64,000 nt of DNA from a virus (lineage: Duplodnaviria > Caudoviricetes), in IMG/VR virus record IMGVR_UViG_3300027914_001163, positions 127,434 to 191,433 of that record; one strand, given 5' to 3'. The notes beneath the pieces are model-generated. The model did no database searches, had not been told where the DNA came from, and saw only the letters and a program-made list of their open reading frames with translations. Made by a program: the position numbers and the translations under genes. Every line of letters begins with the position of its first letter. Positions within the stretch are counted from its first letter, which is position 1. This document shows positions 1 through 64,000 of the stretch, piece after piece.

Positions 1-2
1 AT

Positions 3-785
3 CACTTTGAAGGAGACGTGTATGTTGCTTTCAGTGGAGGAAAAGACTCTACAGTCTTATTGCACTTGGTTAGACAGATATATCCAGACGTTGTTGGAGT
101 CTATGTTAATACCGGCCTCGAATTTCCAGAAATCAATGAGTTCGTGCAGACCATTCCAAACGTTGTCACTATCAAACCCAAGATGTCTTTCTATCAAGTC
201 ATCAAAGACTACGGTTATCCCCTGATCTCCAAAGAGCAAGCGCAGTACATTCGTCAGTACCGCACGGCCAAGAGTGAGAAGACCAAGACAACCAGAATGG
301 AAGGTAACTCATACGGCAGGGGAAAGATAAGCGAGAAGTGGAAATTCCTGGTCGATGCTCCATTTAAGATTTCAGAACAGTGCTGTGACATCATGAAAAA
401 ACGACCATCGTATGCGTTTGAAAAGAAGACCGGTCTCCATCCAATCCTCGGCGTTATGGCAGATAATTCATCCAAGCGTCACCAGGATTTCTTGAAGTAT
501 GGTTGCAACGCCTTTGAAAGTAAGCGACCAATATCCAGACCGATAGGATTCTGGACTGACGACGATATATGGGAATACATCAAGTTATACAACCTTCCCT
601 ATTGCAATATCTACGACAAAGGATACAAGAATACCGGCTGTGTCTTTTGCGCTTTTGGAATATTTCAGGGCAACAAGAAGTTTGAATTGATGGAGAAGAC
701 CCACCCGCAGTTATATAAGTATTGCATGGAGAAGTTGGGCCTGGGCGAGATGATTAAATATATTGAGAAGAGAGGAGAGATATGA
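3..785 (+). CDS. PAPS reductase / PP-loop family protein, 5'-truncated by the window edge
   Basis: PP-loop VAFSGGKDS, 'CCDIMKKRP', 'PIGFWTDDDIWEYI' and 'TGCVFC' motifs. The frame stays open upstream of the GTG at 18 (HFEGD-VYVAF). Confidence 0.85.
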   Translation, partial: HFEGDVYVAFSGGKDSTVLLHLVRQIYPDVVGVYVNTGLEFPEINEFVQTIPNVVTIKPKMSFYQVIKDYGYPLISKEQAQYIRQYRTAKSEKTKTTRMEGNSYGRGKISEKWKFLVDAPFKISEQCCDIMKKRPSYAFEKKTGLHPILGVMADNSSKRHQDFLKYGCNAFESKRPISRPIGFWTDDDIWEYIKLYNLPYCNIYDKGYKNTGCVFCAFGIFQGNKKFELMEKTHPQLYKYCMEKLGLGEMIKYIEKRGEI

Positions 786-973
786 AAATAGATTTCAGAG
801 AAGGAATGAAGTGTCTCTCGTGCGGTAAACAGAATCACTTCGGAACAATTCATTTTGGAACATACGTCACGCTTGCCAATTACTGTTGTATCTGTGGCTT
901 CGCTGCTCAACTGGCCATTCCAGAAAGAGGATACTCGATTGAATATAGGGCGGTGAAAGATGATGAAGGTTAG
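782..973 (+). CDS. Small zinc-ribbon-like hypothetical protein
   Basis: CLSC...CCIC motifs; ATGA overlap with the upstream stop. Confidence 0.55.
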   Translation: MKIDFREGMKCLSCGKQNHFGTIHFGTYVTLANYCCICGFAAQLAIPERGYSIEYRAVKDDEG

Positions 974-1329
974 AACTCTTTGAAGCGCAACTGATCATTG
1001 TCGTTGGGTATTCGAATATGCCATCCCATGTCGTAATGATTCTCAATAAAAATATAATCCATGTTTTTAAAATCTTTTCTGTACTCTTCTATGATAGGAG
1101 TAAGTTTCTCAGCCAGACCTCGTAACTGAGATTTTGCCATTCTAATCAGCATACCGCCATAGTTCTTCGCCAGGAATTCATCCGTGTAATCTTTAAATGA
1201 AATTCCCTCTGCCTTGAGAACTTTTTGAATGTCTTTATATATGACTATGGGCGTGTGTAATTCAAACGTTTGAATAGTGTTATTCTTTGATTGCTGTACG
1301 ACTGCTTCAAGATAGTTATTGAAACTCAT
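970..1329 (-). CDS. Putative internal head protein with CTS-like leader (MSFNNYLE/A)
   Basis: Leader shared with neighbours; last gene of a tightly packed minus-strand array. Confidence 0.65.
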   Translation of the reverse strand: MSFNNYLEAVVQQSKNNTIQTFELHTPIVIYKDIQKVLKAEGISFKDYTDEFLAKNYGGMLIRMAKSQLRGLAEKLTPIIEEYRKDFKNMDYIFIENHYDMGWHIRIPNDNDQLRFKEF

Positions 1330-1618
1330 TGTAATAATCCTTCACGGTAATCATTGGATCGTATGTGAACAACCCATCTTTGATATAATAGAGTGATGAC
1401 GGAGAGGCTTTGAATACAATAATGTTTCCCTGGTACTTCCCAAGATAGTGCATCTCTCCGTGTATGTCCTTTCCGCCGTATGCTTTGATAATTTCAGCAG
1501 CTTTTGTGACAATCTTATTATCCAGGAAAAGATTTTTCATATGATACGCAAAATACTTATGCGATGGTTCAGGACGTTCTTTCTGCATGGTCTCTATGTA
1601 ATAGTTTAATGTTTTCAT
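1316..1618 (-). CDS. Putative internal head protein (MKTLNYYIE/T), AVH-family domain variant
   Basis: Leader, plus the family pattern IIKAYGGKDI...IVFKASPSSL...DYY. Confidence 0.65.
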   Translation of the reverse strand: MKTLNYYIETMQKERPEPSHKYFAYHMKNLFLDNKIVTKAAEIIKAYGGKDIHGEMHYLGKYQGNIIVFKASPSSLYYIKDGLFTYDPMITVKDYYNEFQ

Positions 1619-1995
1619 TAGAAGTCGTTGTAATCTGGATTATAAAAATTTCTAAATCGTATATACGGTTTTAGTCCTGGATAATCATAATCCAGTTCGC
1701 TTTGTAAAACATTGTATATCTTTTCTCGTATAGTTTCGAGTTTGCTTTTTTGAGATTTGAATGTATACTTTATTGAAGCATAATTCTTAACAGAACTTTG
1801 CCATTGGGTATTCTCAAGTGTTACGCCTGTTGATTCTATTGCCTTTTTAATATCACGATTTATTCTTTGGACATCTTCTTGGTTATTCTTTTTAGAAAGT
1901 CCTATGATTCCAAAGTTTACAATGCAGAACCATTTATCTATTCGTTCTGTTGGAGCCTGGTGTACGGCCTCAAGATAGTCGGTAAAGGTTTTCAT
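1618..1995 (-). CDS. Putative internal head protein, AVH family (MKTFTDYLE/AVHQAP)
   Basis: Leader followed by AVHxxP; stop/start overlaps with neighbours. Confidence 0.7.
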   Translation of the reverse strand: MKTFTDYLEAVHQAPTERIDKWFCIVNFGIIGLSKKNNQEDVQRINRDIKKAIESTGVTLENTQWQSSVKNYASIKYTFKSQKSKLETIREKIYNVLQSELDYDYPGLKPYIRFRNFYNPDYNDF

Positions 1996-2399
1996 TCTTC
2001 GATTCCCTTTCTTACTGTTTCGCCTAATTCATTTTTTTGTTTTTTAAAATTCCACTCTTCTTGCGGTTTATCTCCCCAAGCCAACACTTTGTAAAGATGA
2101 TTATGATCCAATCTATCTTGAAATCTAACTTCCTTTCCTTGTACTTTATCAATCCTTAAATAATCTTGAAGTTCTTTTAGGGTTTTAATAAGTTTATTTT
2201 GAGATATTTTAATATCCAACAATGATGAAGTTTTAGTCCATTGCCTTTTTCGAATAATAACTCCATTGTTTTCTATGATTTTGATTATTTCTGAATCTGG
2301 TTCTTGAGGATGATTAAATATTAAAACTTCAACAATATATGATTGTGAACGTTCAGGTGTTTGGTGTACGGCCTCAAGATAGTCATTAAAGGTTTTCAT
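1992..2399 (-). CDS. Putative internal head protein, AVH family (MKTFNDYLE/AVHQTP)
   Basis: Start moved to the ATG at 2399, which gives the family leader. Confidence 0.7.
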   Translation of the reverse strand: MKTFNDYLEAVHQTPERSQSYIVEVLIFNHPQEPDSEIIKIIENNGVIIRKRQWTKTSSLLDIKISQNKLIKTLKELQDYLRIDKVQGKEVRFQDRLDHNHLYKVLAWGDKPQEEWNFKKQKNELGETVRKGIEE

Positions 2400-2438
2400 G
2401 CATTGTAACATTCCAATTGTTATCGTGCGACTTTTGTG

Positions 2439-2819
2439 TTATCGTACCGTATCGATTCCCGGTGTCACGTTCTTATGTGTATAATAATTAACGATCTGAA
2501 TAAAGAACTTGCTCTTGAAAGGAATTATATTACGGTCATCATTCGCAAGTTTGGTATAGATGTCATTGATCGAAGACTCCGGTGCTTTAAATGTTACCGT
2601 CTTCATTTCTCTCTTCTGCGGATCATTCTTCGAGATTACCAACTCCAGGCGTACATCCTTTCCACCGGCTTCCTCAATGATTGCTTTGAACAATGGAAAG
2701 TCTTTGACATAATTGTTGTCATAGTTGCGTTTCCCTCCCAAGTACACACGATTCGGAATGAACCATTTCTCGGCCTTGGCGGGAGTTGTATGGACAGCCT
2801 CAAGGAAGTGTTTCAACAT
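2439..2819 (-). CDS. Putative internal head protein, AVH family (MLKHFLE/AVHTTP)
   Basis: Leader, plus IIEEAGGKDV...TFKAPESSI...NYY. Confidence 0.7.
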   Translation of the reverse strand: MLKHFLEAVHTTPAKAEKWFIPNRVYLGGKRNYDNNYVKDFPLFKAIIEEAGGKDVRLELVISKNDPQKREMKTVTFKAPESSINDIYTKLANDDRNIIPFKSKFFIQIVNYYTHKNVTPGIDTVR

Positions 2820-2820
2820 A

Positions 2821-4533
2821 TTAATCGTACCATGCTTCTATATTTACCGGACGATCAAGAAAAGAAGTAAGATAAATTCGAATATCTTCAATCTTGTCCT
2901 TCGGCAGTTTGATCTTGATTACCGGCTCCAGATAGGTTGAATGTAAAGTCGTGCTCGGAAAGGCATCGTCCGTATTGATATGATAATCAGCTTTTAAATG
3001 TTCGAGCACTTCCTCCAGGTCTTTATCACATTTTTCCTGGGCGTATTGATACCATTGCTCGTCCATCTTAATAAATGTTCTGCGCCATTTAATCTCATAC
3101 ATCTCCAATCGTGAAGGTGTTGCGTGGACTGCTTCGAGAAAACCTTTTTTCTTTAGTTCTCTGGTACGGTTAAACCAAGTAAGCAATTGAGTTTGGTCAG
3201 TGTAATAATTTCTTATCACCATATCAATATCTGGAATGCCCAATAACTTTTCGATTTTCTTGCCAACCAATATTCCAATACGCTCTGGATTATCTTGATA
3301 TTGCTTTGATGGACTCGTTTTAAACAACACCACCAAATAATCTTTCATATGTTCATAGTCATAATCAATGACCTTGACGTTGTTCTGTTCCAACGTTTTA
3401 ATTATTGTTTCGGTTATCTTCTTTCTTTTTTTCGCATCAGGTTCATGCCAGTGAGTGTAATAGAGATTCGCTTTCTCAGGCGCAGGAACAGAATGAACCG
3501 CTTCATTGTATCGTTTATCCTGTTGTTCCTTCAGTTGTTTCTTCTTATGATAATCGTAGTATTCCTGGACTGCGTGAACGTTGACGTGTATCTTAAACGA
3601 GTTAATGGTAAATGAATAGAATGCTTTCTCCACGGCGGCAGTAATATCTTTCACCTTCTGTTCAGGAGCCTTAAACGATGTTCTCCCGACTTCTTTCCAT
3701 AGACCCCCAATCCTCTCGGTACTTTCTTCTGTTTGAATATCTTTAGCATCTTGGCGTTTCAATATGAACTCCAGGCGTTCCTTGACTCGTTTATTGCTTT
3801 CTCTACCCATTGTTTCAAATTGAATCATCCACTTCTTTATAGACCCCGGTGCTGAGTGAACTGCTTCATGTATGGGGATTTCTTTGATGAGTTTTGGATT
3901 TTTGAATATTCCATTCTCGTGATACAGAGATACAAGCCTCATCTTATATCCAAACTTCTTATACAACAATTCTTCCAACTCTATGATCTTCTCTTTCGGC
4001 ATTTTCAATATGGCATAGTCATAGGTTTTCTTTGGCTCCGAGAAAGAACGCTCATCCTCGAAACGTTTAACCTCGACGTTCTTACAATAATCGATTGTCT
4101 TCAGATAATTAACGACAGACTCCGGACCTATACCGCTGCCGTACCAATACTCCACATAGAAGTTTTCCAGTTTGTTGACAACCGGATGTACTGCTTCATT
4201 GATTGGAATATCGGACTCTTTCATCTTGTGAAATGCGCCAGGTCCATAAATGTCTTCCAAGGCCATGTGTGTATCGCCAAATCTTTTGTTGAGTTCTTCT
4301 TCGATTTCTTTTATCTTTGTTTCAGGGACTCGCAACACAACCAGGTCAAATCGGTACTGCGGTTTATTCGGCACGGTAAATCTTCTCACCCGAACATCCT
4401 TGCAGTCTTTTATATTCTTGAGTTCTTTGGCTATATCATACAGGTCAAGCGCAACAGGATAATTGGTAACGATCACTCGTTTCCATACTTTATCTGAAGC
4501 CTGATGTACCGCTTCGAGAAAATTATTCAGCAT
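2821..4533 (-). CDS. Five-unit AVH-family polyprotein, putative internal head protein
   Basis: Start at ATG 4533 with a GGAG RBS (MLNNFLE/AVH). Internal INEAVH, IHEAVH, YNEAVH and FLEAVH occur every ~110-125 aa. Confidence 0.75.
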   Translation of the reverse strand: MLNNFLEAVHQASDKVWKRVIVTNYPVALDLYDIAKELKNIKDCKDVRVRRFTVPNKPQYRFDLVVLRVPETKIKEIEEELNKRFGDTHMALEDIYGPGAFHKMKESDIPINEAVHPVVNKLENFYVEYWYGSGIGPESVVNYLKTIDYCKNVEVKRFEDERSFSEPKKTYDYAILKMPKEKIIELEELLYKKFGYKMRLVSLYHENGIFKNPKLIKEIPIHEAVHSAPGSIKKWMIQFETMGRESNKRVKERLEFILKRQDAKDIQTEESTERIGGLWKEVGRTSFKAPEQKVKDITAAVEKAFYSFTINSFKIHVNVHAVQEYYDYHKKKQLKEQQDKRYNEAVHSVPAPEKANLYYTHWHEPDAKKRKKITETIIKTLEQNNVKVIDYDYEHMKDYLVVLFKTSPSKQYQDNPERIGILVGKKIEKLLGIPDIDMVIRNYYTDQTQLLTWFNRTRELKKKGFLEAVHATPSRLEMYEIKWRRTFIKMDEQWYQYAQEKCDKDLEEVLEHLKADYHINTDDAFPSTTLHSTYLEPVIKIKLPKDKIEDIRIYLTSFLDRPVNIEAWYD

Positions 4534-4930
4534 CTTTCTTCTTCTCCGCATACCATGTTTTATTTCTCTCGTAAACCAGTTCATTGGTATAATAGTCACA
4601 GATGCCAAACCAAGTTCGCATCTCTTTAATTACTTCCATGTTAGCCAGGTAATCCCACTTCTTTCCCAAGTTGATCGTGTTCCTGATATTAACTTCAATT
4701 TGTTGAAAGATTGAAGGATGACCATTAAATACAATGATCACACTATTCTTGCCGCTATTCGCCTTTACTGAACGTGCCTCTTCTTGAAGATTGGTTCCTC
4801 CGGCCTTCTTGATGGCTCTCTTCATAATGCCGACGATAGCATTCATATGAATATTATCATAACTGAAAAGATAATATCGCTTCTTGGTAGAGGGCGTGTT
4901 ATGAATTGCTTCGAGATACACGTTAAGCAT
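4523..4930 (-). CDS. Putative internal head protein, AVH family (MLNVYLE/AIHNTP)
   Basis: Leader, plus AIKKAGG...IVFNGHPSIF...DYY. Confidence 0.7.
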   Translation of the reverse strand: MLNVYLEAIHNTPSTKKRYYLFSYDNIHMNAIVGIMKRAIKKAGGTNLQEEARSVKANSGKNSVIIVFNGHPSIFQQIEVNIRNTINLGKKWDYLANMEVIKEMRTWFGICDYYTNELVYERNKTWYAEKKKDAE

Positions 4931-5279
4931 CTTTCTCTCCTGATTTTTCTTTTACTGATGAATGACGGCTGAATACCCAATCTTGCTTGTTGTATTTTCT
5001 ATATGCTTGAAATATTACTCTTATTGGAAGAAATGTTAATAATGCTTCTCTAACTCTTTCTAAAGAAGGAGGATCAATTTTAAATGAATATATTGCTCCT
5101 CCTCTCATACTCCAACCTACATAACTTGCATTATCCTTACCGCAGATATTTTCAAGGACTTCAACAATTTGATCATCTGTTATGTTTCCTATATGATCGG
5201 TATCTATCCAGAGTTCATACTGCTCGACAGGTTTGGGCGTTGTGTGTACCGCTTCGAGATAATGTTTAAATGTTTTCAT
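4923..5279 (-). CDS. Putative internal head protein, AVH family (MKTFKHYLE/AVHTTP)
   Basis: Leader motif. Confidence 0.7.
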   Translation of the reverse strand: MKTFKHYLEAVHTTPKPVEQYELWIDTDHIGNITDDQIVEVLENICGKDNASYVGWSMRGGAIYSFKIDPPSLERVREALLTFLPIRVIFQAYRKYNKQDWVFSRHSSVKEKSGEKDA

Positions 5280-5726
5280 TTATTTTCTTAATGCCTTACG
5301 ATATTCTTTTTGATATTTGAATATTTGAGTCCAATTAACTTTATCTTTCATTTCAATAATAAAATTTTTAGACATTTGAACATTTTTTGATACGACATTC
5401 CAATCAACAAAGTCTTTAAAATCTCGAATGAAGTCTTCAGGTAAAGTATAATAGGTGCAAAAGGTAGTCCAATCCATATTGTAAACATCATATGATCTAA
5501 AAGGAATGATTTCGGGTATAGTATCTTCCGAGGATTTAAAAAATATAATTCTGCCATTATCATATGTTTTAAGAACTTTCCCACCGCTTTTACCAAGAAG
5601 TATCAGTGCTTTGTTTTTCCAATAGATGTCCTCGTTTTTATTGTTGCTACTTGATACCATAATAAACTTTTTTGTTTTTTCTGGAACCTGGTGAACTGCC
5701 TCAAGATAATGTTTAAATGTTTTCAT
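5280..5726 (-). CDS. AVH-family protein with C-terminal tryptophan-repeat module
   Basis: MKTFKHYLE/AVHQVP; repeats LPEDFIRDFKDFVDW / MSKNFIIEMKDKVNW. Confidence 0.7.
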   Translation of the reverse strand: MKTFKHYLEAVHQVPEKTKKFIMVSSSNNKNEDIYWKNKALILLGKSGGKVLKTYDNGRIIFFKSSEDTIPEIIPFRSYDVYNMDWTTFCTYYTLPEDFIRDFKDFVDWNVVSKNVQMSKNFIIEMKDKVNWTQIFKYQKEYRKALRK

Positions 5727-6192
5727 TGTTCTTCCGTGCCAGGTCTTTAATCTTCTTATACGTTTCAGGCTTCATCTTGAGTTTGTACCGGATCATAACG
5801 TCTTCAGCAAACTGTCCCATATCAAAAAACAATTGTGAGACTTTTCCTTTAGGTTCAGGAATCAGTTGTTCACCGTTGTAGTAATCGAATATCAAGGTAT
5901 AATCCATTTCAGGCACGGTCGTAATTGCATTAAACAAATTATACAATATCGACCTGGGACATTTGATGATATACACAAAGAACCGTCCGTCACCAATTGA
6001 ATATTCTTTTAATCTTCCAGAGCCGTAATGATCAGTAACTTCATACCTGAGAACTTCGGCCTTGTATTCATCCAACTTATGCTTAACCTGTGGAATACCG
6101 GCAGCATCATGACACACACAGGAGATGACATACTTCTCCATTCTCTCTGGAGCCTGGTGTACGGCCTCAAGATAATAATCAAATGTTTTCAT
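5713..6192 (-). CDS. Putative internal head protein, AVH family (MKTFDYYLE/AVHQAP)
   Basis: Leader motif; IIKCPRSIL...FDYY. Confidence 0.7.
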   Translation of the reverse strand: MKTFDYYLEAVHQAPERMEKYVISCVCHDAAGIPQVKHKLDEYKAEVLRYEVTDHYGSGRLKEYSIGDGRFFVYIIKCPRSILYNLFNAITTVPEMDYTLIFDYYNGEQLIPEPKGKVSQLFFDMGQFAEDVMIRYKLKMKPETYKKIKDLARKNNENI

Positions 6193-6671
6193 TAGTCAGT
6201 ATCCAAATGATTATATTTATATTTAAACGACAGGGATACGTCTTGATAGCGCAGGATGTTATGCCAATCTACTTTATCTTTAAACTTCAAGATAAACTTC
6301 TCAGACATCTTACTGTATTTTGAAACAGAAGACCAATCAACGAAATCTTTGAAATCTCGAATGAATGATTCCGGCAGCTCCCAATCACTACAGAACTGTT
6401 TCCAATCCATTGTATATATATCATCGCAATCACCAAAAAGATAATCTTCAGGGGCGAGATTGGAAGGACATTTAAAAAATATAATCGTTCCATTATCTGC
6501 ATCTGCGCTTTTATATATCTTTAGTATTTCACTATTGGGAATTGATTTGATTTCTTGGAGAACTGAATCTCTTGTCTCTTCTTGCAAATCAAACGCTATG
6601 GTAATATATTTTTTAAATTTATCTGCTTGTACCTTGTGGACTGCTTCGAGATAATAATTAAACGTTCGCAT
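6192..6671 (-). CDS. AVH-family protein with tryptophan-repeat module, paralog of 5280-5726
   Basis: Start ATG 6671 gives MRTFNYYLE/AVH; repeats LPESFIRDFKDFVDW / MSEKFILKFKDKVDW. Confidence 0.7.
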   Translation of the reverse strand: MRTFNYYLEAVHKVQADKFKKYITIAFDLQEETRDSVLQEIKSIPNSEILKIYKSADADNGTIIFFKCPSNLAPEDYLFGDCDDIYTMDWKQFCSDWELPESFIRDFKDFVDWSSVSKYSKMSEKFILKFKDKVDWHNILRYQDVSLSFKYKYNHLDTD

Positions 6672-7446
6672 TATATATTTCTCCATTATCATACAAACGA
6701 TATACCGTATTATGAGTTCTGTCGTTTACTATATCAATAAATACGCCAGAAGAACGTTGCTCTTTGTCTTTTATTATTTGTTTAAGGAGATAATAAACTT
6801 TTTTATCAGACGTTTTGAGTCGTATTCTTGTTTGCATTCCTTGTTGTGATTCCTCTGTTATTTCAATATTGGAATGTTTTATGATTTGAATAATATGAGA
6901 GATAATATTTTCCAAATGATACTTAGCGACTACAGAACTATTGAAATAAACTTTTAAAAGATATTCTCTTTTCTGTTCCGGCTCAGTATGCACGGCCTCC
7001 AGGAAGATGTCAGGAATCTCTTCATCGGCCACCAGTTTCTTTGTATGAACCAATGTCACCGGCACTGCGCTGATAATGTCCGAAGGTTCAACTGTTCCAA
7101 CCTTTTTATACCATACGCCCTTGTTGCCAGCTTGAGACAATGGATCGTTTGTATCAACGACCCATTTGCCAGTCTTCTTGAATTTGATTATTGAAATCTT
7201 TCCGCTGCCGACTTCCTGGTTAAGACTCCAATCCATTCGAGCTGCCCACTGGATTGCATCTCGTTGGTGTTCGAATGCGTAAATCTCTCCCTTGCCGTAG
7301 CGTGTGAAATCTCCCTTAACCCAATTACTTGTCTGCATCATGACCAAGCCCTTCTTCTTGATCTTTGGAACATTGGAAGTTTTGGTTACATGATACAGAT
7401 ATTGTTCCTTGCCTTTAACGGCAGCTTCAAGATAATATTTAAGCAT
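6658..7446 (-). CDS. Two-unit protein: ADP-ribosyltransferase-like (Tpt1/KptA/DarT-type) domain plus AVH domain
   Basis: MLKYYLE/A leader; YLYHVT...VPKIKKKGL and GEIYAF motifs; internal IFLE/AVHTEP. Confidence 0.6.
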   Translation of the reverse strand: MLKYYLEAAVKGKEQYLYHVTKTSNVPKIKKKGLVMMQTSNWVKGDFTRYGKGEIYAFEHQRDAIQWAARMDWSLNQEVGSGKISIIKFKKTGKWVVDTNDPLSQAGNKGVWYKKVGTVEPSDIISAVPVTLVHTKKLVADEEIPDIFLEAVHTEPEQKREYLLKVYFNSSVVAKYHLENIISHIIQIIKHSNIEITEESQQGMQTRIRLKTSDKKVYYLLKQIIKDKEQRSSGVFIDIVNDRTHNTVYRLYDNGEIYNANV

Positions 7447-7447
7447 C

Positions 7448-7876
7448 TTAAAAATATCCTAACACGTTCAATATGCAAAGGAGTTCGACGTATCCTTTTT
7501 CTTTTATTATATTAACAACTTCTTCAGGAATGTTCTCAATTTCTCTGTAGTAAAGAAAGACAAAGAGATTATACATATAGACTATGATCATCTCTTTGTC
7601 CATCGGGGTCTCACCATCGAGAAAGTTTTGAGACACTTTCCAATTTATATTCTGCACGTACTCATCATGTTGATTCATAAGCCATTCAGCAAACTCTTGG
7701 GGCGTTGCAGTCTGGAGCCATTTCTTTTCTGCTTTGATGGCTTCCATAGTTTTCTCCATCTCTGTCTTTCGTTTGCGCTCTTTCTCCAATAACTCAGGGG
7801 GAATCTTTTGAATTTCATCATCGATTTGTTTGCGAACCTCCTTGAGTAATCGTTTGTTTGATTTTGGTCTCTGCAT
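7448..7876 (-). CDS. Hypothetical protein
   Basis: 142-aa ORF abutting the next gene. Confidence 0.6.
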   Translation of the reverse strand: MQRPKSNKRLLKEVRKQIDDEIQKIPPELLEKERKRKTEMEKTMEAIKAEKKWLQTATPQEFAEWLMNQHDEYVQNINWKVSQNFLDGETPMDKEMIIVYMYNLFVFLYYREIENIPEEVVNIIKEKGYVELLCILNVLGYF

Positions 7877-7944
7877 TGGTCCCTGCCTTTAGGATATTGT
7901 GAATAGGTAAACTAATAGTTTACATTCTAAGAAAATTCTATAAT

Positions 7945-8196
7945 CTACTTCTGCAACACGATTGACTGCACATCACCCAGGCTGATCTCCGTCTCAGAAT
8001 TCTCTTGGCGTATCACTATCGCCTTCTTGCCAATCAACACCACGGACTGCGTAACCGGAATAACATCACCGGTCTTCAACACTATCGTTCCGTTCATTGA
8101 GTACGTCTTCATGCAGCTCCAGGCCATCAACGCAACTGCCACGCACACAACGACCACGGCCACCCCTCCCAACTTCAGTTTCGTTACAAACTTCAT
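7945..8196 (-). CDS. Small membrane-anchored or lipoprotein-like protein
   Basis: N-terminal hydrophobic stretch ending AWSC; GGAGG RBS. Confidence 0.55.
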   Translation of the reverse strand: MKFVTKLKLGGVAVVVVCVAVALMAWSCMKTYSMNGTIVLKTGDVIPVTQSVVLIGKKAIVIRQENSETEISLGDVQSIVLQK

Positions 8197-8677
8197 CGAA
8201 TGTTTCCTCCTTCAAATCTTTAAACATGTGAAATGATAAGTCATGATCGCCATAGTAACCGTACAATACTTCATCCACTTCGAATCCGACACTCAGGTAT
8301 AGTTTGAATGCGTGAACGTTTCGACATGCTACATTTAGAGTTATTTGTTTAAATTTTTTTTCCTGGTAATATTTCAGAACATATTCCAATACCGCACGTC
8401 CGAATCCTTGGGACCTTCGAGCCGGTTGAATGCCGAGATTGATCAAGTCTATACTGCGTTTGAATCTGTGAATGCCGTAATATGCGATGAGTTGTCTGTA
8501 CCGGTTCAGGATTACAAAGTGCGAATGTTTCTTGAGTTCGATGGTGAAAAGCCTTCTGGTATAGGTCAAATTTTCAGGAAAGGAACGTTTTTCGATTGAC
8601 AGGATTTCAGGCATGTGTTTGTATTGACACAGTTCGATAGAGTAAATTTGGCCTTTATGCAGTAGTTCTCCGATCAT
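8066..8677 (-). CDS. GNAT (RimI-like) acetyltransferase
   Basis: IEKRSF, NLGIQPARRSQGFGRAVL (acetyl-CoA motif A), LNV...NVHAFKLY...GF, GYY. Confidence 0.85.
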   Translation of the reverse strand: MIGELLHKGQIYSIELCQYKHMPEILSIEKRSFPENLTYTRRLFTIELKKHSHFVILNRYRQLIAYYGIHRFKRSIDLINLGIQPARRSQGFGRAVLEYVLKYYQEKKFKQITLNVACRNVHAFKLYLSVGFEVDEVLYGYYGDHDLSFHMFKDLKEETFDEVCNETEVGRGGRGRCVRGSCVDGLELHEDVLNERNDSVEDR

Positions 8678-8790
8678 ATAGATATATTCATGTTCGGAGA
8701 GAAATCGTCAGCGCATTTACTTACTGTGGAGAAAACAAATCTCGAAATCTGGCAATAGTCAGATACAACAATTATCGGAGGAAGTCGAAT

Positions 8791-8970
8791 ATGACGATTT
8801 CAAAACAAATGCAGAAACAGATTGTAAATCTGTACAAAGGAACAAAAACGTCCAAAGGCATGAGGAACGCACGGAAGATCGCTCAAACTCTCAATCTGCC
8901 ACGGCGCAAAGTCATGGCATATCTGACCGAGCAAAAGATCGCCAGGTACTCGTCAGGATCGTTTCTGTAA
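8791..8970 (+). CDS. 59-aa basic HTH-like protein, missing from the ORF track
   Basis: GGAGG RBS; MTISKQMQKQIVNLYKG...NARKIAQTLNLPRRKVMAYL...; followed by a terminator. Confidence 0.7.
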   Translation: MTISKQMQKQIVNLYKGTKTSKGMRNARKIAQTLNLPRRKVMAYLTEQKIARYSSGSFL

Positions 8971-8997
8971 CAGCCAAATTCTCCAACATACCAAAGG

Positions 8998-9029
8998 AAA
9001 AGCCGACCATAAAACAGTTGGCTTTTTTG
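8998..9029 (+). terminator. Rho-independent terminator
   Basis: AAAGCCGAC-loop-GTTGGCTTTTTT. Confidence 0.65.
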
Positions 9030-9065
9030 CAATTTTTTATTATTTTATATATAAGGTCAACCAGA

Positions 9066-12000
9066 ATGAAACTCCCGAAACTTACCAAACGCCGTAAAGG
9101 AATGATCATATCGCTTTTGGTCTTTGCGATCGGACCACTCTTTCTGATTCCAATGAAGATATGGCCTGGTGTGACAATATCCATGATCGGTTGGGGAGTA
9201 GCGTTGATCTTTGAGACTGCCGGTTCTCTGTTTTTTGTTACTTATCTTAATCAAAAGGAGACTGAACTATGAAGTGTTCAGACGTTAACGTGAAGTGCGA
9301 ATACAAAGAAGATCGTATCGACACTTGCCATCATCAAACCTGTATCAGAGAGTTCCGAGACAAAGCTGCACGGAATGCCCTGATCGGATTGCTTACAACC
9401 TATCCACTGGTGAATGACTTCGATACCATGTCTGAAGGAAGCATGATGAACCGTATCAATGAAGTCGGGTGGAAGGCTCCAATGGACATCCACTACCAAC
9501 CAGACCAGAGCGTACCGGCAGTCAAAATGTCCTATGCCTTCAACCTTGCACTGGACGCATACGCAATTGCCGATGCTATGGTAGAGGTTAAACTGGCAAC
9601 TGAGAAGTAAATAATAAGGGTATAGCCTTATTTTTCTATAGGATTATAAGGTTATACCCTAACTTTTTTATCACGGAGGTATTATCATGCAATGCAAAGT
9701 AAATCTTAAAACTGATCCCATCTCCCTCATCGTAATCGCAGCGGACGGCAATGAACATATGCTGTTGGATGCGTGTGGCGATGGCAGTACAATCCAAGTG
9801 GTGTTGGAATCGAAGACTCCCTTCCACGTCCTGACTCTTCAACGATTCGAATCAATGGCGCACGGAGAGATCATCGCACGAGGACTTACCATAGATGATT
9901 GTGATAGGGGAATTGGCGTAGCGAATACCGGACATCAGATACGATGGTTGGCGGTGAAAGGCGGAGGAAACGATTGGGCTATCTACTATGGTCTGTCGTA
10001 TCTGGATGAGGATAACATACGCCGGACAGGAGACAAACTGTACAACAAGGATAACATTCGTAAGTGCGTACCATGCGAAGATGAAGTATTTAAACTGTAC
10101 CGGTACTGAGCCATGTCATATCATAAACCAATGGATAGTTCTTTTGAATCGTGGTATAAAAAATGTTTCCAAAAGCCTACACGAGACAAGGACGGAAATT
10201 ATCTGCCGCCTTATGTTCACTGGCTCGAAGAACAACTCTCTCAATCGTTAAGGCATGATGACTAATGAACTATGATAGATTCAACAGCAATGAAGACTTT
10301 GAATTTTCTCGTATTGAATACAATGAAGGGATGAGTGCGAGAAGGCACGGTCGGAAGATACTCCACAATCCGTATAAAGCAGGAACAACGGATTTTAAAG
10401 CGTGGGCTGCGGGATGGGCGGATGCAGACATGAAAATTTTAAATAAGGATATGTTATATGACCGATGATGAAATAGAACAACTGGCGATACTAAAATCAG
10501 ATCGTGACAGATTAAAACATACGTTATCAAATGTAAAAGAGATAGACCGGAAGTATGGTGAGTCTTTTAATTATCAAGGACTCAAAGAGTTCATACATCC
10601 GAGAGTATATCTTAGACGAAAAGTAAAAGAGATGTTGGTTGATGCGTCGAGCGGTTGTAGTGCAGTGTTCGAATTAAAAACTGACGACTACCGCAACGAT
10701 ATTGTGAAAGAACGCATACGCCGAATCGAAGAAGAAGTCTTCACATACCTTGGCCAGAAGTTGTACGAGTTCATGGCCGAGATGACTGAAGCCCTGGAGA
10801 ATTACAAGGGTGAGAAGGTCGAGGCGTATATCAAGGAAACAATCAAGAAGCGTTCTGACCCAACACCGAAACTTGGATTTCATCGAGAGGGAGAAGATTA
10901 TGACGACGAATAAATCAGACACCAGTGTCCATAAAGTAATGAGCCATATTGAAGGAACTGTGTATACCAAGCCGATAACCTTAGAACGATTAAAAGATTC
11001 AATAGCCTTATGCGTTTTTCTAACCAGAGATGATGAACTATCTTTTGAGATTCGGAAAGCGGCATTAGAATCTGTGACAGCATTGCAAAAACTTGAAATA
11101 GAGTTAGCAAAATGACTTTTCCCATAAACAACATGACAGCCAATATTCTGCATGACACCATTGAACGATCAAGGAGAGAAGAAAAAAAAATGACTATACC
11201 AGAACATAATCTTCCAATGCGTGAAAGACCTATTATTGAACCAAAAAAACGAAAGAAAGAAGAATGGCCGATGGACAGCAGTAACCAAGGTGTAGGATAT
11301 AAATGTCACTGCGACAAAATATATTACACCAAAAAAGATCGCACGGACTGCATCAAGCGCAACCATCTTCCCAAGTATAATCTGGCAGCGGTCAAGGAAC
11401 TGATCGACTATTACGACAAGTATCATGAGGAATGGGAAATCTCGATGTGTCCTGGAGATTACACTGATCTCTCCATTCTCATAAAAAGAATACGTGGAGA
11501 TCAATAATGAAAAAGAAAGAATTGATTGACAAAATAAAACAATGGATTGAAGATAAACGTCCCGATCCAATTCAATATTATGGAAAGTATGAACAGGCAA
11601 TCGATGACATGCTCGATGAACTGGAGAATATAATAAATGAATCCACAAAGAAATAAAAACAGAACCACAACAGCCCTGGCGCACCGATGGCCTCACTACC
11701 GATGCGAACTGTGCGAGATGCCAGGAATCCACAAGGAAGATCGAACGTGTCCGAACTGCGGTGCAACAATCGTATGGGACGGATCGACATTTATAAATAA
11801 TCATATCAAGGAGTAACAGCAATGATGGAATTTAAAAACACACCGGCTCCGTGGCCTATTCAACCTCATACCCAAGTGGATAAATCCTTCATGGTCGGTC
11901 CAATTGAGATAGACTATGACGATGTAAACCACGAGGAACAGGATGCCAATGCCCTTCTGGTGTCCGGCTGTGTCGAGATGCGTGATGCGCTGATTAAAAT

Positions 12001-13417
12001 ACTTGGTGAACCACACAAAGATAAATCGAAATACTTGGATGATGTGCAAGAGATCATTGCACTTCTTGAGCGTGTGATTGGAAAACCCATAGAGGAGATC
12101 ATGGCGTAATGGCTAAATGTACCAAGAAGCATATCGAAAATCCTATACCAGATAAAGAATGGCTGTGTCCGAACTGCGGAGCCGATGCAGATCATTTTTA
12201 TATTGACGTGGCCGACATGGAAGATGATTGCGAGTTGAGCCACAAGGATGATGTGGCGGTTTGCATGAGATGCCAACGAGCATGGAAGTTACCGGCTTTA
12301 ATAAAACTGTGGGCAAAGAAACACAACATGATTAAATGCCCACACTGCAAAGGCACAGGATGGGTAGACCAACCAACTGATTATGTTGATCCAGAAAAGA
12401 GTGCAAAGAAATGTAGGTAGTGTATCATGGCTTCTAAGAGACATCTGCGCAAAAAAAGTTGCGGGTCAAAAGTGAAATATGTGACCAAGGAACAAGCAGT
12501 GTCGGCGGCAATACGATACCGAAAGAATTATCTCTCGGTGGTTACAGCGTATAAATGTAAATTCTGTCCGTACTATCACATAGGACATCAAGCATCAATG
12601 ATGGGGAGATATTCATGACGGTAACAGAACAAGAAATCAAATGTTATGAATACATCAATGCCGTGCGTGATGTTGAGAGTTTACCGCCAGGGTTATACAG
12701 GGCTGACGCTGAACGAGAACGCATACACAATGAACTGTGCGAGTTATTTGGACTTTCAAAAGAGCAAACAAAGAAATATACTACTGATCTTGACAAAATA
12801 GATTATAACGGAACTGAGTTATATTTTCTATTATTGAAACTGAAAAGGAACAAACATGGAAAACAAAAAACCAAGTGACTGTCATCATCAACATTGCTTT
12901 CCGGCTCCTGACTGCGAAGGATGCGAATGGGTTGTAAAATCCCTTGACGGATATATCCTGGTAAAGAATTTAAAAAGTGGAACCAATGTCTGGAAGAAGA
13001 GAAATGAGGCTGGCGGATGGTGTTACTATGGAGAGAGTTGCGGAATCCTGGCGCAGTTGTGGGATGATTGTATAGGAACGATTGAAGAACTCAAAGCCGT
13101 CATGCATGATGTACACAGTTGCTCCGGTTGCCAGATGAAAAAGCAATCTGGTCTGGATGCATTACGCCGTTGTCCATCATGTGAGAGACTTCCAGTGTTT
13201 CAAGATTTATATATTCCAGAGGAGGACGATAATGCCAAGCCCCAACACAATGATGATTGATATTATAATTCTTAAAAAGATAGAAGAGGCATCCATTAAG
13301 TTTCACGCTTTCTATGGTCAACCTCCATTCATGATTATCTTCAATCCCATCTTTAAAGATCGTTTGAATGTTGCTTCACTTGTAAAAAATCAGGATTGTT
13401 GCCGGAAGAGGATTTAA
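9066..13417 (+). CDS. Cluster of ~15-18 small co-oriented hypothetical (early-type) genes, several with CxxC zinc-binding motifs. Main ORFs: 9066-9272, 9269-9610, 9687-10109, 10265-10468, 10458-10913, 10900-11115, 11112-11507, 11822-12109, 12109-12420, 12427-12618, 12615-12878, 12856-13260.
   Basis: Dense ATGA/TAATG-coupled ORFs with GGAG RBSs; CPNC/CMRC/CPHC in 12109-12420; YKCKFCPYYHIGH in 12427-12618. Confidence 0.6.
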
Positions 13418-13987
13418 CATGCTCGTTAATGGAACAGCCTAATTTCTCTGTAAATGCTGTGTCTTTCTTGGGCAAGTGTGACAACTACGATCCGATGAAA
13501 TATTAAGACAGAAATCGTGACAATTAAATTGTCAAAAATGACTTAACTCCTCGAAAAATCAGAACTTACATTTGACAATTTAACGGACAAAAACACCACT
13601 GTTTTTGTCAAGCTGCCATCTCTTCTCTATCAATCTGATCCTGGCGCACTTCCTGCATTGTTTTAATGCGTCCACCTTTCATGGCGTGTTTATTACACAT
13701 CCAGCAACCGCAAGTGAGATTATGCTTTCGCAACATTCCAGTTTTCTCATCGGTAAAGGCGAAGTCTTCCATTTGCCAGATGTATTTTATTATGCGCTTG
13801 CGTTTTGCTATGATGCGGTTATTTTGGTGTCTGCGATAAGCTCTGGAAGTCATAGTGTATCTCCCGAAGTATTCTGGCATATTCTCCATCTTCATGCTCC
13901 CTCAACAGTTTTCGAAACTCAGCCTCCGGCATTTCACGGAGTTTCTTGGCCGTCTCTGCAATTTCCCGTTTCATTTTTGGTGTCATG

Positions 13988-14356
13988 CTACGTTCCCCAT
14001 TTCGTATTATAAGCCGGTTCGAAGTCCTTATAATAATCATAGAACAGAACTTTTGTCAAGAGTTCTGATTGAATTTTTTCTTTTACTTTTTTAAAAATTG
14101 TCTGATCGCTTGGGGTTTTGAATACTATTCCAGTCCAATCTCCATCTACCTCAGTTCTGAGCCTGAAGTTGAATAAGACATTTTCTATATCCTTGGAGGT
14201 AACTCTGTTCACGCCGAATTCCTTCAGGATAGATTCTATTTTATTATAATCCGTATCTGAATGTTTCTTATTAAAAAGAACGACATACGTTTTAATTCTA
14301 TTAGTGTCAGGCGTGTTATGAACTGCTTCGAGATACTTCTGAAAGTTTCCTGTCAT
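13988..14356 (-). CDS. Putative internal head protein, AVH family (MTGNFQKYLE/AVHNTP)
   Basis: Start ATG 14356; ILKEFGV...IVFKTPS...YDYY; lies directly downstream of the portal. Confidence 0.7.
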   Translation of the reverse strand: MTGNFQKYLEAVHNTPDTNRIKTYVVLFNKKHSDTDYNKIESILKEFGVNRVTSKDIENVLFNFRLRTEVDGDWTGIVFKTPSDQTIFKKVKEKIQSELLTKVLFYDYYKDFEPAYNTKWGT

Positions 14357-14457
14357 TTTCTTCCACCAACGATACCAGAATATCATACTCACGATCATCA
14401 AAACAGAAAAAATTCTTAAAGATGTCTCTCAACATTTTCTCTGATACAGTTTCTTTC

Positions 14458-16470
14458 TTAATCATTATAGGCGAAGCAATCTGAAAGACCGGTAAATTCT
14501 CCATTGAGTTCCAACTCCTCATAAGATACATGATGTTTCCTGACATATTTTGTCGTTTCTTTTTCTTCCTTTTGCATAAGAATAACTTTCTGTTGTTCTT
14601 CTACCATCTCGTTTATCATGGTTACCAGTTTATTCTTCTTCTGCAAGGCTTCACTGTAATTTTGTTTCTTGTCGATTGAGAACATTGGAACATACTCTGC
14701 CGTCTCAGGAGCCGGTCCCAGTTGTCCGGCTACGTCTGGCGGAATGGGTGTAGGTCCGGGGGCTGTGCCTTCTTCGCCTGGTGCTGGAGTTCCTGCCTCT
14801 CCTCCTGCGGGAGCCGGTGGTGCGCCTCCTCCTGCCGGTACTCCACCGCCTGGTGCGCCCTCTCCTTCTGCTGGCGGCGGTGTCATCTCTGCTAAGTCTT
14901 CTGATCCTTCTGGTCTTTCTTCTTCTGGCAACGCTTCGAAGATGTTCTTACCGGCCTGTTGGAGTTGCGCCAGTTTCAACCATTCAACTATTTCTTCATC
15001 AGAAAGTTTAAGAACATCCTGATAGATTTTGTAATCAGGAATAAAGACGGATTCAGCATTGAGAGACTTCATGTTCATTATCAAACCCCACCTTGAGGTT
15101 TCAATTTCAATGCGTTCTTTCTCGTCAATGTTGGATGGGTTATTCATCGTTAAAACAAGTTCATCGAATACACGGCTGCTGTATCCATTAAGGCGGAGTT
15201 CGATGTAGGCCAGTTTATACATTTGATATAAGAAACAACGCTGAATCCGTCTGATTTTTTTCGCAAATGGTTTTGACTTACTTGAAAGATTTGTATTTGC
15301 ATTGGCGAAAGTGTCATCATATAAATATTGTCGAGGAACACCAACACCAGGAAATATTTTATCTCGAATAAATTCAAGATCACCAACGTCACCAGGATTA
15401 TTTAACTGATCGAGAGTGGTTATGCTATGTCCTTCATCTCCGGCACGTTTTGGAATAACAATATCTTCAACTGTTCCAAAGATGTCACGTTGATAGTCAA
15501 TTTTGTTTTTACTGTATATATCGAGTTTACGTTTGTTTCTGAAATTATCCATTACCTGTTTAGCGTATTTCATTGCTGATTCACCTTGGAGTGTACCAAC
15601 ATTTATATTGAAGATACGGCGTTCGGGAGCACGAGTAATCCTGGCGATCAACAACGACTTCTCCATCATACTTATCATTTCAATCGAAGAAAGAACACTA
15701 TCGATAACGGCTTCTCCATAAATGCCATATTGCGATGATGGAATTCTAAAGTGAAGCATACGGAATGGATAGAATCGTTTATTTTCTTTCTCATATTCTG
15801 TTTGATAGTTTACGGTGTATGCAAAATATGACAATGTGTTGGTGTCTCTCATTTCAACGTCAGATACTTCAAATCCAAGAAGGTTTCCATTCTTTTCAAC
15901 ACGGAGAATAAACTGCCTGGGGAGATGAATGAGTTTAAGAATCCTTTTAAGACTTTGAGATATTACCACTTCCCAAAAGTCATCACCGTAACCGCACATG
16001 TCTTTGATAATTCCCCATGCTTTGTCGTTTATCCCAAGGCGAGAATACATCTTATCAAGCAGCTCAACAACTTCTTCCTGCGGGTGGACAACATGAAGTA
16101 TTTCGCCGTCCTGATCTTCTGTGGTGGCTTCGTCAGCATGGATATTGAGTACACCGACGATCTCAGGGTGCTTCTGCGCTTCTTGGAGACGATTGTAACG
16201 CAGTCTCCGCTCTCCAACACGTTCTTCCTGCTGATAAATATGTCCGATCAGTTCATTGACTGATACAGCCCCAAGCGCATTGATCTTGTCGTCCAGGCCG
16301 TACAACTGAAGAGGTATGTTGTCTGGCGATTGGATGAGCATATTCGCCATGCCGGAGATTTCAGAGTCAGAAGGAGAAATCTTTAACTTGCGATCAATCC
16401 GTTTCCAGAGGTACTTAATTTCCTGTGGGGTAATTTCTGTATTATTGGAAGTAATTGTTGGTTCGGCCAT
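14458..16470 (-). CDS. gp20: Portal protein (T4 gp20-like) with Pro/Gly-rich C-terminal extension
   Basis: HPEI...ADEAT, MLHFR, YGEAVI, LIARITRAPERRIFNINVG, EDIVIPKR and GVPRQYL motifs; ATG at 16470. Confidence 0.92.
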   Translation of the reverse strand: MAEPTITSNNTEITPQEIKYLWKRIDRKLKISPSDSEISGMANMLIQSPDNIPLQLYGLDDKINALGAVSVNELIGHIYQQEERVGERRLRYNRLQEAQKHPEIVGVLNIHADEATTEDQDGEILHVVHPQEEVVELLDKMYSRLGINDKAWGIIKDMCGYGDDFWEVVISQSLKRILKLIHLPRQFILRVEKNGNLLGFEVSDVEMRDTNTLSYFAYTVNYQTEYEKENKRFYPFRMLHFRIPSSQYGIYGEAVIDSVLSSIEMISMMEKSLLIARITRAPERRIFNINVGTLQGESAMKYAKQVMDNFRNKRKLDIYSKNKIDYQRDIFGTVEDIVIPKRAGDEGHSITTLDQLNNPGDVGDLEFIRDKIFPGVGVPRQYLYDDTFANANTNLSSKSKPFAKKIRRIQRCFLYQMYKLAYIELRLNGYSSRVFDELVLTMNNPSNIDEKERIEIETSRWGLIMNMKSLNAESVFIPDYKIYQDVLKLSDEEIVEWLKLAQLQQAGKNIFEALPEEERPEGSEDLAEMTPPPAEGEGAPGGGVPAGGGAPPAPAGGEAGTPAPGEEGTAPGPTPIPPDVAGQLGPAPETAEYVPMFSIDKKQNYSEALQKKNKLVTMINEMVEEQQKVILMQKEEKETTKYVRKHHVSYEELELNGEFTGLSDCFAYND

Positions 16471-16556
16471 AAATTTTCCTATTCTTTTTGGTGAAGTCGT
16501 TATAATATACAATTATATTAGATCGTTTTACAAAAAAGGACTTAAAAAAAGGCCAA

Positions 16557-16976
16557 ATGAAAGTATTGGAATTTTATCTCGAAGCATCACGGCCAACTCG
16601 ATTGAATGAACTTCGCAAATGGAAAATGGAAATAAGTTACAGCGGTTATTGGCATAGAAGTTGGAGAAAGAGACTCGAAATTGACAATCCAATTGAAGAA
16701 GTTCCTGAACTCGATGAGAGAGTTCATAAATCGTTAATGGATAAAATAACCGCTCTATTAAAAGAATATAATATTGAAAATATTCAAGAAATTCCAAGAG
16801 GTTCTTTAGCAGACAGCAACGAAAGAAAAGTTAGAATGGACTACGATATTATTTTCAGGACAACTTTCAAAAACGCCATTGAGATACGAAGCAAAGTTCA
16901 ACACCTTCTTGACGATGAAGAATTTTCAATACAGGGTTGGAGTTTAGATGGCGTACACAATTATTACGAAAATTAA
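16557..16976 (+). CDS. Putative internal head protein (MKVLEFYLE/A)
   Basis: Leader; ends NYYEN like the AVH family. Confidence 0.65.
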   Translation: MKVLEFYLEASRPTRLNELRKWKMEISYSGYWHRSWRKRLEIDNPIEEVPELDERVHKSLMDKITALLKEYNIENIQEIPRGSLADSNERKVRMDYDIIFRTTFKNAIEIRSKVQHLLDDEEFSIQGWSLDGVHNYYEN

Positions 16977-16993
16977 ATTACAGGAGAAATATA

Positions 16994-17398
16994 ATGTCAT
17001 CAAGATTTAGGGAATATCTCGAAAAAACATACTCAGAAGAAGGCGAAGAACCAGAAGAGGGCGGAGCGAATCTTCCTGCTGTCCGTGGCGGTATGGGACG
17101 TGAAATGATGGGGAGAGCAACCGGCTTTCCTCATGAACTGCAAGTTAAACTGATGAGTGAAATGAAACATCTCCAGAGCCAACCGCATAAGTATCTCAGG
17201 ATGATGAACGACCTCATGCCAATCATGATGAAACTTCAAGGTGGTGAATTTCTCAAGCCAGCCGAAGCCGAAGAATTCCTGAATAAATATAAAGAGTTCG
17301 ACAAGGACGTAAACAATCCTCGGTACTTCAAACTGCTGAAAGAATTCTTGACTACTGGAAACTGGAACTTTGCCAAATTTAAAGGTGATGTTCGGTAA
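16994..17398 (+). CDS. Putative internal head protein (MSSRFREYLE)
   Basis: AGGAG RBS, ATG 16994, leader, then an acidic tract. Confidence 0.65.
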   Translation: MSSRFREYLEKTYSEEGEEPEEGGANLPAVRGGMGREMMGRATGFPHELQVKLMSEMKHLQSQPHKYLRMMNDLMPIMMKLQGGEFLKPAEAEEFLNKYKEFDKDVNNPRYFKLLKEFLTTGNWNFAKFKGDVR

Positions 17399-17760
17399 TG
17401 AATCTTTCTCGTTATCTCGAAGCAAAACACGCCGCAGAAAAACTTGAACGATATACCAGATACGAACTGGACATGACCAATTATTCTGCCAATTATCATC
17501 TTAATTGGAAAGAATTTATTGATCGTGATATTCAAGAAGTAATGAAATTTTTAAAAGAGAACGGCGCACTGGATGTGAAGTTTGCCATGAAAGGAAAAAT
17601 GGCTTCATCGGGAGCTGCAAACTTTATTATCGATTTTAAATCTGCGCCCTCTGTTGTGGCAAAGTTTCTTGATGTCATACGAGATAACATGCCTGGTTGG
17701 AGTGTTAACATTTATGATAAATATCAAAATGTAAACATAGTGGAGTTGCTTTCATTATGA
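17398..17760 (+). CDS. Putative internal head protein, AVH family (MNLSRYLE/AKH)
   Basis: LKENGALDV...IDFKSAPSVV...YDKY. Confidence 0.7.
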   Translation: MNLSRYLEAKHAAEKLERYTRYELDMTNYSANYHLNWKEFIDRDIQEVMKFLKENGALDVKFAMKGKMASSGAANFIIDFKSAPSVVAKFLDVIRDNMPGWSVNIYDKYQNVNIVELLSL

Positions 17761-18101
17761 GTTTAAAATATTATCTTGAGGCAGTACATAAAACTCCTGG
17801 TAGAATACGCAGATTCCTTTTGGGAATGGATAACTTAGCAAAAGGAGATCACATAAATGAAAAATTTCAAACAAAGGCTATAGAAAAAACAATTCAACTA
17901 TTAAATAGTCTTAAAGTGTTGGATGTACGGCTGACTGACCGAAGCAACCTGAAAGATATTTTTTATCCTTATTTTGGAATATCATTTCGAGCATCGATGG
18001 ACATGCTTCATAAGATAGATAAAACATTAAGATTACAAATGAATGATTGGATCACATCATACACAGACGAAGAAAATAAGCGAACTGTTTACCCTGATTA
18101 A
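17757..18101 (+). CDS. Putative internal head protein, AVH family (MSLKYYLE/AVHKTP)
   Basis: Leader motif; ISFRASMDML. Confidence 0.7.
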   Translation: MSLKYYLEAVHKTPGRIRRFLLGMDNLAKGDHINEKFQTKAIEKTIQLLNSLKVLDVRLTDRSNLKDIFYPYFGISFRASMDMLHKIDKTLRLQMNDWITSYTDEENKRTVYPD

Positions 18102-18114
18102 ACGGAGATAGATC

Positions 18115-19728
18115 ATGTTTAACATATATCTTGAGTATTTGTACAACGAAGCCAAAGAAGCACTCATCGCAAAAATGCCTTGGGATGATGAACAAAAAAA
18201 AGCTGTTCAAGAACTTGTCAATAAATATCCTCAGAAAGCAAGCAAGATAGATTGGAATAACAAAGCACTCACCGCCGATCAAGCCTTAACTGTACTCAGA
18301 GAAGAAAGTAAAAAGGATGTTAAAAAGCAAATTCGCCAGGGCATACCAGGACTCATAGAGGGAACTGACTACATTGAATTCCATGACATACCGAAGCCAA
18401 ATCACGATGTCAGGGTTTTTTCTCCGCTTAACTACAAGGCTTCATGTGCTATTGGCCGTGGGGCGAAGTGGTGTACGGCGATGGAGAACAATGCCACTCA
18501 TTGGAGAAGTTATACCAAGAGGGGTGTGACATTTTTTTACATTCACGACACTTTCGCAAAAAACATGCAACGTATCGCTGTTTCAGTTGAGCGAAACGGA
18601 AATATAAGTATTTTTGATAAACAAGATATTCAATCAATTAAAGCATCTGAATTAAAAGACCTTTTCGGACTTACACCGCAATGGTTTATAAAACATGTAG
18701 CCATAGTTCAAGAAGGAATTAACAAAAACAAAGAACAAAGAAAAGTATCTTCAAAAGGAAAAGAAGTTGTTTTCGAAGATGATCCGTGGAAAGTGATAGT
18801 TTGTGGAGATTTTGAAGCATTCGAAACTCTAACAGATTATTATGATGAAAGCGAATTTGAAGAAAGAACAGAAGATGGACCAATTTATCTTTTAAAAGAA
18901 AACGACGAGGAAAAGGCTTCTTATCTACTTCATAAGCCATCGTTGGATTTTATCGACCTCACCACTCCACGAAACCAAAAAGTATATCTCGGTGGTTTGT
19001 TTTATGACAACTCCGATCTTAATGGAGTATACGATTTCTTAATGGATGAATGGGATGTTGACACCCATCCAATCGACATAGAATTTTCTCTTACAGAAGT
19101 AATAAGTGATTTTTATAACGGTAGAGGACACAATGAAGTTCCATCGGCAGTGTTGAAAAGTATTCTCATCAATAAAAAGAATTACAAAAAAATGTTCAGT
19201 GAATGTTCAGGGGAAATTAAAGAATTCATCGAAGAAAAATATCGCATGGAAGGAATCGACTCCATGAGCGATGATGATTTGTGGGATTTCGTTAATGGTA
19301 AAATAAACCTTTCCGGTGTTGTTAAAACTCTCAAGAAATCAATGGACACGATGTTTGACGAAGCAAATGAAAATTCTTTTCCTGGTATATCATACGATGT
19401 CGAAAAAAACAGAGCCTTTGTTTATCTTGACGAAGAATACATTTTAAATTACATGCTCGATGATATTATCGAGAGAGGGAGACCAGATACATACAACGAT
19501 CTCCCAAGTCAAATGTTTGAAGGTTATTATTTGTCAGATATTAAAGTTGACGATGTTATCAAAGAATATCTTGAAGCGGGTTATGAAACTCCAGAAGAGT
19601 ACGCTCATAAACTTCGAGAGAAGGAATACAAGAAAGCCGGTCAAATGAAATTGCCGTTTGGTAGAAGTAAAAAGAAGAAAGTTATAGCCGAAGATGTAAA
19701 TATATTTGAAAGATATTTACGAGGTTAA
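18115..19728 (+). CDS. Large putative internal protein, WCT family paralog 1
   Basis: MFNIYLEYLYNE/AKEALIAKMPW; ASCAIGRGAKWCTAM..HWRSY..GVTFFYI. Confidence 0.7.
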   Translation: MFNIYLEYLYNEAKEALIAKMPWDDEQKKAVQELVNKYPQKASKIDWNNKALTADQALTVLREESKKDVKKQIRQGIPGLIEGTDYIEFHDIPKPNHDVRVFSPLNYKASCAIGRGAKWCTAMENNATHWRSYTKRGVTFFYIHDTFAKNMQRIAVSVERNGNISIFDKQDIQSIKASELKDLFGLTPQWFIKHVAIVQEGINKNKEQRKVSSKGKEVVFEDDPWKVIVCGDFEAFETLTDYYDESEFEERTEDGPIYLLKENDEEKASYLLHKPSLDFIDLTTPRNQKVYLGGLFYDNSDLNGVYDFLMDEWDVDTHPIDIEFSLTEVISDFYNGRGHNEVPSAVLKSILINKKNYKKMFSECSGEIKEFIEEKYRMEGIDSMSDDDLWDFVNGKINLSGVVKTLKKSMDTMFDEANENSFPGISYDVEKNRAFVYLDEEYILNYMLDDIIERGRPDTYNDLPSQMFEGYYLSDIKVDDVIKEYLEAGYETPEEYAHKLREKEYKKAGQMKLPFGRSKKKKVIAEDVNIFERYLRG

Positions 19729-19729
19729 C

Positions 19730-20134
19730 GTGTCCTACTTTCAATACTACATGGAGATGGCTTCCCAAGGATCAACCTTTCGTGGTTTTCGAACTGAAGA
19801 TTTTGCAGGAGAGGAATACCGTGACCTCCTGGAAGTTGTTGAACATGAGACTGAGACGTTGGGTAATTCCGATATTCCTGACTATCTGAAGAAGCACAAA
19901 ATAAAAGATTACAAAAAATATATCAACGACATATACAAACAAGGTTATACCGAATGTTTGTGGTTGGTAAGAAGTCTCAAGCAACTTGAAAAAACATATG
20001 TCAGAGAGATGATGAGACACGAAGGGGATTTTGATTATGATGAATATATTATCAAAGACCCTATCATTCTTTCAGACGATGAAGAGTTTGGACAACTGGT
20101 AGCATATAAACCAAAAAATCTTAAAGGAGTATAA
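19730..20134 (+). CDS. Putative internal head protein (MSYFQYYME/M)
   Basis: GTG start after a GAGG RBS; leader variant. Confidence 0.6.
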   Translation: MSYFQYYMEMASQGSTFRGFRTEDFAGEEYRDLLEVVEHETETLGNSDIPDYLKKHKIKDYKKYINDIYKQGYTECLWLVRSLKQLEKTYVREMMRHEGDFDYDEYIIKDPIILSDDEEFGQLVAYKPKNLKGV

Positions 20135-20135
20135 C

Positions 20136-21974
20136 ATGAATATATTCACCACCTACATAGAAGCCAAAGAAGCACTCATTGCGAAGATGCCTTGGAGCGA
20201 CGATCAGAAAAAAGAAATCCAAGAACTGGTAAACAAATATCCGCAGAAAGCATCGCTCATTGATTGGAACAAAAAAGACTTGTCAGCGGAACAGGCTTTC
20301 TCGGTGTTAAAAGAAGAAAGTAAGAAAGCAGTCAAGAAACAAATCCGCCAGGGCGTACCAGGATTAAAACAGAACGATGACTATATAGAAATACCGGAAA
20401 GTAAATTCCCTGCCGAAGCAAAAGGTAGAGACATCCGTGTATTTATTCCGATGAATCACAAAGCATCATGTGCTCTTGGGCGTGAAGCGAAGTGGTGTAC
20501 GGCGATGGAAAAGGAGCCTGGTCACTGGAATAGTTATACGAAAAAAGGAAAAGTTTTCTTTTACATACACAATGATACAGCAGACAATCCAGATATGAAA
20601 AAGATTGCAGTTGTATATGATGGCAGTAACAATATTCAAAGTTTTACATCCGCTTGGAATATTAAAGATTTGCAGATACGACAAATTACAGTCCAGGAAC
20701 AAACTGGCTTGACTGACGAATTCTTTAAAAAATATACACAGAATGTCCACGAGACAATAATAAAAAAAGCGAATGAACGATACGCCAAAGTTTTAAAAAA
20801 CATACGACACATTTGGAATGACGAATCAGTTACAATATTCTCTCCAGAAAATCGTGAACAATTTGAAGTCCTCATGGAAGACGGAGAATGGATTTTTGAT
20901 TTTGATATTCCGCCATTGGTAATTCTTACTAAATCCAATGGTCAGAAATACGGTCTCGATGTTGACAGGGGTGTTTGGTATGAAATGGAAGGAAATTCTC
21001 CTGATTCCACTGTTGACGAAGTTCTTAAAAATAATTCTCCGGCGCAAGTATTTCTGTTTCAGTACATACTTCATAAGCATGGTAATGATTTAAAAAAGAA
21101 ACTCGAATATGTTTCTCCAAAAGATAAACAGAAAAATATTAAAAGTAATTTCACTGTAAAAGTTGATTCGCATTATGATTCTGTAACCATTCATACCTAT
21201 ATTGATTCATTTATGGATTATTTTAATCTTGGTGAAAAACATTTCAACGAATGGATTAAAGGAATGATTAATGGAGATGAATTTTTTGATCCAGGCGGAA
21301 GCTATCATATGAGTGCTTCAGATATTGAAAGCAGCATCAACAAACAAAACATGGATACTATCAGAAAGATAATGTCTGATCCTGATCATAACGATGCTCT
21401 CAGCACAGATATTGATGATCTGGATGATGGAGAACTTCTTGATTTAATTATGGATAATGATGTTGATGATATTATTGATGCATTGAGAACGGCACAATAT
21501 ACCGGCGAGAACACTGGTGCTTTAGATGAGTTTTATAAAAGTGTATATTCTGCCATTGAAGATACTCCATTCCGCCATCAAAAAAGTGGAGGTTTTACAG
21601 CGACATTTAAACCATCAGATGGTATCATGCCTATACTCATGATGCTGTGGAATGGATTTGAAGGATTGTTTATAACAGAAGAAGACAACGGAGTGTCGGA
21701 GCCATTATATAAAATGGATGTCAGTGAACCGCAATACGGATGGTCAGGATTTAGCGACGAAGCATTTAATGAACGTTTAGCAGAAGAACTCCCTGAACCC
21801 AAGACCAAGGCCCAAAAGATGAAAGAAGAGGGTCAAAAAGACCTATTTGATGACCAGGGCAAGCCCACCAAAGAGGCCAAGAGACATCCAAAACCCAAGA
21901 AGAAAAAAAGGCTTGCCACAAACGAAGATTATACATATAATAACATATTTGATAAATATAGAGGAATTTTATAA
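20136..21974 (+). CDS. Large putative internal protein, WCT family paralog 2
   Basis: MNIFTTYIE/AKEALIAKMPW; ASCALGREAKWCTAM. Confidence 0.7.
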   Translation: MNIFTTYIEAKEALIAKMPWSDDQKKEIQELVNKYPQKASLIDWNKKDLSAEQAFSVLKEESKKAVKKQIRQGVPGLKQNDDYIEIPESKFPAEAKGRDIRVFIPMNHKASCALGREAKWCTAMEKEPGHWNSYTKKGKVFFYIHNDTADNPDMKKIAVVYDGSNNIQSFTSAWNIKDLQIRQITVQEQTGLTDEFFKKYTQNVHETIIKKANERYAKVLKNIRHIWNDESVTIFSPENREQFEVLMEDGEWIFDFDIPPLVILTKSNGQKYGLDVDRGVWYEMEGNSPDSTVDEVLKNNSPAQVFLFQYILHKHGNDLKKKLEYVSPKDKQKNIKSNFTVKVDSHYDSVTIHTYIDSFMDYFNLGEKHFNEWIKGMINGDEFFDPGGSYHMSASDIESSINKQNMDTIRKIMSDPDHNDALSTDIDDLDDGELLDLIMDNDVDDIIDALRTAQYTGENTGALDEFYKSVYSAIEDTPFRHQKSGGFTATFKPSDGIMPILMMLWNGFEGLFITEEDNGVSEPLYKMDVSEPQYGWSGFSDEAFNERLAEELPEPKTKAQKMKEEGQKDLFDDQGKPTKEAKRHPKPKKKKRLATNEDYTYNNIFDKYRGIL

Positions 21975-23539
21975 TGAGAAACATATTTAGTTACTACCTT
22001 GAAGCCGATGGTCATGCAATCTATAGCCATTACTCTCAGAAGATGCCATATGACGTATTCAAGGAGATAGTCAGCGCAGACCCAACATCCAAGAAGGCTG
22101 AGACCGGCGACGATATTAAGTACGTTGGCAACTATTCCAAATGGCTTCTGCAACTCTATATTAAAGGTTCTCTCAAAATTGAAGACCTTTATAAAGCCAC
22201 TGAGTATCTTACCATCTTCAATAAAGCAAAAAACAAAATTGAAGACGTTAAACTTCGTGACATCAATAAATACAAATCACTTCAAGATGTTTACGCTCTT
22301 ATTCGTGAACGTGGCCTTGAGGAAGTCAAAGGTACTCGTGAAGTTAAACGGGAAAAGCAAGAAGTCATCGAAAAGGGTGCTGGCGATGCTCAACTGTTTT
22401 ATGAAGATAGCGATTGGAAAGTAGTCATTCCGAAATCCGAAGAAGCCTCGTGCTATTGGGGCAAACACACTCAATGGTGTACTGCCGGTAGAGAACGCAA
22501 TTACTTCAATCATTACAACGAACAAGGTCCGTTGTATATCCTGATCAACAAACATAATCCAGATGATAAATATCAATTCCATTTTGAGAGCGGACAGTAC
22601 ATGGATAAACATGACAGCCCGATCAATCTCATTGAGTTCTTTGAAGGAAAAGAGAACCTGGCCAATGCTTTCCTTAAACTTCTCGTGCAGAAAGTTAAGA
22701 AAGCAAAATTGGAAGGAATCACAACAAAAGTAGACGACAACAGTATTACCATTACCACATCACTGGAAACGTTGGCTGAGAATTTCCAGACAAATCGTGA
22801 CCGTGACGCTGTATCATCGAAATGGATTAAGGATTTCCTGGACGGAGATAACAGGATTGAATACATTGATTATCATCCTGATATTGAAGATTTCAAAACT
22901 GAAATTGGGCCAGAATCATACAACAAGATTCGTGCCATTGCTTCTACCAGTAAAAAAGCGGCAGGAGTTGATCTTAATGACGAGGACGCTCTTCTCTCAT
23001 TTATTGAAGAGAACATGCCTGATCTGAAACGTGCTATTCAGAACGCTCTTGTTCGTGCCGTTGAAGATGCCGCCAATGATGAAGTTTACAAGGACATTGT
23101 TAAATCTGTAACCGGTGCTGGTTGGAAACAAAATAAAGATGGATCGTTTACAGCGGTTATGACCACAAAACAATACGGCATTGTACCTTATATTCTCATG
23201 GCAGAGGGAAGCAGCGGATTTGATTCTCTCTTCAGGGAAAGCGAAAATTATGGTACTGAGGCCATTTTTGATCTGAGGCTGACAGAACCTCGTAATGGTT
23301 GGAGCGGAGACTCAGAACCTTTCGTGGACGAAGCCTTATCGGATGTTTTGTCTGAATTCAAACCAAAGGTAACTGCTCCCAAAAAAGCAAAGGCAAGTGC
23401 GCCGGAGACAGAGGAAAAGCCGAAGCCACAAAAGAAATCGACAAAAAAGACAAAGGAAGAGCCTGAAGAACTTGGTTCAGTGGTTCACGCTGAAGATGCA
23501 ACCGGAAGCCTTTTGGAGAAATATCTAAAAAGGAAATAG
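21974..23539 (+). CDS. Large putative internal protein, WCT family paralog 3
   Basis: MRNIFSYYLE/A; ASCYWGKHTQWCTA..YFNHY..GPLYI..KYQFHF; C-terminal half similar to 20136-21974. Confidence 0.7.
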   Translation: MRNIFSYYLEADGHAIYSHYSQKMPYDVFKEIVSADPTSKKAETGDDIKYVGNYSKWLLQLYIKGSLKIEDLYKATEYLTIFNKAKNKIEDVKLRDINKYKSLQDVYALIRERGLEEVKGTREVKREKQEVIEKGAGDAQLFYEDSDWKVVIPKSEEASCYWGKHTQWCTAGRERNYFNHYNEQGPLYILINKHNPDDKYQFHFESGQYMDKHDSPINLIEFFEGKENLANAFLKLLVQKVKKAKLEGITTKVDDNSITITTSLETLAENFQTNRDRDAVSSKWIKDFLDGDNRIEYIDYHPDIEDFKTEIGPESYNKIRAIASTSKKAAGVDLNDEDALLSFIEENMPDLKRAIQNALVRAVEDAANDEVYKDIVKSVTGAGWKQNKDGSFTAVMTTKQYGIVPYILMAEGSSGFDSLFRESENYGTEAIFDLRLTEPRNGWSGDSEPFVDEALSDVLSEFKPKVTAPKKAKASAPETEEKPKPQKKSTKKTKEEPEELGSVVHAEDATGSLLEKYLKRK

Positions 23540-23540
23540 T

Positions 23541-23850
23541 ATGAATGTATTCCAAGGGCATTACTTTGAAGCAAGTGATCATAGTAATGCCATTTTAAAA
23601 AGAAATAAAAAAATATTCTGGATCGGCGCAGTCAATTTACTCGATGGATACATTGAAGAAGTTTATACATATGAGACAGCCAAGAACGCAGATTTTCATC
23701 ATAGTTTTTACTTCAGCCAAAACGCTATAAGAAAAATTCGTGAAGAAGAATGGGGAATTTTTCTGGATCGATAATAAAAAGGTTGTCACATGGGATTTGG
23801 AAGTGACACCTGAAATAATCTCAAAAGTAAAAGAACAAATCAGCGTATGA
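23541..23850 (+). pseudogene. CTS-leader gene interrupted by an apparent 1-nt frameshift at ~23758-23762
   Basis: The ORF stops at 23774, but the +1 frame continues FWIDNKKVVTWD...QISV to a TGA overlapping the next ATG (23847-23850). Confidence 0.55.
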
Positions 23851-24566
23851 TCGGATTACAATATTATTTTGAAGCCAAGCATGATGTGCCAGAGCGTTTA
23901 GAAACCTGGAGCATACGTTCACACAATGCATATCTTTTTCATCATCAAGATCAATGGATGAAGATTCTCATGTCTTTAAGCAACGACTTTACAAATGCCG
24001 GAGCCATTGATGTACACTATGAAAAATATCAACCTGGCTCTGCAATACCAATACTTGTTTTCAAATCTCCGGTATCAATGCTCAGAAAACTTCAAACCAT
24101 ATTATTTAATCTTCTCAAAGAAACAGGATACAAACTTTATACTGATATATCATTCATCAATAAATATTCTGGTAAACCATATTATGACTATACAAATGGT
24201 TTGCATGAAGAATTTTTAGAATCAGTTCATCAAGCATCATCTGAAAAAATAAAAAGATATTTTATATATGTTGTTGGCGGTTCAGAAAAGGATGCCGATA
24301 GTTATTCACATAAATCCTGGGAAAAGAGAATCATGTTTATGAAAGGAGTTATATTGAAGCGTGGAGGTCGTGCTGTATTCTCGGAAATGGCGCACCATCA
24401 AGTTGATAATAAATCAAAAGAACAATATCATAGAGGTTTCAATACTATAATATCTTTTAAAGCCCCATATTCCGCTCTTGACACTATCAGAAAAAATATA
24501 ATTCCAAAAGAAGATTATGACCATCCCATATGGGATTATTATAGTAAGGAGTTAGTTAGAAGATGA
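23847..24566 (+). CDS. Two-unit AVH-family polyprotein
   Basis: MIGLQYYFE/AKHDVP and internal FLE/SVHQAS; both units carry FKSP/FKAP and end in (D/K)Y(Y). Confidence 0.7.
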   Translation: MIGLQYYFEAKHDVPERLETWSIRSHNAYLFHHQDQWMKILMSLSNDFTNAGAIDVHYEKYQPGSAIPILVFKSPVSMLRKLQTILFNLLKETGYKLYTDISFINKYSGKPYYDYTNGLHEEFLESVHQASSEKIKRYFIYVVGGSEKDADSYSHKSWEKRIMFMKGVILKRGGRAVFSEMAHHQVDNKSKEQYHRGFNTIISFKAPYSALDTIRKNIIPKEDYDHPIWDYYSKELVRR

Positions 24567-24838
24567 GTCTATTTAATTATTATCTTGAAAGCGTAAATTT
24601 TGACAAACTTAAAAAGAACAAAATTCCCTTGACCGATGAAGAAAGGTCAGAAGTCATGAAAGCAGATGCCATATGGCATCATGGACCAAACGGCGAAAAA
24701 ACACCAGCAGTTTGGAAATCAAAAAAAAGTGACGGTAGTATTGTATATATAACCAATACACACCGAGCCTGTGCCATTAAAGACACATTAAAAGGCGCAA
24801 TCAATGCCTATCACAAAAGCATCAAAGGCACAGCATGA
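24563..24838 (+). CDS. Putative internal head protein (MSLFNYYLE/S)
   Basis: Leader motif. Confidence 0.65.
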   Translation: MSLFNYYLESVNFDKLKKNKIPLTDEERSEVMKADAIWHHGPNGEKTPAVWKSKKSDGSIVYITNTHRACAIKDTLKGAINAYHKSIKGTA

Positions 24839-25080
24839 GCCATTTTAAACAATATCTTAAAAAAGCCTATCTCGAAAGAGAATTGTTAGGTAATGTTATT
24901 CAAACCGGATTCAGACCAATTCAAAATCCTTTATCAATGGAAGATGTGTACAGCCGAGTTCGCATGGATGCAAAAGAGTTCGTAAGAGCTGCTTTGGATC
25001 ATAATTATTCAAAGGAAGAGATCATGAACTTTCTTAAAGAACATGGCATGACACAGGAAGCGATTGATAAAATTGTTTAA
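24835..25080 (+). CDS. Putative internal head protein (MSHFKQYL...YLE)
   Basis: Leader variant. Confidence 0.55.
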   Translation: MSHFKQYLKKAYLERELLGNVIQTGFRPIQNPLSMEDVYSRVRMDAKEFVRAALDHNYSKEEIMNFLKEHGMTQEAIDKIV

Positions 25081-25273
25081 TGAATGTTGATGACATCGCT
25101 GAAGAAAAATACTCCCTCTTAATAAAATTTGGAATAAAAACCGAAGATGCAGCGGATAGATACCTACGTGCATCTGGTTTTGATGAAACCCTCATAATCA
25201 AAATCCTATCAAAGTTCGCTTGTAAAACAAAAAAATTATAACATTTTTCGACCTCTATTTAAAATATAGAGGT

Positions 25274-25831
25274 ATGGAAGATCAAAAACCAATAGAAGTC
25301 CAAGATGTCGCACCGGTCGGACAAAACGCCCTTGCTCCTGATGAACAAGGTCCCGCCGACATGCCCACGCCAATCGTGGAAGATAAAACTCCTCCCAAGA
25401 CTTGCAAGGACAGATTGAAGCGTATTGCGCTTTGGTTCTTTCCTCCGAAAGCACCAACCGAAAATTTAATTCAATATCTGTTCCGCCAATTGTATTTTCC
25501 AGATTCCAGGGGGAGACCATCTATCACGGTCACTATTCTTATTTATGTTTTGGCTCTTGTGGGATGTGTCGCCTTTGTTGAATGCCACAATGCAATGATT
25601 ATAGCCATTACGAAAATCACTGACGCTGCCGGTAAGACAACAATTACAACTGCGCCATATGGATTTTCAGTTACATTTCTTACAATGGTCATAGGACTTA
25701 CCGCTTTAATTACTGGATGGTATCGCCAACGCCAGAGCAAGGCCGGGGAACCTGGAGAGAATGGAGATATTAACGATTTCATATTTTCCAAGGTCAAAGA
25801 ATACGTAACATCGTTGATAGGCAAGAAATAA
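25274..25831 (+). CDS. Two-TM membrane protein, holin candidate
   Basis: GRPSITVTILIYVLALVGCVAFV and FSVTFLTMVIGLTALITGW hydrophobic segments. Confidence 0.45.
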   Translation: MEDQKPIEVQDVAPVGQNALAPDEQGPADMPTPIVEDKTPPKTCKDRLKRIALWFFPPKAPTENLIQYLFRQLYFPDSRGRPSITVTILIYVLALVGCVAFVECHNAMIIAITKITDAAGKTTITTAPYGFSVTFLTMVIGLTALITGWYRQRQSKAGEPGENGDINDFIFSKVKEYVTSLIGKK

Positions 25832-25845
25832 AGAGAGAGGCATAT

Positions 25846-26463
25846 ATGACGGCGAAAGAGAATTTACAGGCTATTACTACCGGAATCAGAAATTTCTTCA
25901 CTGGATTGAGCGTTGAAAAAGTTCAATCTTTTTTTACAGGATGGCGCAAGGTCGTTTCTATTATTGTTGGAAGCGTCATAATCGCCGGTGGAATTTTCAT
26001 GGCCGGTTACATTACCGGTTGCAAACGTGGTGAGGCTTCCTGCAAGGGAACAAAGAAACCAACCATCGAAGAAAAAGAAAAACCAAAGCCGAAAACAAAA
26101 TATAAAGTAACTCCAATATCAAAAGCAAAACAATGCGGTGATGTGATTGATATGGATGTCAAACTCAAAAAAGATGATCTTGAAATTACCGGAAAAGATA
26201 AATGCAAAGAAACTACTCGGTATTATAAGATCAATATGTTCTGCCCAAATCCAAGACATATACTTCAGTTTCAGCCAGGAATATATTTAGCATACGTAAA
26301 AGCAAGCAACAATCTTTTTATTATGCCTGGTGGAACATTAACGTACATGCATAAATGGGGATATTTTGGATTCGGTATAGGCGGTACGTATTTTCAAAGC
26401 GTAATCAACACAGGACTGTATGGAGGCGGTGTATCATTAAGCTTCCAATTACAATTCCAATAA
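25846..26463 (+). CDS. Membrane-anchored protein with C-terminal amphipathic beta strands, spanin-like candidate
   Basis: One N-terminal TM helix ending GYITGC, a Lys/Pro linker and a Gly/aromatic beta-rich C-terminus ending LQFQ. Confidence 0.4.
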   Translation: MTAKENLQAITTGIRNFFTGLSVEKVQSFFTGWRKVVSIIVGSVIIAGGIFMAGYITGCKRGEASCKGTKKPTIEEKEKPKPKTKYKVTPISKAKQCGDVIDMDVKLKKDDLEITGKDKCKETTRYYKINMFCPNPRHILQFQPGIYLAYVKASNNLFIMPGGTLTYMHKWGYFGFGIGGTYFQSVINTGLYGGGVSLSFQLQFQ

Positions 26464-26491
26464 ACAGAAATAATATTTCAGGAGATCAAAG

Positions 26492-27694
26492 ATGAATTTT
26501 GAAACCATTCAAAAAATAAAGAACGCTGTCGAGGCGTATGCTAATGTTAAATTTTTCTCAATCATGGAAGGAAACAAACTCCTGATTCAGAACGAAAAAA
26601 CTGACGCTATTTACGAAATAGGATATACCGAAGCCGATGGTGTATTTTCGTTTAATACAAAAGAAGCGAAACAAATTTCTGAAAAAAATGAAATTGTAAC
26701 TCCTCTTGATGAAGTCAAACAGAACATTTCAAATCTCAGCAACGGCATCAAAGGAATTTTTGCTGAAGAAAACCTGGATGTGGCAGTTGCAAACCTGAAA
26801 GAGATTATCCGGACCCTGCCAATGCTCGATGAAAAAGTCCTGAATGAAGAACTCGATAGCCAACTGAAACCGGCTGAAGAAGAACCTAAATCTGAATTCT
26901 ACAAAAAGTTTGAAACTCAGATGAAGAAATACGAAGAAGAAGTTAAAGAATTCGAATCCACATTTAAAATGTTCAACGAAGAAAACGACCTGATACCAGG
27001 TGAATTTGTAGAGAATTCCGAAATCAAAAAATCTCTTCAGCAAATGAGCGAAATGCACGAAGCGTTCAAAGCGAATGCTACAAAATATCATGATTTCAAA
27101 GAAGAAGTCTCTGCCCTCTTTGAAAGCAGTGAAATCGCTGATGAGTTTTTCAAAAAGGTTGATGTGACTAAGAACCTTAAAGTTGGTATTACGAAAGCCC
27201 TGGTAGACCTCAAACAAATAAACGAAAACCTGAACATCAAAGACCTTTCAACGAAACTCATTGGAATCTTTGAAAACGCTCTGGCTCCGGTTGATGGCGC
27301 AAAGGCTCCGGTTGTTTACAACCTCGCAGCGGACAATAAATACCGTCCTCGTTTCTTCAGGTTTAAAATGGGAATATTCTCTCCTGAAGATGTTAAGATG
27401 ATGATGAATGAAGTCAACGAAGCGTTCTCCAGGGTTGGAGATTACAACGACGAAGACATGATGTTTATGTCGAACTGCAAAATGCAGTTGGAATACATGT
27501 ACAACTCGCAACAAGTCAACGATCATCTCATCGCTGAGATGATCACAGAGTTCAATAAGAGATTCGCAAAAGATCACAAAGCCGAGTATGACGATGCCGA
27601 GAAGCAACTGTCGTTTAAAGACAGAGAGCAACAAAAACAAGGAAATGCGCAAGGTATGGCCGATTATTCCGCTCCAAATCTTAATATGAAATAA
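26492..27694 (+). CDS. Acidic coiled-coil protein, probable prohead core or assembly component
   Basis: Glu/Lys-rich 400 aa; lies just upstream of protease-scaffold-capsid. Confidence 0.5.
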   Translation: MNFETIQKIKNAVEAYANVKFFSIMEGNKLLIQNEKTDAIYEIGYTEADGVFSFNTKEAKQISEKNEIVTPLDEVKQNISNLSNGIKGIFAEENLDVAVANLKEIIRTLPMLDEKVLNEELDSQLKPAEEEPKSEFYKKFETQMKKYEEEVKEFESTFKMFNEENDLIPGEFVENSEIKKSLQQMSEMHEAFKANATKYHDFKEEVSALFESSEIADEFFKKVDVTKNLKVGITKALVDLKQINENLNIKDLSTKLIGIFENALAPVDGAKAPVVYNLAADNKYRPRFFRFKMGIFSPEDVKMMMNEVNEAFSRVGDYNDEDMMFMSNCKMQLEYMYNSQQVNDHLIAEMITEFNKRFAKDHKAEYDDAEKQLSFKDREQQKQGNAQGMADYSAPNLNMK

Positions 27695-27704
27695 CAGGAA
27701 TCTC

Positions 27705-27995
27705 ATGAAACTCAAATACACAGATGAACAAATTCAGAGAGCCGCAAAAGGTTTAAAGTGGTATAAAGAAGAAGAACAGAATGAAGAGCCTGAAAAAAAG
27801 GAAAAGCACTTCAAGACGTTTACCATTGGGGATGATAAGATCGATGTTGATATACTCCACGGATTTATTTATATCAACGATGAGTTGGTTACGGCTGATA
27901 CTGATATTCCTAAGAAGGTCATAAAAATTCTTCAAGAGATCATACCGAAAATTGCCAATGGCGATGAAAAACTTGAACACAAAGAGGAAGAATAA
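27705..27995 (+). CDS. Hypothetical protein in head module
   Basis: 96-aa ORF with a TAATG overlap into the protease. Confidence 0.6.
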   Translation: MKLKYTDEQIQRAAKGLKWYKEEEQNEEPEKKEKHFKTFTIGDDKIDVDILHGFIYINDELVTADTDIPKKVIKILQEIIPKIANGDEKLEHKEEE

Positions 27996-28672
27996 TGGAC
28001 ACAATTGTTTATAGACCGTATATATCAGAGGCTTGGGTATCAGAATCGTTTGGTTACACTGAAGCCAATATCGAAATAAATGGCAAACCGTATCTTCAAA
28101 TAATCCTGGAAGGAGAATTCCAAAGAGCAAGCAAGCCTAATAAAAACAATCGTATTTATACGGAAACGCTCTTATCTCGTGAAACAGCCAAATTGCAAGA
28201 ATCGATCAGGCGCAGGAATGGTCACCCAATGGGAATGGACCATCCGATGCCCAATCCAAACGATCCTCCACAATTACAACTTCAACAAATAAAACGTATT
28301 GGTCTGGAGAACGCTTGCGCCCTTACCAAAGTGTTGGAAATGAACAATGGCGTTGTCTATGGTAAGGCGGAGGTTTTAACCGGTGACGGTGGAACAGGTG
28401 ATAAACTTGCTTCTATGGTTAGAAGGAAATTCAAACCGGCTGTATCGTCTCGTGGAGTAGGCGGCGATCCAGTACATCAAAATGGATTCATGTATGTACC
28501 GGAAAGTTATAATATGGTTTGTTACGATTTCGTAACTGACCCTTCTACGCACAATGCAATTCTTGAACAAGCCATCCAAGAAGAGGTTTATTTAATGGAA
28601 CAGGCTACCAAATACGTCCGCACTCTTTGGGATGTCATGGTCGATTTTAACAACAAACACGGAATGAAATAA
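27995..28672 (+). CDS. gp21: Prohead protease (T4 gp21-like)
   Basis: LEGEFQRA..PNKNNRIY, GMDHP (His), VSSRGVG (Ser) and YDFVTDPS motifs. Confidence 0.93.
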   Translation: MDTIVYRPYISEAWVSESFGYTEANIEINGKPYLQIILEGEFQRASKPNKNNRIYTETLLSRETAKLQESIRRRNGHPMGMDHPMPNPNDPPQLQLQQIKRIGLENACALTKVLEMNNGVVYGKAEVLTGDGGTGDKLASMVRRKFKPAVSSRGVGGDPVHQNGFMYVPESYNMVCYDFVTDPSTHNAILEQAIQEEVYLMEQATKYVRTLWDVMVDFNNKHGMK

Positions 28673-28747
28673 ATACGTACAAAATTTTTTTTATAACTTT
28701 TTTAGACTACACCAAAATATACTTATAGAATTTCGGAGGCAATTATA

Positions 28748-29707
28748 ATGGATTTTCTCAAAATATTAGAAAACGTTCAACTGAGCGAAGATCAAATCAA
28801 GGCTCTTGATAAGTTTTTTACCGAATGGGTTGATAAGAAAACCAAAGAAATCGAAACAAAATACTTGGAGGAATCCAAAGGTGAGAGTGGAATCGATCCT
28901 GAAAAATATATCCTCCGAGAAGATGCTGAAAAGGCTTTTGAAAAATACGAAGAACATTGCGAAGCTGCCTTCGAAAAGTTCGAAGAAGATTGCGAAGCTG
29001 CTTTTGAAAAATACGAAGAGGATGCTGAAGCCGCTTTCAATCTCGGCGTAGAAGACCTTCAAAAAGAATATACCGAGAACATGACGCAAGCCCTTCAGGA
29101 AGTCTACAGCGAAATTTCTGATCGTGTTAAAACTGAATTCATGGAAAGCAAGGAATACAAGACAATCGAAAAACTCAAAGAACTTGCCATTCCGCTTATT
29201 GATGACAGTTCCAACGATCTTATCGCCAAAATGAAAGCAATGAACGAAGAAAAAGAAAAAGTCGAACAAGACAACAAGAAACTCTCCAAAGAAAACGCTA
29301 TCAATGTTCTGTTGAAAGATATTCCGAAAGAATATGTCGAAACAGTTAAGAATTTTATAAGTGGTGGAAACACCGAAGAAGAAGTAATCGAACGCTTTAA
29401 CTCCATCTGTGAAGTGCTCGAAACAAAGATTAAAGGCTCTGCTGTTAAACCGGTGAACGAAGAAAAGAAACCTGACATTGGAAACAAGTTCTCCAGGAAG
29501 AAAGAAACCACACCGGCTCCAACTGCTCCAGAAACTAAGCCTATTACTGAAGAAGCCGATAAAACCGCTACTCCAGAAGAAAAACCGGCTCCTTCTGTTG
29601 GATATGAAACATTGATAAGAAAGATGGAGAAAGAAGAGAATGAGATTAATGCGTTCACTGAGAGTGAAGCATCTATCATAGATAAGATTTTTGAAAAGAA
29701 AAAATAA
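28748..29707 (+). CDS. Prohead scaffold / core protein (T4 gp22-like)
   Basis: Highly acidic coiled coil between the protease and the capsid gene. Confidence 0.75.
   Translation: MDFLKILENVQLSEDQIKALDKFFTEWVDKKTKEIETKYLEESKGESGIDPEKYILREDAEKAFEKYEEHCEAAFEKFEEDCEAAFEKYEEDAEAAFNLGVEDLQKEYTENMTQALQEVYSEISDRVKTEFMESKEYKTIEKLKELAIPLIDDSSNDLIAKMKAMNEEKEKVEQDNKKLSKENAINVLLKDIPKEYVETVKNFISGGNTEEEVIERFNSICEVLETKIKGSAVKPVNEEKKPDIGNKFSRKKETTPAPTAPETKPITEEADKTATPEEKPAPSVGYETLIRKMEKEENEINAFTESEASIIDKIFEKKK
28918..29039 (+). repeat. 33-bp (11-aa) tandem repeat, ~3.7 copies, inside the scaffold
   Basis: EDAEKAFEKYE / EHCEAAFEKFE / EDCEAAFEKYE / EDAEAAF. Confidence 0.85.
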
Positions 29708-29740
29708 TCCATTTAAAAAAGGATATGGAGGAATTATAAC

Positions 29741-31342
29741 ATGTTTTATAACGAAGCTTACGAAGAGCGTAAAAAACTCGAAGAAGCGTTGGTACAAAAA
29801 TGGCACAAAGCTCTGGAAGTGAATAACATTTCCGATGAACATACCGCCAGGACAACGGCTATCATACTTGAGAACTATCTTGAGCACCTTGAGGAAACTC
29901 CTCAACTGATAGCAGAAGACCAGATTCAAACCAGCGCATTTACCGGCGTGAACCTTGCTCTGCTCGGCCTTCTCGCTCGTGCTATCCCACAACTCATCGG
30001 TCTCGAACTCTGCGGTGTCCAGGCAATGCCGACCCCTCGTTCCCCGATCTTTACACTCCGTTGGTACAAGTCTGACCATAAAGGTGCGACCGCTGCCAAA
30101 GAAGAAATGTGGGTAAGCCCCATTCCGGCTCAGTACCCTGTTGGTATCGATCCGTACTACACATCTCAACAAATTCGCAACGAAGCATGGACGGTCAGCG
30201 GTGACGATCCAACCACTCTCGTTTGGGCGAATAAAATCAACGCAAAAGGTCTGCGTCCACTCCTGTTCACAGGAACGATGTATGTCCGTTGCTTTGATGC
30301 CTCTGGAAACGTTCTGACAGTTGTTGCTTTTGCTGGCGACCTTAACTCGAACGGAACTTTTCCTATTACCGGTACTCCTTCGGCTGCGTTCGGTGCAAAC
30401 CAGAACATGAAGCTCGAACTCAATGGAACAACCGGGAACAAACAAATCCAGGCTTATGATACCAACGGTGCAACGGCCGCATCTCTGACTGATCTTACAG
30501 TCGGCGGAACATCTGTTGCTTCTGCGATCATAGATTACGAATACAAGGCTGAAGACGAAGGAAGCATTCCTGAAATGACTTTCGAAATCACCCAAGATTA
30601 CGTCGATCTGATCCGTAGGCAATTAAGAGGTAACTATACGCTGGATAGCGCATACGACCTCAAGAAGTTGCATGGCATCGACCTGGAATCGGCTATCATG
30701 GATATGATGAAGCAAGAACTCATGGCTGAAATAAACCGTGAAATTGTAAGCGACCTCAGACTCCTTGCGGCCATTACCAAGACCCTCGACTACAACCTTC
30801 TCCCTGCCGGAAATCCAGGAGTTGCCGGACAAGTATCGGTAAACGCTAACTGGAACGATGCGCAGATCGCTCTCCTCGATGCAATCGAGAAAGTGTGCGC
30901 TGAAATCTGGATTTTGGGAAGGCGTGGATATGGTAACTTCGTGGTTGGTAACCCTTCCACTCTGTCTTTCCTTGACCGTGTTCCTGGCTTCGTCGGTTCC
31001 GGCGTTACTTATAACGGACGTGACCTGTCGTATGCTGGTTCCCTCGGTGGAAAGATAAAGTTCTACCAAGACCCACAGTACCCGAAGAACGAACTGCTGA
31101 TCGGCTACAAAGGCAATTCGGCTATAGATAGCGGATATGTGTATTGCCCATATCTTCCTATCACAGCAACGCCGACTCTGCTTGATCCGATGACTGGTAA
31201 CCCAAAGAAACTGTACTACACCAGGTACGGCAAAACTTTCCAAGATCGTGGAAACAACGGTATGCCAAAGAATCTGATCCTCATGGGCGAATATCAGTAC
31301 GCTCGTCTGACGATAGCGAACATGCCTGTTCTTTTCAGGTAA
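29741..31342 (+). CDS. gp23: Major capsid protein (T4 gp23-like)
   Basis: LVQKW, TAIILEN, GVQAMPTP, YDLKKLHGIDLE, AEINREI, GNFVV, YCPYLP and TRYG motifs. Confidence 0.96.
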   Translation: MFYNEAYEERKKLEEALVQKWHKALEVNNISDEHTARTTAIILENYLEHLEETPQLIAEDQIQTSAFTGVNLALLGLLARAIPQLIGLELCGVQAMPTPRSPIFTLRWYKSDHKGATAAKEEMWVSPIPAQYPVGIDPYYTSQQIRNEAWTVSGDDPTTLVWANKINAKGLRPLLFTGTMYVRCFDASGNVLTVVAFAGDLNSNGTFPITGTPSAAFGANQNMKLELNGTTGNKQIQAYDTNGATAASLTDLTVGGTSVASAIIDYEYKAEDEGSIPEMTFEITQDYVDLIRRQLRGNYTLDSAYDLKKLHGIDLESAIMDMMKQELMAEINREIVSDLRLLAAITKTLDYNLLPAGNPGVAGQVSVNANWNDAQIALLDAIEKVCAEIWILGRRGYGNFVVGNPSTLSFLDRVPGFVGSGVTYNGRDLSYAGSLGGKIKFYQDPQYPKNELLIGYKGNSAIDSGYVYCPYLPITATPTLLDPMTGNPKKLYYTRYGKTFQDRGNNGMPKNLILMGEYQYARLTIANMPVLFR

Positions 31343-31365
31343 GTGATAGACTCTTTGAGACGCAG

Positions 31366-31396
31366 AAAGGGGGTCGCTTGGCGACCCCCTTTTTTT
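31366..31396. terminator. Bidirectional rho-independent terminator after the capsid gene
   Basis: AAAGGGGGTCGC-TTG-GCGACCCCCTTTTTTT between convergent genes. Confidence 0.9.
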
Positions 31397-31400
31397 ATGC

Positions 31401-34400
31401 TTAAATCCCTTTTTCGTTCATGATGTAGTTTATAGCACGGAGCGAATCAAACGATTGCCGGTGAACAACTTGGTACATGTATTTTTTGCTGTATCCAAGG
31501 TGCTCCGCAAGAGATTCCATTCCTCCGTTTTTGTGGGCTTTCTCCAGAATGTTTCTGGTGTAGTAATCTTTCAGAACATCAATGATCATCTCAGCCTGAT
31601 TAAAATTACTAATAGAAAGCCGTTTTACTTTTTCCGTCATAGCGGAAATCCTCCGTATCGGACATCGAGTTTTTGTTTAAGAGCCTTCTTTTCCTTCCGT
31701 GAACGCCCAATCGCAAGGCCGATGTGCCATCCCTTGAAAATATGCCGGATATACACACGCTTGCATTCATCCTGAACTGATTCACGAAATCCCATTTTAA
31801 TCAAGAGTCTTTCATACCATTTTATCATCACTTTTCTCCTTTAGTGTGTTACCTTTAATATATCAATAGTATGATAATTTGTCAACTCATTGTATTAAAA
31901 TTCGTGCAAAAAATTGCACACAAAATCATAAATATCATTTTGAATTATATTTTTGGCTTCATTTATTGAATAACTGTGCTTTGTTTTTATATTCGGTAAA
32001 TGATATTTAATTTTCCAAATAACAACATCTATCCCTGATAAGGAAAGTTTAACTATGGTACACACTCTGATGTTACCGCAATACGCATGACATTCCGTTG
32101 CAGATTGATGTTGTAAACGCAACTCTTTAAGATTTGTCATTGGTAACATCCTTGAGAGGAACATCAAGACCCTTCTCGTTCTTCCCGGTCGTGCGTATCT
32201 TTTCTCCGCCACAACGGTCTGTGTTTAAATGAGGACAGCCATTGCACCCTTGAAGACCCATGAACTGAACGTTCCAACATTCAGCCGTGAGATCACCCTG
32301 CCTGATTGTTTTAACTTGCATGTTTATGCTCCTGTTCTAATTTCTTCATGCATTCTTCACACCATTCCGGCATAGTCGTGTGAAGGATGGCCAGACGAAG
32401 AGACGAATGAGAACATATGGTATGATGCTCCTCGCAGACTGTTGACCAAGGATTTTCATCGTCCAGGTCTGCTTGGGTATTATTATATACCGATATGGTC
32501 GTCCCTGTGATTCTGTTCTTGCGCTGTAAAACGCATCCCGAAAGATTGTTAAAAGAATACTGTTTTTTATTCATGTTTCTCTCCATGATAAATATCATGT
32601 TCCGTCACTGCATCTTGCAAGCACATTGATGCGCCTATGACGTTGTTTAATAAATAATCATCTCCCTCATGTCTTTTTTCTAAATAATCATGCAGGAGAA
32701 TTATTTTATATCGCAGTTGCTCTATTCTTTTTAATTCAGCCTTGGTCAATTTCATCATATGCCCCTATTGGACTTTATAGTTGTGACTTACAAAATCTGC
32801 AAATTCCTTTCCTTTAAGGAACGGCATAATCCATATCTTGCGGTGCTCAGACCACTGCTTGCCGTATGCTTGCATTCTCCAGTGTCCGCTCACAACAAAC
32901 TGTGTTGTTATCTTGTGACGGTGCTGTCTGTCTGCGTCACGAAGGTCAATGAACTGTTGATACGCCTTATCGATAACAATATCATATCCTACTTTGTAAT
33001 ATGATATTCCACTGCGCTTGAGCACTTTACGTATCTTCTTTTTGTTTTTAACTTTAGAAGTATCCTTGGCATCTCCCTTGACAAGAGGAAATTCTTGATT
33101 CTTCGAAGTGATGTACATTACAGCATTCATAGTAAGGAAGAAAATTTCTTTAAAGAATGTCCTCTCATCGTCCTCAGTGTTTTGAGGGATAGTCATTGTA
33201 AGAATTTTCTCCGGCGCAATGTTCATTTCGTAGGCTTTCTCTTGCAGCCTTGAAGGAACAAAAAATTTCTCTAAGAACGTGTTGGCCACTTCCAGAACAT
33301 CTTGCCCAGGTTTTATATACAAATGCCAATAATAATTATACGGCATTCCACGAAGCACGATAAATAAAAACAACGATCTGAAATCGTTAAGCGGATTCTT
33401 GGCGTACTCAACGAACTCAGAATCATATTTGCTGATAATCGAATTGTCCTTCCTGTCGTTGAGGATAACATATATTCCTTCTATTTCGTTTTTCTCAGGG
33501 TCAAGCAATTTGACCTCAGAAGGAATGGATAAGTAGATACAGGGAAACGGAAGATTAACATAGTCAGCAGGAACAGACTTTAATTCTGTATCTGCCAACA
33601 GGTTAATCAGTTGGGGCGATAAGCGATACACTTTCTGATAACTCTTCCGAAACATATAGCCAGTGAATATGTCATTATAAAACGACAGGAATATTCTCTT
33701 CTCTACGGACTTATTGATAATCTCTTCCGTAGTTTTTTTCATTAAAGTTTCGAAGATGGTATTGGTTAAATTATGGCATATGGTATCAGAAGGAGTATCG
33801 GTATTGGCCTTGATTAATTCATCAAAGATCATTTCCAGAGACGGAAACGGCAACTCATGATCAAGGTATTTGAACTTCATACCTTGAAGCATGGTATCGT
33901 ACATTGCCGTCATATTCTCATAATGTATTTTAAACATTTGTTGTTTCATTTTTCTATCGTCCCATCATCATTAAGAATATACCGACCATCTATATCATCA
34001 AGCAAAGCCTTTTTAACATTCAAAGGTTTCATGATATATGTTATAATCTCGGCAATACATCCAACCGGAGTTTTATCACCAAGCATACGATATTCCCGTT
34101 TCTCCATAGGAACATCCTTTTTTCCGTAGCAGACTCGTTTTAAAATAACTGCCATTATATTCCTCTCTTGCCGTCGATGCATTCACTGACATCATAATAA
34201 TAATCGATGAGAGAACGTTCGTACATGCTTCCGTATTCAGCACGTACATTCATTTCGCAGTTAAGAATTAGTTTGCATCCAAAGCCTCCATCATTGATAT
34301 AGGGCTTCAGATTGTCCTTGGAAATTTCAAAATCCTTCTTGAGCCACGTTTCGCTCATTTTATGATGGCCATGACTGCCATCCCATAATTCCACAAGGAC

Positions 34401-35854
34401 TTCTCCACGAAGAATATATCCAGTGTGAGAAAGAGTGACGCTCGGTTCAGGTTTTATAATGTTCATCATCAGTTTCCTCCCTTAGTGTACTGTGCGTGTT
34501 TGATCGCAATCAAGTTGCTGTTTATACAACTTGACAGCCATTTCGGGCGTGTTGCCTATAAGAAATTGCTGTCGGAAAAATAAAGCAACGTTTAAATCGC
34601 ATGGATCAACGTTGTTTTCAAAACACAATCGAACAGCCTCTCTTATAAATTTTGTTTCTTTCTCTTGATCTTGATTCATAACGCTTTCCTATTGTAAAAA
34701 ATATTTTCCAATGTTTGTGCGCTTTCCCTGCAATCATTTATATACTCTTCAAATGCTTTTTTTGCCTCATTACATGCAATGGTAAACGTTTCATACTCTC
34801 CTATGCATGAGGTCTGTTTGTGATTGTAATCATATACATATAATTCCCATCGCCCTAATCTGGATAAGCACGTCCAATATATATGAAGTAATTTATCTTC
34901 TGAATGCCAATGAGAATGGCCAGAAAAATTATCATCTTTAATCCAGACTATATTGCCGATGGTTCGCTTCATATCTCTATCCCGAAGTGCAAAAGGACTT
35001 GCTGATAATCATTGCCGATCTTTATGCGATCAAAATCATCGCACACTTTATCCTCAGAGGCAAAATGCATGATGATAAATCTTGCTTCCTCGTCGTGATC
35101 ATCTCTCCAGTGGCATTCACGTTTTTCCACTTCCTTGTAATCAATCCACAACTCCAGACGTTCGCCGGTTTGCTTGTTGAGAATTTTTTCCCAGTGAGGA
35201 CATACATCGTTGTGCCATGAACAATCCTCAAAGCCTTCAGGTATTTGAACATCGAGAACGTAATCTGGAAATTCTTCTTTATATCCCATGACTATGCCTC
35301 CCTGATGCATTTAGTCGATACGCCAATGTAGCCCCTTTCACGAGAGACAATGACTTTCATTTTGACAGTCGGTATAATGTCGATCATAAAAGAAATCGGA
35401 CGCTTTTTAAATTTCGAAAGTTTGTATTCCGAAAAGTGCTTCTTGATTACAGCTTCATAATCTTTAAAGTCTTCATATTCCTGTTCGTCCTGCCATCTTT
35501 CCCACAGGCCGATCAGAAAAAGTGATGTCTTTTCAGAAAGAACTTTGTCACTTGCTTTCTTCCATATTTCTTTCGCTGTCATGATATTCTCCTTATAAGT
35601 TATTTCACCAAAGCCAATCATTATGATTGGTCTTTGTTTTCATGGAGAACAGCTATCAACTCGGAAGGGTTGTGGCCAGAAGAGCCACTGGTGCGGTAGA
35701 CATGGATTACATCATCTCCGTTTTCATCAACGGAGCATTCAGCACGAACGCCAATGTGCCATCCACGGATATGTCCGGTAAGGCCGGAAGAGGGAGTTCC
35801 CATTCTGGTGGCTTCTCCACGGTTTCCTTGAATAGAAGCATAGAATCTTGCCAT
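31401..35854 (-). CDS. Block of ~13 small or medium early-type hypothetical genes: 31401-31640, 31637-31831, 31895-32140, 32127-32321, 32311-32598, 32567-32758, 32765-33949, 33946-34155, 34155-34469, 34482-34679, 34676-34972, 34969-35289, 35292-35582, 35621-35854
   Basis: Overlapping co-oriented ORFs with GGAG RBSs downstream of two conserved promoters. 32765-33949 ends in VSGHWRMQAYG...WIMPF.KG, a motif common in phage hypotheticals. Confidence 0.6.
31857..31910 (-). promoter_or_regulatory. Conserved early promoter, copy 1
   Basis: TTTGCACGAA-N15-TTGACA-AATTATCATACT..(17 bp)-TATATT on the minus strand. Confidence 0.8.
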
Positions 35855-35881
35855 GTGACATCCTCCTTATCATCTGAAATC

Positions 35882-35936
35882 AAGGTACAATAAGTATGAT
35901 AATTTGTCAACTTTTTTTCTAAAAAATTCGTGCAAA
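35882..35936 (-). promoter_or_regulatory. Conserved early promoter, copy 2
   Basis: TTTGCACGAA-N16-TTGACA-AATTATCATACT..(17 bp)-TACCTT. Confidence 0.8.
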
Positions 35937-36044
35937 AAATTCCTTACAAAACTATAGACCAAAATAGCATCTTATAATCGTTTTTTTGCTAACTTTTATT
36001 TCTTTCCTTTAAATATAATTACAGTACATTTTTGAGGTAGATAC

Positions 36045-36452
36045 ATGCCTAAACCATCATCCCTTTTAAAAACGATTCTCAACAATAACTTGGTAACGCT
36101 TATTCCAATTATCGTAGCTTTAGTTTATGTTATTGGGAACAACAGCACAACAAAATATCGCATGGATAAACTTGAAGCCTCCAGGCCAGAGTCAAAGCAA
36201 CTGGAAGAACTGACTTCCAAAGTTAACAATTTTATTTCCGTCCAAGAAAGAATCAATGATGTTCTTTTAAATTTTGTATCTAAACGAGGACACGCATCAT
36301 ATCGTGAGTTGTCAGCAGTAAAACGAGATGAAGTATACGCAGCCGAAAAAGTAAATGATCCAACCAAGCAAGTTGACCAAGTGTATGGAGATCAGGCAAA
36401 TAAACTTTTACAAACAATCAAAGAACAAAAAACAGAAGAAGCAAAAAAATAG
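36045..36452 (+). CDS. Single-TM coiled-coil hypothetical protein
   Basis: LVTLIPIIVALVYVIG segment; GAGG RBS. Confidence 0.6.
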   Translation: MPKPSSLLKTILNNNLVTLIPIIVALVYVIGNNSTTKYRMDKLEASRPESKQLEELTSKVNNFISVQERINDVLLNFVSKRGHASYRELSAVKRDEVYAAEKVNDPTKQVDQVYGDQANKLLQTIKEQKTEEAKK

Positions 36453-36466
36453 GATAAAAAATAATT

Positions 36467-37240
36467 ATGGCATACTATATAAACCAAGATGCTAATGATT
36501 CTTTTTACGATAACAAGTATACAGTTTTAAAAAACTATATACTGTTAAACTTGGGTTACCCTTTGGTAAGGGTAGAACTAACAGAACAGCATCTTTTAAC
36601 AGCAATTATCGATGCGCTTACAATGTATCATCGATACGCAACTGTCGATTATAATATGGTATCTGTAAATGTAACATCCAATCCATTTCCTATACCCAAC
36701 GGAATTAATAAAGAACTTATCGTAGATATTATTTTTCCTGCAACTTTCTTTGACAGCCTCGGCTCCGGTATTGCAGCCGGTGGATTCGTTGGAGAATTTG
36801 AAGGATCGGTTATTCCAATTTTTAATCAGCAAGGCATATTAAACATTTTTACTCAATTCAACCTTCCAGTGTATTACGCATATTTACAAAGACTGGAAGA
36901 CATCAAAAAAATTGTTGGTATTGAAAAGATGTGGGAGGTTGTTAATAACCAAATACATCTCTTTCCGATCAACCAGGCATTTGATTATGTTGGCATTTTA
37001 ACAAAAGGCCAACTCACTGAAGATGAAGCCGAAGAACAAATCTGGATTAAAAAGTATGCATTGGCCAGAGCAAAGATGATGCTCGGTACAGTCAGAAGTA
37101 AATTCAGCGGTGTGAACTCTGCCGGTAATAACTTGGCAGCCGATGGTGAATCTCTTAAATCAGAAGCCAAAGAAGAAATTGAAAAACTTGAAACACAACT
37201 GTATGGTATGCAAAGACCGCTTCCAATAATGCAACATTAA
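36467..37240 (+). CDS. gp13: Neck protein (T4 gp13-like)
   Basis: YILLNLGYPLVRVEL..QH...AIIDAL; WIKKYALARAKMMLGTVRSKF; DGESLKSEAKEEIEKLE. Confidence 0.85.
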   Translation: MAYYINQDANDSFYDNKYTVLKNYILLNLGYPLVRVELTEQHLLTAIIDALTMYHRYATVDYNMVSVNVTSNPFPIPNGINKELIVDIIFPATFFDSLGSGIAAGGFVGEFEGSVIPIFNQQGILNIFTQFNLPVYYAYLQRLEDIKKIVGIEKMWEVVNNQIHLFPINQAFDYVGILTKGQLTEDEAEEQIWIKKYALARAKMMLGTVRSKFSGVNSAGNNLAADGESLKSEAKEEIEKLETQLYGMQRPLPIMQH

Positions 37241-37251
37241 AAGGAATAACT

Positions 37252-39306
37252 ATGCTGGAAAAATTTTATCTGGACATTCTCGAAGACACACTCAAGAAGC
37301 ACAAAGATTTTACATCATACAAAGAAGAACTCGAAGCGAAATCAAAAACATTCGAGCAATGTATAGATTTGTTGTTCGATGGAAATCCTGCCAAAGAATT
37401 TTTTGAGGCTGATAAAAAACAACCAACTCCAAATAAACCTGTTAAACCGGAAACAAAAACTACTACTCCAAAAGAAGCTCCGACTCCAAAGCAACCGGCA
37501 AAGAAAGAAGCACAGACTCAAGATAAGCCAGCGGATACTCAACAACCAACACCCGAAATTCCAGAGACGGCAAAACATGTTATTGCTCTGTCGGCTGAAT
37601 TCTCAACACAGGCAGTGCTTTTCAGTTATATGACTTCCGGCGTTGCCAGGTGGTATAATAGACCGGAAACTCAAAAAGCATTTAAAGCAGGAGCCGGTGG
37701 AAAAAGAGGAGTTCGTCTTGCTGATAAGGCATTGCTTGATCTTTTAAAACAAGGAGAAGGAATAGGTTCAACAAAAGACTCTAAACCCGTTCCGTATGAA
37801 AAAATTTACAGCATAAAACTCAATGATGATAATACGTCTTTGCAAAACAAAATAGCCGCCTTTATGTTTCAGACAGATCAATATGGAATAAAAGATATTG
37901 TAGATGCAGAAACAGTGCCAGAGGTTAAACAAAAATACCTGGACGAAGCATATAAGCATATAATATCTTTAATGGCATCCAACCTAACAACCGAAGCCAC
38001 GTTCAAATCATTCATGAGTAAATTTATAATGTCACATGGAGACGAAGCTGCTAATCTGTATAAGGCTCAAATAAAAAATAACGGCATTGACAAACCAGAA
38101 GATCAGCAAAACATTTTTGGATTATTTGTTGATCACTTTCCCCAAGCGAAAAAATTTGAATCATTTCAAACAGGCGATGCGACTCATGCCACGTCAACGC
38201 CATATAACGTTTTCCAAATGTTAGGTGAGGCAGGAGTTCTCGAAGATATTATGAATACGATGCACAACGCTTTTGCGAAATCAAGTGCGTCATTAAATCA
38301 AAAACTTCAAGAAGCTGCAAACAATGTATTCAAAAAATATCAGCGTATCAATCCACCGTCACAACAAATCGGCGTTGGACAAAACGAAGAGGTTGATGGG
38401 ATTATTGATGCTATAGCCTTTAAGACAAATAATAACAGGAGACATTATGACAAGGAAGAAATCTACCAATTATATATCGAAGCTAATCAAAAAAATATCC
38501 CGTTTAAGCCGAGCAATCAGCCAGTTGCTTCCAGTGGTAAAGTTAATACGCAAATTCCTCGAATGACACCAAATGCCATAAAGCAAAACGTGACATCTCA
38601 AAAAACTCCTGAACCACAAAAGCCAATGGAGCAAAAACCTGAACCTCCCAAAGCACCAGACACCCAGGCCCCGGAAGATACTCAGGCGCAAACATATAAG
38701 CCGGGAGTGTTTCAGCCATCTCAAACTGAAGCCATGCGCCAAGCAGTCATAATGACTTTTGTTGGACTGATGGCAGTTTCTTTGAAATCTCTTCAGAAAG
38801 TTACCAAGTCCGCAATGGCCGGTATGCTTGAGGAAGTATCTTATGAAGAAGGATTGCTTTCTGGAATACACAAGACCGTTGATAGCATTGCCGGTTCCGC
38901 TGCTCAATGGATTAAACAGTTCAGTGGATTTTCAGCCGACTTTACAAAATACAACGATCCCCAGGCATTTCAAAAGATCATGCAGTTCATTGTTAACAAG
39001 AGTAACACCGGTTCTTTACAATCACTGTTAAAAGGTTTTAACTTCGATCAGATACTTAATAATTTTGATGATCGTATTTTCAATCCAGAGAAGTTAAAAG
39101 ATAAAGGTGTCCAGGCAAAATTGAAATCTCCTGAACTCCTCAACAATCTTGAATCCGAAATTACAGCCAACCTTCAATCTATCACAACTCAAGATTTACA
39201 GAAGATGATTGAAACTGCTTTTAACGCCAACGCCTCTCCTGAACTTCGCCGTGCCAGGAAGATTGTCGGCGCAGTAAAAAGTATTGGCGATAAGTTGAAG
39301 GTATAA
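37252..39306 (+). CDS. Large virion-associated hypothetical protein
   Basis: 684 aa between the neck genes; Pro/Gln/Lys linkers follow FFE/A and MLE/E-type sites. Confidence 0.55.
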   Translation: MLEKFYLDILEDTLKKHKDFTSYKEELEAKSKTFEQCIDLLFDGNPAKEFFEADKKQPTPNKPVKPETKTTTPKEAPTPKQPAKKEAQTQDKPADTQQPTPEIPETAKHVIALSAEFSTQAVLFSYMTSGVARWYNRPETQKAFKAGAGGKRGVRLADKALLDLLKQGEGIGSTKDSKPVPYEKIYSIKLNDDNTSLQNKIAAFMFQTDQYGIKDIVDAETVPEVKQKYLDEAYKHIISLMASNLTTEATFKSFMSKFIMSHGDEAANLYKAQIKNNGIDKPEDQQNIFGLFVDHFPQAKKFESFQTGDATHATSTPYNVFQMLGEAGVLEDIMNTMHNAFAKSSASLNQKLQEAANNVFKKYQRINPPSQQIGVGQNEEVDGIIDAIAFKTNNNRRHYDKEEIYQLYIEANQKNIPFKPSNQPVASSGKVNTQIPRMTPNAIKQNVTSQKTPEPQKPMEQKPEPPKAPDTQAPEDTQAQTYKPGVFQPSQTEAMRQAVIMTFVGLMAVSLKSLQKVTKSAMAGMLEEVSYEEGLLSGIHKTVDSIAGSAAQWIKQFSGFSADFTKYNDPQAFQKIMQFIVNKSNTGSLQSLLKGFNFDQILNNFDDRIFNPEKLKDKGVQAKLKSPELLNNLESEITANLQSITTQDLQKMIETAFNANASPELRRARKIVGAVKSIGDKLKV

Positions 39307-39308
39307 CA

Positions 39309-39848
39309 ATGTACCGCAGACCAAACACAGTTAAAGTTTTCGAACCAAAAAACCCTGAGTATGCTTTGTGCAGCTCATTGACTTCTGAATTCATTGAAGC
39401 ACAATCTCCGTTGTGCATGTGGTGGAGTTTAAATAGAGCCACTACCAACGCCTCTCAAGATGAACTCGATCAAGTATATGGAGAACGTGGAAGCGGAGAT
39501 AGAAAATTCAAATTCAAAAAACCAAACAGAATATATCTCTATCTTGAAATTAATCCAATCATGATAGAGTTAACACGACTCGGTATAGAACAAATAGAAG
39601 AAATCACAGGTGTTATCAATGTTGATGATTTTCTTCAAAGAAATTTTTGTGATCCTCAACCTGGAGATATTTTTCGTATTAGTTATATAATAAGCGAACA
39701 GAAATACCGCAATGTTTTTTATACTCTGAGTTCACTTGTCCCGTTTGATATGTTCAATATGCAATATATCAATTGGCATCTCTATGCGGAACAAACACCA
39801 ATGCAAGAAGTGCCTGACGAAATCACAAGTTTTATAGACTACCTGTGA
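39309..39848 (+). CDS. Neck / head-completion protein (T4 gp14-like)
   Basis: LDQVYGE, ELTRLGI and PQPGDIF motifs; position in the neck module. Confidence 0.7.
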   Translation: MYRRPNTVKVFEPKNPEYALCSSLTSEFIEAQSPLCMWWSLNRATTNASQDELDQVYGERGSGDRKFKFKKPNRIYLYLEINPIMIELTRLGIEQIEEITGVINVDDFLQRNFCDPQPGDIFRISYIISEQKYRNVFYTLSSLVPFDMFNMQYINWHLYAEQTPMQEVPDEITSFIDYL

Positions 39849-39855
39849 GGTCATC

Positions 39856-41019
39856 ATGTTTAATATCTATCTTGAATATCTTTATACAGAAGCAAAAGAA
39901 GCTATCATCAAACGTATGCCTTGGACTGATGAGCAAAAACAAGAAGTCCAAGAACTCGTTGATAAATATCCTCAGAAAGCCAGTAAAATAAATTGGCAGG
40001 ATAAAGAATTAAAAGCCGAAGATGCCTTGGCCATTCTTAAAGAAGAAAGTAAAAAGGATGTCAAAAAACAAATTCGAAAAGGTGTGACTGGCCTGGTGGA
40101 AGGGACTGACTATCTTGAATTCGACCCTCCAGAAGACGCACCGGCTGGCCTGAGAATTTTTGCGCCGTTACATCACAAAGCATCTTGTGCGCTTGGCCGT
40201 GGTTCTAAGTGGTGTACCACAATGGAGAACAACGCTACTCATTGGAACAGTTATACCAACAGGCAAGGACGAGCCTTTTTCTATATACATAATCCAGAAA
40301 GTAAAAATCCAGAATTGAGACTCATAGCAGTCGCAGTCGGAAAACGAATTCAACCTGGTAGTGGTGATCCAATAAATTATTATGATGCCAACGACAAAGG
40401 TATCACACAATATAAAGTGGCAAAGGAAACTCGTATCCCATATAGTTGGTTCATTGAACATTATGAAAACGTAAGAAGCATAATGCGGGAGAAACATACA
40501 ATGATTCTTCGCCAACAAAAAGAATTGGAAGCACGGCGTTGGCAATATTCTAATGCGGAAGAATTGAGAAACATAATTGAGTATATGCAAAACAACGACT
40601 ATTTAGGAATAGGAAACTATACCATCAATTCAAATTTGGAAGTGGTCATTGAAGGTGGAATAACCTTTGGACCGATCGTAAAGAAATTCAGAAAGTTGCC
40701 TTTTAAAATAGCCAGCGTTGCCGGTCCAATGTATTGTAACGGAGTTGGCTTATCATCGTGGGAGGGATTCCCCTCCAAGGTAACCGGAGACCTCATAGTA
40801 TCCAGAAACAATTTTAAAACTCTGGAAGGATGCCCCAAGTATATAGGTGGAGATTTCAATATCAATTTCAACAAGTTAACCACGTTGTCCAATGGTCCTG
40901 AAGTCGTTGAAGGCAAAACGTATATATCACAAAATCCTTTAACAAAGGAAACTTTAGAAAATTTAGATCGTAAGAAGTTATTTAAGAATGAATTTTTTTC
41001 TCACAATAAACAAGCATAA
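39856..41019 (+). CDS. WCT family paralog 4 with C-terminal LRR-like repeats
   Basis: MFNIYLEYLYTE/AKEAIIKRMPW; GRGSKWCTTM; repeats LSSWEGFPSKVTGDL / FKTLEGCPKYIGGDF / LTTLSNGPEVVEG. Confidence 0.75.
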   Translation: MFNIYLEYLYTEAKEAIIKRMPWTDEQKQEVQELVDKYPQKASKINWQDKELKAEDALAILKEESKKDVKKQIRKGVTGLVEGTDYLEFDPPEDAPAGLRIFAPLHHKASCALGRGSKWCTTMENNATHWNSYTNRQGRAFFYIHNPESKNPELRLIAVAVGKRIQPGSGDPINYYDANDKGITQYKVAKETRIPYSWFIEHYENVRSIMREKHTMILRQQKELEARRWQYSNAEELRNIIEYMQNNDYLGIGNYTINSNLEVVIEGGITFGPIVKKFRKLPFKIASVAGPMYCNGVGLSSWEGFPSKVTGDLIVSRNNFKTLEGCPKYIGGDFNINFNKLTTLSNGPEVVEGKTYISQNPLTKETLENLDRKKLFKNEFFSHNKQA

Positions 41020-41065
41020 CGTAATATATAGCATAGCAAAATAATCACAAGGAGAATTATACAAT

Positions 41066-41572
41066 ATGAAGATTCAAAAAGACAAGATAATCGCAGCTTT
41101 TAACGATGTTCTTGAAGGCAAGAGGAGCCGTTTTGCTCAAGTCTATTTCGAAGACGACAAGAAAGAAGACAAGGGCGAAGGTAAATTTCCTGAAACGAAA
41201 CTCCCTGAACCTCCTGAAACGAAACCGGAAAAAGAAGACGAATCTGGCAAAGACTCTCAAGACAAGGCTGATGATGTCCTGGCAAAACTCGATCTTCAAT
41301 CTCTGGACAACAAAGCGAAGGTTGAATTGATTTCTTCTGTTATCGACGTTCTGCAAGACAGCGTTGAAAACGACGACGAATTTTCCGAATACATGAACCA
41401 AATTCTCGACATCGTAAACGGTTACAAATTCGAGAAAGGTGAAAAAGAGGAAGAAGGCGGCGAAGAAGGAAAAGAAAAGAAACCAAAAAAGAAAGAGAAA
41501 GAAGAAAAGGAACCCAAAGAAGAAAAGGGCGGGATGGAAATCGATCTCGGTGAAGAACCTCCGAAGGAATAA
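41066..41572 (+). CDS. Highly acidic Glu/Lys-rich protein, possible core protein
   Basis: FAQVYFE/D site; low-complexity E/K tracts. Confidence 0.55.
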   Translation: MKIQKDKIIAAFNDVLEGKRSRFAQVYFEDDKKEDKGEGKFPETKLPEPPETKPEKEDESGKDSQDKADDVLAKLDLQSLDNKAKVELISSVIDVLQDSVENDDEFSEYMNQILDIVNGYKFEKGEKEEEGGEEGKEKKPKKKEKEEKEPKEEKGGMEIDLGEEPPKE

Positions 41573-41574
41573 TT

Positions 41575-42363
41575 TTGATGAAACGTAAGTACGACGAATA
41601 TTTTGTCAGGCCATTTGATCTCAGGTTTTTTGAGGACAATCCTGAATATGGTGTCGAAGTTCCCAAACAGAACCATGATGCCATAAAACAATCAGTCCTC
41701 AAGCAATTTTCAGATTTTAAAACATTTGTGGATAACGGCGAAGACTTGATAAACTCGATTTTAAAATCGGGCGATGTCAATGAAATCAAAGACCTGGCGA
41801 ACAAACTCAGGAACACGTATAATCAAATCATCAATACTTTTGCTCGATTCGAGATTGATGTAAACCGTTTATAAATTATGTCTGAACGTCATGATAGTAA
41901 TATTAAAAACTTAAAAAAATTCAAAGAACAGTTTATCCAAGAGTGCTGTGATGCGGCTTTGGATAAAGTTGAAAATTATATCAATGATGTTTATCAGACT
42001 AACAAGACCGAAATCGAAAAAGTAACTGTTCTTTCAGAAGATAAAAACGAAGCACCTGTTGTTTCATCTGTTTCAACTCAGATAACATTTAAAAGATCAA
42101 AAGCCCAAAATAAAAACATTCTACATGTGGAAATGGGCGGAGTAAACAGAATGGACAAAGATGCTTTGACCGCTTCATGGCATGGAACTGGACTTCATAT
42201 AAGATCGGATATATTGGAGTACATCTTCGGCAAGGCTCAAAAACAATCCACTCCAACAACGGAAGAAGGACAGACTCAACAAGAAATGGGGAAATATTAT
42301 ATTGACCCATCCAATGCCGATACACGATTCGTTCTTTCGATAAAGGGCGCAAAAATAAAATGA
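41575..42363 (+). CDS. Two hypothetical structural-module genes (41575-41874, 41878-42363)
   Basis: Co-oriented ORFs between the neck and tail terminator genes. Confidence 0.55.
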
Positions 42364-43082
42364 GTACCACACAACTTTTGCCATATTACTTGTTTGGAAT
42401 ATATGTTTTAGAGATCAGCAAGTTCTTTGAAACACGTTTCAACAATAATATAATTTGGGATTCAACAGCCAAGGCATCAACATTGCAAGTTTGGTATGGT
42501 ACTCCTCGTGCCGCCTTCAGATACATGTATACCAAATTCAACAATAAAATAGTTCTTCCAATGATGAACTTTTTTATTGCCGGAACAAAACGTGATCTCA
42601 CCAGAGAAAAGACTGCCGTTTATTTATGGGATGACGAATCATATGATCCAGTAGATAACACAGTGGCCATCATGAGAAATCCTGCACACTTTGATGTCAC
42701 ATTCTCTTTTAATCTTTGGACAAACGACAACCGAGAAAGAGATTTTATAATGCATAAAATCTTTCAATCGTTTCCTATGGGAGAATTGTCGCTTGTGTAT
42801 TTTCCTGATCCGAAAGTACGTTCGAACTATTTATTAATGCCCCTGAAACTTTCTGACGAGTTTGCCGACGAATCCAACATCGAAGGACAGGAAATGAAAG
42901 AAACAAGGGATGCTGTCAAAACCACATTCCAATTAACGGCTCATGCGATAGTACCTTATAATGTATATCGTGTTCCGGTTATTACCAGGTTCGATGTTTC
43001 CAATGATATGGTTGTATATGACGGTACTAAATGGCAAACCGTATCAGAAGTTGATTTTTCGGAAAATGTCGTAGGTCCTTAA
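42360..43082 (+). CDS. gp15: Tail terminator / sheath stabiliser (T4 gp15-like)
   Basis: VWYGTP, LPMMNF, D..R and PAHFDVTFSFNLWT...IMHKIFQSF; lies upstream of the sheath. Confidence 0.7.
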   Translation: MSTTQLLPYYLFGIYVLEISKFFETRFNNNIIWDSTAKASTLQVWYGTPRAAFRYMYTKFNNKIVLPMMNFFIAGTKRDLTREKTAVYLWDDESYDPVDNTVAIMRNPAHFDVTFSFNLWTNDNRERDFIMHKIFQSFPMGELSLVYFPDPKVRSNYLLMPLKLSDEFADESNIEGQEMKETRDAVKTTFQLTAHAIVPYNVYRVPVITRFDVSNDMVVYDGTKWQTVSEVDFSENVVGP

Positions 43083-43144
43083 TTTTTTAGAAATTTTTCA
43101 TCTTCATATTGAATATATAGAAAAGAAAAGGTTCGAGGTAGATA

Positions 43145-43321
43145 ATGAAAACATACAAAATATCAAGCAAAGTATATGTAGCTTTGCCAGTTCCGATAAG
43201 CGAAATGGAAACATTGGTCATACCAAAAAAAGGTGGCTCAATCACCAGGCAATTTGAAGAACTGCCATACGCTCTAAAAGAATATCAATCCAAACATCTT
43301 ATTAACATCGAAGAAATATAA
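43145..43321 (+). CDS. 58-aa hypothetical protein, missing from the ORF track
   Basis: GAGGT RBS; MKTYKISSKVYVALPVP...INIEEI; fills the gap before the sheath. Confidence 0.65.
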   Translation: MKTYKISSKVYVALPVPISEMETLVIPKKGGSITRQFEELPYALKEYQSKHLINIEEI

Positions 43322-43338
43322 CTGGAGGAAAACATACA

Positions 43339-46300
43339 ATGGCCGAAACAGTAAACGATATACTTGGTAAAGGTTTTAAATACGAAGAACGCACCGAAGT
43401 TGAAAATCTGGTAAGCAATCTTTCTGGAACGAAAGTTGCCCTGGTCGGTGTTGCCAATTGGGGTCCAATTGGAATCCCTACCCAAGTAATTAACAGCTTT
43501 AAAAATTACTTCGGTTCAGAAATCAACCGAGACACACTGAGCAAAGATTACTCTGGAATGGTTGCCGCTTCTGTTATCGGCGTAGTTCCTTCCTGCTATT
43601 TCACTCGTGTTGCCGATGGAACCGAACAAAAATCAAGTCTGAAAATAACCAAAGCGTCCAAGGCCGCCATCTTTACCGGACAAAAAAACGTTCAAGGTAA
43701 ATCACTCAAGGTTGCCGAAACATGTAATCTCTTTAAATGCCAGATCAACGCCGAACCAGATTCGGTAGTGAGCATCACAATGAGTCCACGTTGCGCAGCT
43801 CTTGAAAGCGGAGAACTTCCAACGAGCCTTACTGACCCATTGGCCGTCAATTTCAATGTTGGAGACTACATTGAATTTTATGTTGATGGAATTTCTTACC
43901 AATACATAATCAACAGTTCAAGCGATATTCTGTGCAAACTTGTAGGTGTTTCAAAGTTTGATGACTCTCACTTTGGCGGAAAGGCTCTTGACAACTTGGT
44001 CAACTATGTAGATCGTATAATCTACGCTATCAAGACAAACATCATTGGTGGTGGAGATGTTACCAGGATAATTCGCAAAGTTGGCACAAATAAAATATCC
44101 ATCAACAGCAACGAGCGTGGTTCAAGTTCAGTTCTTAAAATTACCAACTTCCCTGTTGTATTCCCAAGCGCATCTTCAACTTCGCCGTTGATGTCGTCTT
44201 CAGCGAACTCTTCAGCGGAATCAGTAATCAACGAAATCAAGAACAGCATTACTGCTCTGGCACAAGCGTATGTCAGTTCAGATAAAAAGTTTGAAATACA
44301 AACACTGTTGAAAGGTGCTTCCGCTCATATCAAAGTTCTTCCGAAATCAATTCTTGATCGCAATGCAGATTTTGACACCAACATGATTCTCGATGCCGGA
44401 ACCTTTTCGACTCCAGGATTAACAAGTTGGGTTCAAGTATCCGATGGTCTTCTTGCGGCACTGGCATTCGGAACAGGACAAGTGATAACAACTCCTTCGG
44501 GTACAGTCGGAGCTGCGGCAACAGCAGGACATCAAGGTTTAGGATTAACCGGAAAATCTGGATCAAGCGATACAGGTCTTGCCGGTGAAACCACATACAA
44601 CTTTACAATAGCAGTTGACGGTGGAACTGCGCAAGTGTGCAGTATTACAACCAGTTCAACAACGCCAGTAACATTCACGGCTCTTATCGCCCTCCTTGAC
44701 GCAGAAGTCACAGGAGCAACCTTCTCAATTGTTGGCGGAGACCTCGTAGCAACATCTTCTACAACAGGCGCAACATCAGCCATTCTTCTTGGAAATGGTG
44801 CTACCAGTAATCTGTTTGCCGCTATCACAGGTTTCACGGCTTTTGCAACGGCTGTTGCCGGAACAAACGCAACAAGCGGTTATGCTAACATTCACTTTGC
44901 AACAGGAATCGTTGCTACTGACCCTTGCCAGTTACCGGCAGGAACCTATCTTCTCAGTTTAAACGTTGACGGATCGGGAGCATCTGATCGTTCAATCGTT
45001 CTTCAGGGATATGAAACATGGCAACAAGTTGCTGAAGTTATCGACGCTTTAACAGGATTGGCTTCGAGCATTGTCGGTGGTGATCTCAGAATATCTTCTG
45101 AAACAACCGGAGCATCTTCAAGCGTTGTTATCGCTGAAGGTTCTGGAGCTGCAACCGGAGTATCGATAACATCAGGGACCGGCGTGGCAAATATTGTCAC
45201 AAGCGGTACTGCAAAACTGGCGCAAAGCGTTTCTCAAATGTTTGCTGTATCTGCAAACCAAGCATATCAAAAAGGAGAACTGTATTTTGTGCCATCAGGT
45301 GGCAGTTACACATCTGGAATTATCAAGGTTGTTGTTTATAAAGGACACGAAGTTCTCGCAAGCCAAACTATAACAGCAATCACCAATCCAATCCGTGTTA
45401 CCTTTTATCTGCAAGGCGCAGGATCGGATTACAGAATATCGTGGCAACCGGTTGTTATTAACACAGCAACAACGCTTACCATAGACAATCTGTTTCTCGG
45501 ACTGGAACGTGCCACTCCGAACAACGATCTTCTTGATTTCCTGGGAGTCGTTGATAACAATGGAGCATATGATCTGACATACGATGCAGTTCTCAGACCG
45601 ACAAATATTTTCTCAGGTCAAGATTCAAATCTTGATATGGGTACTCTTGAAGCGGTTTACACTGGTTCCGATGGAAACAATGTGTACATGGTTAAGCAGA
45701 CGCAATCTGGAATAGAGACCATGACATTCTACAGCGATACCCAAATGCTTGGCAAGATTGTTAATTTCAGTTATACAGTTGCCGATGATTTCTTCTTCGG
45801 AAATTCAATTAACAACGATTCCAAGATAAAACAATATGTTCTGTATATTCTTCCGACAACTCCTCCAGCGGTAATTGAAACAATTCCAGATGGAACATAT
45901 AGACTGTCTGGAGGTTCTTCAGGTATCAGTGGCGTAGTTGATGCTCAGTATGCAACAGCACTGGACGCTTATACAAACCTTGACATCTTCGATGTTGATA
46001 TAGTATGCGTTGTCGGAAACAGCACATCAATCGTCATAAGCAAAATACAAGAAGTTTGCGAACGCAGGAAAGATTGCTTCGGCGTAATTGACCCTCCAGA
46101 AATAGTCGCCGGAAAACCAGGAGGAGTTGCAACCGGTGGAGCAGATGCAATGATCTACTGGCACAACGGTCAAATGCCTTCTCTGCTGAACATGAAACTC
46201 GACAGCAAATACCTGGTAACATATTTTCCGTGGGTATTGAAAACCACAAAGTCTGTTGTTAATGCTGAACAGTGGATGCCTCCTTCAATATCAGCAGTTC

Positions 46301-46854
46301 CGATAATCGTATCGATGGATAAAGAAAAAGCAAATATCTTTAATCCACCAGCGGGTATCACAGCATCGATTACGGACATCAGCGATATAGCCTATTACTT
46401 GGATGATACTGAGAAAGGTCGTATCTATGATGATAATATCGGAAACAACATCAACCCGATTGTGTTCACATCGAAAAACGGTTTCTTCATTGACGGTCAG
46501 AAAACATGTCAAAGAGCACGTAACGCCTATAACCGTATAGACATTATGCGTGTGGCTCTGTTTATGAAACGCCATCTGCAAGACATGGTTCCGTTCTACT
46601 TTTACAAACCGATCATCAAAGATACCAGAGATGACTTCGTGGCTGCTGTTAAGAAAGAGATCATGGAACCTCTTGTCAAGAAGAACAAGATTAAACCTGA
46701 ACCTGATTATACTATCGATATGTCAAACAACACTGACATTATTGAAGCCAGCCAGGGTATGGTAGCGGTGATCGAATGGACACCGATTAAATCTCTTGAG
46801 AAGATCAAAGTTATCTCGTACATGAAGGATACACAAGTTATCGTACAGTTTTAA
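43339..46854 (+). CDS. gp18: Contractile tail sheath protein with large insertions
   Basis: N-terminal ALVGVANWGPIGIP, YFG, YFTRVADG; C-terminal LSGGSSG, RKDCFGVIDPP, YFPWV, MPPS, INPIV, GQKT, RIDIMR. Confidence 0.92.
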   Translation: MAETVNDILGKGFKYEERTEVENLVSNLSGTKVALVGVANWGPIGIPTQVINSFKNYFGSEINRDTLSKDYSGMVAASVIGVVPSCYFTRVADGTEQKSSLKITKASKAAIFTGQKNVQGKSLKVAETCNLFKCQINAEPDSVVSITMSPRCAALESGELPTSLTDPLAVNFNVGDYIEFYVDGISYQYIINSSSDILCKLVGVSKFDDSHFGGKALDNLVNYVDRIIYAIKTNIIGGGDVTRIIRKVGTNKISINSNERGSSSVLKITNFPVVFPSASSTSPLMSSSANSSAESVINEIKNSITALAQAYVSSDKKFEIQTLLKGASAHIKVLPKSILDRNADFDTNMILDAGTFSTPGLTSWVQVSDGLLAALAFGTGQVITTPSGTVGAAATAGHQGLGLTGKSGSSDTGLAGETTYNFTIAVDGGTAQVCSITTSSTTPVTFTALIALLDAEVTGATFSIVGGDLVATSSTTGATSAILLGNGATSNLFAAITGFTAFATAVAGTNATSGYANIHFATGIVATDPCQLPAGTYLLSLNVDGSGASDRSIVLQGYETWQQVAEVIDALTGLASSIVGGDLRISSETTGASSSVVIAEGSGAATGVSITSGTGVANIVTSGTAKLAQSVSQMFAVSANQAYQKGELYFVPSGGSYTSGIIKVVVYKGHEVLASQTITAITNPIRVTFYLQGAGSDYRISWQPVVINTATTLTIDNLFLGLERATPNNDLLDFLGVVDNNGAYDLTYDAVLRPTNIFSGQDSNLDMGTLEAVYTGSDGNNVYMVKQTQSGIETMTFYSDTQMLGKIVNFSYTVADDFFFGNSINNDSKIKQYVLYILPTTPPAVIETIPDGTYRLSGGSSGISGVVDAQYATALDAYTNLDIFDVDIVCVVGNSTSIVISKIQEVCERRKDCFGVIDPPEIVAGKPGGVATGGADAMIYWHNGQMPSLLNMKLDSKYLVTYFPWVLKTTKSVVNAEQWMPPSISAVPIIVSMDKEKANIFNPPAGITASITDISDIAYYLDDTEKGRIYDDNIGNNINPIVFTSKNGFFIDGQKTCQRARNAYNRIDIMRVALFMKRHLQDMVPFYFYKPIIKDTRDDFVAAVKKEIMEPLVKKNKIKPEPDYTIDMSNNTDIIEASQGMVAVIEWTPIKSLEKIKVISYMKDTQVIVQF

Positions 46855-46956
46855 TTGGAGGGAGAAATTTTCTCTCCAATTAAAAAAAAAGAGATAATTG
46901 TCAATATGAGTAAGAATATAAATATGACATTTTAGCAATCTAACGAGGTATGCAAC

Positions 46957-47670
46957 ATGGCCGGAAAAGGTAATATATTCAGAATCAAAAAGGTTTACAA
47001 CGAACAAACTATCAACGTCAACCGTTGGAGTATTCGATTCGTTGGGCTGACCGACATGCTTCTGAACAAAGCACCGAACTCTCCTTTGTTCGGTGTACAA
47101 GAAATGTACAAATCAGTAAAGAACGCTCTCGGCGGTGACCCTCAAACAAGTCTTGAAATATCATTGGTATCAAGTAACTTTCCAATTCCGAAATTGGAAA
47201 CGAATGAAATACCCCGTTTCAATGACCAGTTTAAAAGCGTTACAAAGTTTGCCGCTATGGAAAACCTTTCAGTAACGTTCATCGATTACGTCAACGGTTC
47301 GGCTTCTTCAATACTTCAATTGTGGAGAGCCTTCGTTGGAGATAAGAGAACTGGTGCTATCGGCTTCAAACAGGACTATGTTCTTCCTGAAGCAAACTTT
47401 TATGTTTACGGTCCGGATGCACCAGGTTACAGTGATGATTACTGTGATCAGCACGGTGGTCCTCCGTTCCTGCAAAAATATGCGCTCATCAATCTGTATC
47501 CTATTGAAGTCAACTTTCCAGAGCACACAGATGCCGGTGAACCTCGCAGGATAACAGTTGTATTCGTGACTGATAACATCTATCCAGAAACCATCTACAC
47601 GTACAACTACGAAGCCACTAATCCTCTTGAGCGTTATCAAAACGCTGCCGCCGTCCTCGGACAAGCGTAA
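46957..47670 (+). CDS. gp19: Tail tube protein (T4 gp19-like)
   Basis: Follows the sheath; NRWSIRF, FP.P, LSVTFID, LQLWR...TG.IGFKQDY, LINLYP, VVFVTD. Confidence 0.75.
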   Translation: MAGKGNIFRIKKVYNEQTINVNRWSIRFVGLTDMLLNKAPNSPLFGVQEMYKSVKNALGGDPQTSLEISLVSSNFPIPKLETNEIPRFNDQFKSVTKFAAMENLSVTFIDYVNGSASSILQLWRAFVGDKRTGAIGFKQDYVLPEANFYVYGPDAPGYSDDYCDQHGGPPFLQKYALINLYPIEVNFPEHTDAGEPRRITVVFVTDNIYPETIYTYNYEATNPLERYQNAAAVLGQA

Positions 47671-47717
47671 GGGGTTGGTTTCACAATATAAAATCTTATT
47701 TTACGTTCCTACCTTTG

Positions 47718-47747
47718 AAGGCCGAGTGCAATGCTCGGCTTTTTTTT
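47718..47747 (+). terminator. Rho-independent terminator after the tail tube
   Basis: GCCGAG-TGCAATG-CTCGGC followed by a T run. Confidence 0.85.
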
Positions 47748-47885
47748 ATTATAAGCAATAATTTTTCTTGACAACAAAACGGTTCAATGTAATATATATT
47801 CAATTGTGTAAAAGTCAGCCGGACTGTAACGGCAAATTTATTTACTAACCTCAAATTATTAACTTTAATTTCGGAGGTATTTTAA

Positions 47886-47942
47886 ATGGGTTATCCTGCC
47901 AACAAGACAACGATAGCCCCAAGATCAAGGCGGAAAGCATAA
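47886..47942 (+). CDS. 18-aa small ORF MGYPANKTTIAPRSRRKA
   Basis: GGAGGT RBS, own TTGACA promoter at 47768 and a downstream terminator. Confidence 0.5.
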   Translation: MGYPANKTTIAPRSRRKA

Positions 47943-47959
47943 CTTGTCCGCCGAACCTA

Positions 47960-47993
47960 AAGCCCAAGCCCATACCGGACTTGGGTTTTTTTT
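47960..47993 (+). terminator. Rho-independent terminator
   Basis: AAGCCCAAG...CTTGGGTTTTTTTT. Confidence 0.7.
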
Positions 47994-48044
47994 GCACGAA
48001 TTTTTAGAAAAAAAGTTGACAAATTATCATACTTGAATTACATT
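47991..48044 (+). promoter_or_regulatory. Conserved early promoter, copy 3
   Basis: TTTGCACGAA-N15-TTGACA-AATTATCATACT..(17 bp)-TACATT. Confidence 0.8.
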
Positions 48045-48088
48045 GTTTTTAACAGAGAGAATACATCTAATCTACCAGGAGCAATTAA

Positions 48089-48832
48089 ATGAGTGATCTG
48101 TTTAAGAGTGCTGAGTTATTAGAGATCGAAAAAAAAGTAATCGATCTGGAAAAAAACAGGCCGTGGGATGCCCGAAAGAAAGAATATAAAGCAACAGACC
48201 GTGAGATTGCTTCTTTGACAACTCAGGCTGAAAAACTTATCGCTTCTAAAACACAACAGTATCTCCAAGACAATGGATATACTATTGATGAATCAGGATA
48301 CCTTTTTGACCCTGAAAGCAAATTACAACTCAGAATATATCCGCATTTTCATTATCAAGGATATAGAGAAAAAAACTGTGTGGCACATGCTGTTATTTCT
48401 TCCAATTTAAGCAGAGCCGGAAGTTTTAATAAAGATTCCATTTGCGTTGAGCATAATGACCAAGATACACTGAAAAAGATAAACGATTTTTTCAATAGCG
48501 AAAAAACCAAATGGATTGAAGAGAGCCGGAGACATGCCATTCAAGTCCATAATCAAAACGTTCTCAATGAACAAATGAACGTAAAAAACTTGCCGTTTGC
48601 CGAAAACCAATGGAAAGTAAACTATCTGACCAATGAAGGAAGCCACAGATTAGGAGATGGCGGAGGAATGTATGAAGTTGATTGTTTCTATGAGCGAGTT
48701 ACGTTCGATGCAAGACTGCGTGTTATATCCGACAATCCCGAAGAGATAGTGGCAATAACTAAAGCGTTTGATAAGTTTGTAAAAAGTTGTACGAATCTTA
48801 AAGAAGAACCACAGCATAAAATAGGAGAATAA
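48089..48832 (+). CDS. Hypothetical early protein
   Basis: AGGAG RBS downstream of promoter copy 3. Confidence 0.7.
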   Translation: MSDLFKSAELLEIEKKVIDLEKNRPWDARKKEYKATDREIASLTTQAEKLIASKTQQYLQDNGYTIDESGYLFDPESKLQLRIYPHFHYQGYREKNCVAHAVISSNLSRAGSFNKDSICVEHNDQDTLKKINDFFNSEKTKWIEESRRHAIQVHNQNVLNEQMNVKNLPFAENQWKVNYLTNEGSHRLGDGGGMYEVDCFYERVTFDARLRVISDNPEEIVAITKAFDKFVKSCTNLKEEPQHKIGE

Positions 48833-49171
48833 CAATAGTGTTAGCACCAGATGAAGAAAAAAGAATTCTGTCTTTATGGGATAAGATGTCAGAATCAAAA
48901 AAGACAGAACATGAAATCATAGAGTACATAGTCGGAGTGACGAACATAGCAGAATGGGAAGTCATCGGCTATATCATTAAAAAACGTTTTATGGCAAGGA
49001 TATGAAAAGCAAGATACAGCAGACATTAAAACTGAGGCTCGTTACCAAAGCCCCGAAGATCATACGCCATAAAAAGGAGTATACTCGTAAGATCAAACAT
49101 AAGAAGGAAGTTGATACCGAATAACTACGTCCTCATTTTTTCCTACCACAACTATCCAACCAAACCCCAAT

Positions 49172-49206
49172 TTATAGCCTATGTTAGCGCATAGGCTTCT
49201 TTTTTT
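49172..49206. terminator. Terminator between convergent units
   Basis: AGCCTATG-loop-CATAGGCT followed by a T run. Confidence 0.65.
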
Positions 49207-49630
49207 ATTTAATGCGTTTCTTGAATGCCGGTATCAAAGAAAACACTGCAAGCATTTTAGGGTCAGTTAGTTCTGCTATGGCTCTCCACTTCTGGATTCC
49301 TCTTGTTGCTTTTCCGATCTTCTCAGCCCTTATAACACTGCTGATCTTCTTTATTCCTGCATCATCTGTAACCGGCATACCGATAACCTTATCAACTGTA
49401 TCACTGGCCGGACGCTCAAGAAAAAACTCAAGTTCAAGTTTTTTTCCTTCCATCGATTTCTCAGATGGCTTCCTTGATGTTGTTGCCTTGATTGTTGTTT
49501 TCTTTTTTGCAACGGCCTTTTTCTTTTTGGTCTTCTTCTTTTTAATGTCTTTAAGATTCTCTTCGTATTCTTCGTTCGCCTTGTTAATCAAGGCTTTCTT
49601 AGGACTATAACTTCTTGGTGGAAAAAACAT
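49205..49630 (-). CDS. Lys-rich hypothetical protein
   Basis: GAGG RBS; KKKKTKKKKAVAKKK tract. Confidence 0.6.
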   Translation of the reverse strand: MFFPPRSYSPKKALINKANEEYEENLKDIKKKKTKKKKAVAKKKTTIKATTSRKPSEKSMEGKKLELEFFLERPASDTVDKVIGMPVTDDAGIKKISSVIRAEKIGKATRGIQKWRAIAELTDPKMLAVFSLIPAFKKRIK

Positions 49631-49668
49631 AATTGTACCTCGCTTTGAAAAATTATATTACAGCCGTA

Positions 49669-51939
49669 TTAAATTTTCTCACATACGACTGCCGACTCCC
49701 AATCACGTTTTTCTATTCTGGTAATCGTATCAGGAATAAAGTTTTCCTTTACTTCAGTTTGGTGGCTTATGAGATAAACACCGTTGTTCTTGGCGTAACG
49801 CTCCCTGATAATATCAAGGAAGGTGAGAATCGTCGGAAGATCAACATTGGTAAATATCTCATCGAAAAATATTATATTGCATCCATCAAGGTTGACCCTG
49901 GTAAGGTCGAAGATGGCAAGGTTGATACAGAAATTCAGTTTCATCTTTTGACCGGTGCTCAGTTCGTCATACTCGTAATCTTGACCGTTGAATATAATAG
50001 TCTCGTTGAAAAACTTATCAAACGTTATAACCAGATCACCCTTGAAGACCGCATCAACCATTTGCTGTACAAAGTTATTAAAGACCGGTATAACCCGCAT
50101 GACAACAAACTGTTTAACAGAATCTTCGTTTTTAAAATCGAGACGGTTAATCCAAAAGTCGTACATAGACTTAAATTTTAACAACAAGTCCTTCTTGAGT
50201 TGCCAATCATGTAGTGTACCTTCAGTCGCCATGATGATGTCTTCACGCTGAGAAACTTCCTGCGACACATCAATCTGAGATATTTCATGCGTCTTGAGTT
50301 TAATCTGGTTGTGCATATCCAACAAATGAGATACTTCTTCTTCGCTGTTTATGAGTTCTGCCGATAAACCAAGAGCGTCCATTTGCTCATGTATCTTTTT
50401 CTGTTCAAGAAGCAGTTCATCAAATCGTTGCTCTGCCTGGTCGTACTTGTCGATAAGAGGTTGAACTCTTATTTCAGACAACGTGCGCAGTTCTTTTTCG
50501 TGCTGAATAATGTCATTGCCAACATTCAACTTGGTAATTTTCTCTTTAACAACATCGATCAGTATTTGATTCTGAGAAATCTTGGTAGTTTTATCGCTCA
50601 GTTCAATATTAAGATTGGCCAAGTTTAAAACATATTCCTGGTGAGATTTTAATAATTCTGCCAACTCTTTTTCCAGAGCATTACGTTCTTTTTCAAACTC
50701 TTCCAGGTTTTGAACAGCCTGACAATTTTTACATCGTATAGGTTCGTGTTTTTGAATTTTAAGTTTTAACGCAGAAATATTTTTTTCTGATCTTTCAATG
50801 GTTTGTTTTTCACGCTGAATATTTTTATCCAACTGATTCTTAGCATCCTCAAGTAATTCAGTACGATAATTTAATTTCTCAAGTTCAGGCGATAATGTTT
50901 TATAAGTTTCTAAATCCTCAAACACCTGGGTAAACGCAACTCCCTCTTCGGTATAATATCTTTCCAATGACGGAGTAAGTTTTTTAATTCGTTCTATTTC
51001 ATTCCTGGCGTTAAGGATTTCCATTGTTGAATTCTTTTTTAAATCTGCCTGAAATAATACATCCTTGGAAAGTTTATTATATTCAACTTCAAAAGCCTTA
51101 TACGTTTTAATATCCTCAATGATCTTATTGATAGGCTTGTTGATATTAACGATGTGGTTTACTTTCTCTCTGATGTCCTCGATTTCCTTTTGGAGTTTTG
51201 ATTTCTTTTTTTCAGCACCGTCTTTAATATCAACAATGAATTGACGGTCGCTGGAGATCATAGTTGATATTTTTGTTATCTCGTTGTTCACCAGAACTAT
51301 TTCGTCGTCAGTCGATTTCAATTTCTTTTTTGCTTTCTCAAGATATTGTTTAAGACGATTTATCTGAACAACGTTTTCAAAAATTCCACCACGCTCAGTT
51401 ACACTCAGTTCCAGGAATTGATATTTATCTTCACGAGTAAACAGGACGGACTTCTCAAACGTCTTCTTATCCAACACGATCAGACTGTTGATGATGTCCT
51501 GAGTGGGTGCTTTGTCCAGGCCGGACATATCCTTCCACTCTTCACCTTCCGGTGCTTCAGGGTTGTATTTAAAAACAAAAACCTTGTCTTTGTGCTTGTC
51601 GTGTTTGCGATACCGATCTATACGATAAATTTCATCCGTAGACGATATTAAAAAATCAAATCTTACATAGAGATTCTTTTTGGATTTCTTGTTGATGATG
51701 CGGTCTTTCTTGCGATAGTTCTTTTGAATCTCGCCATACAGCGCATATTCCATAACCATCGCCAGGGTTGACTTACCAACACCAACAGAATATTGCTCGG
51801 CAACAAATTCTTTATCATCTACTTCGGCATCATAATCAACACCGTAAATATAATGCATACCAGTAGTTTTAAAATTAAACACTTGCTTCTCACGAAACAC
51901 CAGGAAATTTTCGCACTCAACCCTTATTGGAATAATCAT
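49669..51939 (-). CDS. gp46: SbcC/Rad50-like recombination nuclease ATPase subunit (T4 gp46-like)
   Basis: Walker A GVGKST, coiled coil with CKNC zinc hook, signature LSTGQ, Walker B IIFFDE, ISH. Confidence 0.93.
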   Translation of the reverse strand: MIIPIRVECENFLVFREKQVFNFKTTGMHYIYGVDYDAEVDDKEFVAEQYSVGVGKSTLAMVMEYALYGEIQKNYRKKDRIINKKSKKNLYVRFDFLISSTDEIYRIDRYRKHDKHKDKVFVFKYNPEAPEGEEWKDMSGLDKAPTQDIINSLIVLDKKTFEKSVLFTREDKYQFLELSVTERGGIFENVVQINRLKQYLEKAKKKLKSTDDEIVLVNNEITKISTMISSDRQFIVDIKDGAEKKKSKLQKEIEDIREKVNHIVNINKPINKIIEDIKTYKAFEVEYNKLSKDVLFQADLKKNSTMEILNARNEIERIKKLTPSLERYYTEEGVAFTQVFEDLETYKTLSPELEKLNYRTELLEDAKNQLDKNIQREKQTIERSEKNISALKLKIQKHEPIRCKNCQAVQNLEEFEKERNALEKELAELLKSHQEYVLNLANLNIELSDKTTKISQNQILIDVVKEKITKLNVGNDIIQHEKELRTLSEIRVQPLIDKYDQAEQRFDELLLEQKKIHEQMDALGLSAELINSEEEVSHLLDMHNQIKLKTHEISQIDVSQEVSQREDIIMATEGTLHDWQLKKDLLLKFKSMYDFWINRLDFKNEDSVKQFVVMRVIPVFNNFVQQMVDAVFKGDLVITFDKFFNETIIFNGQDYEYDELSTGQKMKLNFCINLAIFDLTRVNLDGCNIIFFDEIFTNVDLPTILTFLDIIRERYAKNNGVYLISHQTEVKENFIPDTITRIEKRDWESAVVCEKI

Positions 51940-51940
51940 A

Positions 51941-52972
51941 TCAGTCTCCTAACAACGCTTCAAGCAATTCTGCTTTTGTTGTATTTGTTGGTAATTGTTT
52001 TAAATGATCAAGGTAACCGGCCAACAACTCATCGAGATCGGTCACTTGTACTTCTTCCCAATTATGTATGGTAGAAAATTGTAAGTTGTCGCTCTGAACA
52101 TCAAACTTCCAATCAACCTCATAATTGTTTTGCAGGACTTTTTGTTTGACGGTTGAAAGAATTTCTTTAGTGTAATGCTGTTTAACAATAAATTTTATAT
52201 AATGTTTCTGGAGCTGCAACGCCTTTTTAATATTATCTTTGTTAAACTCAAGCGTTATAAATTGTGGTGAACTTTCGTTTACCACAAATAAATCTTTCTG
52301 CGTATCAGTATCATAGAACATGAAACCATGTTGCCCCTTTTCATCTCCGTGTTTTGATTGCAGCGGAGAACTGACATACGCAATGTTAAATTTCCTTTGA
52401 TGTCCATGAAAATGTCCGAGATAAACCTTGTCAAATTTTCTCAGCCTGGGGGCATCAACCACGGCAACATATTCAGAAGGGTCGCCGTGCCATACAAATT
52501 CGTCTACGCCAATATGAGATATTAACAGATTGACTTTGTTTTCGGCCATAACCATCTCATCAATCATGGGTATGAGTTTATCATTCTCAAAATAAGCCAA
52601 GCAGTGAAGTACCGTGTTGCCAATATCGATTGGCTCATATTCATTCACTACGGTAACGTTGGGATAATGACTGAAGACCTCGCACAGATTTGTTTTGATG
52701 TCGTTAAGACTGGCCGTGTCGTGATTACCACGAACAATGATTACTCGGCGTTTTTCTGCCAACTGTGCTATGAGATCACTGGCGATAACCAATGAAGCGG
52801 TTGAGACTTGATATTTGGTATCAAACAGATCGCCAAAGATAATAACCAGCTTGGCATCATGTTGATCACATAAAATATCAAAGTCCCTGAGAGCGTCTTT
52901 AACATGAACAAAGAACGGATTGTCTTTCCTGGACAGGTTCATGTGAAGATCGGCTATGTAACCTATATACAT
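51941..52972 (-). CDS. gp47: SbcD/Mre11-like nuclease subunit (T4 gp47-like)
   Basis: ADLH, GDLFD, GNHD, SH and GHFH metallophosphoesterase motifs; adjacent to gp46. Confidence 0.93.
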   Translation of the reverse strand: MYIGYIADLHMNLSRKDNPFFVHVKDALRDFDILCDQHDAKLVIIFGDLFDTKYQVSTASLVIASDLIAQLAEKRRVIIVRGNHDTASLNDIKTNLCEVFSHYPNVTVVNEYEPIDIGNTVLHCLAYFENDKLIPMIDEMVMAENKVNLLISHIGVDEFVWHGDPSEYVAVVDAPRLRKFDKVYLGHFHGHQRKFNIAYVSSPLQSKHGDEKGQHGFMFYDTDTQKDLFVVNESSPQFITLEFNKDNIKKALQLQKHYIKFIVKQHYTKEILSTVKQKVLQNNYEVDWKFDVQSDNLQFSTIHNWEEVQVTDLDELLAGYLDHLKQLPTNTTKAELLEALLGD

Positions 52973-53064
52973 TATAAAATTCCTCCGTAAGAAAAAAGAT
53001 TGATTTTTTTATTCTTTTTACACACACTGACGCAATCTGAATAATATAATTGAGGAGAGAGTGA

Positions 53065-56000
53065 ATGAATATCGAAAGTACGGACAGATTGATTCTCAAA
53101 CAAGTGTATCCTGCATTTTTGAATTTCGAAAAGATGTTCAAAGCATATTGCAGAGAGCATGGATTACCTGAGACATTTAAAGATTTCTTGTGGCATGGTC
53201 ACACCGGATTTGTAAGTAAAACTTACAGATTCCTGTTAAATCCTGAAACTGCCCCAAGAGATTACTTAGCAAACTCAAAGGCGTTCCATGCATACTATAA
53301 GTCTTTGGATCAAGATTTCCAAAAAGATATTATGACTGTTAAAGAATTTAATCAATTGAAAGATTCTTTACAGCGCAAACATTCGATACAAACCGCTCTC
53401 AAACGACTCATGGGTCGTGATTCCATATTGTAGGGAGCCTTTTTTATGTTTATCAGAATACAAGACAGCGTTAATATTGTCAATGAAAAAAACAAAACTT
53501 TTAATTTTTTAACACATTATCGAAAAGGAAACATAGCAAAAAAATTTCAGATTAAAGATACTAAAATAGAATTTTTTGAAGATACCTTAACCTCCAGAAA
53601 AATACCCAAAAAACAAATCAGCGTGATGCAAAAGGACATTAAAACAATTGTTACTGAAGATCACAAAACTCTCATCTATCAAGACTTCCCCGAAGTACCA
53701 TGCCGATTTATTATCATGGATACCGATGACCAATATGATACCATAGAATTTGATGAACTGGTTCCTGGTGAAACTGAAATATTGTGCTACGACAAAAAAC
53801 TGGAGGATTATTATTTTTCTAAGATACTCCTTACCAATATCCTGCTGTACGATTACTCCATAGCCGGAGCCACAGATGCCATTGTAAAAAAGAACAACCA
53901 ATTATATAAAAAGGAAATTAAAACTCTGTCCGGTTATATCATTGGAACAAATCAATACGAAGGCATCATATTAAACGACATCATGGTGATTTAATTATTA
54001 CTTTTCTTTTCCGCCGTTTAATATAACTGAGAGGTATATCATGGCACATAAATTAAATCCTGATTTGAAATTTCGCCTGGAAGCCTGGGATAAAGGTCTT
54101 GTTTTCCAGATCATGGAATTCAAACCGCAATTTTGGACATTGGTGTCCACAGTAGTTCCAACAAATACATATGTCGCTTCCAACGGTGTCACTGTAAAAA
54201 TTCACGCCACCACCGCAGATATAACACGCATTCAAAGTAATAATGAGATAACCATTGCCAACGGAACGCCTGTTCCGCCAACGTCAATGTATTTCAATCC
54301 GTCCAATCTTTTTAACATGGCCGACAACACACAGCGAGATACTTGTTTCAATAAAATAGTATCAGCACTTCGAGAGTTCGTCATTTTCGTAAACAACAAC
54401 GGAAGTCTTCCGCACTTCTGCCATCATTGCTTCAATCTGTTGTTCGAGACCGCACAGCAGACATATCCCAAAACTCCAAAGTTCTGTTCTTGGATTAACG
54501 AAGTCGGAAGCGGATGGGACATTGATGCGCACTACTGCGTTAACTTCAATGTGACTGCGCCAGGACAATTACAATTTAACATCTACGAATTATGAAACTA
54601 AACACGCACCAGCTTTTGTTCGCCAACAAATTCTTCGAAGGAAACTCCCTTACCATTCCTTTTATAATGGAGGTCCAGACATCTTCCCTGGCGATTGAAA
54701 AATATTGCGTTAATCATTTCTCTGACTTGCTCAGATATGAAGTGTTCAGTGTGGAGCAGTTACATCGGCTTCAGCAAATGAAAACATATATTAAAAAATC
54801 ATTAAGCAATGGTGACATCAATGATATGATAACCATCTTAAAAAATCATGGATGGTTAAACAACCTGGATACAAACCAGAAATCAATATTTCAATTTCAA
54901 ATCAACGAAACAACCATGAAGATGTCTTCAGACGTGTATCCATATATGACGGTCCGGGGGAAGATAAAAATAAACCTCCAAGCATTAATTTCTGAATATA
55001 TCAGAAAGGGATTATTAACTCCGAAACTCTCAGATAACAAATTCGTTAAAGAAGTTCTCGATTTGAAATTCGTTCAACCGCTTCCTACCATTTTAACTTA
55101 TGAACGATCATTTGATATTCAACAAGTAATTCTGAGTATTGTGACTGGATTTTGTAATAAGCAATCGTCTCTCTCGTCCGCTATTTCAAAAGCGGTTGGA
55201 ATTGACAGTACCTACAAATTTAAAAAGGAAGTGGCCTGGTACGGCGATGGAACAATCCGAGTGGTGATAAATGACTTCACCAATCTATTAAAAGCCAAAG
55301 CCAAGAAGACATGGGTTCCGGCTGCCGTGGCGGGAGTCCTGATGTACACCAAATCTCAACGAAAGCAACAAAAACAAGTTCTTATGAACCAGATCAATGT
55401 CTTCGATAAGATGCTCCAGGTAGCCAAAGAAATAGATCGAGAAGAAAAAAAACAACAAAAAACGATTATATAAATGAATATATAGATAACAATAACGGAG
55501 GAGTATCATATGGATAGTTTACCGGTTCACATAGGATTGGAAAGCGTTGAAGAAGTTAAAGAGAAATCAAAGAAAACCATTGACAATATCATGTCTATTT
55601 TTGAAGACAATGGCGAGGGCAAAAAACGCATAGATGCCATTAAAGCCAAGAACCCAAAGATCAGCCTTGAAGGTATGGCCAGCGAAAAAATAGATCGTCT
55701 GTATCATCTTCTGGAAGCCAACGAAGATGTTATTTGCGAAACATTTGATTATGAAAATGATCGCCAGAAACTTTCAATGTTCGTAAATGAACAACGTCTG
55801 GCCGGTTATCACATTTTCGATTCCAGGGTTATAGATAACAAAACTGCGCATGTCATTCTCTATAAATAAGGTGAATCCATTGGGGAGTCGAATAAACATA
55901 TAACGTCGATTATGGAAGCGTATGAGAAAAAGTTTAGAGGCAATTCAGATTTTCAAGGCGTTACAACCAATACTGAAATAGCCCACAAAATTCTCCAACA

Positions 56001-56196
56001 CGTCCAGACGATAGTAGAACCTGAACTTCGAAAGATTCAGGGTTTCTTGTTTGTCTATATTCAAAACTCTCTCTACAATGCACAAGGCTTAAAATTTTTT
56101 GATCGTGCAGAAGTTCTATCAGCCATTAAAACCATAAAACTCAACCGCACGTTCGATGACATTATTACAAAACTCATAGAGGACAATTACAAATGA
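53065..56196 (+). CDS. Six hypothetical genes: 53065-53433, 53446-53994, 54041-54595, 54592-55473, 55510-55869, 55912-56196
   Basis: Co-oriented ORFs with RBSs; no confident family, except a possible degenerate Hint fold in 53446-53994. Confidence 0.6.
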
Positions 56197-56792
56197 AAGC
56201 ATACATGGATTCAATACCCAATGATATAAAGAAACGATTGCTTTATACCGAAGACGATAACACCGAAGCAATGGCCAACACTCCTGATGAAACACCAGAA
56301 GAAGAAGGAAAAGGAAGAGCGGAAACATACAAGAAGGTATTTGAATTTCTTTCCAAGCAAGACGCAAAAGTTCCTGATAAAAAGATTCATGAATTCGCCA
56401 TGACTCTCGGACTGGACCCTGATGATGTAGAAGAAACGATTTATGGTTTATTGATTTCATTACTGTCCTATGGAAAGAGTAAAGATTTCAAAGGCGAATA
56501 TGATGCAAAAGAATTGGCAATGGGAAAACAGGTAGAAATGGAACACCTGAAAGGTTCCCCGCTTAAAAAAGAAATCCTTGAAATGATCGCAGAAAAAATT
56601 GCCAAAGATCACCTGGCAGAGATTCCAGATTATTATACCAGGTTAAAAGCAATGGAAGCTGGCGCAGAACAAAAACCAAAAGAACCGGCAGCTCCGGCTC
56701 AACCTCAAGCACCCGCTCCCAAGCCAGTTGCTCCACCGGCAAAACCAATGATGCCACAACCAGAGAAAAAAAATATTCCACCGGCAATATAA
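56193..56792 (+). CDS. DUF5661-like protein with Pro-rich tail
   Basis: ELAMGKQVEMEH...AEKIAKDHLAEIPDYYTRLKAME motif. Confidence 0.7.
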   Translation: MKAYMDSIPNDIKKRLLYTEDDNTEAMANTPDETPEEEGKGRAETYKKVFEFLSKQDAKVPDKKIHEFAMTLGLDPDDVEETIYGLLISLLSYGKSKDFKGEYDAKELAMGKQVEMEHLKGSPLKKEILEMIAEKIAKDHLAEIPDYYTRLKAMEAGAEQKPKEPAAPAQPQAPAPKPVAPPAKPMMPQPEKKNIPPAI

Positions 56793-56811
56793 TTAACGGT
56801 GGAGGAAGAGT

Positions 56812-56997
56812 ATGAAAGTATATAAAGATGATTTTGTTTTAGAGTGTCCAAAATGTCATTCGCAGATTGCAACCCTTAAACGTGTTGAACGTAAATCAAA
56901 TGGCATAAATGAAAAAATTTATATTTGCGAAAACAACCACGAGATAATGGTACAAGATAAAATACAAGGTCTGAAGATTGTCAGACAGTACGTTTAG
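56812..56997 (+). CDS. Small zinc-ribbon protein
   Basis: CPKC...CENNH. Confidence 0.6.
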   Translation: MKVYKDDFVLECPKCHSQIATLKRVERKSNGINEKIYICENNHEIMVQDKIQGLKIVRQYV

Positions 56998-57008
56998 GAG
57001 AAACAACA

Positions 57009-57365
57009 ATGAGCGAATTATTTCATAAATATCTTGAAGCTGCACAAAAGAAAACAAAAGAGAAAGAATCAAAAGAAAAAGTTAAAACTCAAATTGTTCC
57101 GGCAAGCCAGAAAGAACTTGTATCAAGCGAAGAAGATATTGATACCATTGCCAAAAAAATAGTCTGCGAGAACGAACCTGACAACGATAAAAAGATTTCA
57201 AAGTTTATCGGTTGCGCCAAGAAAAAGAACTTCTCACCCGAAGACATCCTGGGGGCTATTGAAAGAATTTTCAAAGCGAACATCGCAGACATAACCGAAA
57301 AGTACGCACAGGATTTAGGACTGCAAGAAAAACCAAAAGCAGAGAATAAAAAGGAGAATAAATAA
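57009..57365 (+). CDS. Putative internal head protein (MSELFHKYLE/A)
   Basis: Leader motif; AGGAG RBS. Confidence 0.65.
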   Translation: MSELFHKYLEAAQKKTKEKESKEKVKTQIVPASQKELVSSEEDIDTIAKKIVCENEPDNDKKISKFIGCAKKKNFSPEDILGAIERIFKANIADITEKYAQDLGLQEKPKAENKKENK

Positions 57366-57703
57366 TGGCTACCAAATTTAATGAATACCTTGAAAGAATT
57401 TTAAATGAAGATAATTTTTTCAAATCAGAATTTACAATCAGCAAAATAAACGATGCTGACGCATGGAAAAAGATTTGCCAAGGAACATCATGGGATTCAG
57501 CACACGCTGGAGAATATTTAAAAAGGGGACCGGCATATCTCGTCAGAAAAGGAAATGCCAAATTTGCACTATTACACCCTGCGACTGATGCCGCTTACGA
57601 TACTTCTGATCGTGCTCTCGATGCAACTACTAAAGCAAAATTTTTCAAAATGATCAAACAAGGAAACTTTAAGTCAATTACAAACAAACCGCAAGGAGAA
57701 TAA
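57365..57703 (+). CDS. Putative internal head protein (MATKFNEYLE), minimal WCT-like domain
   Basis: Leader; AWKKICQGTSW...YLKRGPAYLV resembles the WCT domain core. Confidence 0.6.
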   Translation: MATKFNEYLERILNEDNFFKSEFTISKINDADAWKKICQGTSWDSAHAGEYLKRGPAYLVRKGNAKFALLHPATDAAYDTSDRALDATTKAKFFKMIKQGNFKSITNKPQGE

Positions 57704-57706
57704 ATA

Positions 57707-58060
57707 ATGAGCGAAACATTTCATAAATACCTTGAGATGGCTGAAGTCGCCACGACAACCATTAAAACAAAACGTGGCGTGGGTATTAAATATCATAATA
57801 CCGTAGTGGTTGAAATACTTCCTGACGGCGGATATGTCCTGGACAGCGGCGGATGGAGAACTTCAACAACCAAAAAGCGCATGAACAAATATATCGACCG
57901 TGAATTTTCTGTTGTTCAAAAGCATAACGAATGGTTTGTTAAAACTCCAAAAGGAGAATTCCCTTTCGAAGATGGAATGGAAATAAAAGCAAACGGCCAG
58001 GTAGTCAATGCTTCTGAAGAGGAAAATGATAATCCAGAACCAGAAGAAGAAAAGAAATAA
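57707..58060 (+). CDS. Putative internal head protein (MSETFHKYLE/M)
   Basis: Leader; YHNTVVV...LDSGGWRTSTTKKRMN domain seen in phage hypotheticals. Confidence 0.65.
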   Translation: MSETFHKYLEMAEVATTTIKTKRGVGIKYHNTVVVEILPDGGYVLDSGGWRTSTTKKRMNKYIDREFSVVQKHNEWFVKTPKGEFPFEDGMEIKANGQVVNASEEENDNPEPEEEKK

Positions 58061-58264
58061 ATGCACAAACGAGTGGCGCATATTGTAGCCGGAACTTCGG
58101 TGCAATGCCCCAAATGTAATTCAACCGAAGTTTTTATGAAAGTCATGGGGAAAGCAACTCACAAGGTTTCAATCAAGGATTACAGTTGCAAACAATGTCA
58201 AATCGTCTTTACGGTTACTGATCGCTGGCAGGAAAGAGGAATTTTAAGAACGTATACCTTTTAA
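58061..58264 (+). CDS. Small zinc-ribbon protein
   Basis: CPKC...YSCKQC. Confidence 0.6.
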   Translation: MHKRVAHIVAGTSVQCPKCNSTEVFMKVMGKATHKVSIKDYSCKQCQIVFTVTDRWQERGILRTYTF

Positions 58265-58461
58265 GCCTTCTCGACAATACGTTGAGCAATTTTTACGGCT
58301 TCCTGTTCATCTTTGATATACTGCAACGTTTCCTTTAAAGCCATCTCAACTAATTCATCAAACGAAGTACCCTTCTCCTTAAAGGGTTTTATTTTTTGTG
58401 CGATTTCCTGTTCTTTGGCTTCATCACGGATCATTTCATAATAGTAGTCAAAAAGGCTCAT
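58261..58461 (-). CDS. Putative internal head protein (MSLFDYYYE/M)
   Basis: Leader variant; AGGAG RBS on the minus strand. Confidence 0.55.
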   Translation of the reverse strand: MSLFDYYYEMIRDEAKEQEIAQKIKPFKEKGTSFDELVEMALKETLQYIKDEQEAVKIAQRIVEKA

Positions 58462-58553
58462 GGCAACTCCTGATATTTTTTATCGATAATATATAATTCC
58501 ATTGAATATATTATCAGCCGAATCAAGAAAAGTTTATATTAAATGAGGAACAT

Positions 58554-58760
58554 ATGGCTAAAGGAAAATTTAATTCATATCTTGAAATGACTCGCATGGA
58601 TACATCAGAAAAATTGTATCAAGAACTCGTCAAGATCATATCAGATAAAACAGTTCTGCGTACTGTGTATAGTCTGGCTGTCGAGTACGGTGAGGCAAAG
58701 CACAAAGAGGGTTACAACGAAGGATATGAACATCACAAAAAATGGCCACAGAAAAAATAA
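58554..58760 (+). CDS. Putative internal head protein (MAKGKFNSYLE/M)
   Basis: Leader motif. Confidence 0.6.
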   Translation: MAKGKFNSYLEMTRMDTSEKLYQELVKIISDKTVLRTVYSLAVEYGEAKHKEGYNEGYEHHKKWPQKK

Positions 58761-58818
58761 GTCTTGCATTTTCTACAACGCATTATAGAATTTTGTAAAA
58801 TATAGAGTATAGGTTTTC

Positions 58819-59508
58819 ATGAACACAATTGAACATTTCGAATCGTTGCAGCCGAAACGCACGAAAGACGGACGGTTGCGAAGCGATGTTGCCAGAAGCG
58901 CAATAGCAAAAGGTAAAACAGGTGAACGTGCTCTTACTGATATTCTCACTAAAATATCAGGAGTTCCGTTTATTCGAATACCAAACTCTGGAGCCAGGGT
59001 CGGTCTCACCAACCGAGATCGCATTCATCAATTTACTGAGCACCAGGTAGAAAGTATGTTGGGAGATATTTTCCCACCGCATGAATTAAGGTATCATATG
59101 ATTATCGAGAGTAAGAATTATGCGTCTCTTGCTTTTAAGAAACTCTCTCAAGGCAAACTACCAGCTCTACTTGAAGAATGGATAAGTGAAATTTTATATG
59201 ATATTGAAAGCTATTTAATATTCAAAGAACGATACAAAAGAAAAATCAGAGAACCGCTTGGATTCCTTGGATTTAAAATAACAAAGCAAGGAACCTGGAT
59301 AGCGTATAGTAAAACTTATTTTGAAAAACTCTGTCTTGATAAATTCAATCCAACCTACACCGTGCTTTATAGAAACATAAGCCCCAGGCTTGAACAGATC
59401 GGTTATGGTATGGAGTGGTACATTGAAGATTTTAAAACTTTCGTCATCAACAATAAAATCAATATGTTTGAATTAAGCCCGGATGCGCAAGATGAAAAAG
59501 CAATTTAA
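58819..59508 (+). CDS. PD-(D/E)XK nuclease, Holliday-junction-resolvase-like
   Basis: KGKTGER...RIPNSGA...GDI...IESK motif order. Confidence 0.75.
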   Translation: MNTIEHFESLQPKRTKDGRLRSDVARSAIAKGKTGERALTDILTKISGVPFIRIPNSGARVGLTNRDRIHQFTEHQVESMLGDIFPPHELRYHMIIESKNYASLAFKKLSQGKLPALLEEWISEILYDIESYLIFKERYKRKIREPLGFLGFKITKQGTWIAYSKTYFEKLCLDKFNPTYTVLYRNISPRLEQIGYGMEWYIEDFKTFVINNKINMFELSPDAQDEKAI

Positions 59509-59845
59509 AACCTACTTGGAAGCAAGACAATATCCACAACGAGTCACAAAATGGTACGTTGATGATTCAGAAATGTTTTATACTCAAGTTAAAAATGGTT
59601 ATTATAAAAACATTCCCATTATGATCCAAGCAATTGAGAAAGCCGGTGGAACAAAAACAAAAGTAGAACACAAATACGGTTGGGATAACCAACCTCAAGT
59701 TATCGTGTTTACTGCTCCCATGTCGATCATACCAAACATAGAAGTTGAAATAGCAAAAGCCTTAGACATCTACCCCGCTCGTCGTCCAAAAATAGAAGAC
59801 TATTACTCTGTTTGGGACTTAAAAGTTCCTGAAGCAGATCGATAA
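59492..59845 (+). CDS. Putative internal head protein, AVH-family domain (MKKQFKTYLE/A)
   Basis: AIEKAGG...IVFTAPMSII...EDYY. Confidence 0.7.
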   Translation: MKKQFKTYLEARQYPQRVTKWYVDDSEMFYTQVKNGYYKNIPIMIQAIEKAGGTKTKVEHKYGWDNQPQVIVFTAPMSIIPNIEVEIAKALDIYPARRPKIEDYYSVWDLKVPEADR

Positions 59846-59864
59846 TTAGACCCACCTAACTTTC

Positions 59865-59927
59865 TGCACGAATTTTTTTAAAGTTCGTGCAAAAAAATGT
59901 TGACTTCCTGGTACAAACGATTATCTT
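59865..59927 (+). promoter_or_regulatory. Early promoter variant with palindromic TGCACGAA-N11-TTCGTGCA site
   Basis: Inverted pair at 59865-59872 and 59884-59891, then TTGACT-N16-TATCTT. Confidence 0.65.
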
Positions 59928-59954
59928 GGTAATTAAGAAGATAGTTAAAGGAGA

Positions 59955-62155
59955 GTGAACATGTATTCTTTAGATACTCTGCGCAATGTCAACGCCAAGG
60001 CTGAACTCAGACATTACATGGAAGAACACCCAATGATTCAAATCAACGTGCCAGAAGATGCCCTGAAATCTCCAGACTATTCAGAAGTTAACAAACGGCT
60101 TCTGGAGGCAACGGCCAACATGGAAGAAGTTGAAGAATTTTTCGTTGATTCCAGTGGCCTCGGATCGGATTCAGAACCGGCCATGACTGTCAAAAGATTT
60201 CTAAACAAAGTACAGATCATGATTGATGAGGCAAAGGAGCACAATGAAAAATTGTACTCATGCATAACTGGCGCAGGGCAATTCCAAGTATATGTCGCTT
60301 TTTTTAAACAAGTGCATTAACAGCACTTGTTTGGTGTGAATATATTCTAAAGGAGAAATATATGTTATCCAAAGTCACAGATTTCATTATCAAGTTTGAA
60401 AGTGGCGGATGCGCTAACGAAGAAGAAATCTTTGAGGGCTTTCAAATGCTTCTCGATGAAGATGTCCTTTTCAAACTTCAAGGATTCTATGGACGCATGG
60501 GAATGCAAATGCTTGAGCGTGGCTTCATTCATCTTCCGAAAGATCGGAAAGTGCTCGATGCATACGGCAATGAAGTAACCGTGGGGATGGTGCAGTAGCA
60601 CCGTCTCGGTTTGATATAAAGGAGGAGTGAGATGAAAAACATTTATAAAGAAGCACTCGACGTTCAAGATGCTTGCAACTCATCTGGAGTTATTCATTCT
60701 CTATCAAGAGCAATGGAAGAAATCTGGAAAGAGGCACGAGAGAAAAACCTCGGAACGGAATATGTCAATCAGCATCCAGTCGTCAAAATGTTTCTGACCA
60801 AACTGTGCGATCTGGCAAAAATGGATTCTGAATTTCCATCGAAAGCCTATGATGAGTGTTATGAAAAATCTCTTGAGGCCATTCCTGCACCGGCTGAACC
60901 AAATGAACAGAGCACGGCGAGGCAATAACTGCCTCGGTGAACAAAGGAGTGAGTTATGGAACTGAAAGATAAAAAAATTTTTCTTATAACCAACATCGAT
61001 CTATTGGACGACTATGATATTGATCCAGTGATCTTGCGTACTGTACAAAAGAAATTCCTGCATGATACCGGATACCATCTTGAAGATTCATTTTCGAATT
61101 TTAAAGTTGAGGCTTTTAAATTCGAGTATGTCAAAAATCAAAGTTTTGATTATGATGTATTGCGTATTAACTTTGAGAAACATCTTCAAACATTTCAGTT
61201 AACCAAAAAAGAACTTGACGTTAAATACGCCATGCATACAACACGAGCATGGTATTGGATGCGCATTGAGAAAGCACCCCATACCATCTGGATTAAGGAG
61301 CACGGCTTGAGCAATGTTTTCTACATGATGGACTATATTCTCAACGGCAATCTCCCGAATGATTTTGCCAGAGCCAATAAACTCATGGATGATAACGGCT
61401 TAAATTACAGTTCGACTTTTACCAATCAAAGCATCAAAGGATTGGAACCGCTCAAGATGACCGTCTTTAAAAACGGAAATATTAAACTCCTCGGATTAAG
61501 TGAGAAACAATACGAGGAGATTGCTAATATATTAAGGATACTGGAGTTGTGATATGAACAAAGACTGCCAATTGCAAATGCGACTTACCAAAGAAGTCAA
61601 GGGACACGCACTGGAATTGGCCTCATTGAACGAATCAAACATGACTGAATTGATTGAAAAAGTAATTGAACTATTATATAGCAATATTACAGGCTTGAGA
61701 AAATTGCAGTCGGCTTTTCAAGAGAAACATAACTTTGTAATTAAACTCGATCAAATGATCGATCTGGCTCTCAACGAAATGATTCAAAACAACTGCAAGG
61801 AGGAGTGATGGGACGAGACACTATATGGGATGATGAAAAATTAAAAATTCTCAATGAACTGGCAACATATGGCAAGGCTTTGGTATTGCAAAACGGAAAC
61901 CGAAAGACAATACCGTGGAAGCAAGTGATAAAAGACAATCCGAAACTCTGCAAACAATTGGGTAACCTGTCGGCCAGTTCTTTATCTCGTGCATGGAATC
62001 ATTATCAATTTGTGGCAGTCGGCAAATGTTATTTCTTCAAGCGATGCGGTAACATGCGTGAGAACGGTACGATATATTGCGCTGAGTGTAAAGAGAGGCA
62101 TAACCACAATGCAAAGCAATATTATAAACCGGTACGGAAGAGGAAGAACAAATGA
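59955..62155 (+). CDS. Early-type hypothetical genes: 59955-60320, 60362-60598, 60632-60928, 60956-61552, 61554-61808 (ribbon-helix-helix-like), 61805-62155 (Cys-rich C-terminus)
   Basis: GGAG RBSs; QLQMRLTKEVK...A......MTELIE pattern in 61554-61808. Confidence 0.6.
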
Positions 62156-63115
62156 AAGAATATTTTCAAGCACTATTGGAAGGAGCAGATGATCTCGTTA
62201 TTTTAAACTACAAAGGACGTGTTGTAAAAGATTTAAAACATTCCAAAAGTAGATTTCATGAGAGATTTCCTGGAATTCCAGATTCTAAATACTTCGACAT
62301 CCTAAAAAAAGGAATAGATACCATTATGGATGTCTTTAAAGACAACGGCGGAAAGTATGTTGTTGTTAACAAAAAAAGCAACATAGCCATTCAATTGGAT
62401 TGGCGAAAAGAGAAATTTTCAGATAGTAAAACCAATCATGGCTTCACGGCTACTACGTTGGATTATTTGCAACATAAGAATATGCTCCAGTATGATACTA
62501 AGATATTCGTAGAACAATTGTTACCCGATCTTGAAGAAACACTTTATTTGGAGGATTGCCCTAACTATAAAATGCTTGTCAAAGGTGGACAGCAGTATAG
62601 AACATTTATAGTTATAGAGGTATAAAATGAAAATCAAGAAAGAACAAATGATCACCATGAAACAGGGTATAGACATTATACAGGATGTCTTCGACGGAAA
62701 GAACGGACACTATCTTGTTATCGATAAGGCCAAGCACTATGGCATCAGGATCGATTGGCAAAATGACAACGCCGGATATTCGATCATGCGCCCCAATGAA
62801 AAAAGCATGTTCCCTGATCACATCAAGATATTTGTTGAAGAGGGAAAGCGTTATTACCGGCATGACTATGAGCCTATCAGCAACGACAAGAGGATTTCTG
62901 ATGTTGGCTTTATGCCCAACGACCTGGCGATCATGTTTCAAAACGACATGAATGATCAAGGCGGAGTGCTCGAATGGATGAATGAGGGAAATATATTCGT
63001 GATCATGGCTAATATCGGCTACTATGACGTTGAGCTGCCGGAGTGTGATGGCTACAAGATTTATCTCAAAGAAGGATATGTGTATCAGAACTTCAATGTG
63101 ACGACTGTTGAATGA
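62152..63115 (+). CDS. Tandem paralog pair (62152-62625, 62627-63115)
   Basis: Shared GID.I.DVF....G.Y.V..K.....I..DW, KIFVE and C..YK...K.G..Y..F.V..V. Confidence 0.7.
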
Positions 63116-63944
63116 GGAGAACACCAATGTTAAAATTTAAAAACAGTTATGATGAAGGAAAAGAATTATTTGATAAGGCGCACCAACATGAACCTCAATT
63201 CTATCTTGAAAGTGGCCGTGCTCGTATGCTGCAAATGCTCAATGGAGTTGTTCCTCGTGTGCACACTTTTGGCATAATTACGGCTGAAAATCCCTTGGGG
63301 AAAGAACTGCCCACTAAGGAAAATCAAGAACGAAATAAAAAATTAGAACAACGCCTTAAAGACGGCAATTTCGGATATAGACAAATTATAGGAAAATATG
63401 GAAATATTGAAAACCCATTTTTGATCAACAACATTCATCAAGATGCTTTACGAAAACTTGCCGTGGAATATGAACAGGAATCTTATATTCATGCCGTTAA
63501 ACAATTTACCAAAGACGGCAATCCCTATATCAAGTTCACCTATTACATACAAAATTTTGATGAGGATGTCAATCGGAACAGAAAAGGGCGTGGAAATTTC
63601 CATATCGTTTCGGAACGTTTTGTTTATAGGGATGCCACAAATAAAGAAGATTACTATTCTGAATATATGGGAAAAAAATTTATTATTCCATTTTTTGATG
63701 ATGATGACGAGTCAAAAGCAAAAATGATCGGCGGAAAGATAATATTTGAGGAATCAGACTTGGATACTTCAGAAAAAAGAATGTTGGCCGAAGAAATAAA
63801 CGACCAATGCCACATGTTGTGTTTCAACGACCATGATAACGGAATGGGAACATGGGGTAGGAGGGGAATCGTTAAAGTGCAATTGGCAAAATTGCGACAG
63901 TTGATTGAAGGATAATCAGAACTTCAATGTGACGACTGTTGAAT
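63084..63944 (+). repeat. 30-bp perfect direct repeat (63084-63113 and 63915-63944) flanking one gene
   Basis: ATCAGAACTTCAATGTGACGACTGTTGAAT occurs twice. Confidence 0.92.
63127..63915 (+). CDS. DUF3293-like protein with FYLE/S site
   Basis: FGIITAENP.G....KENQERNKKL...L......Y....GKYG..E..F.I...YEQES motif; GAGGAG RBS before ATG 63127. Confidence 0.6.
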   Translation: MLKFKNSYDEGKELFDKAHQHEPQFYLESGRARMLQMLNGVVPRVHTFGIITAENPLGKELPTKENQERNKKLEQRLKDGNFGYRQIIGKYGNIENPFLINNIHQDALRKLAVEYEQESYIHAVKQFTKDGNPYIKFTYYIQNFDEDVNRNRKGRGNFHIVSERFVYRDATNKEDYYSEYMGKKFIIPFFDDDDESKAKMIGGKIIFEESDLDTSEKRMLAEEINDQCHMLCFNDHDNGMGTWGRRGIVKVQLAKLRQLIEG

Positions 63945-63957
63945 AAAGAAGGCTGTG

Positions 63958-64000
63958 ATGAAGAAGAAAACATTGAATAATTATCTGGAAGATGTCTTTT
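63958..64000 (+). CDS. Start of another CTS-leader gene (MKKKTLNNYLE/D...), truncated by the window edge
   Basis: ATG at 63958 reads MKKKTLNNYLEDVF. Confidence 0.5.
   Translation, partial: MKKKTLNNYLEDVF

What the first reader, a model, noticed from the sequence alone, without database searches (positions are those of the whole stretch)
970..64000. About 34 genes share a T4-type capsid-targeting leader: a very large packaged, protease-matured cargo system
Seen: about 34 ORFs with unrelated or highly diverged bodies start M-x(1-5)-[FL]-x-x-Y-[LIFM]-E followed by A/S/M/D. Examples are MKTFKHYLEA, MKTFNDYLEA, MSLKYYLEA, MSELFHKYLEA and MATKFNEYLE. There are 12 at 970-7446(-), one at 13988, 12 at 16557-25080(+), one at 39856, six at 57009-59845, plus 62152 and 63958. 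The early-type gene blocks lack the leader. Known: T4 internal proteins IPI-III carry a ~10-aa capsid-targeting sequence (MKTYQEFIAE) that the gp21 protease removes after Glu. They are injected with the DNA, and IPI* inhibits the GmrSD restriction enzyme. A gp21-like protease is encoded here at 27995. Inference: this phage addresses about ten times more genes to its head than T4's three IPs, forming a modular injected-effector library (anti-defence or host takeover).
Basis: partly seen in the sequence, partly recalled or inferred. Interest (0 to 1): 0.93.

Follow-up and report, generated by a model that had tools for sequence, protein, structure and literature searches.

The report
Capsid-cargo leader on 48 phage genes
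An uncultured T4-like phage from wastewater starts about 48 of its genes (34 in this window, 12.5% of its DNA) with a short tag closely resembling the one T4 uses to load three proteins into its head, so it probably packs a very large, fast-changing set of proteins into the virion, though no experiment has shown this.

Summary
34 genes in the window, and at least 47-48 in the 191-kb genome, begin M-x(1-5)-[FL]-x-x-Y-[LMIF]-E, usually followed by Ala. That is 50 N-terminal matches against about 3 expected.

- The phage is a distant T4 relative. It encodes an S77 (gp21-type) prohead protease with the catalytic His and Ser conserved.
- The conserved aromatic residues lie at leader positions 4 and 7, the positions shown to target the T4 leader to the capsid. 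The leader ends in hydrophobic-x-Glu.
- Four proteins are chains of 2-5 units joined at [IYF]-x-E|[AS]VH.
- The large proteins repeat the motif at their C-terminus, after an AE|D site like the one in the capsid protein.
- A relative with 66-69% identical head proteins also has about 30 leader genes but shares only 1 of 47 bodies.
- One body family (Pfam Kyano_Gp96) occurs elsewhere both with and without the leader.
- Synonymous codons are scrambled, so selection acts on the peptide.

One correction: about half the bodies are not unrelated. They form a single hyper-divergent ~100-aa "AVH" domain with a beta-alpha-beta-beta-alpha-beta fold.

Packaging, cleavage, injection and an anti-defence role are all untested. 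The principle is published for T-even phages, and this scan has noted similar leaders in other uncultured T4-like phages. The scale, the polyproteins and the two-ended tags are the new parts.

The parts
970..1329 (-). leader gene, 119 aa, MSFNNYLE|AVV; AVH-type body
1316..1618 (-). leader gene, 100 aa, MKTLNYYIE|TMQ
1618..1995 (-). leader gene, 125 aa, MKTFTDYLE|AVH; AVH domain used for the structure model
1992..2399 (-). leader gene, 135 aa, MKTFNDYLE|AVH
2439..2819 (-). leader gene, 126 aa, MLKHFLE|AVH (short leader)
2821..4533 (-). 570-aa chain of five AVH units; MLNNFLE|AVH, then junctions PINE|AVH, PIHE|AVH, RYNE|AVH, GFLE|AVH
   Evidence: 5 matched stretches to the AVH profile
4523..4930 (-). 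leader gene, 135 aa, MLNVYLE|AIH
4923..5279 (-). leader gene, 118 aa, MKTFKHYLE|AVH
5280..5726 (-). leader gene, 148 aa, MKTFKHYLE|AVH
5713..6192 (-). leader gene, 159 aa, MKTFDYYLE|AVH
6192..6671 (-). leader gene, 159 aa, MRTFNYYLE|AVH
6658..7446 (-). 262-aa two-unit protein, MLKYYLE|AAV, internal junction IFLE|AVH near residue 150
13988..14356 (-). leader gene, 122 aa, MTGNFQKYLE|AVH, directly downstream of the portal gene on the same strand
14458..16470 (-). portal protein (gp20-like)
   Evidence: PHROG 213, 4e-50
16557..16976 (+). leader gene, 139 aa, MKVLEFYLE|ASR
16994..17398 (+). leader gene, 134 aa, MSSRFREYLE|KTY
17398..17760 (+). leader gene, 120 aa, MNLSRYLE|AKH; AVH-type body
17757..18101 (+). 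leader gene, 114 aa, MSLKYYLE|AVH
18115..19728 (+). large-family protein, 537 aa, MFNIYLE|YLY..AKEALI; C-terminus VIAE|D-VNIFERYL
19730..20134 (+). leader gene, 134 aa, GTG start, MSYFQYYME|MAS
20136..21974 (+). large-family protein, 612 aa, MNIFTTYIE|AKEALI; C-terminus TNE|D..NIFDKY
21974..23539 (+). large-family protein, 521 aa, MRNIFSYYLE|ADG; C-terminus HAE|D..SLLEKYL
23541..23774 (+). leader gene, 77 aa, MNVFQGHYFE|ASD
23847..24566 (+). 239-aa two-unit protein, MIGLQYYFE|AKH, internal junction EFLE|SVH
24563..24838 (+). leader gene, 91 aa, MSLFNYYLE|SVN
24835..25080 (+). weak leader gene, 81 aa, MSHFKQYLKKAYLE|RE
27995..28672 (+). prohead protease, gp21 / Peptidase_S77 family; catalytic His (DHP) and Ser (VSSRG) conserved; N-terminus YISE|A
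28748..29707 (+). candidate scaffold/core protein (acidic, repetitive, lies between protease and capsid gene); starts MDFLKILE|N; KYLE|ES site conserved as KYME|G in the relative
   Evidence: no similarity to T4 gp22
29741..31342 (+). major capsid protein (gp23 family); LIAE|DQI aligns with the T4 gp23 segment FLTE|AEIGG
39856..41019 (+). large-family protein, 387 aa, MFNIYLE|YLY..AKEAII, inside the neck/head-completion module
57009..57365 (+). leader gene, 118 aa, MSELFHKYLE|AAQ; basic body
57365..57703 (+). leader gene, 112 aa, MATKFNEYLE|RIL
57707..58060 (+). leader gene, 117 aa, MSETFHKYLE|MAE; body is Pfam Kyano_Gp96, a family found elsewhere with and without the leader
58261..58461 (-). 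leader gene, 66 aa, MSLFDYYYE|MIR
58554..58760 (+). leader gene, 68 aa, MAKGKFNSYLE|MTR; the only body with a homologue in the relative
59492..59845 (+). leader gene, 117 aa, MKKQFKTYLE|ARQ; AVH-type body
62152..62625 (+). weak leader gene, 157 aa, MKEYFQALLE|GAD
63958..64000 (+). start of a leader gene, MKKKTLNNYLE|DVF, cut by the contig end

Best explanation
The leader is this lineage's version of the T4 capsid-targeting sequence.

Proposed mechanism. The 7-13 residue peptide, with its two conserved aromatic or hydrophobic positions (F/L, then Y three residues later), docks the new protein onto the scaffolding core while the prohead assembles. The S77 prohead protease (27995-28672) then cuts after the Glu of [Y/F/I]-x-E. 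This removes the leader, and in the large proteins also a C-terminal copy of it. It also cuts the 2-5-unit chains into single ~100-aa domains. The mature bodies stay in the head with the DNA and are probably released into the host cell on infection.

The cargo. It comprises about 48 genes. About half are copies of one hyper-divergent AVH domain. The rest are unrelated small proteins plus a family with a conserved ~200-aa N-domain and variable C-terminal parts. The cargo set turns over completely between related phages while the address stays the same.

What is shown and what is inferred. Shown here: the motif, its statistics and placement, the protease family and its catalytic residues, the junction motifs, the turnover of bodies, the modular presence or absence of the leader, and selection at the peptide level. 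Inferred: binding to the core, cleavage, retention in the head, ejection, and any anti-defence role.
For: 1. The phage is a distant T4 relative. It has a gp23-family capsid protein, a gp20-like portal and an S77 protease with His and Ser invariant against T4 gp21.
2. In the T4 leader, targeting maps to residues 4 and 7 and processing to residues 8 and 10, and gp21 cuts after L/I-x-E, first seen as a Glu-Ala bond (PMC9026906). T4 ipII and ipIII both start MKTYQEFIAE in the T4 record. Here F/L and Y, three residues apart, are the best conserved positions. In the commonest 9-10 residue leaders they fall at positions 4 and 7 or 5 and 8. They are followed by an aliphatic residue, Glu, then mostly Ala. 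Ten leaders start MKT.
3. Four proteins are chains joined at PINE|AVH, PIHE|AVH, RYNE|AVH, GFLE|AVH, IFLE|AVH, EFLE|SVH and DFKYFLE|T. A homologue from another metagenome has the junction FYVE|AVH.
4. The capsid protein has LIAE|DQ aligned with the T4 gp23 segment FLTE|AE, and the site is conserved in the relative. The three largest of the four large leader proteins end in [AN]-E|D followed by NIFxxY(L) or SLLEKYL, a C-terminal copy of the motif. This recalls the two-ended processing of T4 Alt.
5. Twelve leader genes lie directly upstream of the head operon on the same strand, and one lies directly after the portal gene. In the relative, five lie between the protease and scaffold genes.
6. The relative (protease 68-69% and capsid protein 66-69% identical) has about 30 leader genes, yet only 1 of 47 bodies has a homologue there, against 89 of 244 other ORFs (Fisher P 2e-7).
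7. The Kyano_Gp96 body occurs elsewhere with the leader, with a stub (MTYLE|AV) and with no leader. An AVH homologue elsewhere carries a leader with T4 spacing, MKTLDQYITE.
8. The mature AVH domain folds confidently without the leader (pLDDT 86.7).
9. Synonymous codons after the cut site match chance (382 observed, 383 expected), so the constraint is on the peptide.
Against: There is no proteomic, N-terminal or expression evidence. The phage is uncultured and no RNA run was listed.

The P3 residue is Tyr, whereas the published gp21 motif has Leu/Ile. The Glu also falls one residue earlier than in the T4 leader, so cleavage at that site is extrapolated.

The candidate scaffold protein is assigned only by position and composition.

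About 20 leader genes (57009-64000 together with genome 408-5889) lie far from the head genes, among small accessory genes, and I could not assign them a promoter class.

Half the bodies are paralogues, so for those genes the shared N-terminus could simply be inherited. The Leu codon of the leader is CTY in 32 of 35 cases, against 38% genome-wide, which points to shared descent of the leaders.

Forty-eight cargo species is far more than any T4-like virion proteome known to me.
Confidence: 0.7

Rival explanations
1. The proteins are targeted to the prohead and cut, but they are not injected effectors. They act as core or scaffold-like fillers, or as DNA-condensing internal proteins. They are either degraded and expelled like T4 gp22, gp67 and gp68, or they stay in the head as structural internal proteins with no role in the host cell.
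For: The mature bodies are mildly basic (median pI 8.5 against 6.9 for other ORFs). One body in the relative is a Lys/Ala-rich basic peptide. The candidate scaffold protein itself starts with a leader-like MDFLKILE. No body has a recognisable enzymatic or inhibitor fold.
Against: Structural fillers would not be expected to turn over completely between phages whose head proteins are 66-69% identical. They would also not be expected to expand into about 25 hyper-divergent copies of one domain. That pattern is typical of arms-race proteins, as published for the T-even internal proteins (PMC3012670; IPIII).
Confidence: 0.2
2. The shared N-terminus is only the inherited start of gene families that expanded by tandem duplication, and it has no addressing function.
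For: About 19 genes share the AVH domain and four share the large-family N-domain. The Leu codon bias (CTY in 32 of 35) suggests the leaders descend from one ancestor.
Against: The leader also heads bodies from unrelated families (Kyano_Gp96, DUF3175, the large family, many orphans). Within the Kyano_Gp96 family it is present, shortened or absent. Inside the polyproteins only the x-E|AVH junction recurs, not the F-x-x-Y part. The leader is the only conserved segment when the bodies are below 25% identity, and it persists in a relative that shares none of the AVH bodies. A copy of the motif also sits at C-termini.
Confidence: 0.08
3. The leader is a recognition tag for some other machinery, such as a modifying enzyme (as this scan proposed for a radical-SAM-linked tag in phage RB43), a chaperone, a secretion or degradation system, or a translation-level signal in the mRNA.
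For: Shared N-terminal tags on unrelated phage proteins are not always capsid signals (earlier finding e1-127136). The genome does encode one radical-SAM protein.
Against: The radical-SAM gene lies at genome 55.1-55.6 kb, at least 49 kb from any leader array. The leader is short and charged and has no signal-peptide character. Synonymous sites are randomised, which argues against an RNA-level element. The motif ends in the Glu-Ala type of bond cut by this protease family, and it recurs at domain junctions and just after AE|D sites.
Confidence: 0.05

Closest known systems
Phage T4 internal proteins IPI, IPII and IPIII with their 10-residue capsid-targeting sequence, removed by the gp21 prohead protease (Mullaney and Black 1996, via PMC9026906 and PMC3012670)
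   Same: N-terminal leader of about 10 residues, often starting MKT. Aromatic residues three apart, with targeting mapped to positions 4 and 7 in T4. An aliphatic residue and then Glu, followed by Ala. The same protease family with the same catalytic residues. Bodies diverse and polymorphic between relatives. Genes partly beside the head genes.
   Different: About 48 genes instead of 3. The Glu falls one residue earlier, with Tyr at P3 (Y-L-E against I-A-E). Half the cargo is a single expanded AVH domain family. There are multi-unit chains and C-terminal motif copies. Nothing has been shown experimentally here.
T4 Alt (packaged ADP-ribosyltransferase processed at both ends by gp21; PMC9026906)
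   Same: Large (390-610 aa) leader proteins. Three of the four appear to have a removable peptide at both termini.
   Different: No ADP-ribosyltransferase or any other recognisable fold was found. The C-terminal peptide repeats the N-terminal motif, which is not described for Alt in the papers I read.
Inner-body and ejection proteins of giant phages phiKZ, 201phi2-1 and SPN3US, cut by gp21-related proteases (PMC9026906, PMC7411985)
   Same: Many (about 19 or more) head proteins cut after Glu by a diverged gp21 homologue. Paralogous internal protein families. A large protein mass packed with the DNA.
   Different: The motif there is S/A-x-E with no conserved N-terminal address peptide. Those phages are a different lineage, with virion RNA polymerases and a T=27 capsid. 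Here the address is a defined linear motif.
Other uncultured T4-like phages noted earlier in this scan (e1-3862018, e1-5862810, e1-5826867, e1-6033753)
   Same: T4-style leaders on a dozen to over a hundred proteins, and polyproteins jointed at protease motifs.
   Different: Those are AI notes on other DNA that I did not check. Their leaders and cargo differ (MIKLKDLLKE; enzyme cargo). The AVH family and the C-terminal motif copies are specific to this lineage.

Membership tests
T4-type capsid-targeting sequence / internal-protein system | N-terminal peptide of about 10 residues whose residues 4 and 7 (aromatic in T4) carry the targeting information | tested here: met
   F/L in 44 of 46 and Y in 43 of 47, three residues apart. 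They fall at positions 4 and 7 in the 17 nine-residue leaders and at 5 and 8 in the 16 ten-residue ones. The T4 mapping is from PMC9026906.
T4-type capsid-targeting sequence / internal-protein system | Leader ends in the gp21 cleavage motif L/I-x-E, with the cut after Glu | tested here: inconclusive
   Glu is present in 46 of 47 and is followed by Ala in 26. However, P3 is Tyr, not Leu/Ile. The internal junctions have I-N-E, I-H-E, Y-N-E and F-L-E, and the capsid protein has I-A-E. The specificity of this protease is unknown.
T4-type capsid-targeting sequence / internal-protein system | A gp21-family (Peptidase S77) prohead protease with catalytic His and Ser is encoded | tested here: met
   Pfam PF03420 at 7e-11 and PHROG 207 at 2e-23; PDB 5JBL at 1e-10; His (DHP) and Ser (VSSRG) invariant in the alignment with T4 gp21.
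T4-type capsid-targeting sequence / internal-protein system | A scaffolding core (gp22-like) to which the leader binds | tested here: inconclusive
   An acidic, repetitive 319-aa protein lies between the protease and capsid genes, as gp22 does in T4. It has no Pfam or PHROG hit and no similarity to T4 gp22.
T4-type capsid-targeting sequence / internal-protein system | Bodies are diverse and polymorphic between related phages while the leader is kept | tested here: met
   Only 1 of 47 bodies is found in a relative with 66-69% identical head proteins, and that relative has about 30 leader genes of its own. The Kyano_Gp96 family occurs with and without the leader.
T4-type capsid-targeting sequence / internal-protein system | Proteins are present in the mature head with the leader removed, and are ejected with the DNA | not testable with these tools
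   The phage is uncultured. No proteome and no RNA run were available.
phiKZ-type inner-body / ejection proteins | Cleavage at S/A-x-E without a conserved N-terminal address; phiKZ-like core genes such as virion RNA polymerase | tested here: not met
   The cleavage-type motif here has a hydrophobic or aromatic P3 and there is a defined leader. The head genes belong to the T4 gp20/gp21/gp23 families. I did not search for virion RNA polymerase genes.
Radical-SAM-linked N-terminal tag (earlier finding e1-127136) | Tagged genes are encoded within a few genes of the radical-SAM/SPASM enzyme | tested here: not met
   The single Radical_SAM match is at genome 55125-55550, at least 49 kb from every leader array.

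The most novel reading that the evidence does not exclude
The phage uses a general, position-independent address-and-cut code. The F-x-x-Y-L motif, placed at either terminus next to a Glu cut site, with x-E|AVH joints between units, would load a library of about 48 exchangeable proteins into the head. About 25 hyper-diversified copies of one small AVH scaffold would act as injected binders or inhibitors of host defences. That would amount to a phage 'effector repertoire' on the scale of bacterial secretion-system effector sets, taking up an eighth of the genome.
Probability: 0.3. Interest if true: 0.8.

Novelty: new variant of a known kind. Interest (0 to 1): 0.62.

Why it matters
If the leader works as in T4, this phage shows how far the "load it into the head" principle can be pushed. 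An eighth of the genome would be pre-made proteins delivered with the DNA, ahead of any phage gene expression. That is the right timing to disarm first-line host defences.

The finding gives a concrete list of candidate injected proteins. It includes a new, fast-evolving ~100-aa domain family that could be screened for anti-defence activity.

It also suggests three design rules of practical use for T4-based protein-delivery vectors: a 7-10 residue tag, use at either terminus, and protease-cut joints that let several cargoes ride behind one tag. Finally, it offers a simple sequence rule for finding virion cargo in uncultured T4-like phages.

Tried and rejected
1. Late promoter: the T4 late promoter TATAAATA is not enriched (29 found, 33 expected) and does not precede the arrays. 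TTATAGAATTT lies upstream of the scaffold gene, of the gene heading the minus-strand array and of 58819, but three sites are too few to call a late promoter. The sigma-70 and terminator scan was uninformative (71 found, 58 expected).
2. NYLE|H in the capsid protein is not the maturation site. It is not conserved in the relative (NYMT), and T4's FLTE|AE aligns with LIAE|DQ instead.
3. The leader DNA is not a recent gene-conversion or cassette-recombination site. Same-codon use at identical residues is 382 against 383 expected after the cut site, and only 58% against 51% within the leader.
4. The DNA pattern for F..YLEAVH in IMG/VR gave 11 hits, all chance hits in non-start contexts.
5. Function of the bodies: Pfam and PHROGs give only DUF3175, Kyano_Gp96 and unnamed PHROGs. 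The AVH model matches only generic ferredoxin/ACT-like folds (TM about 0.5). The large-family model has no Foldseek match, and its best VIA match is Z 6.2 to p32/gC1qR, which is within noise.
6. Genomic context of the outside homologues P0036 and P0038 could not be obtained.
7. No RNA holder was listed. Laying four DNA runs gave only short contigs at 2-4x depth, nearly all identical to the window, so nothing was learned about cassette variation between strains.
8. Megablast against deposited phages found no near relative.

Full report
WHAT THE WINDOW IS

The window is the last 64 kb of a single 191,433-bp viral contig with 38% G+C. CheckV estimates the record at 83% complete, and its ends do not join in frame.

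The contig encodes these head and related proteins:
- a gp23-family major capsid protein at 29741-31342 (Pfam Gp23 2.7e-55; 27-28% identical to T-even gp23);
- a gp20-like portal at 14458-16470(-);
- a Peptidase_S77 prohead protease at 27995-28672;
- a tail sheath at 43339-46854;
- gp46/gp47-like nuclease subunits at 49669-52972(-).

It is therefore a distant member of the T4 superfamily. No deposited phage is close at the DNA level. Low-depth pieces, nearly all identical to the window, occur in wastewater and anaerobic-digester runs from four studies.

THE OBSERVATION

Scanning every possible start codon shows that the motif is real and sits at the stated places:
- 12 genes at 970-7446(-);
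- one gene at 13988(-);
- 12 genes at 16557-25080(+);
- one gene at 39856;
- six genes at 57009-59845;
- one gene at 62152;
- a truncated gene at 63958 (MKKKTLNNYLE|DVF).

Outside the window the same genome has 11 more at 408-5889 and three at 125109-126162. That makes 47 complete genes totalling 7,968 codons, or 12.5% of the genome.

The six-residue core occurs 50 times within the first nine residues of called ORFs, against about 3 expected from its internal frequency (P about 2e-42).

Counted back from the Glu, the logo is:
- F/L at -5 (44 of 46);
- Y at -2 (43 of 47);
- L/M/F/I/Y at -1;
- E (46 of 47);
- then A (26), M (8) or K (4).

Leader length up to the Glu is 9 residues in 17 genes, 10 in 16, and 7-8 in 10.

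ARE THE BODIES UNRELATED?

Only partly.

BLASTP of the bodies gives 38 clusters for 47 proteins. An alignment of the proteins that continue A-V-H after the Glu, however, reveals one hyper-divergent family of about 100 aa. Identity is 15-27%, with the pattern AVHxxP...K[WY]-strand...helix...FKxP...helix...[DN]YY.

AlphaFold2 on that alignment gives a confident beta-alpha-beta-beta-alpha-beta domain (mean pLDDT 86.7, pTM 0.82). It resembles only generic ferredoxin/ACT-like domains in the PDB and BFVD.

A profile search of 1.84 billion representative proteins finds 20 proteins. Seventeen of them match this phage's own proteins in length, and the 239-aa one (P0034), checked by sequence, is the product of 23847-24566.

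Counting the repeats inside multi-unit proteins, there are about 25 AVH units in about 19 genes.

A second family consists of four large proteins (387, 521, 537 and 612 aa). They share a conserved N-domain of about 200 aa and have variable C-terminal parts. Metagenomic homologues carry ankyrin repeats or DUF6496 instead.

The other 20 or so bodies are small orphans, apart from one Pfam Kyano_Gp96 member (57707-58060) and one DUF3175 member (genome 3772-4029).

EVIDENCE THAT THE LEADER IS AN ADDRESS-AND-CUT PEPTIDE

1. Protease. The S77 protease aligns with T4 gp21 and its crystal structure 5JBL. The catalytic His and Ser are invariant.

2. Parallel with the T4 leader. For T4 the first 10 residues of IPIII suffice for packaging. 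Targeting depends mainly on residues 4 and 7 and processing on residues 8 and 10, and gp21 cuts after L/I-x-E, first seen as a Glu-Ala bond (PMC9026906). The T4 record encodes MKTYQEFIAE twice, at ipII and ipIII (the same sequence string occurs in PMC8442874, which one search lists for 'capsid targeting sequence'). Here the two best conserved positions are aromatic or hydrophobic and three residues apart. They are followed by an aliphatic residue, Glu and then Ala, and ten leaders start MKT. One difference remains: the Glu comes one residue earlier, which makes Tyr the P3 residue.

3. Polyproteins. Four proteins are chains of units:
- The 570-aa protein at 2821-4533(-) is five AVH units. Each begins AVH and each is preceded by PINE, PIHE, RYNE or GFLE.
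- 6658-7446 has an internal IFLE|AVH.
- 23847-24566 has an internal EFLE|SVH.
- Genome 814-1590 has an internal full leader, DFKYFLE|T.
- A 263-aa homologue from another metagenome has FYVE|AVH between two units.
At these joints only the hydrophobic-x-E|A part recurs, not the F-x-x-Y part. That is what one expects if the Glu site is for cutting and the upstream part is for addressing.

4. Head proteins. T4 gp23's FLTE|AEIGG aligns with LIAE|DQI in this capsid protein. From my own knowledge FLTE|AEIGG is the gp23 maturation site; I did not check this in a paper. The site is conserved as LIAE|DQV in the relative. The candidate scaffold protein has KYLE|ES, which is KYME|G in the relative, and it starts MDFLKILE.

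5. Two-ended tags. Three of the four large proteins (the 387-aa one does not) end in VIAE|D-VNIFERYL, TNE|D..NIFDKY or HAE|D..SLLEKYL. That is an AE|D site like the capsid protein's, followed by a C-terminal copy of the leader motif. T4 Alt and probably gp21 are processed at both ends. A short motif that works at either terminus is hard to reconcile with its being part of a fold.

6. Placement. Twelve leader genes lie directly upstream of the head operon on the same strand. One follows the portal gene and one lies in the neck module (adaptor PHROG 211 at 36467-37240). In the relative, five leader genes lie between the protease and scaffold genes.

7. Turnover of bodies. The only close relative found is IMGVR_UViG_3300026161_000373 (205 kb; protease 68-69% and capsid protein 66-69% identical). 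It has about 30 leader genes of its own, with the typical form M-S-K-F-K-E-Y-L-E. Yet only 1 of the 47 bodies has a tblastn match there, against 89 of 244 other ORFs (Fisher P 2e-7). More distant relatives (capsid protein 29-32% identical) show at most one T4-type leader gene within the up-to-10-kb flanks fetched around the capsid gene, for example MIRFKEFISE|A.

8. Modularity. Homologues of the Kyano_Gp96 body occur in three forms:
- with the full leader (MSDTFKQYLE|M, MSRFEQYME|K);
- with a stub (MTYLE|AV);
- with no leader at all.
One AVH homologue elsewhere has a leader with exact T4 spacing, MKTLDQYITE.

9. Level of selection. TAT/TAC, GAA/GAG and the four Ala codons all occur at the conserved positions. 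Same-codon use at identical residues equals the codon-usage expectation after the cut site (382 against 383) and is only slightly raised within the leader (58% against 51%). The excess comes from Leu, which is CTY in 32 of 35 leaders against 38% genome-wide (P 6e-11). This suggests that the leaders descend from one ancestor, not that an RNA or DNA element is being conserved.

MOST LIKELY MECHANISM

This is inferred by analogy with T4. The leader docks the protein onto the assembling scaffolding core. The protease, active only inside the prohead, cuts after the Glu. That removes N-terminal and C-terminal tags and cuts the chains into single domains. The mature bodies remain with the DNA.

T4 packs about 1,000 internal-protein molecules (PMC3012670). 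One copy of each of the 47 proteins here adds up to about 0.9 MDa. My own rough estimate is that some tens of copies of each would fit a comparable mass budget.

Ejection and an anti-defence role are suggested only by analogy with T4. IPI* inhibits GmrSD, and IPIII is needed on E. coli ECOR17. The arms-race-like turnover of bodies points the same way.

RIVAL EXPLANATIONS

- Inherited paralogue N-terminus. This explains the AVH genes. It does not explain the leader on unrelated families, its presence or absence within one family, the C-terminal copies, or its persistence through complete turnover of bodies.
- A tag for another enzyme. This scan proposed a radical-SAM enzyme for an RB43 tag. Here the only radical-SAM gene lies at least 49 kb from any array, so linkage does not support this reading.
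- Head-targeted but structural, or degraded instead of injected. I cannot exclude this, and I keep it at about 0.2.

COMPARISON WITH WHAT IS KNOWN

[quoted passage not shown] 1994; PMC9026906). The scan's notebook also holds similar unverified notes on other uncultured T4-like phages.

The new points are:
- the scale, about 48 genes and an eighth of the genome, with about 30 in the sister phage;
- the expansion of one orphan domain into about 25 copies;
- the multi-unit chains with x-E|AVH joints;
- the C-terminal motif copies;
- the variant motif, Y-L-E with the Glu one position earlier.

I therefore class it as a new variant of a known kind. Everything beyond the sequence level remains to be shown.

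TOOL AVAILABILITY

Noticed in passing
window 31877(-), 35902(-), 48016(+); genome 97088, 106947: A near-identical promoter-like element, AAAAAGTTGACAAATTATCATAC, occurs five times in this form; TTGACAAAT occurs seven times in all. It stands ahead of the leaderless blocks 31831(-), 35854(-) and 48089(+). It is probably the phage's early, host-sigma-70-type promoter.
   Followed up: partly
window 7935(-), 28724(+), 58784(+): The motif TTATAGAATTT lies upstream of the scaffold gene, upstream of the 142-aa gene that heads the minus-strand leader array, and upstream of 58819. It is a possible late-promoter core, but there are too few sites to judge. The T4 late motif TATAAATA is not enriched.
   Followed up: partly
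window 18115-19728, 20136-21974, 21974-23539 (C-termini): The three largest of the four large leader proteins end in [AN]-E-D followed by NIFxxY(L) or SLLEKYL, a C-terminal copy of the leader motif. The metagenomic homologue P0002 has NIFDHFL at the aligned position, followed by a DUF6496 tail.
   Followed up: yes
window 14458-16470(-), portal residues about 520-590: The portal protein has a long Pro/Ala/Gly/Glu-rich low-complexity insert near its C-terminus.
   Followed up: no
window 43339-46854: The tail sheath protein is 1,171 aa. Only residues 612-1165 match the sheath profile, which leaves about 600 N-terminal residues unexplained.
   Followed up: no
window 9611-9686: An intergenic imperfect palindrome (AAGGGTATAGCCTTAT ... 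ATAAGGTTATACCCTAA) lies between two small plus-strand genes.
   Followed up: no
relative G001 92678-93115: One ORF carries two full leaders 26 residues apart (MSKFKEYLES...MSKFKEYLEA). It is either a fused pair of cargo genes or a mis-called start.
   Followed up: no
window 25274-25831 and 25846-26463: Two proteins with predicted hydrophobic membrane-like segments lie between the leader array and the head genes. They might act in membrane-associated prohead initiation, as T4 needs for portal assembly.
   Followed up: no
window 63958-64000 and genome 1-407: The contig ends do not join in frame, since a stop follows directly. Together with the 83% completeness estimate this means the record is incomplete, and more leader genes may lie in the missing part.
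   Followed up: partly
window 18-785: A PP-loop ATPase (SGGKDS motif, PAPS-reductase-like) converges on the 3' end of the minus-strand leader array.
   Followed up: no

Follow-up and report, generated by a model that had tools for sequence, protein, structure and literature searches.

Bacteriophage T4 injects three mutually unrelated proteins, Ip1, Ip2 and Ip3, which carry a capsid-targeting sequence, are processed by gp21 and inhibit GmrSD (PMC9026906, PMC12373910), each being specific for one GmrSD (PMC12373910). Family B of the phiKZ-like phage SPN3US consists of 20 head paralogs of unknown role, encoded in tandem (gp138-154; PMC5694885). Phage polyvalent proteins are multi-domain virion cargo composed of mixed enzymes, and some are proteolytically processed (Iyer et al. 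2017, PMC5512222).

Here we describe a family of small domains in an uncultured T4-like phage of 191 kb. Its 24 units are carried by 19 genes, and 22 of them lie inside the window, by which we mean the whole 64,000-nucleotide stretch analysed. As in T4, a short N-terminal leader ending in Glu coexists with a gp21-type protease, and the locus is a variable accessory one in which bodies are swapped behind a conserved leader. The T4 proteins, however, have no homology beyond the leader, whereas a single fold is common to the 24 units; predicted cut sites inside fused genes and a conserved Ala-Val-His after the cut further distinguish the present family. Unit bodies show no homology to T4 Ip bodies (scores of about 0 bits). 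Family B of SPN3US offers another parallel, with about 20 mostly tandem paralogs, a head location that is shown or inferred, and a copy number that differs between relatives. The phage studied here is T4-like rather than phiKZ-like, however, and its units match no cultured phage by sequence and each have a leader or a cut site.

Family membership and gene organization

An earlier note on this DNA had grouped about 20 units into one family and called for an alignment beyond the leader. We scored each unit against an HMM of the remaining units, with the first 8 mature residues cut off, and compared the result with 300 shuffles. The grouping holds with the leader removed for 21 of the 22 listed units, and 24 of the 25 units tested outscore all 300 shuffles, with narrow margins for 970 (10.6 vs 10.2 bits) and 6192 (6.8 vs 6.3). 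Membership of 16557 is unconfirmed, as 10 of 300 shuffles reach its score (E 0.2). Three members are additional to the earlier list: the weak unit at 970-1329 and two genes upstream of the window. The genes in question and the main head genes are as follows.

125109-125483 and 125854-126162 (record G000): two added family genes upstream of the window (HMM test)
970..1329, minus strand: leader and weak family unit, mature start AVV (HMM test, marginal)
1316..1618, minus strand: leader and family unit with TMQ in place of AVH (32 bits vs a maximum of 10 for shuffles)
1618..1995, minus strand: leader and AVH unit; Atlas model ACT-like, TM 0.52-0.58 (HMM test, model)
1992..2399, minus strand: leader and AVH unit (HMM test)
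2439..2819, minus strand: leader and AVH unit; the deletion of variant contig L004 starts inside it, at 2742 (HMM test, variant contig)
2821..4533, minus strand: 570-aa five-unit polyprotein; joints INE/AVH, IHE/AVH, YNE/AVH and FLE/AVH (joint Glu codons at 4197, 3867, 3504 and 3135)
4523..4930, minus strand: leader and AIH unit (HMM test)
4923..5279, minus strand: leader and AVH unit; L004 shows 3 nonsynonymous and 0 synonymous changes (HMM test)
5280..5726, minus strand: leader, AVH unit and C-terminal module matching PHROG 3532 (HMM test)
5713..6192, minus strand: leader and AVH unit; its 58-bp leader region carries another body in a second phage
6192..6671, minus strand: leader, AVH unit and C-terminal module 46% identical to that of 5280 (HMM test)
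6658..7446, minus strand: leader, N-terminal domain with sub-threshold ADP-ribosyltransferase matches, FLE/AVH joint (Glu at 6999), AVH unit
13988..14356, minus strand: leader and AVH unit, two genes downstream of the portal (HMM test)
14458..16512, minus strand: T4 gp20-like portal (phrog_213, E 5.6e-50)
16557..16976, plus strand: leader-bearing gene, family membership unconfirmed
17398..17760, plus strand: leader and AKH unit (HMM test)
17757..18101, plus strand: leader and AVH unit, sister of 17398 in the tree (HMM test, tree)
23847..24566, plus strand: two-unit polyprotein; AKH unit, FLE/SVH joint (Glu at 24219)
27995..28672, plus strand: T4 gp21-like prohead protease (Peptidase_S77, E 7e-11)
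29741..31342, plus strand: T4 gp23-like major capsid protein (homology)
59492..59845, plus strand: leader and parent-like copy; GW.NQP motif of PHROG 32873 kept, AVH replaced by ARQ

Probable true starts are at 4533, 2399, 6671, 14356 and 59492. Median pairwise identity between units is 15.6%, and the motif pattern described earlier is only partly kept at GG.DV, FK.P and DYY. The tree of copies has very long terminal branches and too few columns for rooting or for showing a single origin. With the polyprotein as query, tblastn returned no cultured phage, looking for longer forms turned up only proteins of the same phage, and Pfam, NCBIfam and PADLOC scans gave scattered or sub-threshold matches only; a lectin match was discarded, as it had no passing stretch. 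The earlier note had recognised neither the T4-like context nor the capsid-targeting nature of the leader, and it mentioned neither the protease-type cut sites nor PHROG 32873 as a parent family.

Leader, predicted cut sites and the Ala-Val-His start

At the start of every family gene stands a capsid-targeting leader of T4 type, about 10 residues long, of the form M-K-T-F-x-x-Y-L-E/A and ending in aromatic-Leu-Glu, which is common to about 41 genes of the phage. Compared with the T4 Ip leaders, its P3 residue is mostly Tyr or Phe instead of Ile. When the leader was sought with DNA patterns, only chance matches came up. Inside the fused genes the motif [FYI]-x-E/[AS]VH is retained at all seven internal joints, and the remainder of the leader has decayed there. 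We infer that the gp21-like protease is the processing enzyme, and it is very likely that the units are packaged and cleaved, by analogy with T4.

Conservation extends past the cut: His occupies mature position 3 in 21 of the 24 units and in none of 23 other leader genes. Because the codons for Glu-Ala-Val-His are saturated with synonymous changes, the motif is maintained at the protein level, and we reject recent DNA homogenisation as the sole cause of its conservation. The leader amino acids are likewise kept despite codon saturation, which argues against a quite different account, namely that the proteins stay out of the head as early cytoplasmic effectors and that the leader serves as a translation or recombination cassette. 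This account would fit the leader DNA marking crossover points, the early-type clusters in which many leaderless relatives are found (see below), and the outcome of a search for a shared late promoter, which found none. We nevertheless consider it improbable, given also that Glu-site joints persist within fusions, where a start signal would be useless, and that the portal and head genes have family copies on either side.

An aromatic residue of strand 1 falls at mature position 12-14 in 22 of the 24 units, which defines an N-terminal arm of tight length, and this arm is confidently modelled (pLDDT 86) in the single good model, that of a unit without the His. Together, arm length and model suggest docking; once cleaved, the predicted arm would most likely settle onto the domain. 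They speak at the same time against a metal-binding role, in which cleavage would expose an ATCUN-type site, defined as amine-X-X-His, on the free amine of Ala-Val-His, and bound Cu or Ni would protect the packaged DNA or arm a target-specific oxidative warhead. Provided that the predicted cut occurs, the His lies at exactly the position required, Pro is absent from positions 1-2, and the motif is kept at all internal joints with its codons saturated. However, the His is missing from three members, the cytoplasm contains little free Cu, and we found no literature linking ATCUN to phage virions; we regard this role as quite improbable. Sequence conserved after a cut site, and not just before it, suggests that head maturation may create a functional N-terminus.

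Descent from PHROG 32873

Profile comparison traces the domain back to PHROG 32873, a conserved but unnamed family of jumbo phages (parent vs paralog profiles: probability 95.6, E 1.2e-8, bridging copy excluded). The GWSNQP hairpin, invariant in the parent, persists among the copies only in 59492. Where it has been seen, the parent is a single, conserved and often leaderless copy, many members lying in small-gene, early-type clusters, whereas here there are 24 copies that have lost the signature with that one exception. Core strands and helices are retained, but it is in the loops, invariant in the parent, that the copies now vary most (standard deviation of loop length 0.0-0.8 in the parent vs 4.2-6.4). 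Parent members also recur behind unrelated Glu-ending leaders and as a module within large multi-module phage proteins of about 1,700 aa. The latter recalls the polyvalent proteins, although the present genes repeat one domain and have no Pfam polyvalent-protein domain matches. PHROG 32873 thereby becomes tied to putative virion cargo, with a cultured representative in Xanthomonas phage XacN1 (ORF046, BBA65194.1).

Fold of the units

The beta-alpha-beta-beta-alpha-beta, ferredoxin-like topology anticipated by the earlier note is backed by two independent models. The specific link to bS6 or ACT domains that it drew is not: ACT, HMA, bS6 and designed ferredoxin folds tie (Z 6-7, TM 0.5-0.66; best Z 6.9, none of 8 or above), none of these families stands out, a sequence link to them is lacking, and no Pfam match exceeds the cut-off. 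Foldseek searches of viral and PDB libraries returned nothing at E<=0.001, and the single-sequence fold of the 570-aa polyprotein (pLDDT 40) was left unused. The proposed fixed scaffold with a highly variable surface is borne out as a fixed core with hypervariable loops.

Loss and exchange of units

The nearest relative that we examined, 83% complete and 66% identical in its capsid protein, is rich in leader genes yet has zero family copies, and in variant contig L004 five copies appear to be lost and a sixth truncated. A second phage, known from two short contigs of one sample (L005 and L006), carries other bodies behind the same leader, together with an ortholog of 6192..6671 (dN/dS 0.15). 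Variation sits between separate genes and the phage genome (record 83% complete) has no RVT_1 match, and on these grounds we reject a diversity-generating retroelement.

This patchy presence bears on the view that the units are packaged and cleaved, yet serve inside the head itself, in its core, its inner body or the packing of DNA, their divergence reflecting loose surface constraint instead of different host targets. Mature units are mostly basic (pI 8-9.6), T4 internal proteins have DNA-binding activity at low salt, with IPIII also helping the head to assemble (PMC9026906), and the SPN3US family is a precedent for numerous head paralogs (PMC5694885). Against it stand the relative without the family, the losses in L004, unit charges spanning -6 to +7, and body swapping at the leader, which fits an accessory locus; on balance we find an in-head role unlikely.

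Loss and long terminal branches might also suggest that leader-driven duplication has merely left behind near-neutral copies, which decay and serve no function. We consider this very improbable: no reading frame is broken, both AVH and the core of the fold persist, and dN/dS, which the earlier note had proposed to measure across homologs, was obtained for two ortholog bodies, where values of 0.15-0.23 point to purifying selection and no positive selection is seen.

Proposed function

We slightly favour, by analogy with T4, the reading in which the units are packaged, protease-released and injected binders on one diversified ferredoxin-like scaffold; that they are host-directed binders is somewhat better than an even bet, and the binder or inhibitor library of the earlier note remains plausible. 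The leader would load each protein into the prohead, where the gp21-type protease would cut after Glu, including at the internal joints, so that units of about 100 aa would each be released with Ala-Val-His as their new N-terminus. Copies that kept the parental core and lost or remodelled its invariant loops, and whose bodies appear to be exchanged between related phages, would then enter the host along with the DNA, where their variable loops would engage different host proteins. These would most plausibly be variants of defence proteins, as for T4 Ip1-3 and GmrSD; no PADLOC or structural match links the units to known anti-defence proteins. The overall reading is also weakened by the P3 residue that differs from that of the T4 Ip leaders, by the many leaderless parent members and by the near relative that has the leader but not the family. 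More speculatively, and rather doubtfully, the 24 units may form an injected repertoire of binders that is renewed by leader cassette exchange and stays inactive until the head matures; release of the Ala-Val-His end by the prohead protease would then activate each unit, this end docking onto the domain or binding a metal.

If true, this would show one small scaffold diversified 24 ways where T4 uses three unrelated proteins, and thus another route to broad counter-defence. The 24 units also constitute a ready panel for host-target discovery.

Family membership and fold

The earlier note had listed 22 highly divergent copies of one domain. We excised 25 candidate units, trimmed mature residues 1-8 from them, and used an HMM of the other units to score each in turn: 24 of the 25 outscored all 300 shuffles, showing that they align beyond the leader, and 21 of the 22 listed units are upheld. 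The candidate at 16557 failed this test, and score margins were narrow for units 970 and 6192. Scanning the whole genome added nothing to these 24 units, which occupy 19 genes (22 units within the window) and have a median pairwise identity of 15.6%.

A ferredoxin fold resembling bS6 or ACT domains had also been proposed. Structure prediction bears out the beta-alpha-beta-beta-alpha-beta order (AlphaFold2 model of the 59492 unit, 20-row alignment, pLDDT 84), and the Atlas model of the 1618 unit, ~20% identical to the former, matches ACT domains (TM 0.52-0.58). The specific link to bS6 or ACT was not supported: against 48,161 solved chains the top Z was 6.9, none reached 8, and ACT, heavy-metal-associated, bS6 and designed ferredoxin folds tied. 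The modelled fold holds up, but it is generic and says nothing about function.

Leader and head genes

A leader of ~7-11 residues, ending Tyr/Phe-Leu-Glu, opens every single-unit gene. It resembles the leaders found on internal head proteins of T4 (Ip), which steer proteins to the prohead and which the protease gp21 cuts off after Glu (PMC9026906). The virus record (linear, 191,433 bp, ~83% complete), of which the window is the final 64 kb, encodes these head proteins:

14458-16512, - strand, T4-type portal (homology match)
27995-28672, + strand, gp21-like head protease (Peptidase_S77, E 7e-11)
29741-31342, + strand, gp23-like capsid protein (homology match), only ~28% identical to cultured T4 relatives

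The units would very probably be packaged in the head and then cleaved; action in the cytoplasm is improbable.

About 41 genes in the genome carry the leader (44 pattern matches, 3 probably spurious). The nearest relative read (G001; capsid protein 66% identical) has ~28 leaders and zero copies of the AVH family; the cargo system is therefore common to both phages and the AVH expansion lineage-specific. The relative's leader genes form arrays of their own (contigs L053-L055), with Lys at mature position 3 in 13/32 pattern matches. Outside the family, this phage has ~23 leader genes (whole-record positions 408-5889; window 16994-25080, 39856-41019 and 57009-58760), including large paralogous proteins lacking a Pfam name at 18115, 20136, 21974 and 39856.

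Fusions and the predicted cut site

Three genes depart from the single-unit form:

2821-4533, five-unit fusion
23847-24566, two-unit fusion
6658-7446, unrelated domain plus one unit

P0017, from a second phage, likewise fuses two units. The seven internal joints have all lost the leader start and retained [FYI]-x-Glu/[AS]-Val-His. Mature residue 3 is His in 21/24 units versus 0/23 other leader genes (Fisher P 2e-10, overstated because paralogs are non-independent), and strand 1 begins at mature position 12-14 in 22/24. Codon-pair differences among 21 units (Glu 0.50, Ala 0.70, Val 0.70, His 0.52) equal or exceed the saturation expectation, so Glu-Ala-Val-His is maintained at the protein level. 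We infer that each unit must be released with its Ala-Val-His arm intact; that the arm forms an ATCUN metal site is quite improbable.

The N-terminal domain of the 6658 gene (7027-7446, - strand) has sub-threshold PARP (E 0.006) and Tox-ART-HYD1 (E 0.05) matches and may be a packaged ADP-ribosyltransferase fused to an AVH unit, comparable to T4 Alt. Units at 5280-5726 and 6192-6671 end in a Trp/Phe/Asp-rich module, which in 5280 matches PHROG 3532 and in the 6192 ortholog is more conserved than the ferredoxin part (dN/dS 0.09 vs 0.21). A GNAT acetyltransferase gene (8066-8677, - strand) lies immediately upstream of the array.

Origin from a conserved phage family

Searching with a profile built from 59492 plus three outside matches retrieved 38 members of a conserved family, 80-100 aa long, in which a GWSNQP hairpin is invariant; of 33 members aligned, 32 match PHROG 32873. 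The family has a cultured example in XacN1 ORF046, which occurs in two copies inside the 66-kb terminal repeats (PMC5852040). Parent and paralog profiles align with probability 95.6 (E 1.2e-8, bridging copy excluded), and 11 units individually beat all shuffles. Parent members occur leaderless in small-gene clusters, behind other Glu-ending leaders, or as modules of ~1,700-aa phage proteins, flanked by short Phe/Tyr-x-x-Gly-Gly repeats. Repeat-rich proteins of this kind (contigs L031, 5484-10682, and L046) have one module that is PHROG 32873; the repeats are possibly a different cargo-cleavage code.

The copies retain core strand and helix positions and have lost the parent's invariant residues. 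Alignment-dependent lengths are 17-19 residues in the parent versus 11-44 in the copies for the strand1-helix1 loop, and 15 versus 7-26 for the central hairpin. The copies sit on terminal branches of mostly 1-3 changes/site, and parent members of unrelated phages on branches mostly <1; tandem neighbours make up several sister pairs, on a poorly resolved backbone.

Variation and selection

A second phage (SRR26638149; short contigs L005 and L006) carries an array with the same leaders. There, 6192-like similarity crosses the next leader to about Ala-Val-His-x-Ala-Pro, after which the body changes; farther on, 58 bp 98% identical to the 5713 leader precede another body. At L006 759-878 an inverted fragment of a 5713 ortholog lies within another AVH gene, to which it is joined either by genuine inversion or through chimera formation during amplification.

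Two orthologous bodies (122 and 40 codons) have dN/dS of 0.15 and 0.23 and are under purifying selection; that the copies are neutral is highly improbable.

Relative to the window, to which it is 99.87% identical, variant contig L004 is missing 4.47 kb (whole-record 125702-130174; joint at 7398/7399), although this is a single contig and possibly misassembled. Five copies are removed, and a sixth continues in frame into another gene across a joint that shows no microhomology. The deletion takes in a PAPS-reductase-family gene ending at window 785, and the L004 copy of the 4923 gene has three nonsynonymous and no synonymous changes.

Possible function

The analysis shows one family sharing one fold, with motifs of leader and cut site alongside a cognate protease; its loops have diversified, bodies have been swapped and purifying selection acts. 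The family shares the sequence-level features of the T4 Ip class and would work in the same way, but no Ip is homologous to it. We slightly favour a scheme in which freed units would be ejected and bind different host proteins, close to the binder library first suggested, the precedent being T4 Ip1-3, each of which inhibits one GmrSD variant (PMC12373910); a structural role in the head is rather unlikely. SPN3US has a known family of head paralogs with 20 members (PMC5694885); the expansion of one scaffold from PHROG 32873, with Ala-Val-His conserved behind the predicted cut site, is apparently undescribed in the literature found.

Four DNA methyltransferases (three N6/N4, one C5; whole-record 41272-42629, 60231-60830 and 75355-76518) are encoded, which makes modification-dependent restriction one candidate class of target, though no more than a lead. 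The product of 63112-63915 (+ strand), with a DUF3293 match and a weak S-adenosylmethionine lyase match (E 0.004), is a possible anti-restriction enzyme.

Follow-up and report, generated by a model that had tools for sequence, protein, structure and literature searches.

A single targeting-type leader on five tandem domains in a T4-like phage: a probable precursor for cutting in the head

Introduction

T4-type phages put their capsid-targeting sequence (CTS) on unrelated proteins (PMC3012670). In the T4 CTS, residues 4 and 7 govern targeting and residues 8 and 10 govern processing, which Asp at P1 blocks without affecting targeting (PMC9026906); gp21-type enzymes cleave after Glu (PMC5694885). 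We studied a 64,000-nucleotide stretch of IMG/VR record IMGVR_UViG_3300027914_001163 (positions 127,434 to 191,433), called the window below. It contains a long ORF in which one short leader is followed by five similar segments. The question is whether the chain enters the head once and is cut there into pieces, works uncut, or is not head cargo at all. Our comparison of sequences makes it probable that the ORF encodes a capsid-targeted precursor, which the head protease would cut into five internal proteins of 12–15 kDa.

The polyprotein ORF

The ORF and its parts are as follows.

2821..4533, minus strand: polyprotein ORF, 570 aa, 67.8 kDa; stop codon at 2821-2823
4513..4533, minus strand: leader MLNNFLE (short variant of the family leader), presumed to target the chain to the capsid and to be removed at E7/A8
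4195..4512, minus strand: unit 1, 106 aa, pI 8.1; boundaries E|A
3865..4194, minus strand: unit 2, 110 aa; paralogue of unit 1 (31% identity, E 2e-11)
3502..3864, minus strand: unit 3, 121 aa; 30% identity to the stand-alone gene 2439-2819 (E 1.6e-6)
3133..3501, minus strand: unit 4, 123 aa; boundaries E|A
2824..3132, minus strand: unit 5, 103 aa, acidic (pI 5.2); boundaries E|A

The frame is open over 2821..4608 on the minus strand, giving 595 aa from a TTG. The ATG at 4533 appears to be the sensible start, because GGAG is located about 11 nt upstream of it and the resulting leader, MLNNFLE, resembles those of the two flanking genes (MLKHFLE and MLNVYLE). The length of 570 aa was also obtained by independent gene callers. 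An earlier, sequence-only reading of this locus had put the mass at about 67 kDa, close to the computed value, and had listed the junctions INE/AVH, IHE/AVH, YNE/AVH and FLE/AVH after MLNNFLE/AVH, all of which we recovered; the E|A boundaries follow residues 7, 113, 223, 344 and 467. The spacing, which it had likened to the size of the neighbours, bears this out, with units of 103–123 aa and mature stand-alone neighbours of 109–150 aa.

The repetition of EAVH is far above chance. By composition, its probability is 4.4e-6 per position, 0.0025 occurrences are expected in the ORF, and four or more have a probability of about 1.5e-12; just 0.6% of shuffled polyprotein sequences contain at least one. 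All in-ORF occurrences of EAVH across the 191-kb genome are leaders or unit boundaries, save one off-frame chance match.

Odd architecture alone would speak for an assembly or frameshift artefact, or for a decaying fusion pseudogene. Against an artefact, at least three samples yielded the same 570-aa ORF, which occurs unchanged on four independent contigs (JGI 3300026158, JGI 3300026181, NCBI GCA_020047475.1 and the IMG/VR record); one more copy has a single residue changed. Against a pseudogene, all five units are still matched by the family HMM described below. As far as sequence data can tell, this explanation is already refuted, and we regard its probability as negligible.

Units and their domain family

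Similar domains are encoded by further genes of the window.

970..2819, minus strand: five stand-alone genes downstream (970-1329, 1316-1618, 1618-1995, 1992-2411, 2439-2819), each with its own leader
4523..6692, minus strand: five stand-alone genes upstream (4523-4930, 4923-5279, 5280-5726, 5713-6192, 6192-6692), each with its own leader
6658..7446, minus strand: second fused ORF, 262 aa; leader MLKYYLE/AAV, unrelated 143-aa domain, joint IFLE/AVH (6988-7005), one family unit
23847..24566, plus strand: third fused ORF, 239 aa; leader MIGLQYYFE/AKH, two family units, joint F-L-E/S-V-H (24213-24230)
13988-14401, 17398-17760 and 17757-18101: leader-bearing family genes beside the portal gene

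The family HMM was trained on 14 stand-alone members only, with the polyprotein left out. It gave exactly five matches in the polyprotein, starting at residues 8, 114, 224, 345 and 468, each of which is an AVH. When the AVHxxP tag was deleted, the polyprotein still scored 27.0 bits, whereas none of 500 shuffles exceeded 6.7 bits. The alignment contains a pattern common to the family members and, together with the HMM matches, it upholds the earlier reading of five units as true domains, which belong to the same family as the neighbours.

The AlphaFold2 model of unit 1, built with the paralogue alignment, has a pLDDT of 81 and a beta-alpha-beta-beta-alpha-beta order with floppy ends. Its confidence is low at residues 1–8 and 102–106, as exposed linkers would give. 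The full-length model, made without an alignment, has a pLDDT of 40 and is uninformative as to five independent domains. No Foldseek match of the unit 1 model had an E value below 0.07, and no VIA match a Z above 7.5; the matches are generic ferredoxin-like domains (DUF2179, HMA, CutA1), and these fold searches gave no lead to function. The polyprotein consists of five tandem copies of this small, ferredoxin-like domain, and about twenty further copies are single genes of the genome. Neither the polyprotein nor eight of its nine neighbours could be placed in a Pfam or PHROGs family at E ≤ 0.01; gene 5280-5726 matched only PHROGs of unknown function. The second fused ORF couples two different domains, the 143-aa one with a weak ADP-ribosyltransferase-like lead.

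The leader form M..F/L..Y/F-L-E/A is found on 21 genes, whose bodies are mostly less than 25% identical. Single genes have full leaders of the form M-K-T-F-x-x-Y-L-E or M-L-x-x-F/Y-L-E, and the polyprotein has one full leader, at its N-terminus only. Hydrophobic-x-Glu precedes every family copy, single or fused, and Ala-Val-His starts all five polyprotein units and most stand-alone members.

Head genes and genomic context

The phage is a deep-branching T4-like virus with the following head genes.

27995..28672, plus strand: gp21-type prohead protease, the presumed cutter; Peptidase_S77 PF03420 (E 7e-11), T4 gp21 5JBL (E 1e-10)
28748..29707, plus strand: acidic protein rich in repeats, encoded between protease and capsid protein; likened to the gp22 scaffold solely for its position and composition, no family match
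29741..31342, plus strand: gp23-type major capsid protein; Gp23 (E 3e-55)
14458..16512, minus strand: gp20-type portal protein; Portal_T4 (E 1e-50)

Hence a protease of the gp21 type, on which the sequence-only reading relied, is indeed encoded in the same window. These enzymes have a His/Ser/Asp triad (PMC5694885). In the alignment, the His of DHP faces an Ala of the 5JBL chain, and SSRG and YDF of the protease match SRG and VDA of the chain in position; on our own reading, DHP, SSRG and YDF would contain the triad residues of the gp21 type. Leader-bearing family genes are also located inside the head-gene block.

The search with the protease and capsid protein found only one close record (G001; 69% and 66% identity, respectively), all others having at most 32%. 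This phage has YLE/small leaders on unrelated proteins, with varied P1'–P3', and contains neither a member of the domain family studied here nor a polyprotein. Comparison with it gave LIAE/DQ as a conserved cut-site candidate in the capsid protein; YLE/H of the same protein was rejected as a leader-type cut site, since it is not conserved and reads NYMT in G001.

The genomic context bears on whether the proteins are head cargo. The leader could be some other N-terminal element of a fast-evolving cytoplasmic family, e.g. of early anti-defence proteins, and the ORF, its tandem-domain member. The main array is located 7–13 kb from the portal gene and about 21–27 kb from the protease gene, it adjoins a PAPS-reductase-like gene, its products show no homology to known virion proteins in Pfam and PHROGs, and the T4 late-promoter signal was not found: TATAAATA is not enriched (7 found vs 3.7 expected), and its sole copy in the array (6214-6221, minus strand) lies inside the coding sequence of gene 6192-6692. 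Scans for sigma-70 promoters and terminators were uninformative. However, the leader is like the T4 CTS in having MKT, aromatic residues at positions 4 and 7, and a hydrophobic-x-Glu/Ala end; family members lie within the head-gene block; and T4 ip genes are dispersed too. Moreover, unrelated proteins of G001 have this YLE/small leader in common, just as the CTS is shared in T4-type phages (PMC3012670). We therefore consider a function outside the head unlikely.

Joints versus leaders

The four internal joints of the polyprotein are given below.

4186..4203, minus strand: joint 1, P3–P3' I-N-E/A-V-H; Met-Lys at P10–P9 (MKESDIPINE)
3856..3873, minus strand: joint 2, I-H-E/A-V-H
3493..3510, minus strand: joint 3, Y-N-E/A-V-H
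3124..3141, minus strand: joint 4, F-L-E/A-V-H

These joints, together with one each from ORFs 6658-7446 and 23847-24566 (six in total), were compared to 17 leaders. In the leaders, hydrophobic P6, aromatic P3, P2 Leu and P1 Glu are each present in 17 of 17, and His at P3' in 13 of 17. All six joints keep hydrophobic P3, P1 Glu, P1' Ala or Ser, P2' Val and P3' His, whereas P6 is hydrophobic in none, P2 Leu is retained in three, and Met-Lys-Thr is gone. Thus, the protease-relevant positions are kept and the targeting-relevant ones lost, in agreement with T4 genetics (PMC9026906). Such a pattern would be expected of sites that are only cut and do not target. Met-Lys at P10–P9 of joint 1 is a relic of a former start.

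Besides the leader, the four joints and one site 7 aa before joint 1, the polyprotein contains no hydrophobic-x-E/small sites; sites of the gp21-type form, hydrophobic-x-Glu/small, lie at the domain borders (INE/A, IHE/A, YNE/A, FLE/A). EAVH codons vary among the copies at silent positions. Units 1 and 2, 31% identical, use the same codon for 14 of 35 identical residues, yet the tails before the AVH are alike (DIPINE/AVH and EIPIHE/AVH, respectively), so that the joint has outlived a long divergence. Selection on the joints is at the protein level.

The same data address the explanation that the repeated junction serves recombination in the DNA, by which cassettes would be shuffled, and is not a peptide signal. 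In a strain variant (L004), one gene does combine the 1618-1995 leader with the 5713-6192 body; the crossover is within a 53-nt overlap, and both leaders share 27 identical bases. In contrast, most silent positions vary between the four internal joints, which have no long stretch of identical DNA in common; the conservation is at the amino-acid level, being largely of the protein only, and shuffling would leave the retention of P1 and P3 unexplained. As a replacement for the peptide signal this explanation is very improbable, but cassette recombination can coexist with a precursor cut at the joints.

The chain may also be packaged and lose its leader but receive no internal cuts, acting as a five-domain internal protein in which E-A-V-H-x-x-P would have a function between domains or at the N-terminus. 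The 69%-identical protease of G001, where P1'–P3' vary, does not need the strict Ala-Val-His-x-x-Pro behind its cut sites, and this counts against cutting as the sole reason for the motif. As AVHxxP is conserved beyond the apparent need of the relative's protease, part of it serves something besides cutting, and such a function could in principle also explain the retention of the motif in an uncut chain. P2 Leu, invariant in the leaders, is relaxed at the joints, and this could lower the efficiency of cutting. On the other hand, P1 Glu and hydrophobic P3, which lie outside the domain, are kept in six of six joints while P6–P9 have decayed; the AVH segment is unstructured in the unit 1 model; and the T4 enzyme needs little beyond P3 and P1 (PMC9026906). 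An uncut chain is, in our estimate, an unlikely alternative.

Predicted maturation of the chain

The joints keep only that part of the tag which is needed for protease cutting; therefore the chain is probably loaded once and cut in five in the head. In this mechanism, the N-terminal leader would bind the scaffold core, and the 68-kDa chain would be built into the prohead. The activated protease would strip the leader and cut after Glu113, Glu223, Glu344 and Glu467. Five mostly basic proteins of 12–15 kDa would be released in equal numbers, each with a new N-terminal Ala-Val-His, and would lie with the DNA until ejection into the host. Since the five-unit chain has one leader, each scaffold site would receive five cargo units through one address. 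The example of T4 IPI makes it a reasonable guess that the units may act against host defence after entry.

A more speculative role, which we consider quite unlikely, concerns the new N-termini. The textbook Cu(II)/Ni(II)-binding ATCUN motif, NH2-X-X-His, requires a free alpha-amine, His at position 3 and no Pro at position 2. The E/A cut would give Ala-Val-His on the five units and on most stand-alone members, and Ser-Val-His on the second unit of ORF 23847-24566. Cutting could thereby create a candidate ATCUN tag arming the ejected proteins; it would exist only after cleavage, might be redox-active, and one chain would yield five tags. This would explain P3' His in six of six joints and 13 of 17 leaders despite the tolerance of the G001 protease.

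Comparison with known systems

The polyprotein would be a new form of the system of internal proteins known from T4. T4 IPI, IPII, IPIII and Alt likewise have a short leader on divergent, small, mostly basic proteins in a variable locus (PMC3012670), MKTYQEFIAE/A in T4 and MKTFxxYLE/A in this phage. Both phages share gp20, gp21 and gp23 homologues, and cutting after Glu with hydrophobic P3 (PMC9026906, PMC5694885), which is predicted for this phage; as in the T4-type CTS class, a gp21-type protease and T4-type head genes are found together with a shared short leader on divergent proteins. Each T4 internal protein is one unit and is cut once, whereas here five units, and in two further ORFs two units, are fused behind one leader, with joints that are probably for cleavage only. 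The predicted new N-terminus is strictly Ala-Val-His, unlike in T4. Two observations fit this relationship less well: at 7–9 residues, the leader does not reach the 10 residues of the T4 CTS (one short in the form MKTFxxYLE), and Pfam and PHROGs (E ≤ 0.01) as well as tblastn of 50,697 phage records gave no similarity to IPI, IPII, IPIII or Alt.

Engineered T4 CTS fusions (Hong and Black 1993; Mullaney and Black 1996) showed that the CTS carries a foreign protein into the head and is then removed (PMC9026906). Those are laboratory constructs; the polyprotein would be their equivalent in nature, but with more than one release site.

The sequence-only reading had called a polyprotein strategy for injected cargo unusual in dsDNA phages. 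This was overstated, given polyvalent proteins (PMC5512222) and multi-site cutting in giant phages (PMC10052503). Polyvalent proteins (Iyer, Burroughs, Anand, de Souza and Aravind 2017) are virion-delivered multidomain chains, with several post-entry units and proposed proteolytic release of the units (PMC5512222). They combine 2–15 different, enzymatic effector domains and have an embedded zincin-like peptidase (MPTase) or a MuF/portal fusion; here there are five paralogous copies of one non-enzymatic-looking domain, the polyprotein has no Pfam domain at E ≤ 0.01, hence neither an MPTase nor a MuF/portal fusion by this search, and the predicted cutter is the head protease acting in trans at CTS-derived sites. 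The giant phages phiKZ, 201phi2-1 and SPN3US also have a gp21-related protease, cuts after Glu and several sites per head protein; in SPN3US, the head protease cuts 14 sites in nine proteins, including at least three motifs of gp53 (PMC10052503). There, the extra cuts fragment long propeptides, which are removed from the head; the cut motif is A/S/G-x-E, and the substrates contain no tandem repeat of a complete cargo domain.

Significance and search for relatives

If the joints are cut, T4-type phages naturally multiply cargo per targeting signal and fix the ratio of the ejected proteins, and the chain would be a dsDNA-phage counterpart of the RNA-virus polyprotein, operated by the head-maturation protease. 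The locus is unusually suited to testing: one genome contains the same domain family both in single genes and in fused form, and thus the comparison of leaders and joints separates targeting (P6, lost) from cutting (P3 and P1, kept). It also offers natural designs for multi-protein delivery with T4-based vectors, and a sequence rule for spotting packaged proteins in uncultured T4-like phages.

We found no published precedent for such a polyprotein in the literature. Searches with the whole polyprotein returned only the polyprotein itself from the word-indexed set of 5.8 billion and from exhaustive HMMER against 1.84 billion representatives, and tblastn of 50,697 phage records gave no other match; none of the three contained a diverged orthologue. 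The leader DNA pattern for MKTFxxYLEAVH had 0 matches in IMG/VR, and the looser MKTFxxYLEA, one match on each of six contigs. A scan of metagenomes, with a pattern that was too loose, gave at least 120 matching stretches with a single match each. Among the matches listed, nine passed filtering and look like chance; seven of the nine are copies of one peptide (MRPTFQRYLEAVHLQF, or MHPTF...), at least three of these seven copies being from human-gut assemblies.

Polyprotein and its units

The polyprotein ORF, 2821-4533 (−), encodes 570 aa (67.8 kDa), which confirms the ~67-kDa chain of five units with recurring E/AVH junctions proposed in the sequence-only reading. Besides the leader (MLNNFLE/AVH), EAVH marks four boundaries, after residues 113, 223, 344 and 467, and the units are 106, 110, 121, 123 and 103 aa long. 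Given the genome amino-acid composition, the chain should hold 0.0025 EAVH by chance, the probability of four or more being about 1.5e-12. Genome-wide, all in-ORF EAVH copies either follow a start codon by 7–9 residues or fall on a unit boundary. The gene is no assembly artefact: four contigs, drawn from at least three samples, carry the ORF without any difference, and a single residue sets a fifth copy apart.

Each unit is a full-length copy of the domain encoded by the neighboring genes. Units 1 and 2 are 31% identical (E 2e-11), and unit 3 is 30% identical to the stand-alone gene 2439-2819 (E 1.6e-6). A family profile built from 14 stand-alone members only yields five matches in the polyprotein, each from an AVH onward. 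A profile stripped of the AVHxxP tag still matches all five units; the ORF then scores 27.0 bits, and the best of 500 shuffles reaches 6.7 bits. The alignment follows the pattern of AVHxxP, strand, helix, two strands ending with F-K-x-P, helix, and strand ending with Tyr. The AlphaFold2 model of unit 1 based on the family alignment (pLDDT 81) has a beta-alpha-beta-beta-alpha-beta fold, confidence being low over the initial 8 residues and the final 5. Fold searches with unit 1 led no further than generic domains of the ferredoxin-like type (Foldseek E ≥ 0.07; VIA Z ≤ 7.5), and the full-length polyprotein model was uninformative (pLDDT 40). The mature units would be 12–15 kDa, mostly basic.

Two family members, 5280-5726 and 6192-6692 (−), share 42% identity (E 2e-30) and are extended at the C-terminus by a region that repeats a D-F-V-D-W...V-S-K motif. 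In 5280-5726, the one scanned, this region matches phrog_3532 (E 9e-15), a PHROG of unknown function.

Head genes of the phage

The following head genes were identified in the window, which spans bases 127434-191433 of the 191,433-bp IMG/VR virus record:

14458-16512 (−): T4-type portal (Portal_T4, E 1e-50)
27995-28672: gp21-type prohead protease (Peptidase_S77, E 7e-11)
29741-31342: gp23-type capsid protein (E 3e-55)

The capsid protein shares only about 28% identity with its counterparts in cultured T4-type phages; hence the phage is deep-branching, uncultured and T4-like. A single close relative, G001, was found in IMG/VR (protease 69%, capsid protein 66% identical). The protease aligns with T4 gp21 (structure 5JBL, E 1e-10). 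Its SSRG and YDF motifs align with SRG and VDA of the 5JBL chain, and its DHP carries His where the aligned 5JBL position is Ala. As gp21 has a His/Ser/Asp triad (PMC5694885), we read the DHP His and the SSRG and YDF residues as a putative gp21-type triad.

At the capsid protein N-terminus (window 29741-29920 (+); L011 14459-14640), LIAE/DQ(I/V)QTSAFTG is conserved in both phages, and this site, about 58 residues in, is likely the maturation cut. MFYNE/AYE at the extreme N-terminus is likewise conserved. The portal C-terminal region (residues about 615–625) contains NYSE/ALQKK, with KYLE/AKQKK as the G001 counterpart; the protease might cut here in the portal tail, although the portal of T4 reportedly escapes processing (PMC5694885).

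Leaders and joints

We tabulated 17 leaders and found four further ones via the family profile. They have the form M-K-T-F-x-x-Y-L-E/A or M-L-x-x-F/Y-L-E/A, and thus look like the T4 capsid-targeting sequence (CTS), MKTYQEFIAE/A, conserved on otherwise very diverse internal proteins of T4-type phages (PMC3012670, PMC9026906). In G001, a leader M-S/N-K-F-x-x-Y-L-E/(A,S,T) precedes about eight genes outside this domain family, the behavior expected of a portable address peptide. One G001 ORF (contig L016, 92678-93115 (+)) starts with MSKFKEYLE/S and repeats MSKFKEYLE/A 26 residues on; either the leader is doubled or the start was mis-called. Family genes and fused ORFs outside the polyprotein include:

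13988-14401: family gene in the head-gene block, beside the portal
17398-17760: family gene in the head-gene block
17757-18101: family gene in the head-gene block
6658-7446 (−): second fused ORF, leader MLKYYLE/AAV, first domain 6997-7425 (143 aa), joint IFLE/AVH
23847-24566 (+): third fused ORF, 239 aa, among head-region genes, leader MIGLQYYFE/AKH, two family units (family HMM) meeting at EEFLE/SVH (24213-24230)

Given such leaders, we consider it quite unlikely that the polyprotein is not head cargo.

The first domain of 6658-7446 has no Pfam or PDB sequence match. PARP, Tox-ART-HYD1 and Arr-ms families occur among its protein-atlas neighbors (scores 0.93–0.94), and it is a candidate for a packaged ADP-ribosyltransferase-like enzyme, cf. 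Alt in T4.

Genetic studies of T4 attribute targeting to CTS residues 4 and 7, and processing to residues 8 and 10, i.e. P3 and P1 (PMC9026906). All 17 leaders have Phe/Leu at P6, Tyr/Phe at P3, Leu at P2 and Glu at P1. The distinctive feature here is that the units are paralogues which the locus also encodes singly; this provides an internal control for comparing leaders with joints. Six joints were compared: four in the polyprotein and one in each of ORFs 6658-7446 and 23847-24566. None has a hydrophobic P6 (D, E, D, K, P, H); Leu at P2 is retained in only three of six; and Met-Lys-Thr has been lost, a relic Met-Lys being left at joint 1 alone. A hydrophobic residue always occupies P3 (I, I, Y, F, F, F), and all six have Glu at P1, Ala or Ser at P1', Val at P2' and His at P3'. 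The joints thus keep what a gp21-type enzyme needs without what an address needs. This is the pattern that one targeting signal with several release sites would predict; fusion scars decaying neutrally would not retain P1 and P3 while losing P6. Beyond the leader and the four joints, the chain contains only one other hydrophobic-x-Glu/small-residue site, located 7 residues ahead of joint 1.

The EAVH codons vary between copies, and of the 35 residues identical in units 1 and 2, only 14 share a codon; hence the joints are conserved at the protein level. As the C-terminal joints of these diverged units remain alike (DIPINE/AVH and EIPIHE/AVH), at least one joint has been maintained through long divergence. 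That the chain is packaged and left uncut is, in our estimate, unlikely. We favor a capsid-targeted precursor that is probably cut into five internal proteins. The family units, the gp21-type protease and the joint pattern lend the sequence-only interpretation partial support; packaging, cutting, ejection and activity are inferred.

Residues after the cut vary in G001 leaders, so protease needs do not explain the strict Ala-Val-His-x-x-Pro. The ATCUN motif is a metal-binding NH2-X-X-His N-terminus. Speculatively, and with a low probability, cleavage would create such a terminus on every unit. The motif has been reviewed (PMC7701195).

Comparison with known systems

The closest known system is that of T4 internal proteins, CTS and gp21. 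The polyprotein fits this functional class on every testable feature; homology to the T4 internal proteins was not detected in Pfam and PHROGs searches. For polyvalent proteins, delivery of a multi-unit chain with subsequent processing has also been proposed, but those chains combine different enzymes and bring a peptidase of their own (PMC5512222). Giant-phage head proteases make several cuts within one protein, but mainly for propeptide clearance (PMC10052503). Literature searches found no published description of natural tandem CTS-site polyproteins. No polyprotein orthologue for a cross-species test was found in a 5.8-billion word-indexed set, among 1.84 billion representatives (HMMER) or in 50,697 phage records (tblastn).

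Origin and plasticity of the locus

Stand-alone family genes are tightly packed with overlapping stop and start codons, so that small deletions can fuse neighbors; at joint 1, Met-Lys of a former start is still present. Strain variants compared over window 970-6200 demonstrate that the array locus is fluid. Contig L004 (1-569 / 517-4222) contains a chimeric gene, its leader coming from gene 1618-1995 and its body from gene 5713-6192. Crossing-over took place inside a 53-nt overlap including shared leader DNA, the two leaders having 27 identical bases in common. Contig L003 (7399-7402) has a 4.5-kb deletion beginning within gene 2439-2819. The polyprotein is unchanged across all strain variants.

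A PAPS-reductase-family gene (window 3-785 (+); PF01507, full 290-aa product in L002) directly adjoins the array. The 203-aa ORF 8066-8677 (−) has a Q-G-F-G-R-A motif resembling, by eye only, GNAT acetyltransferases.
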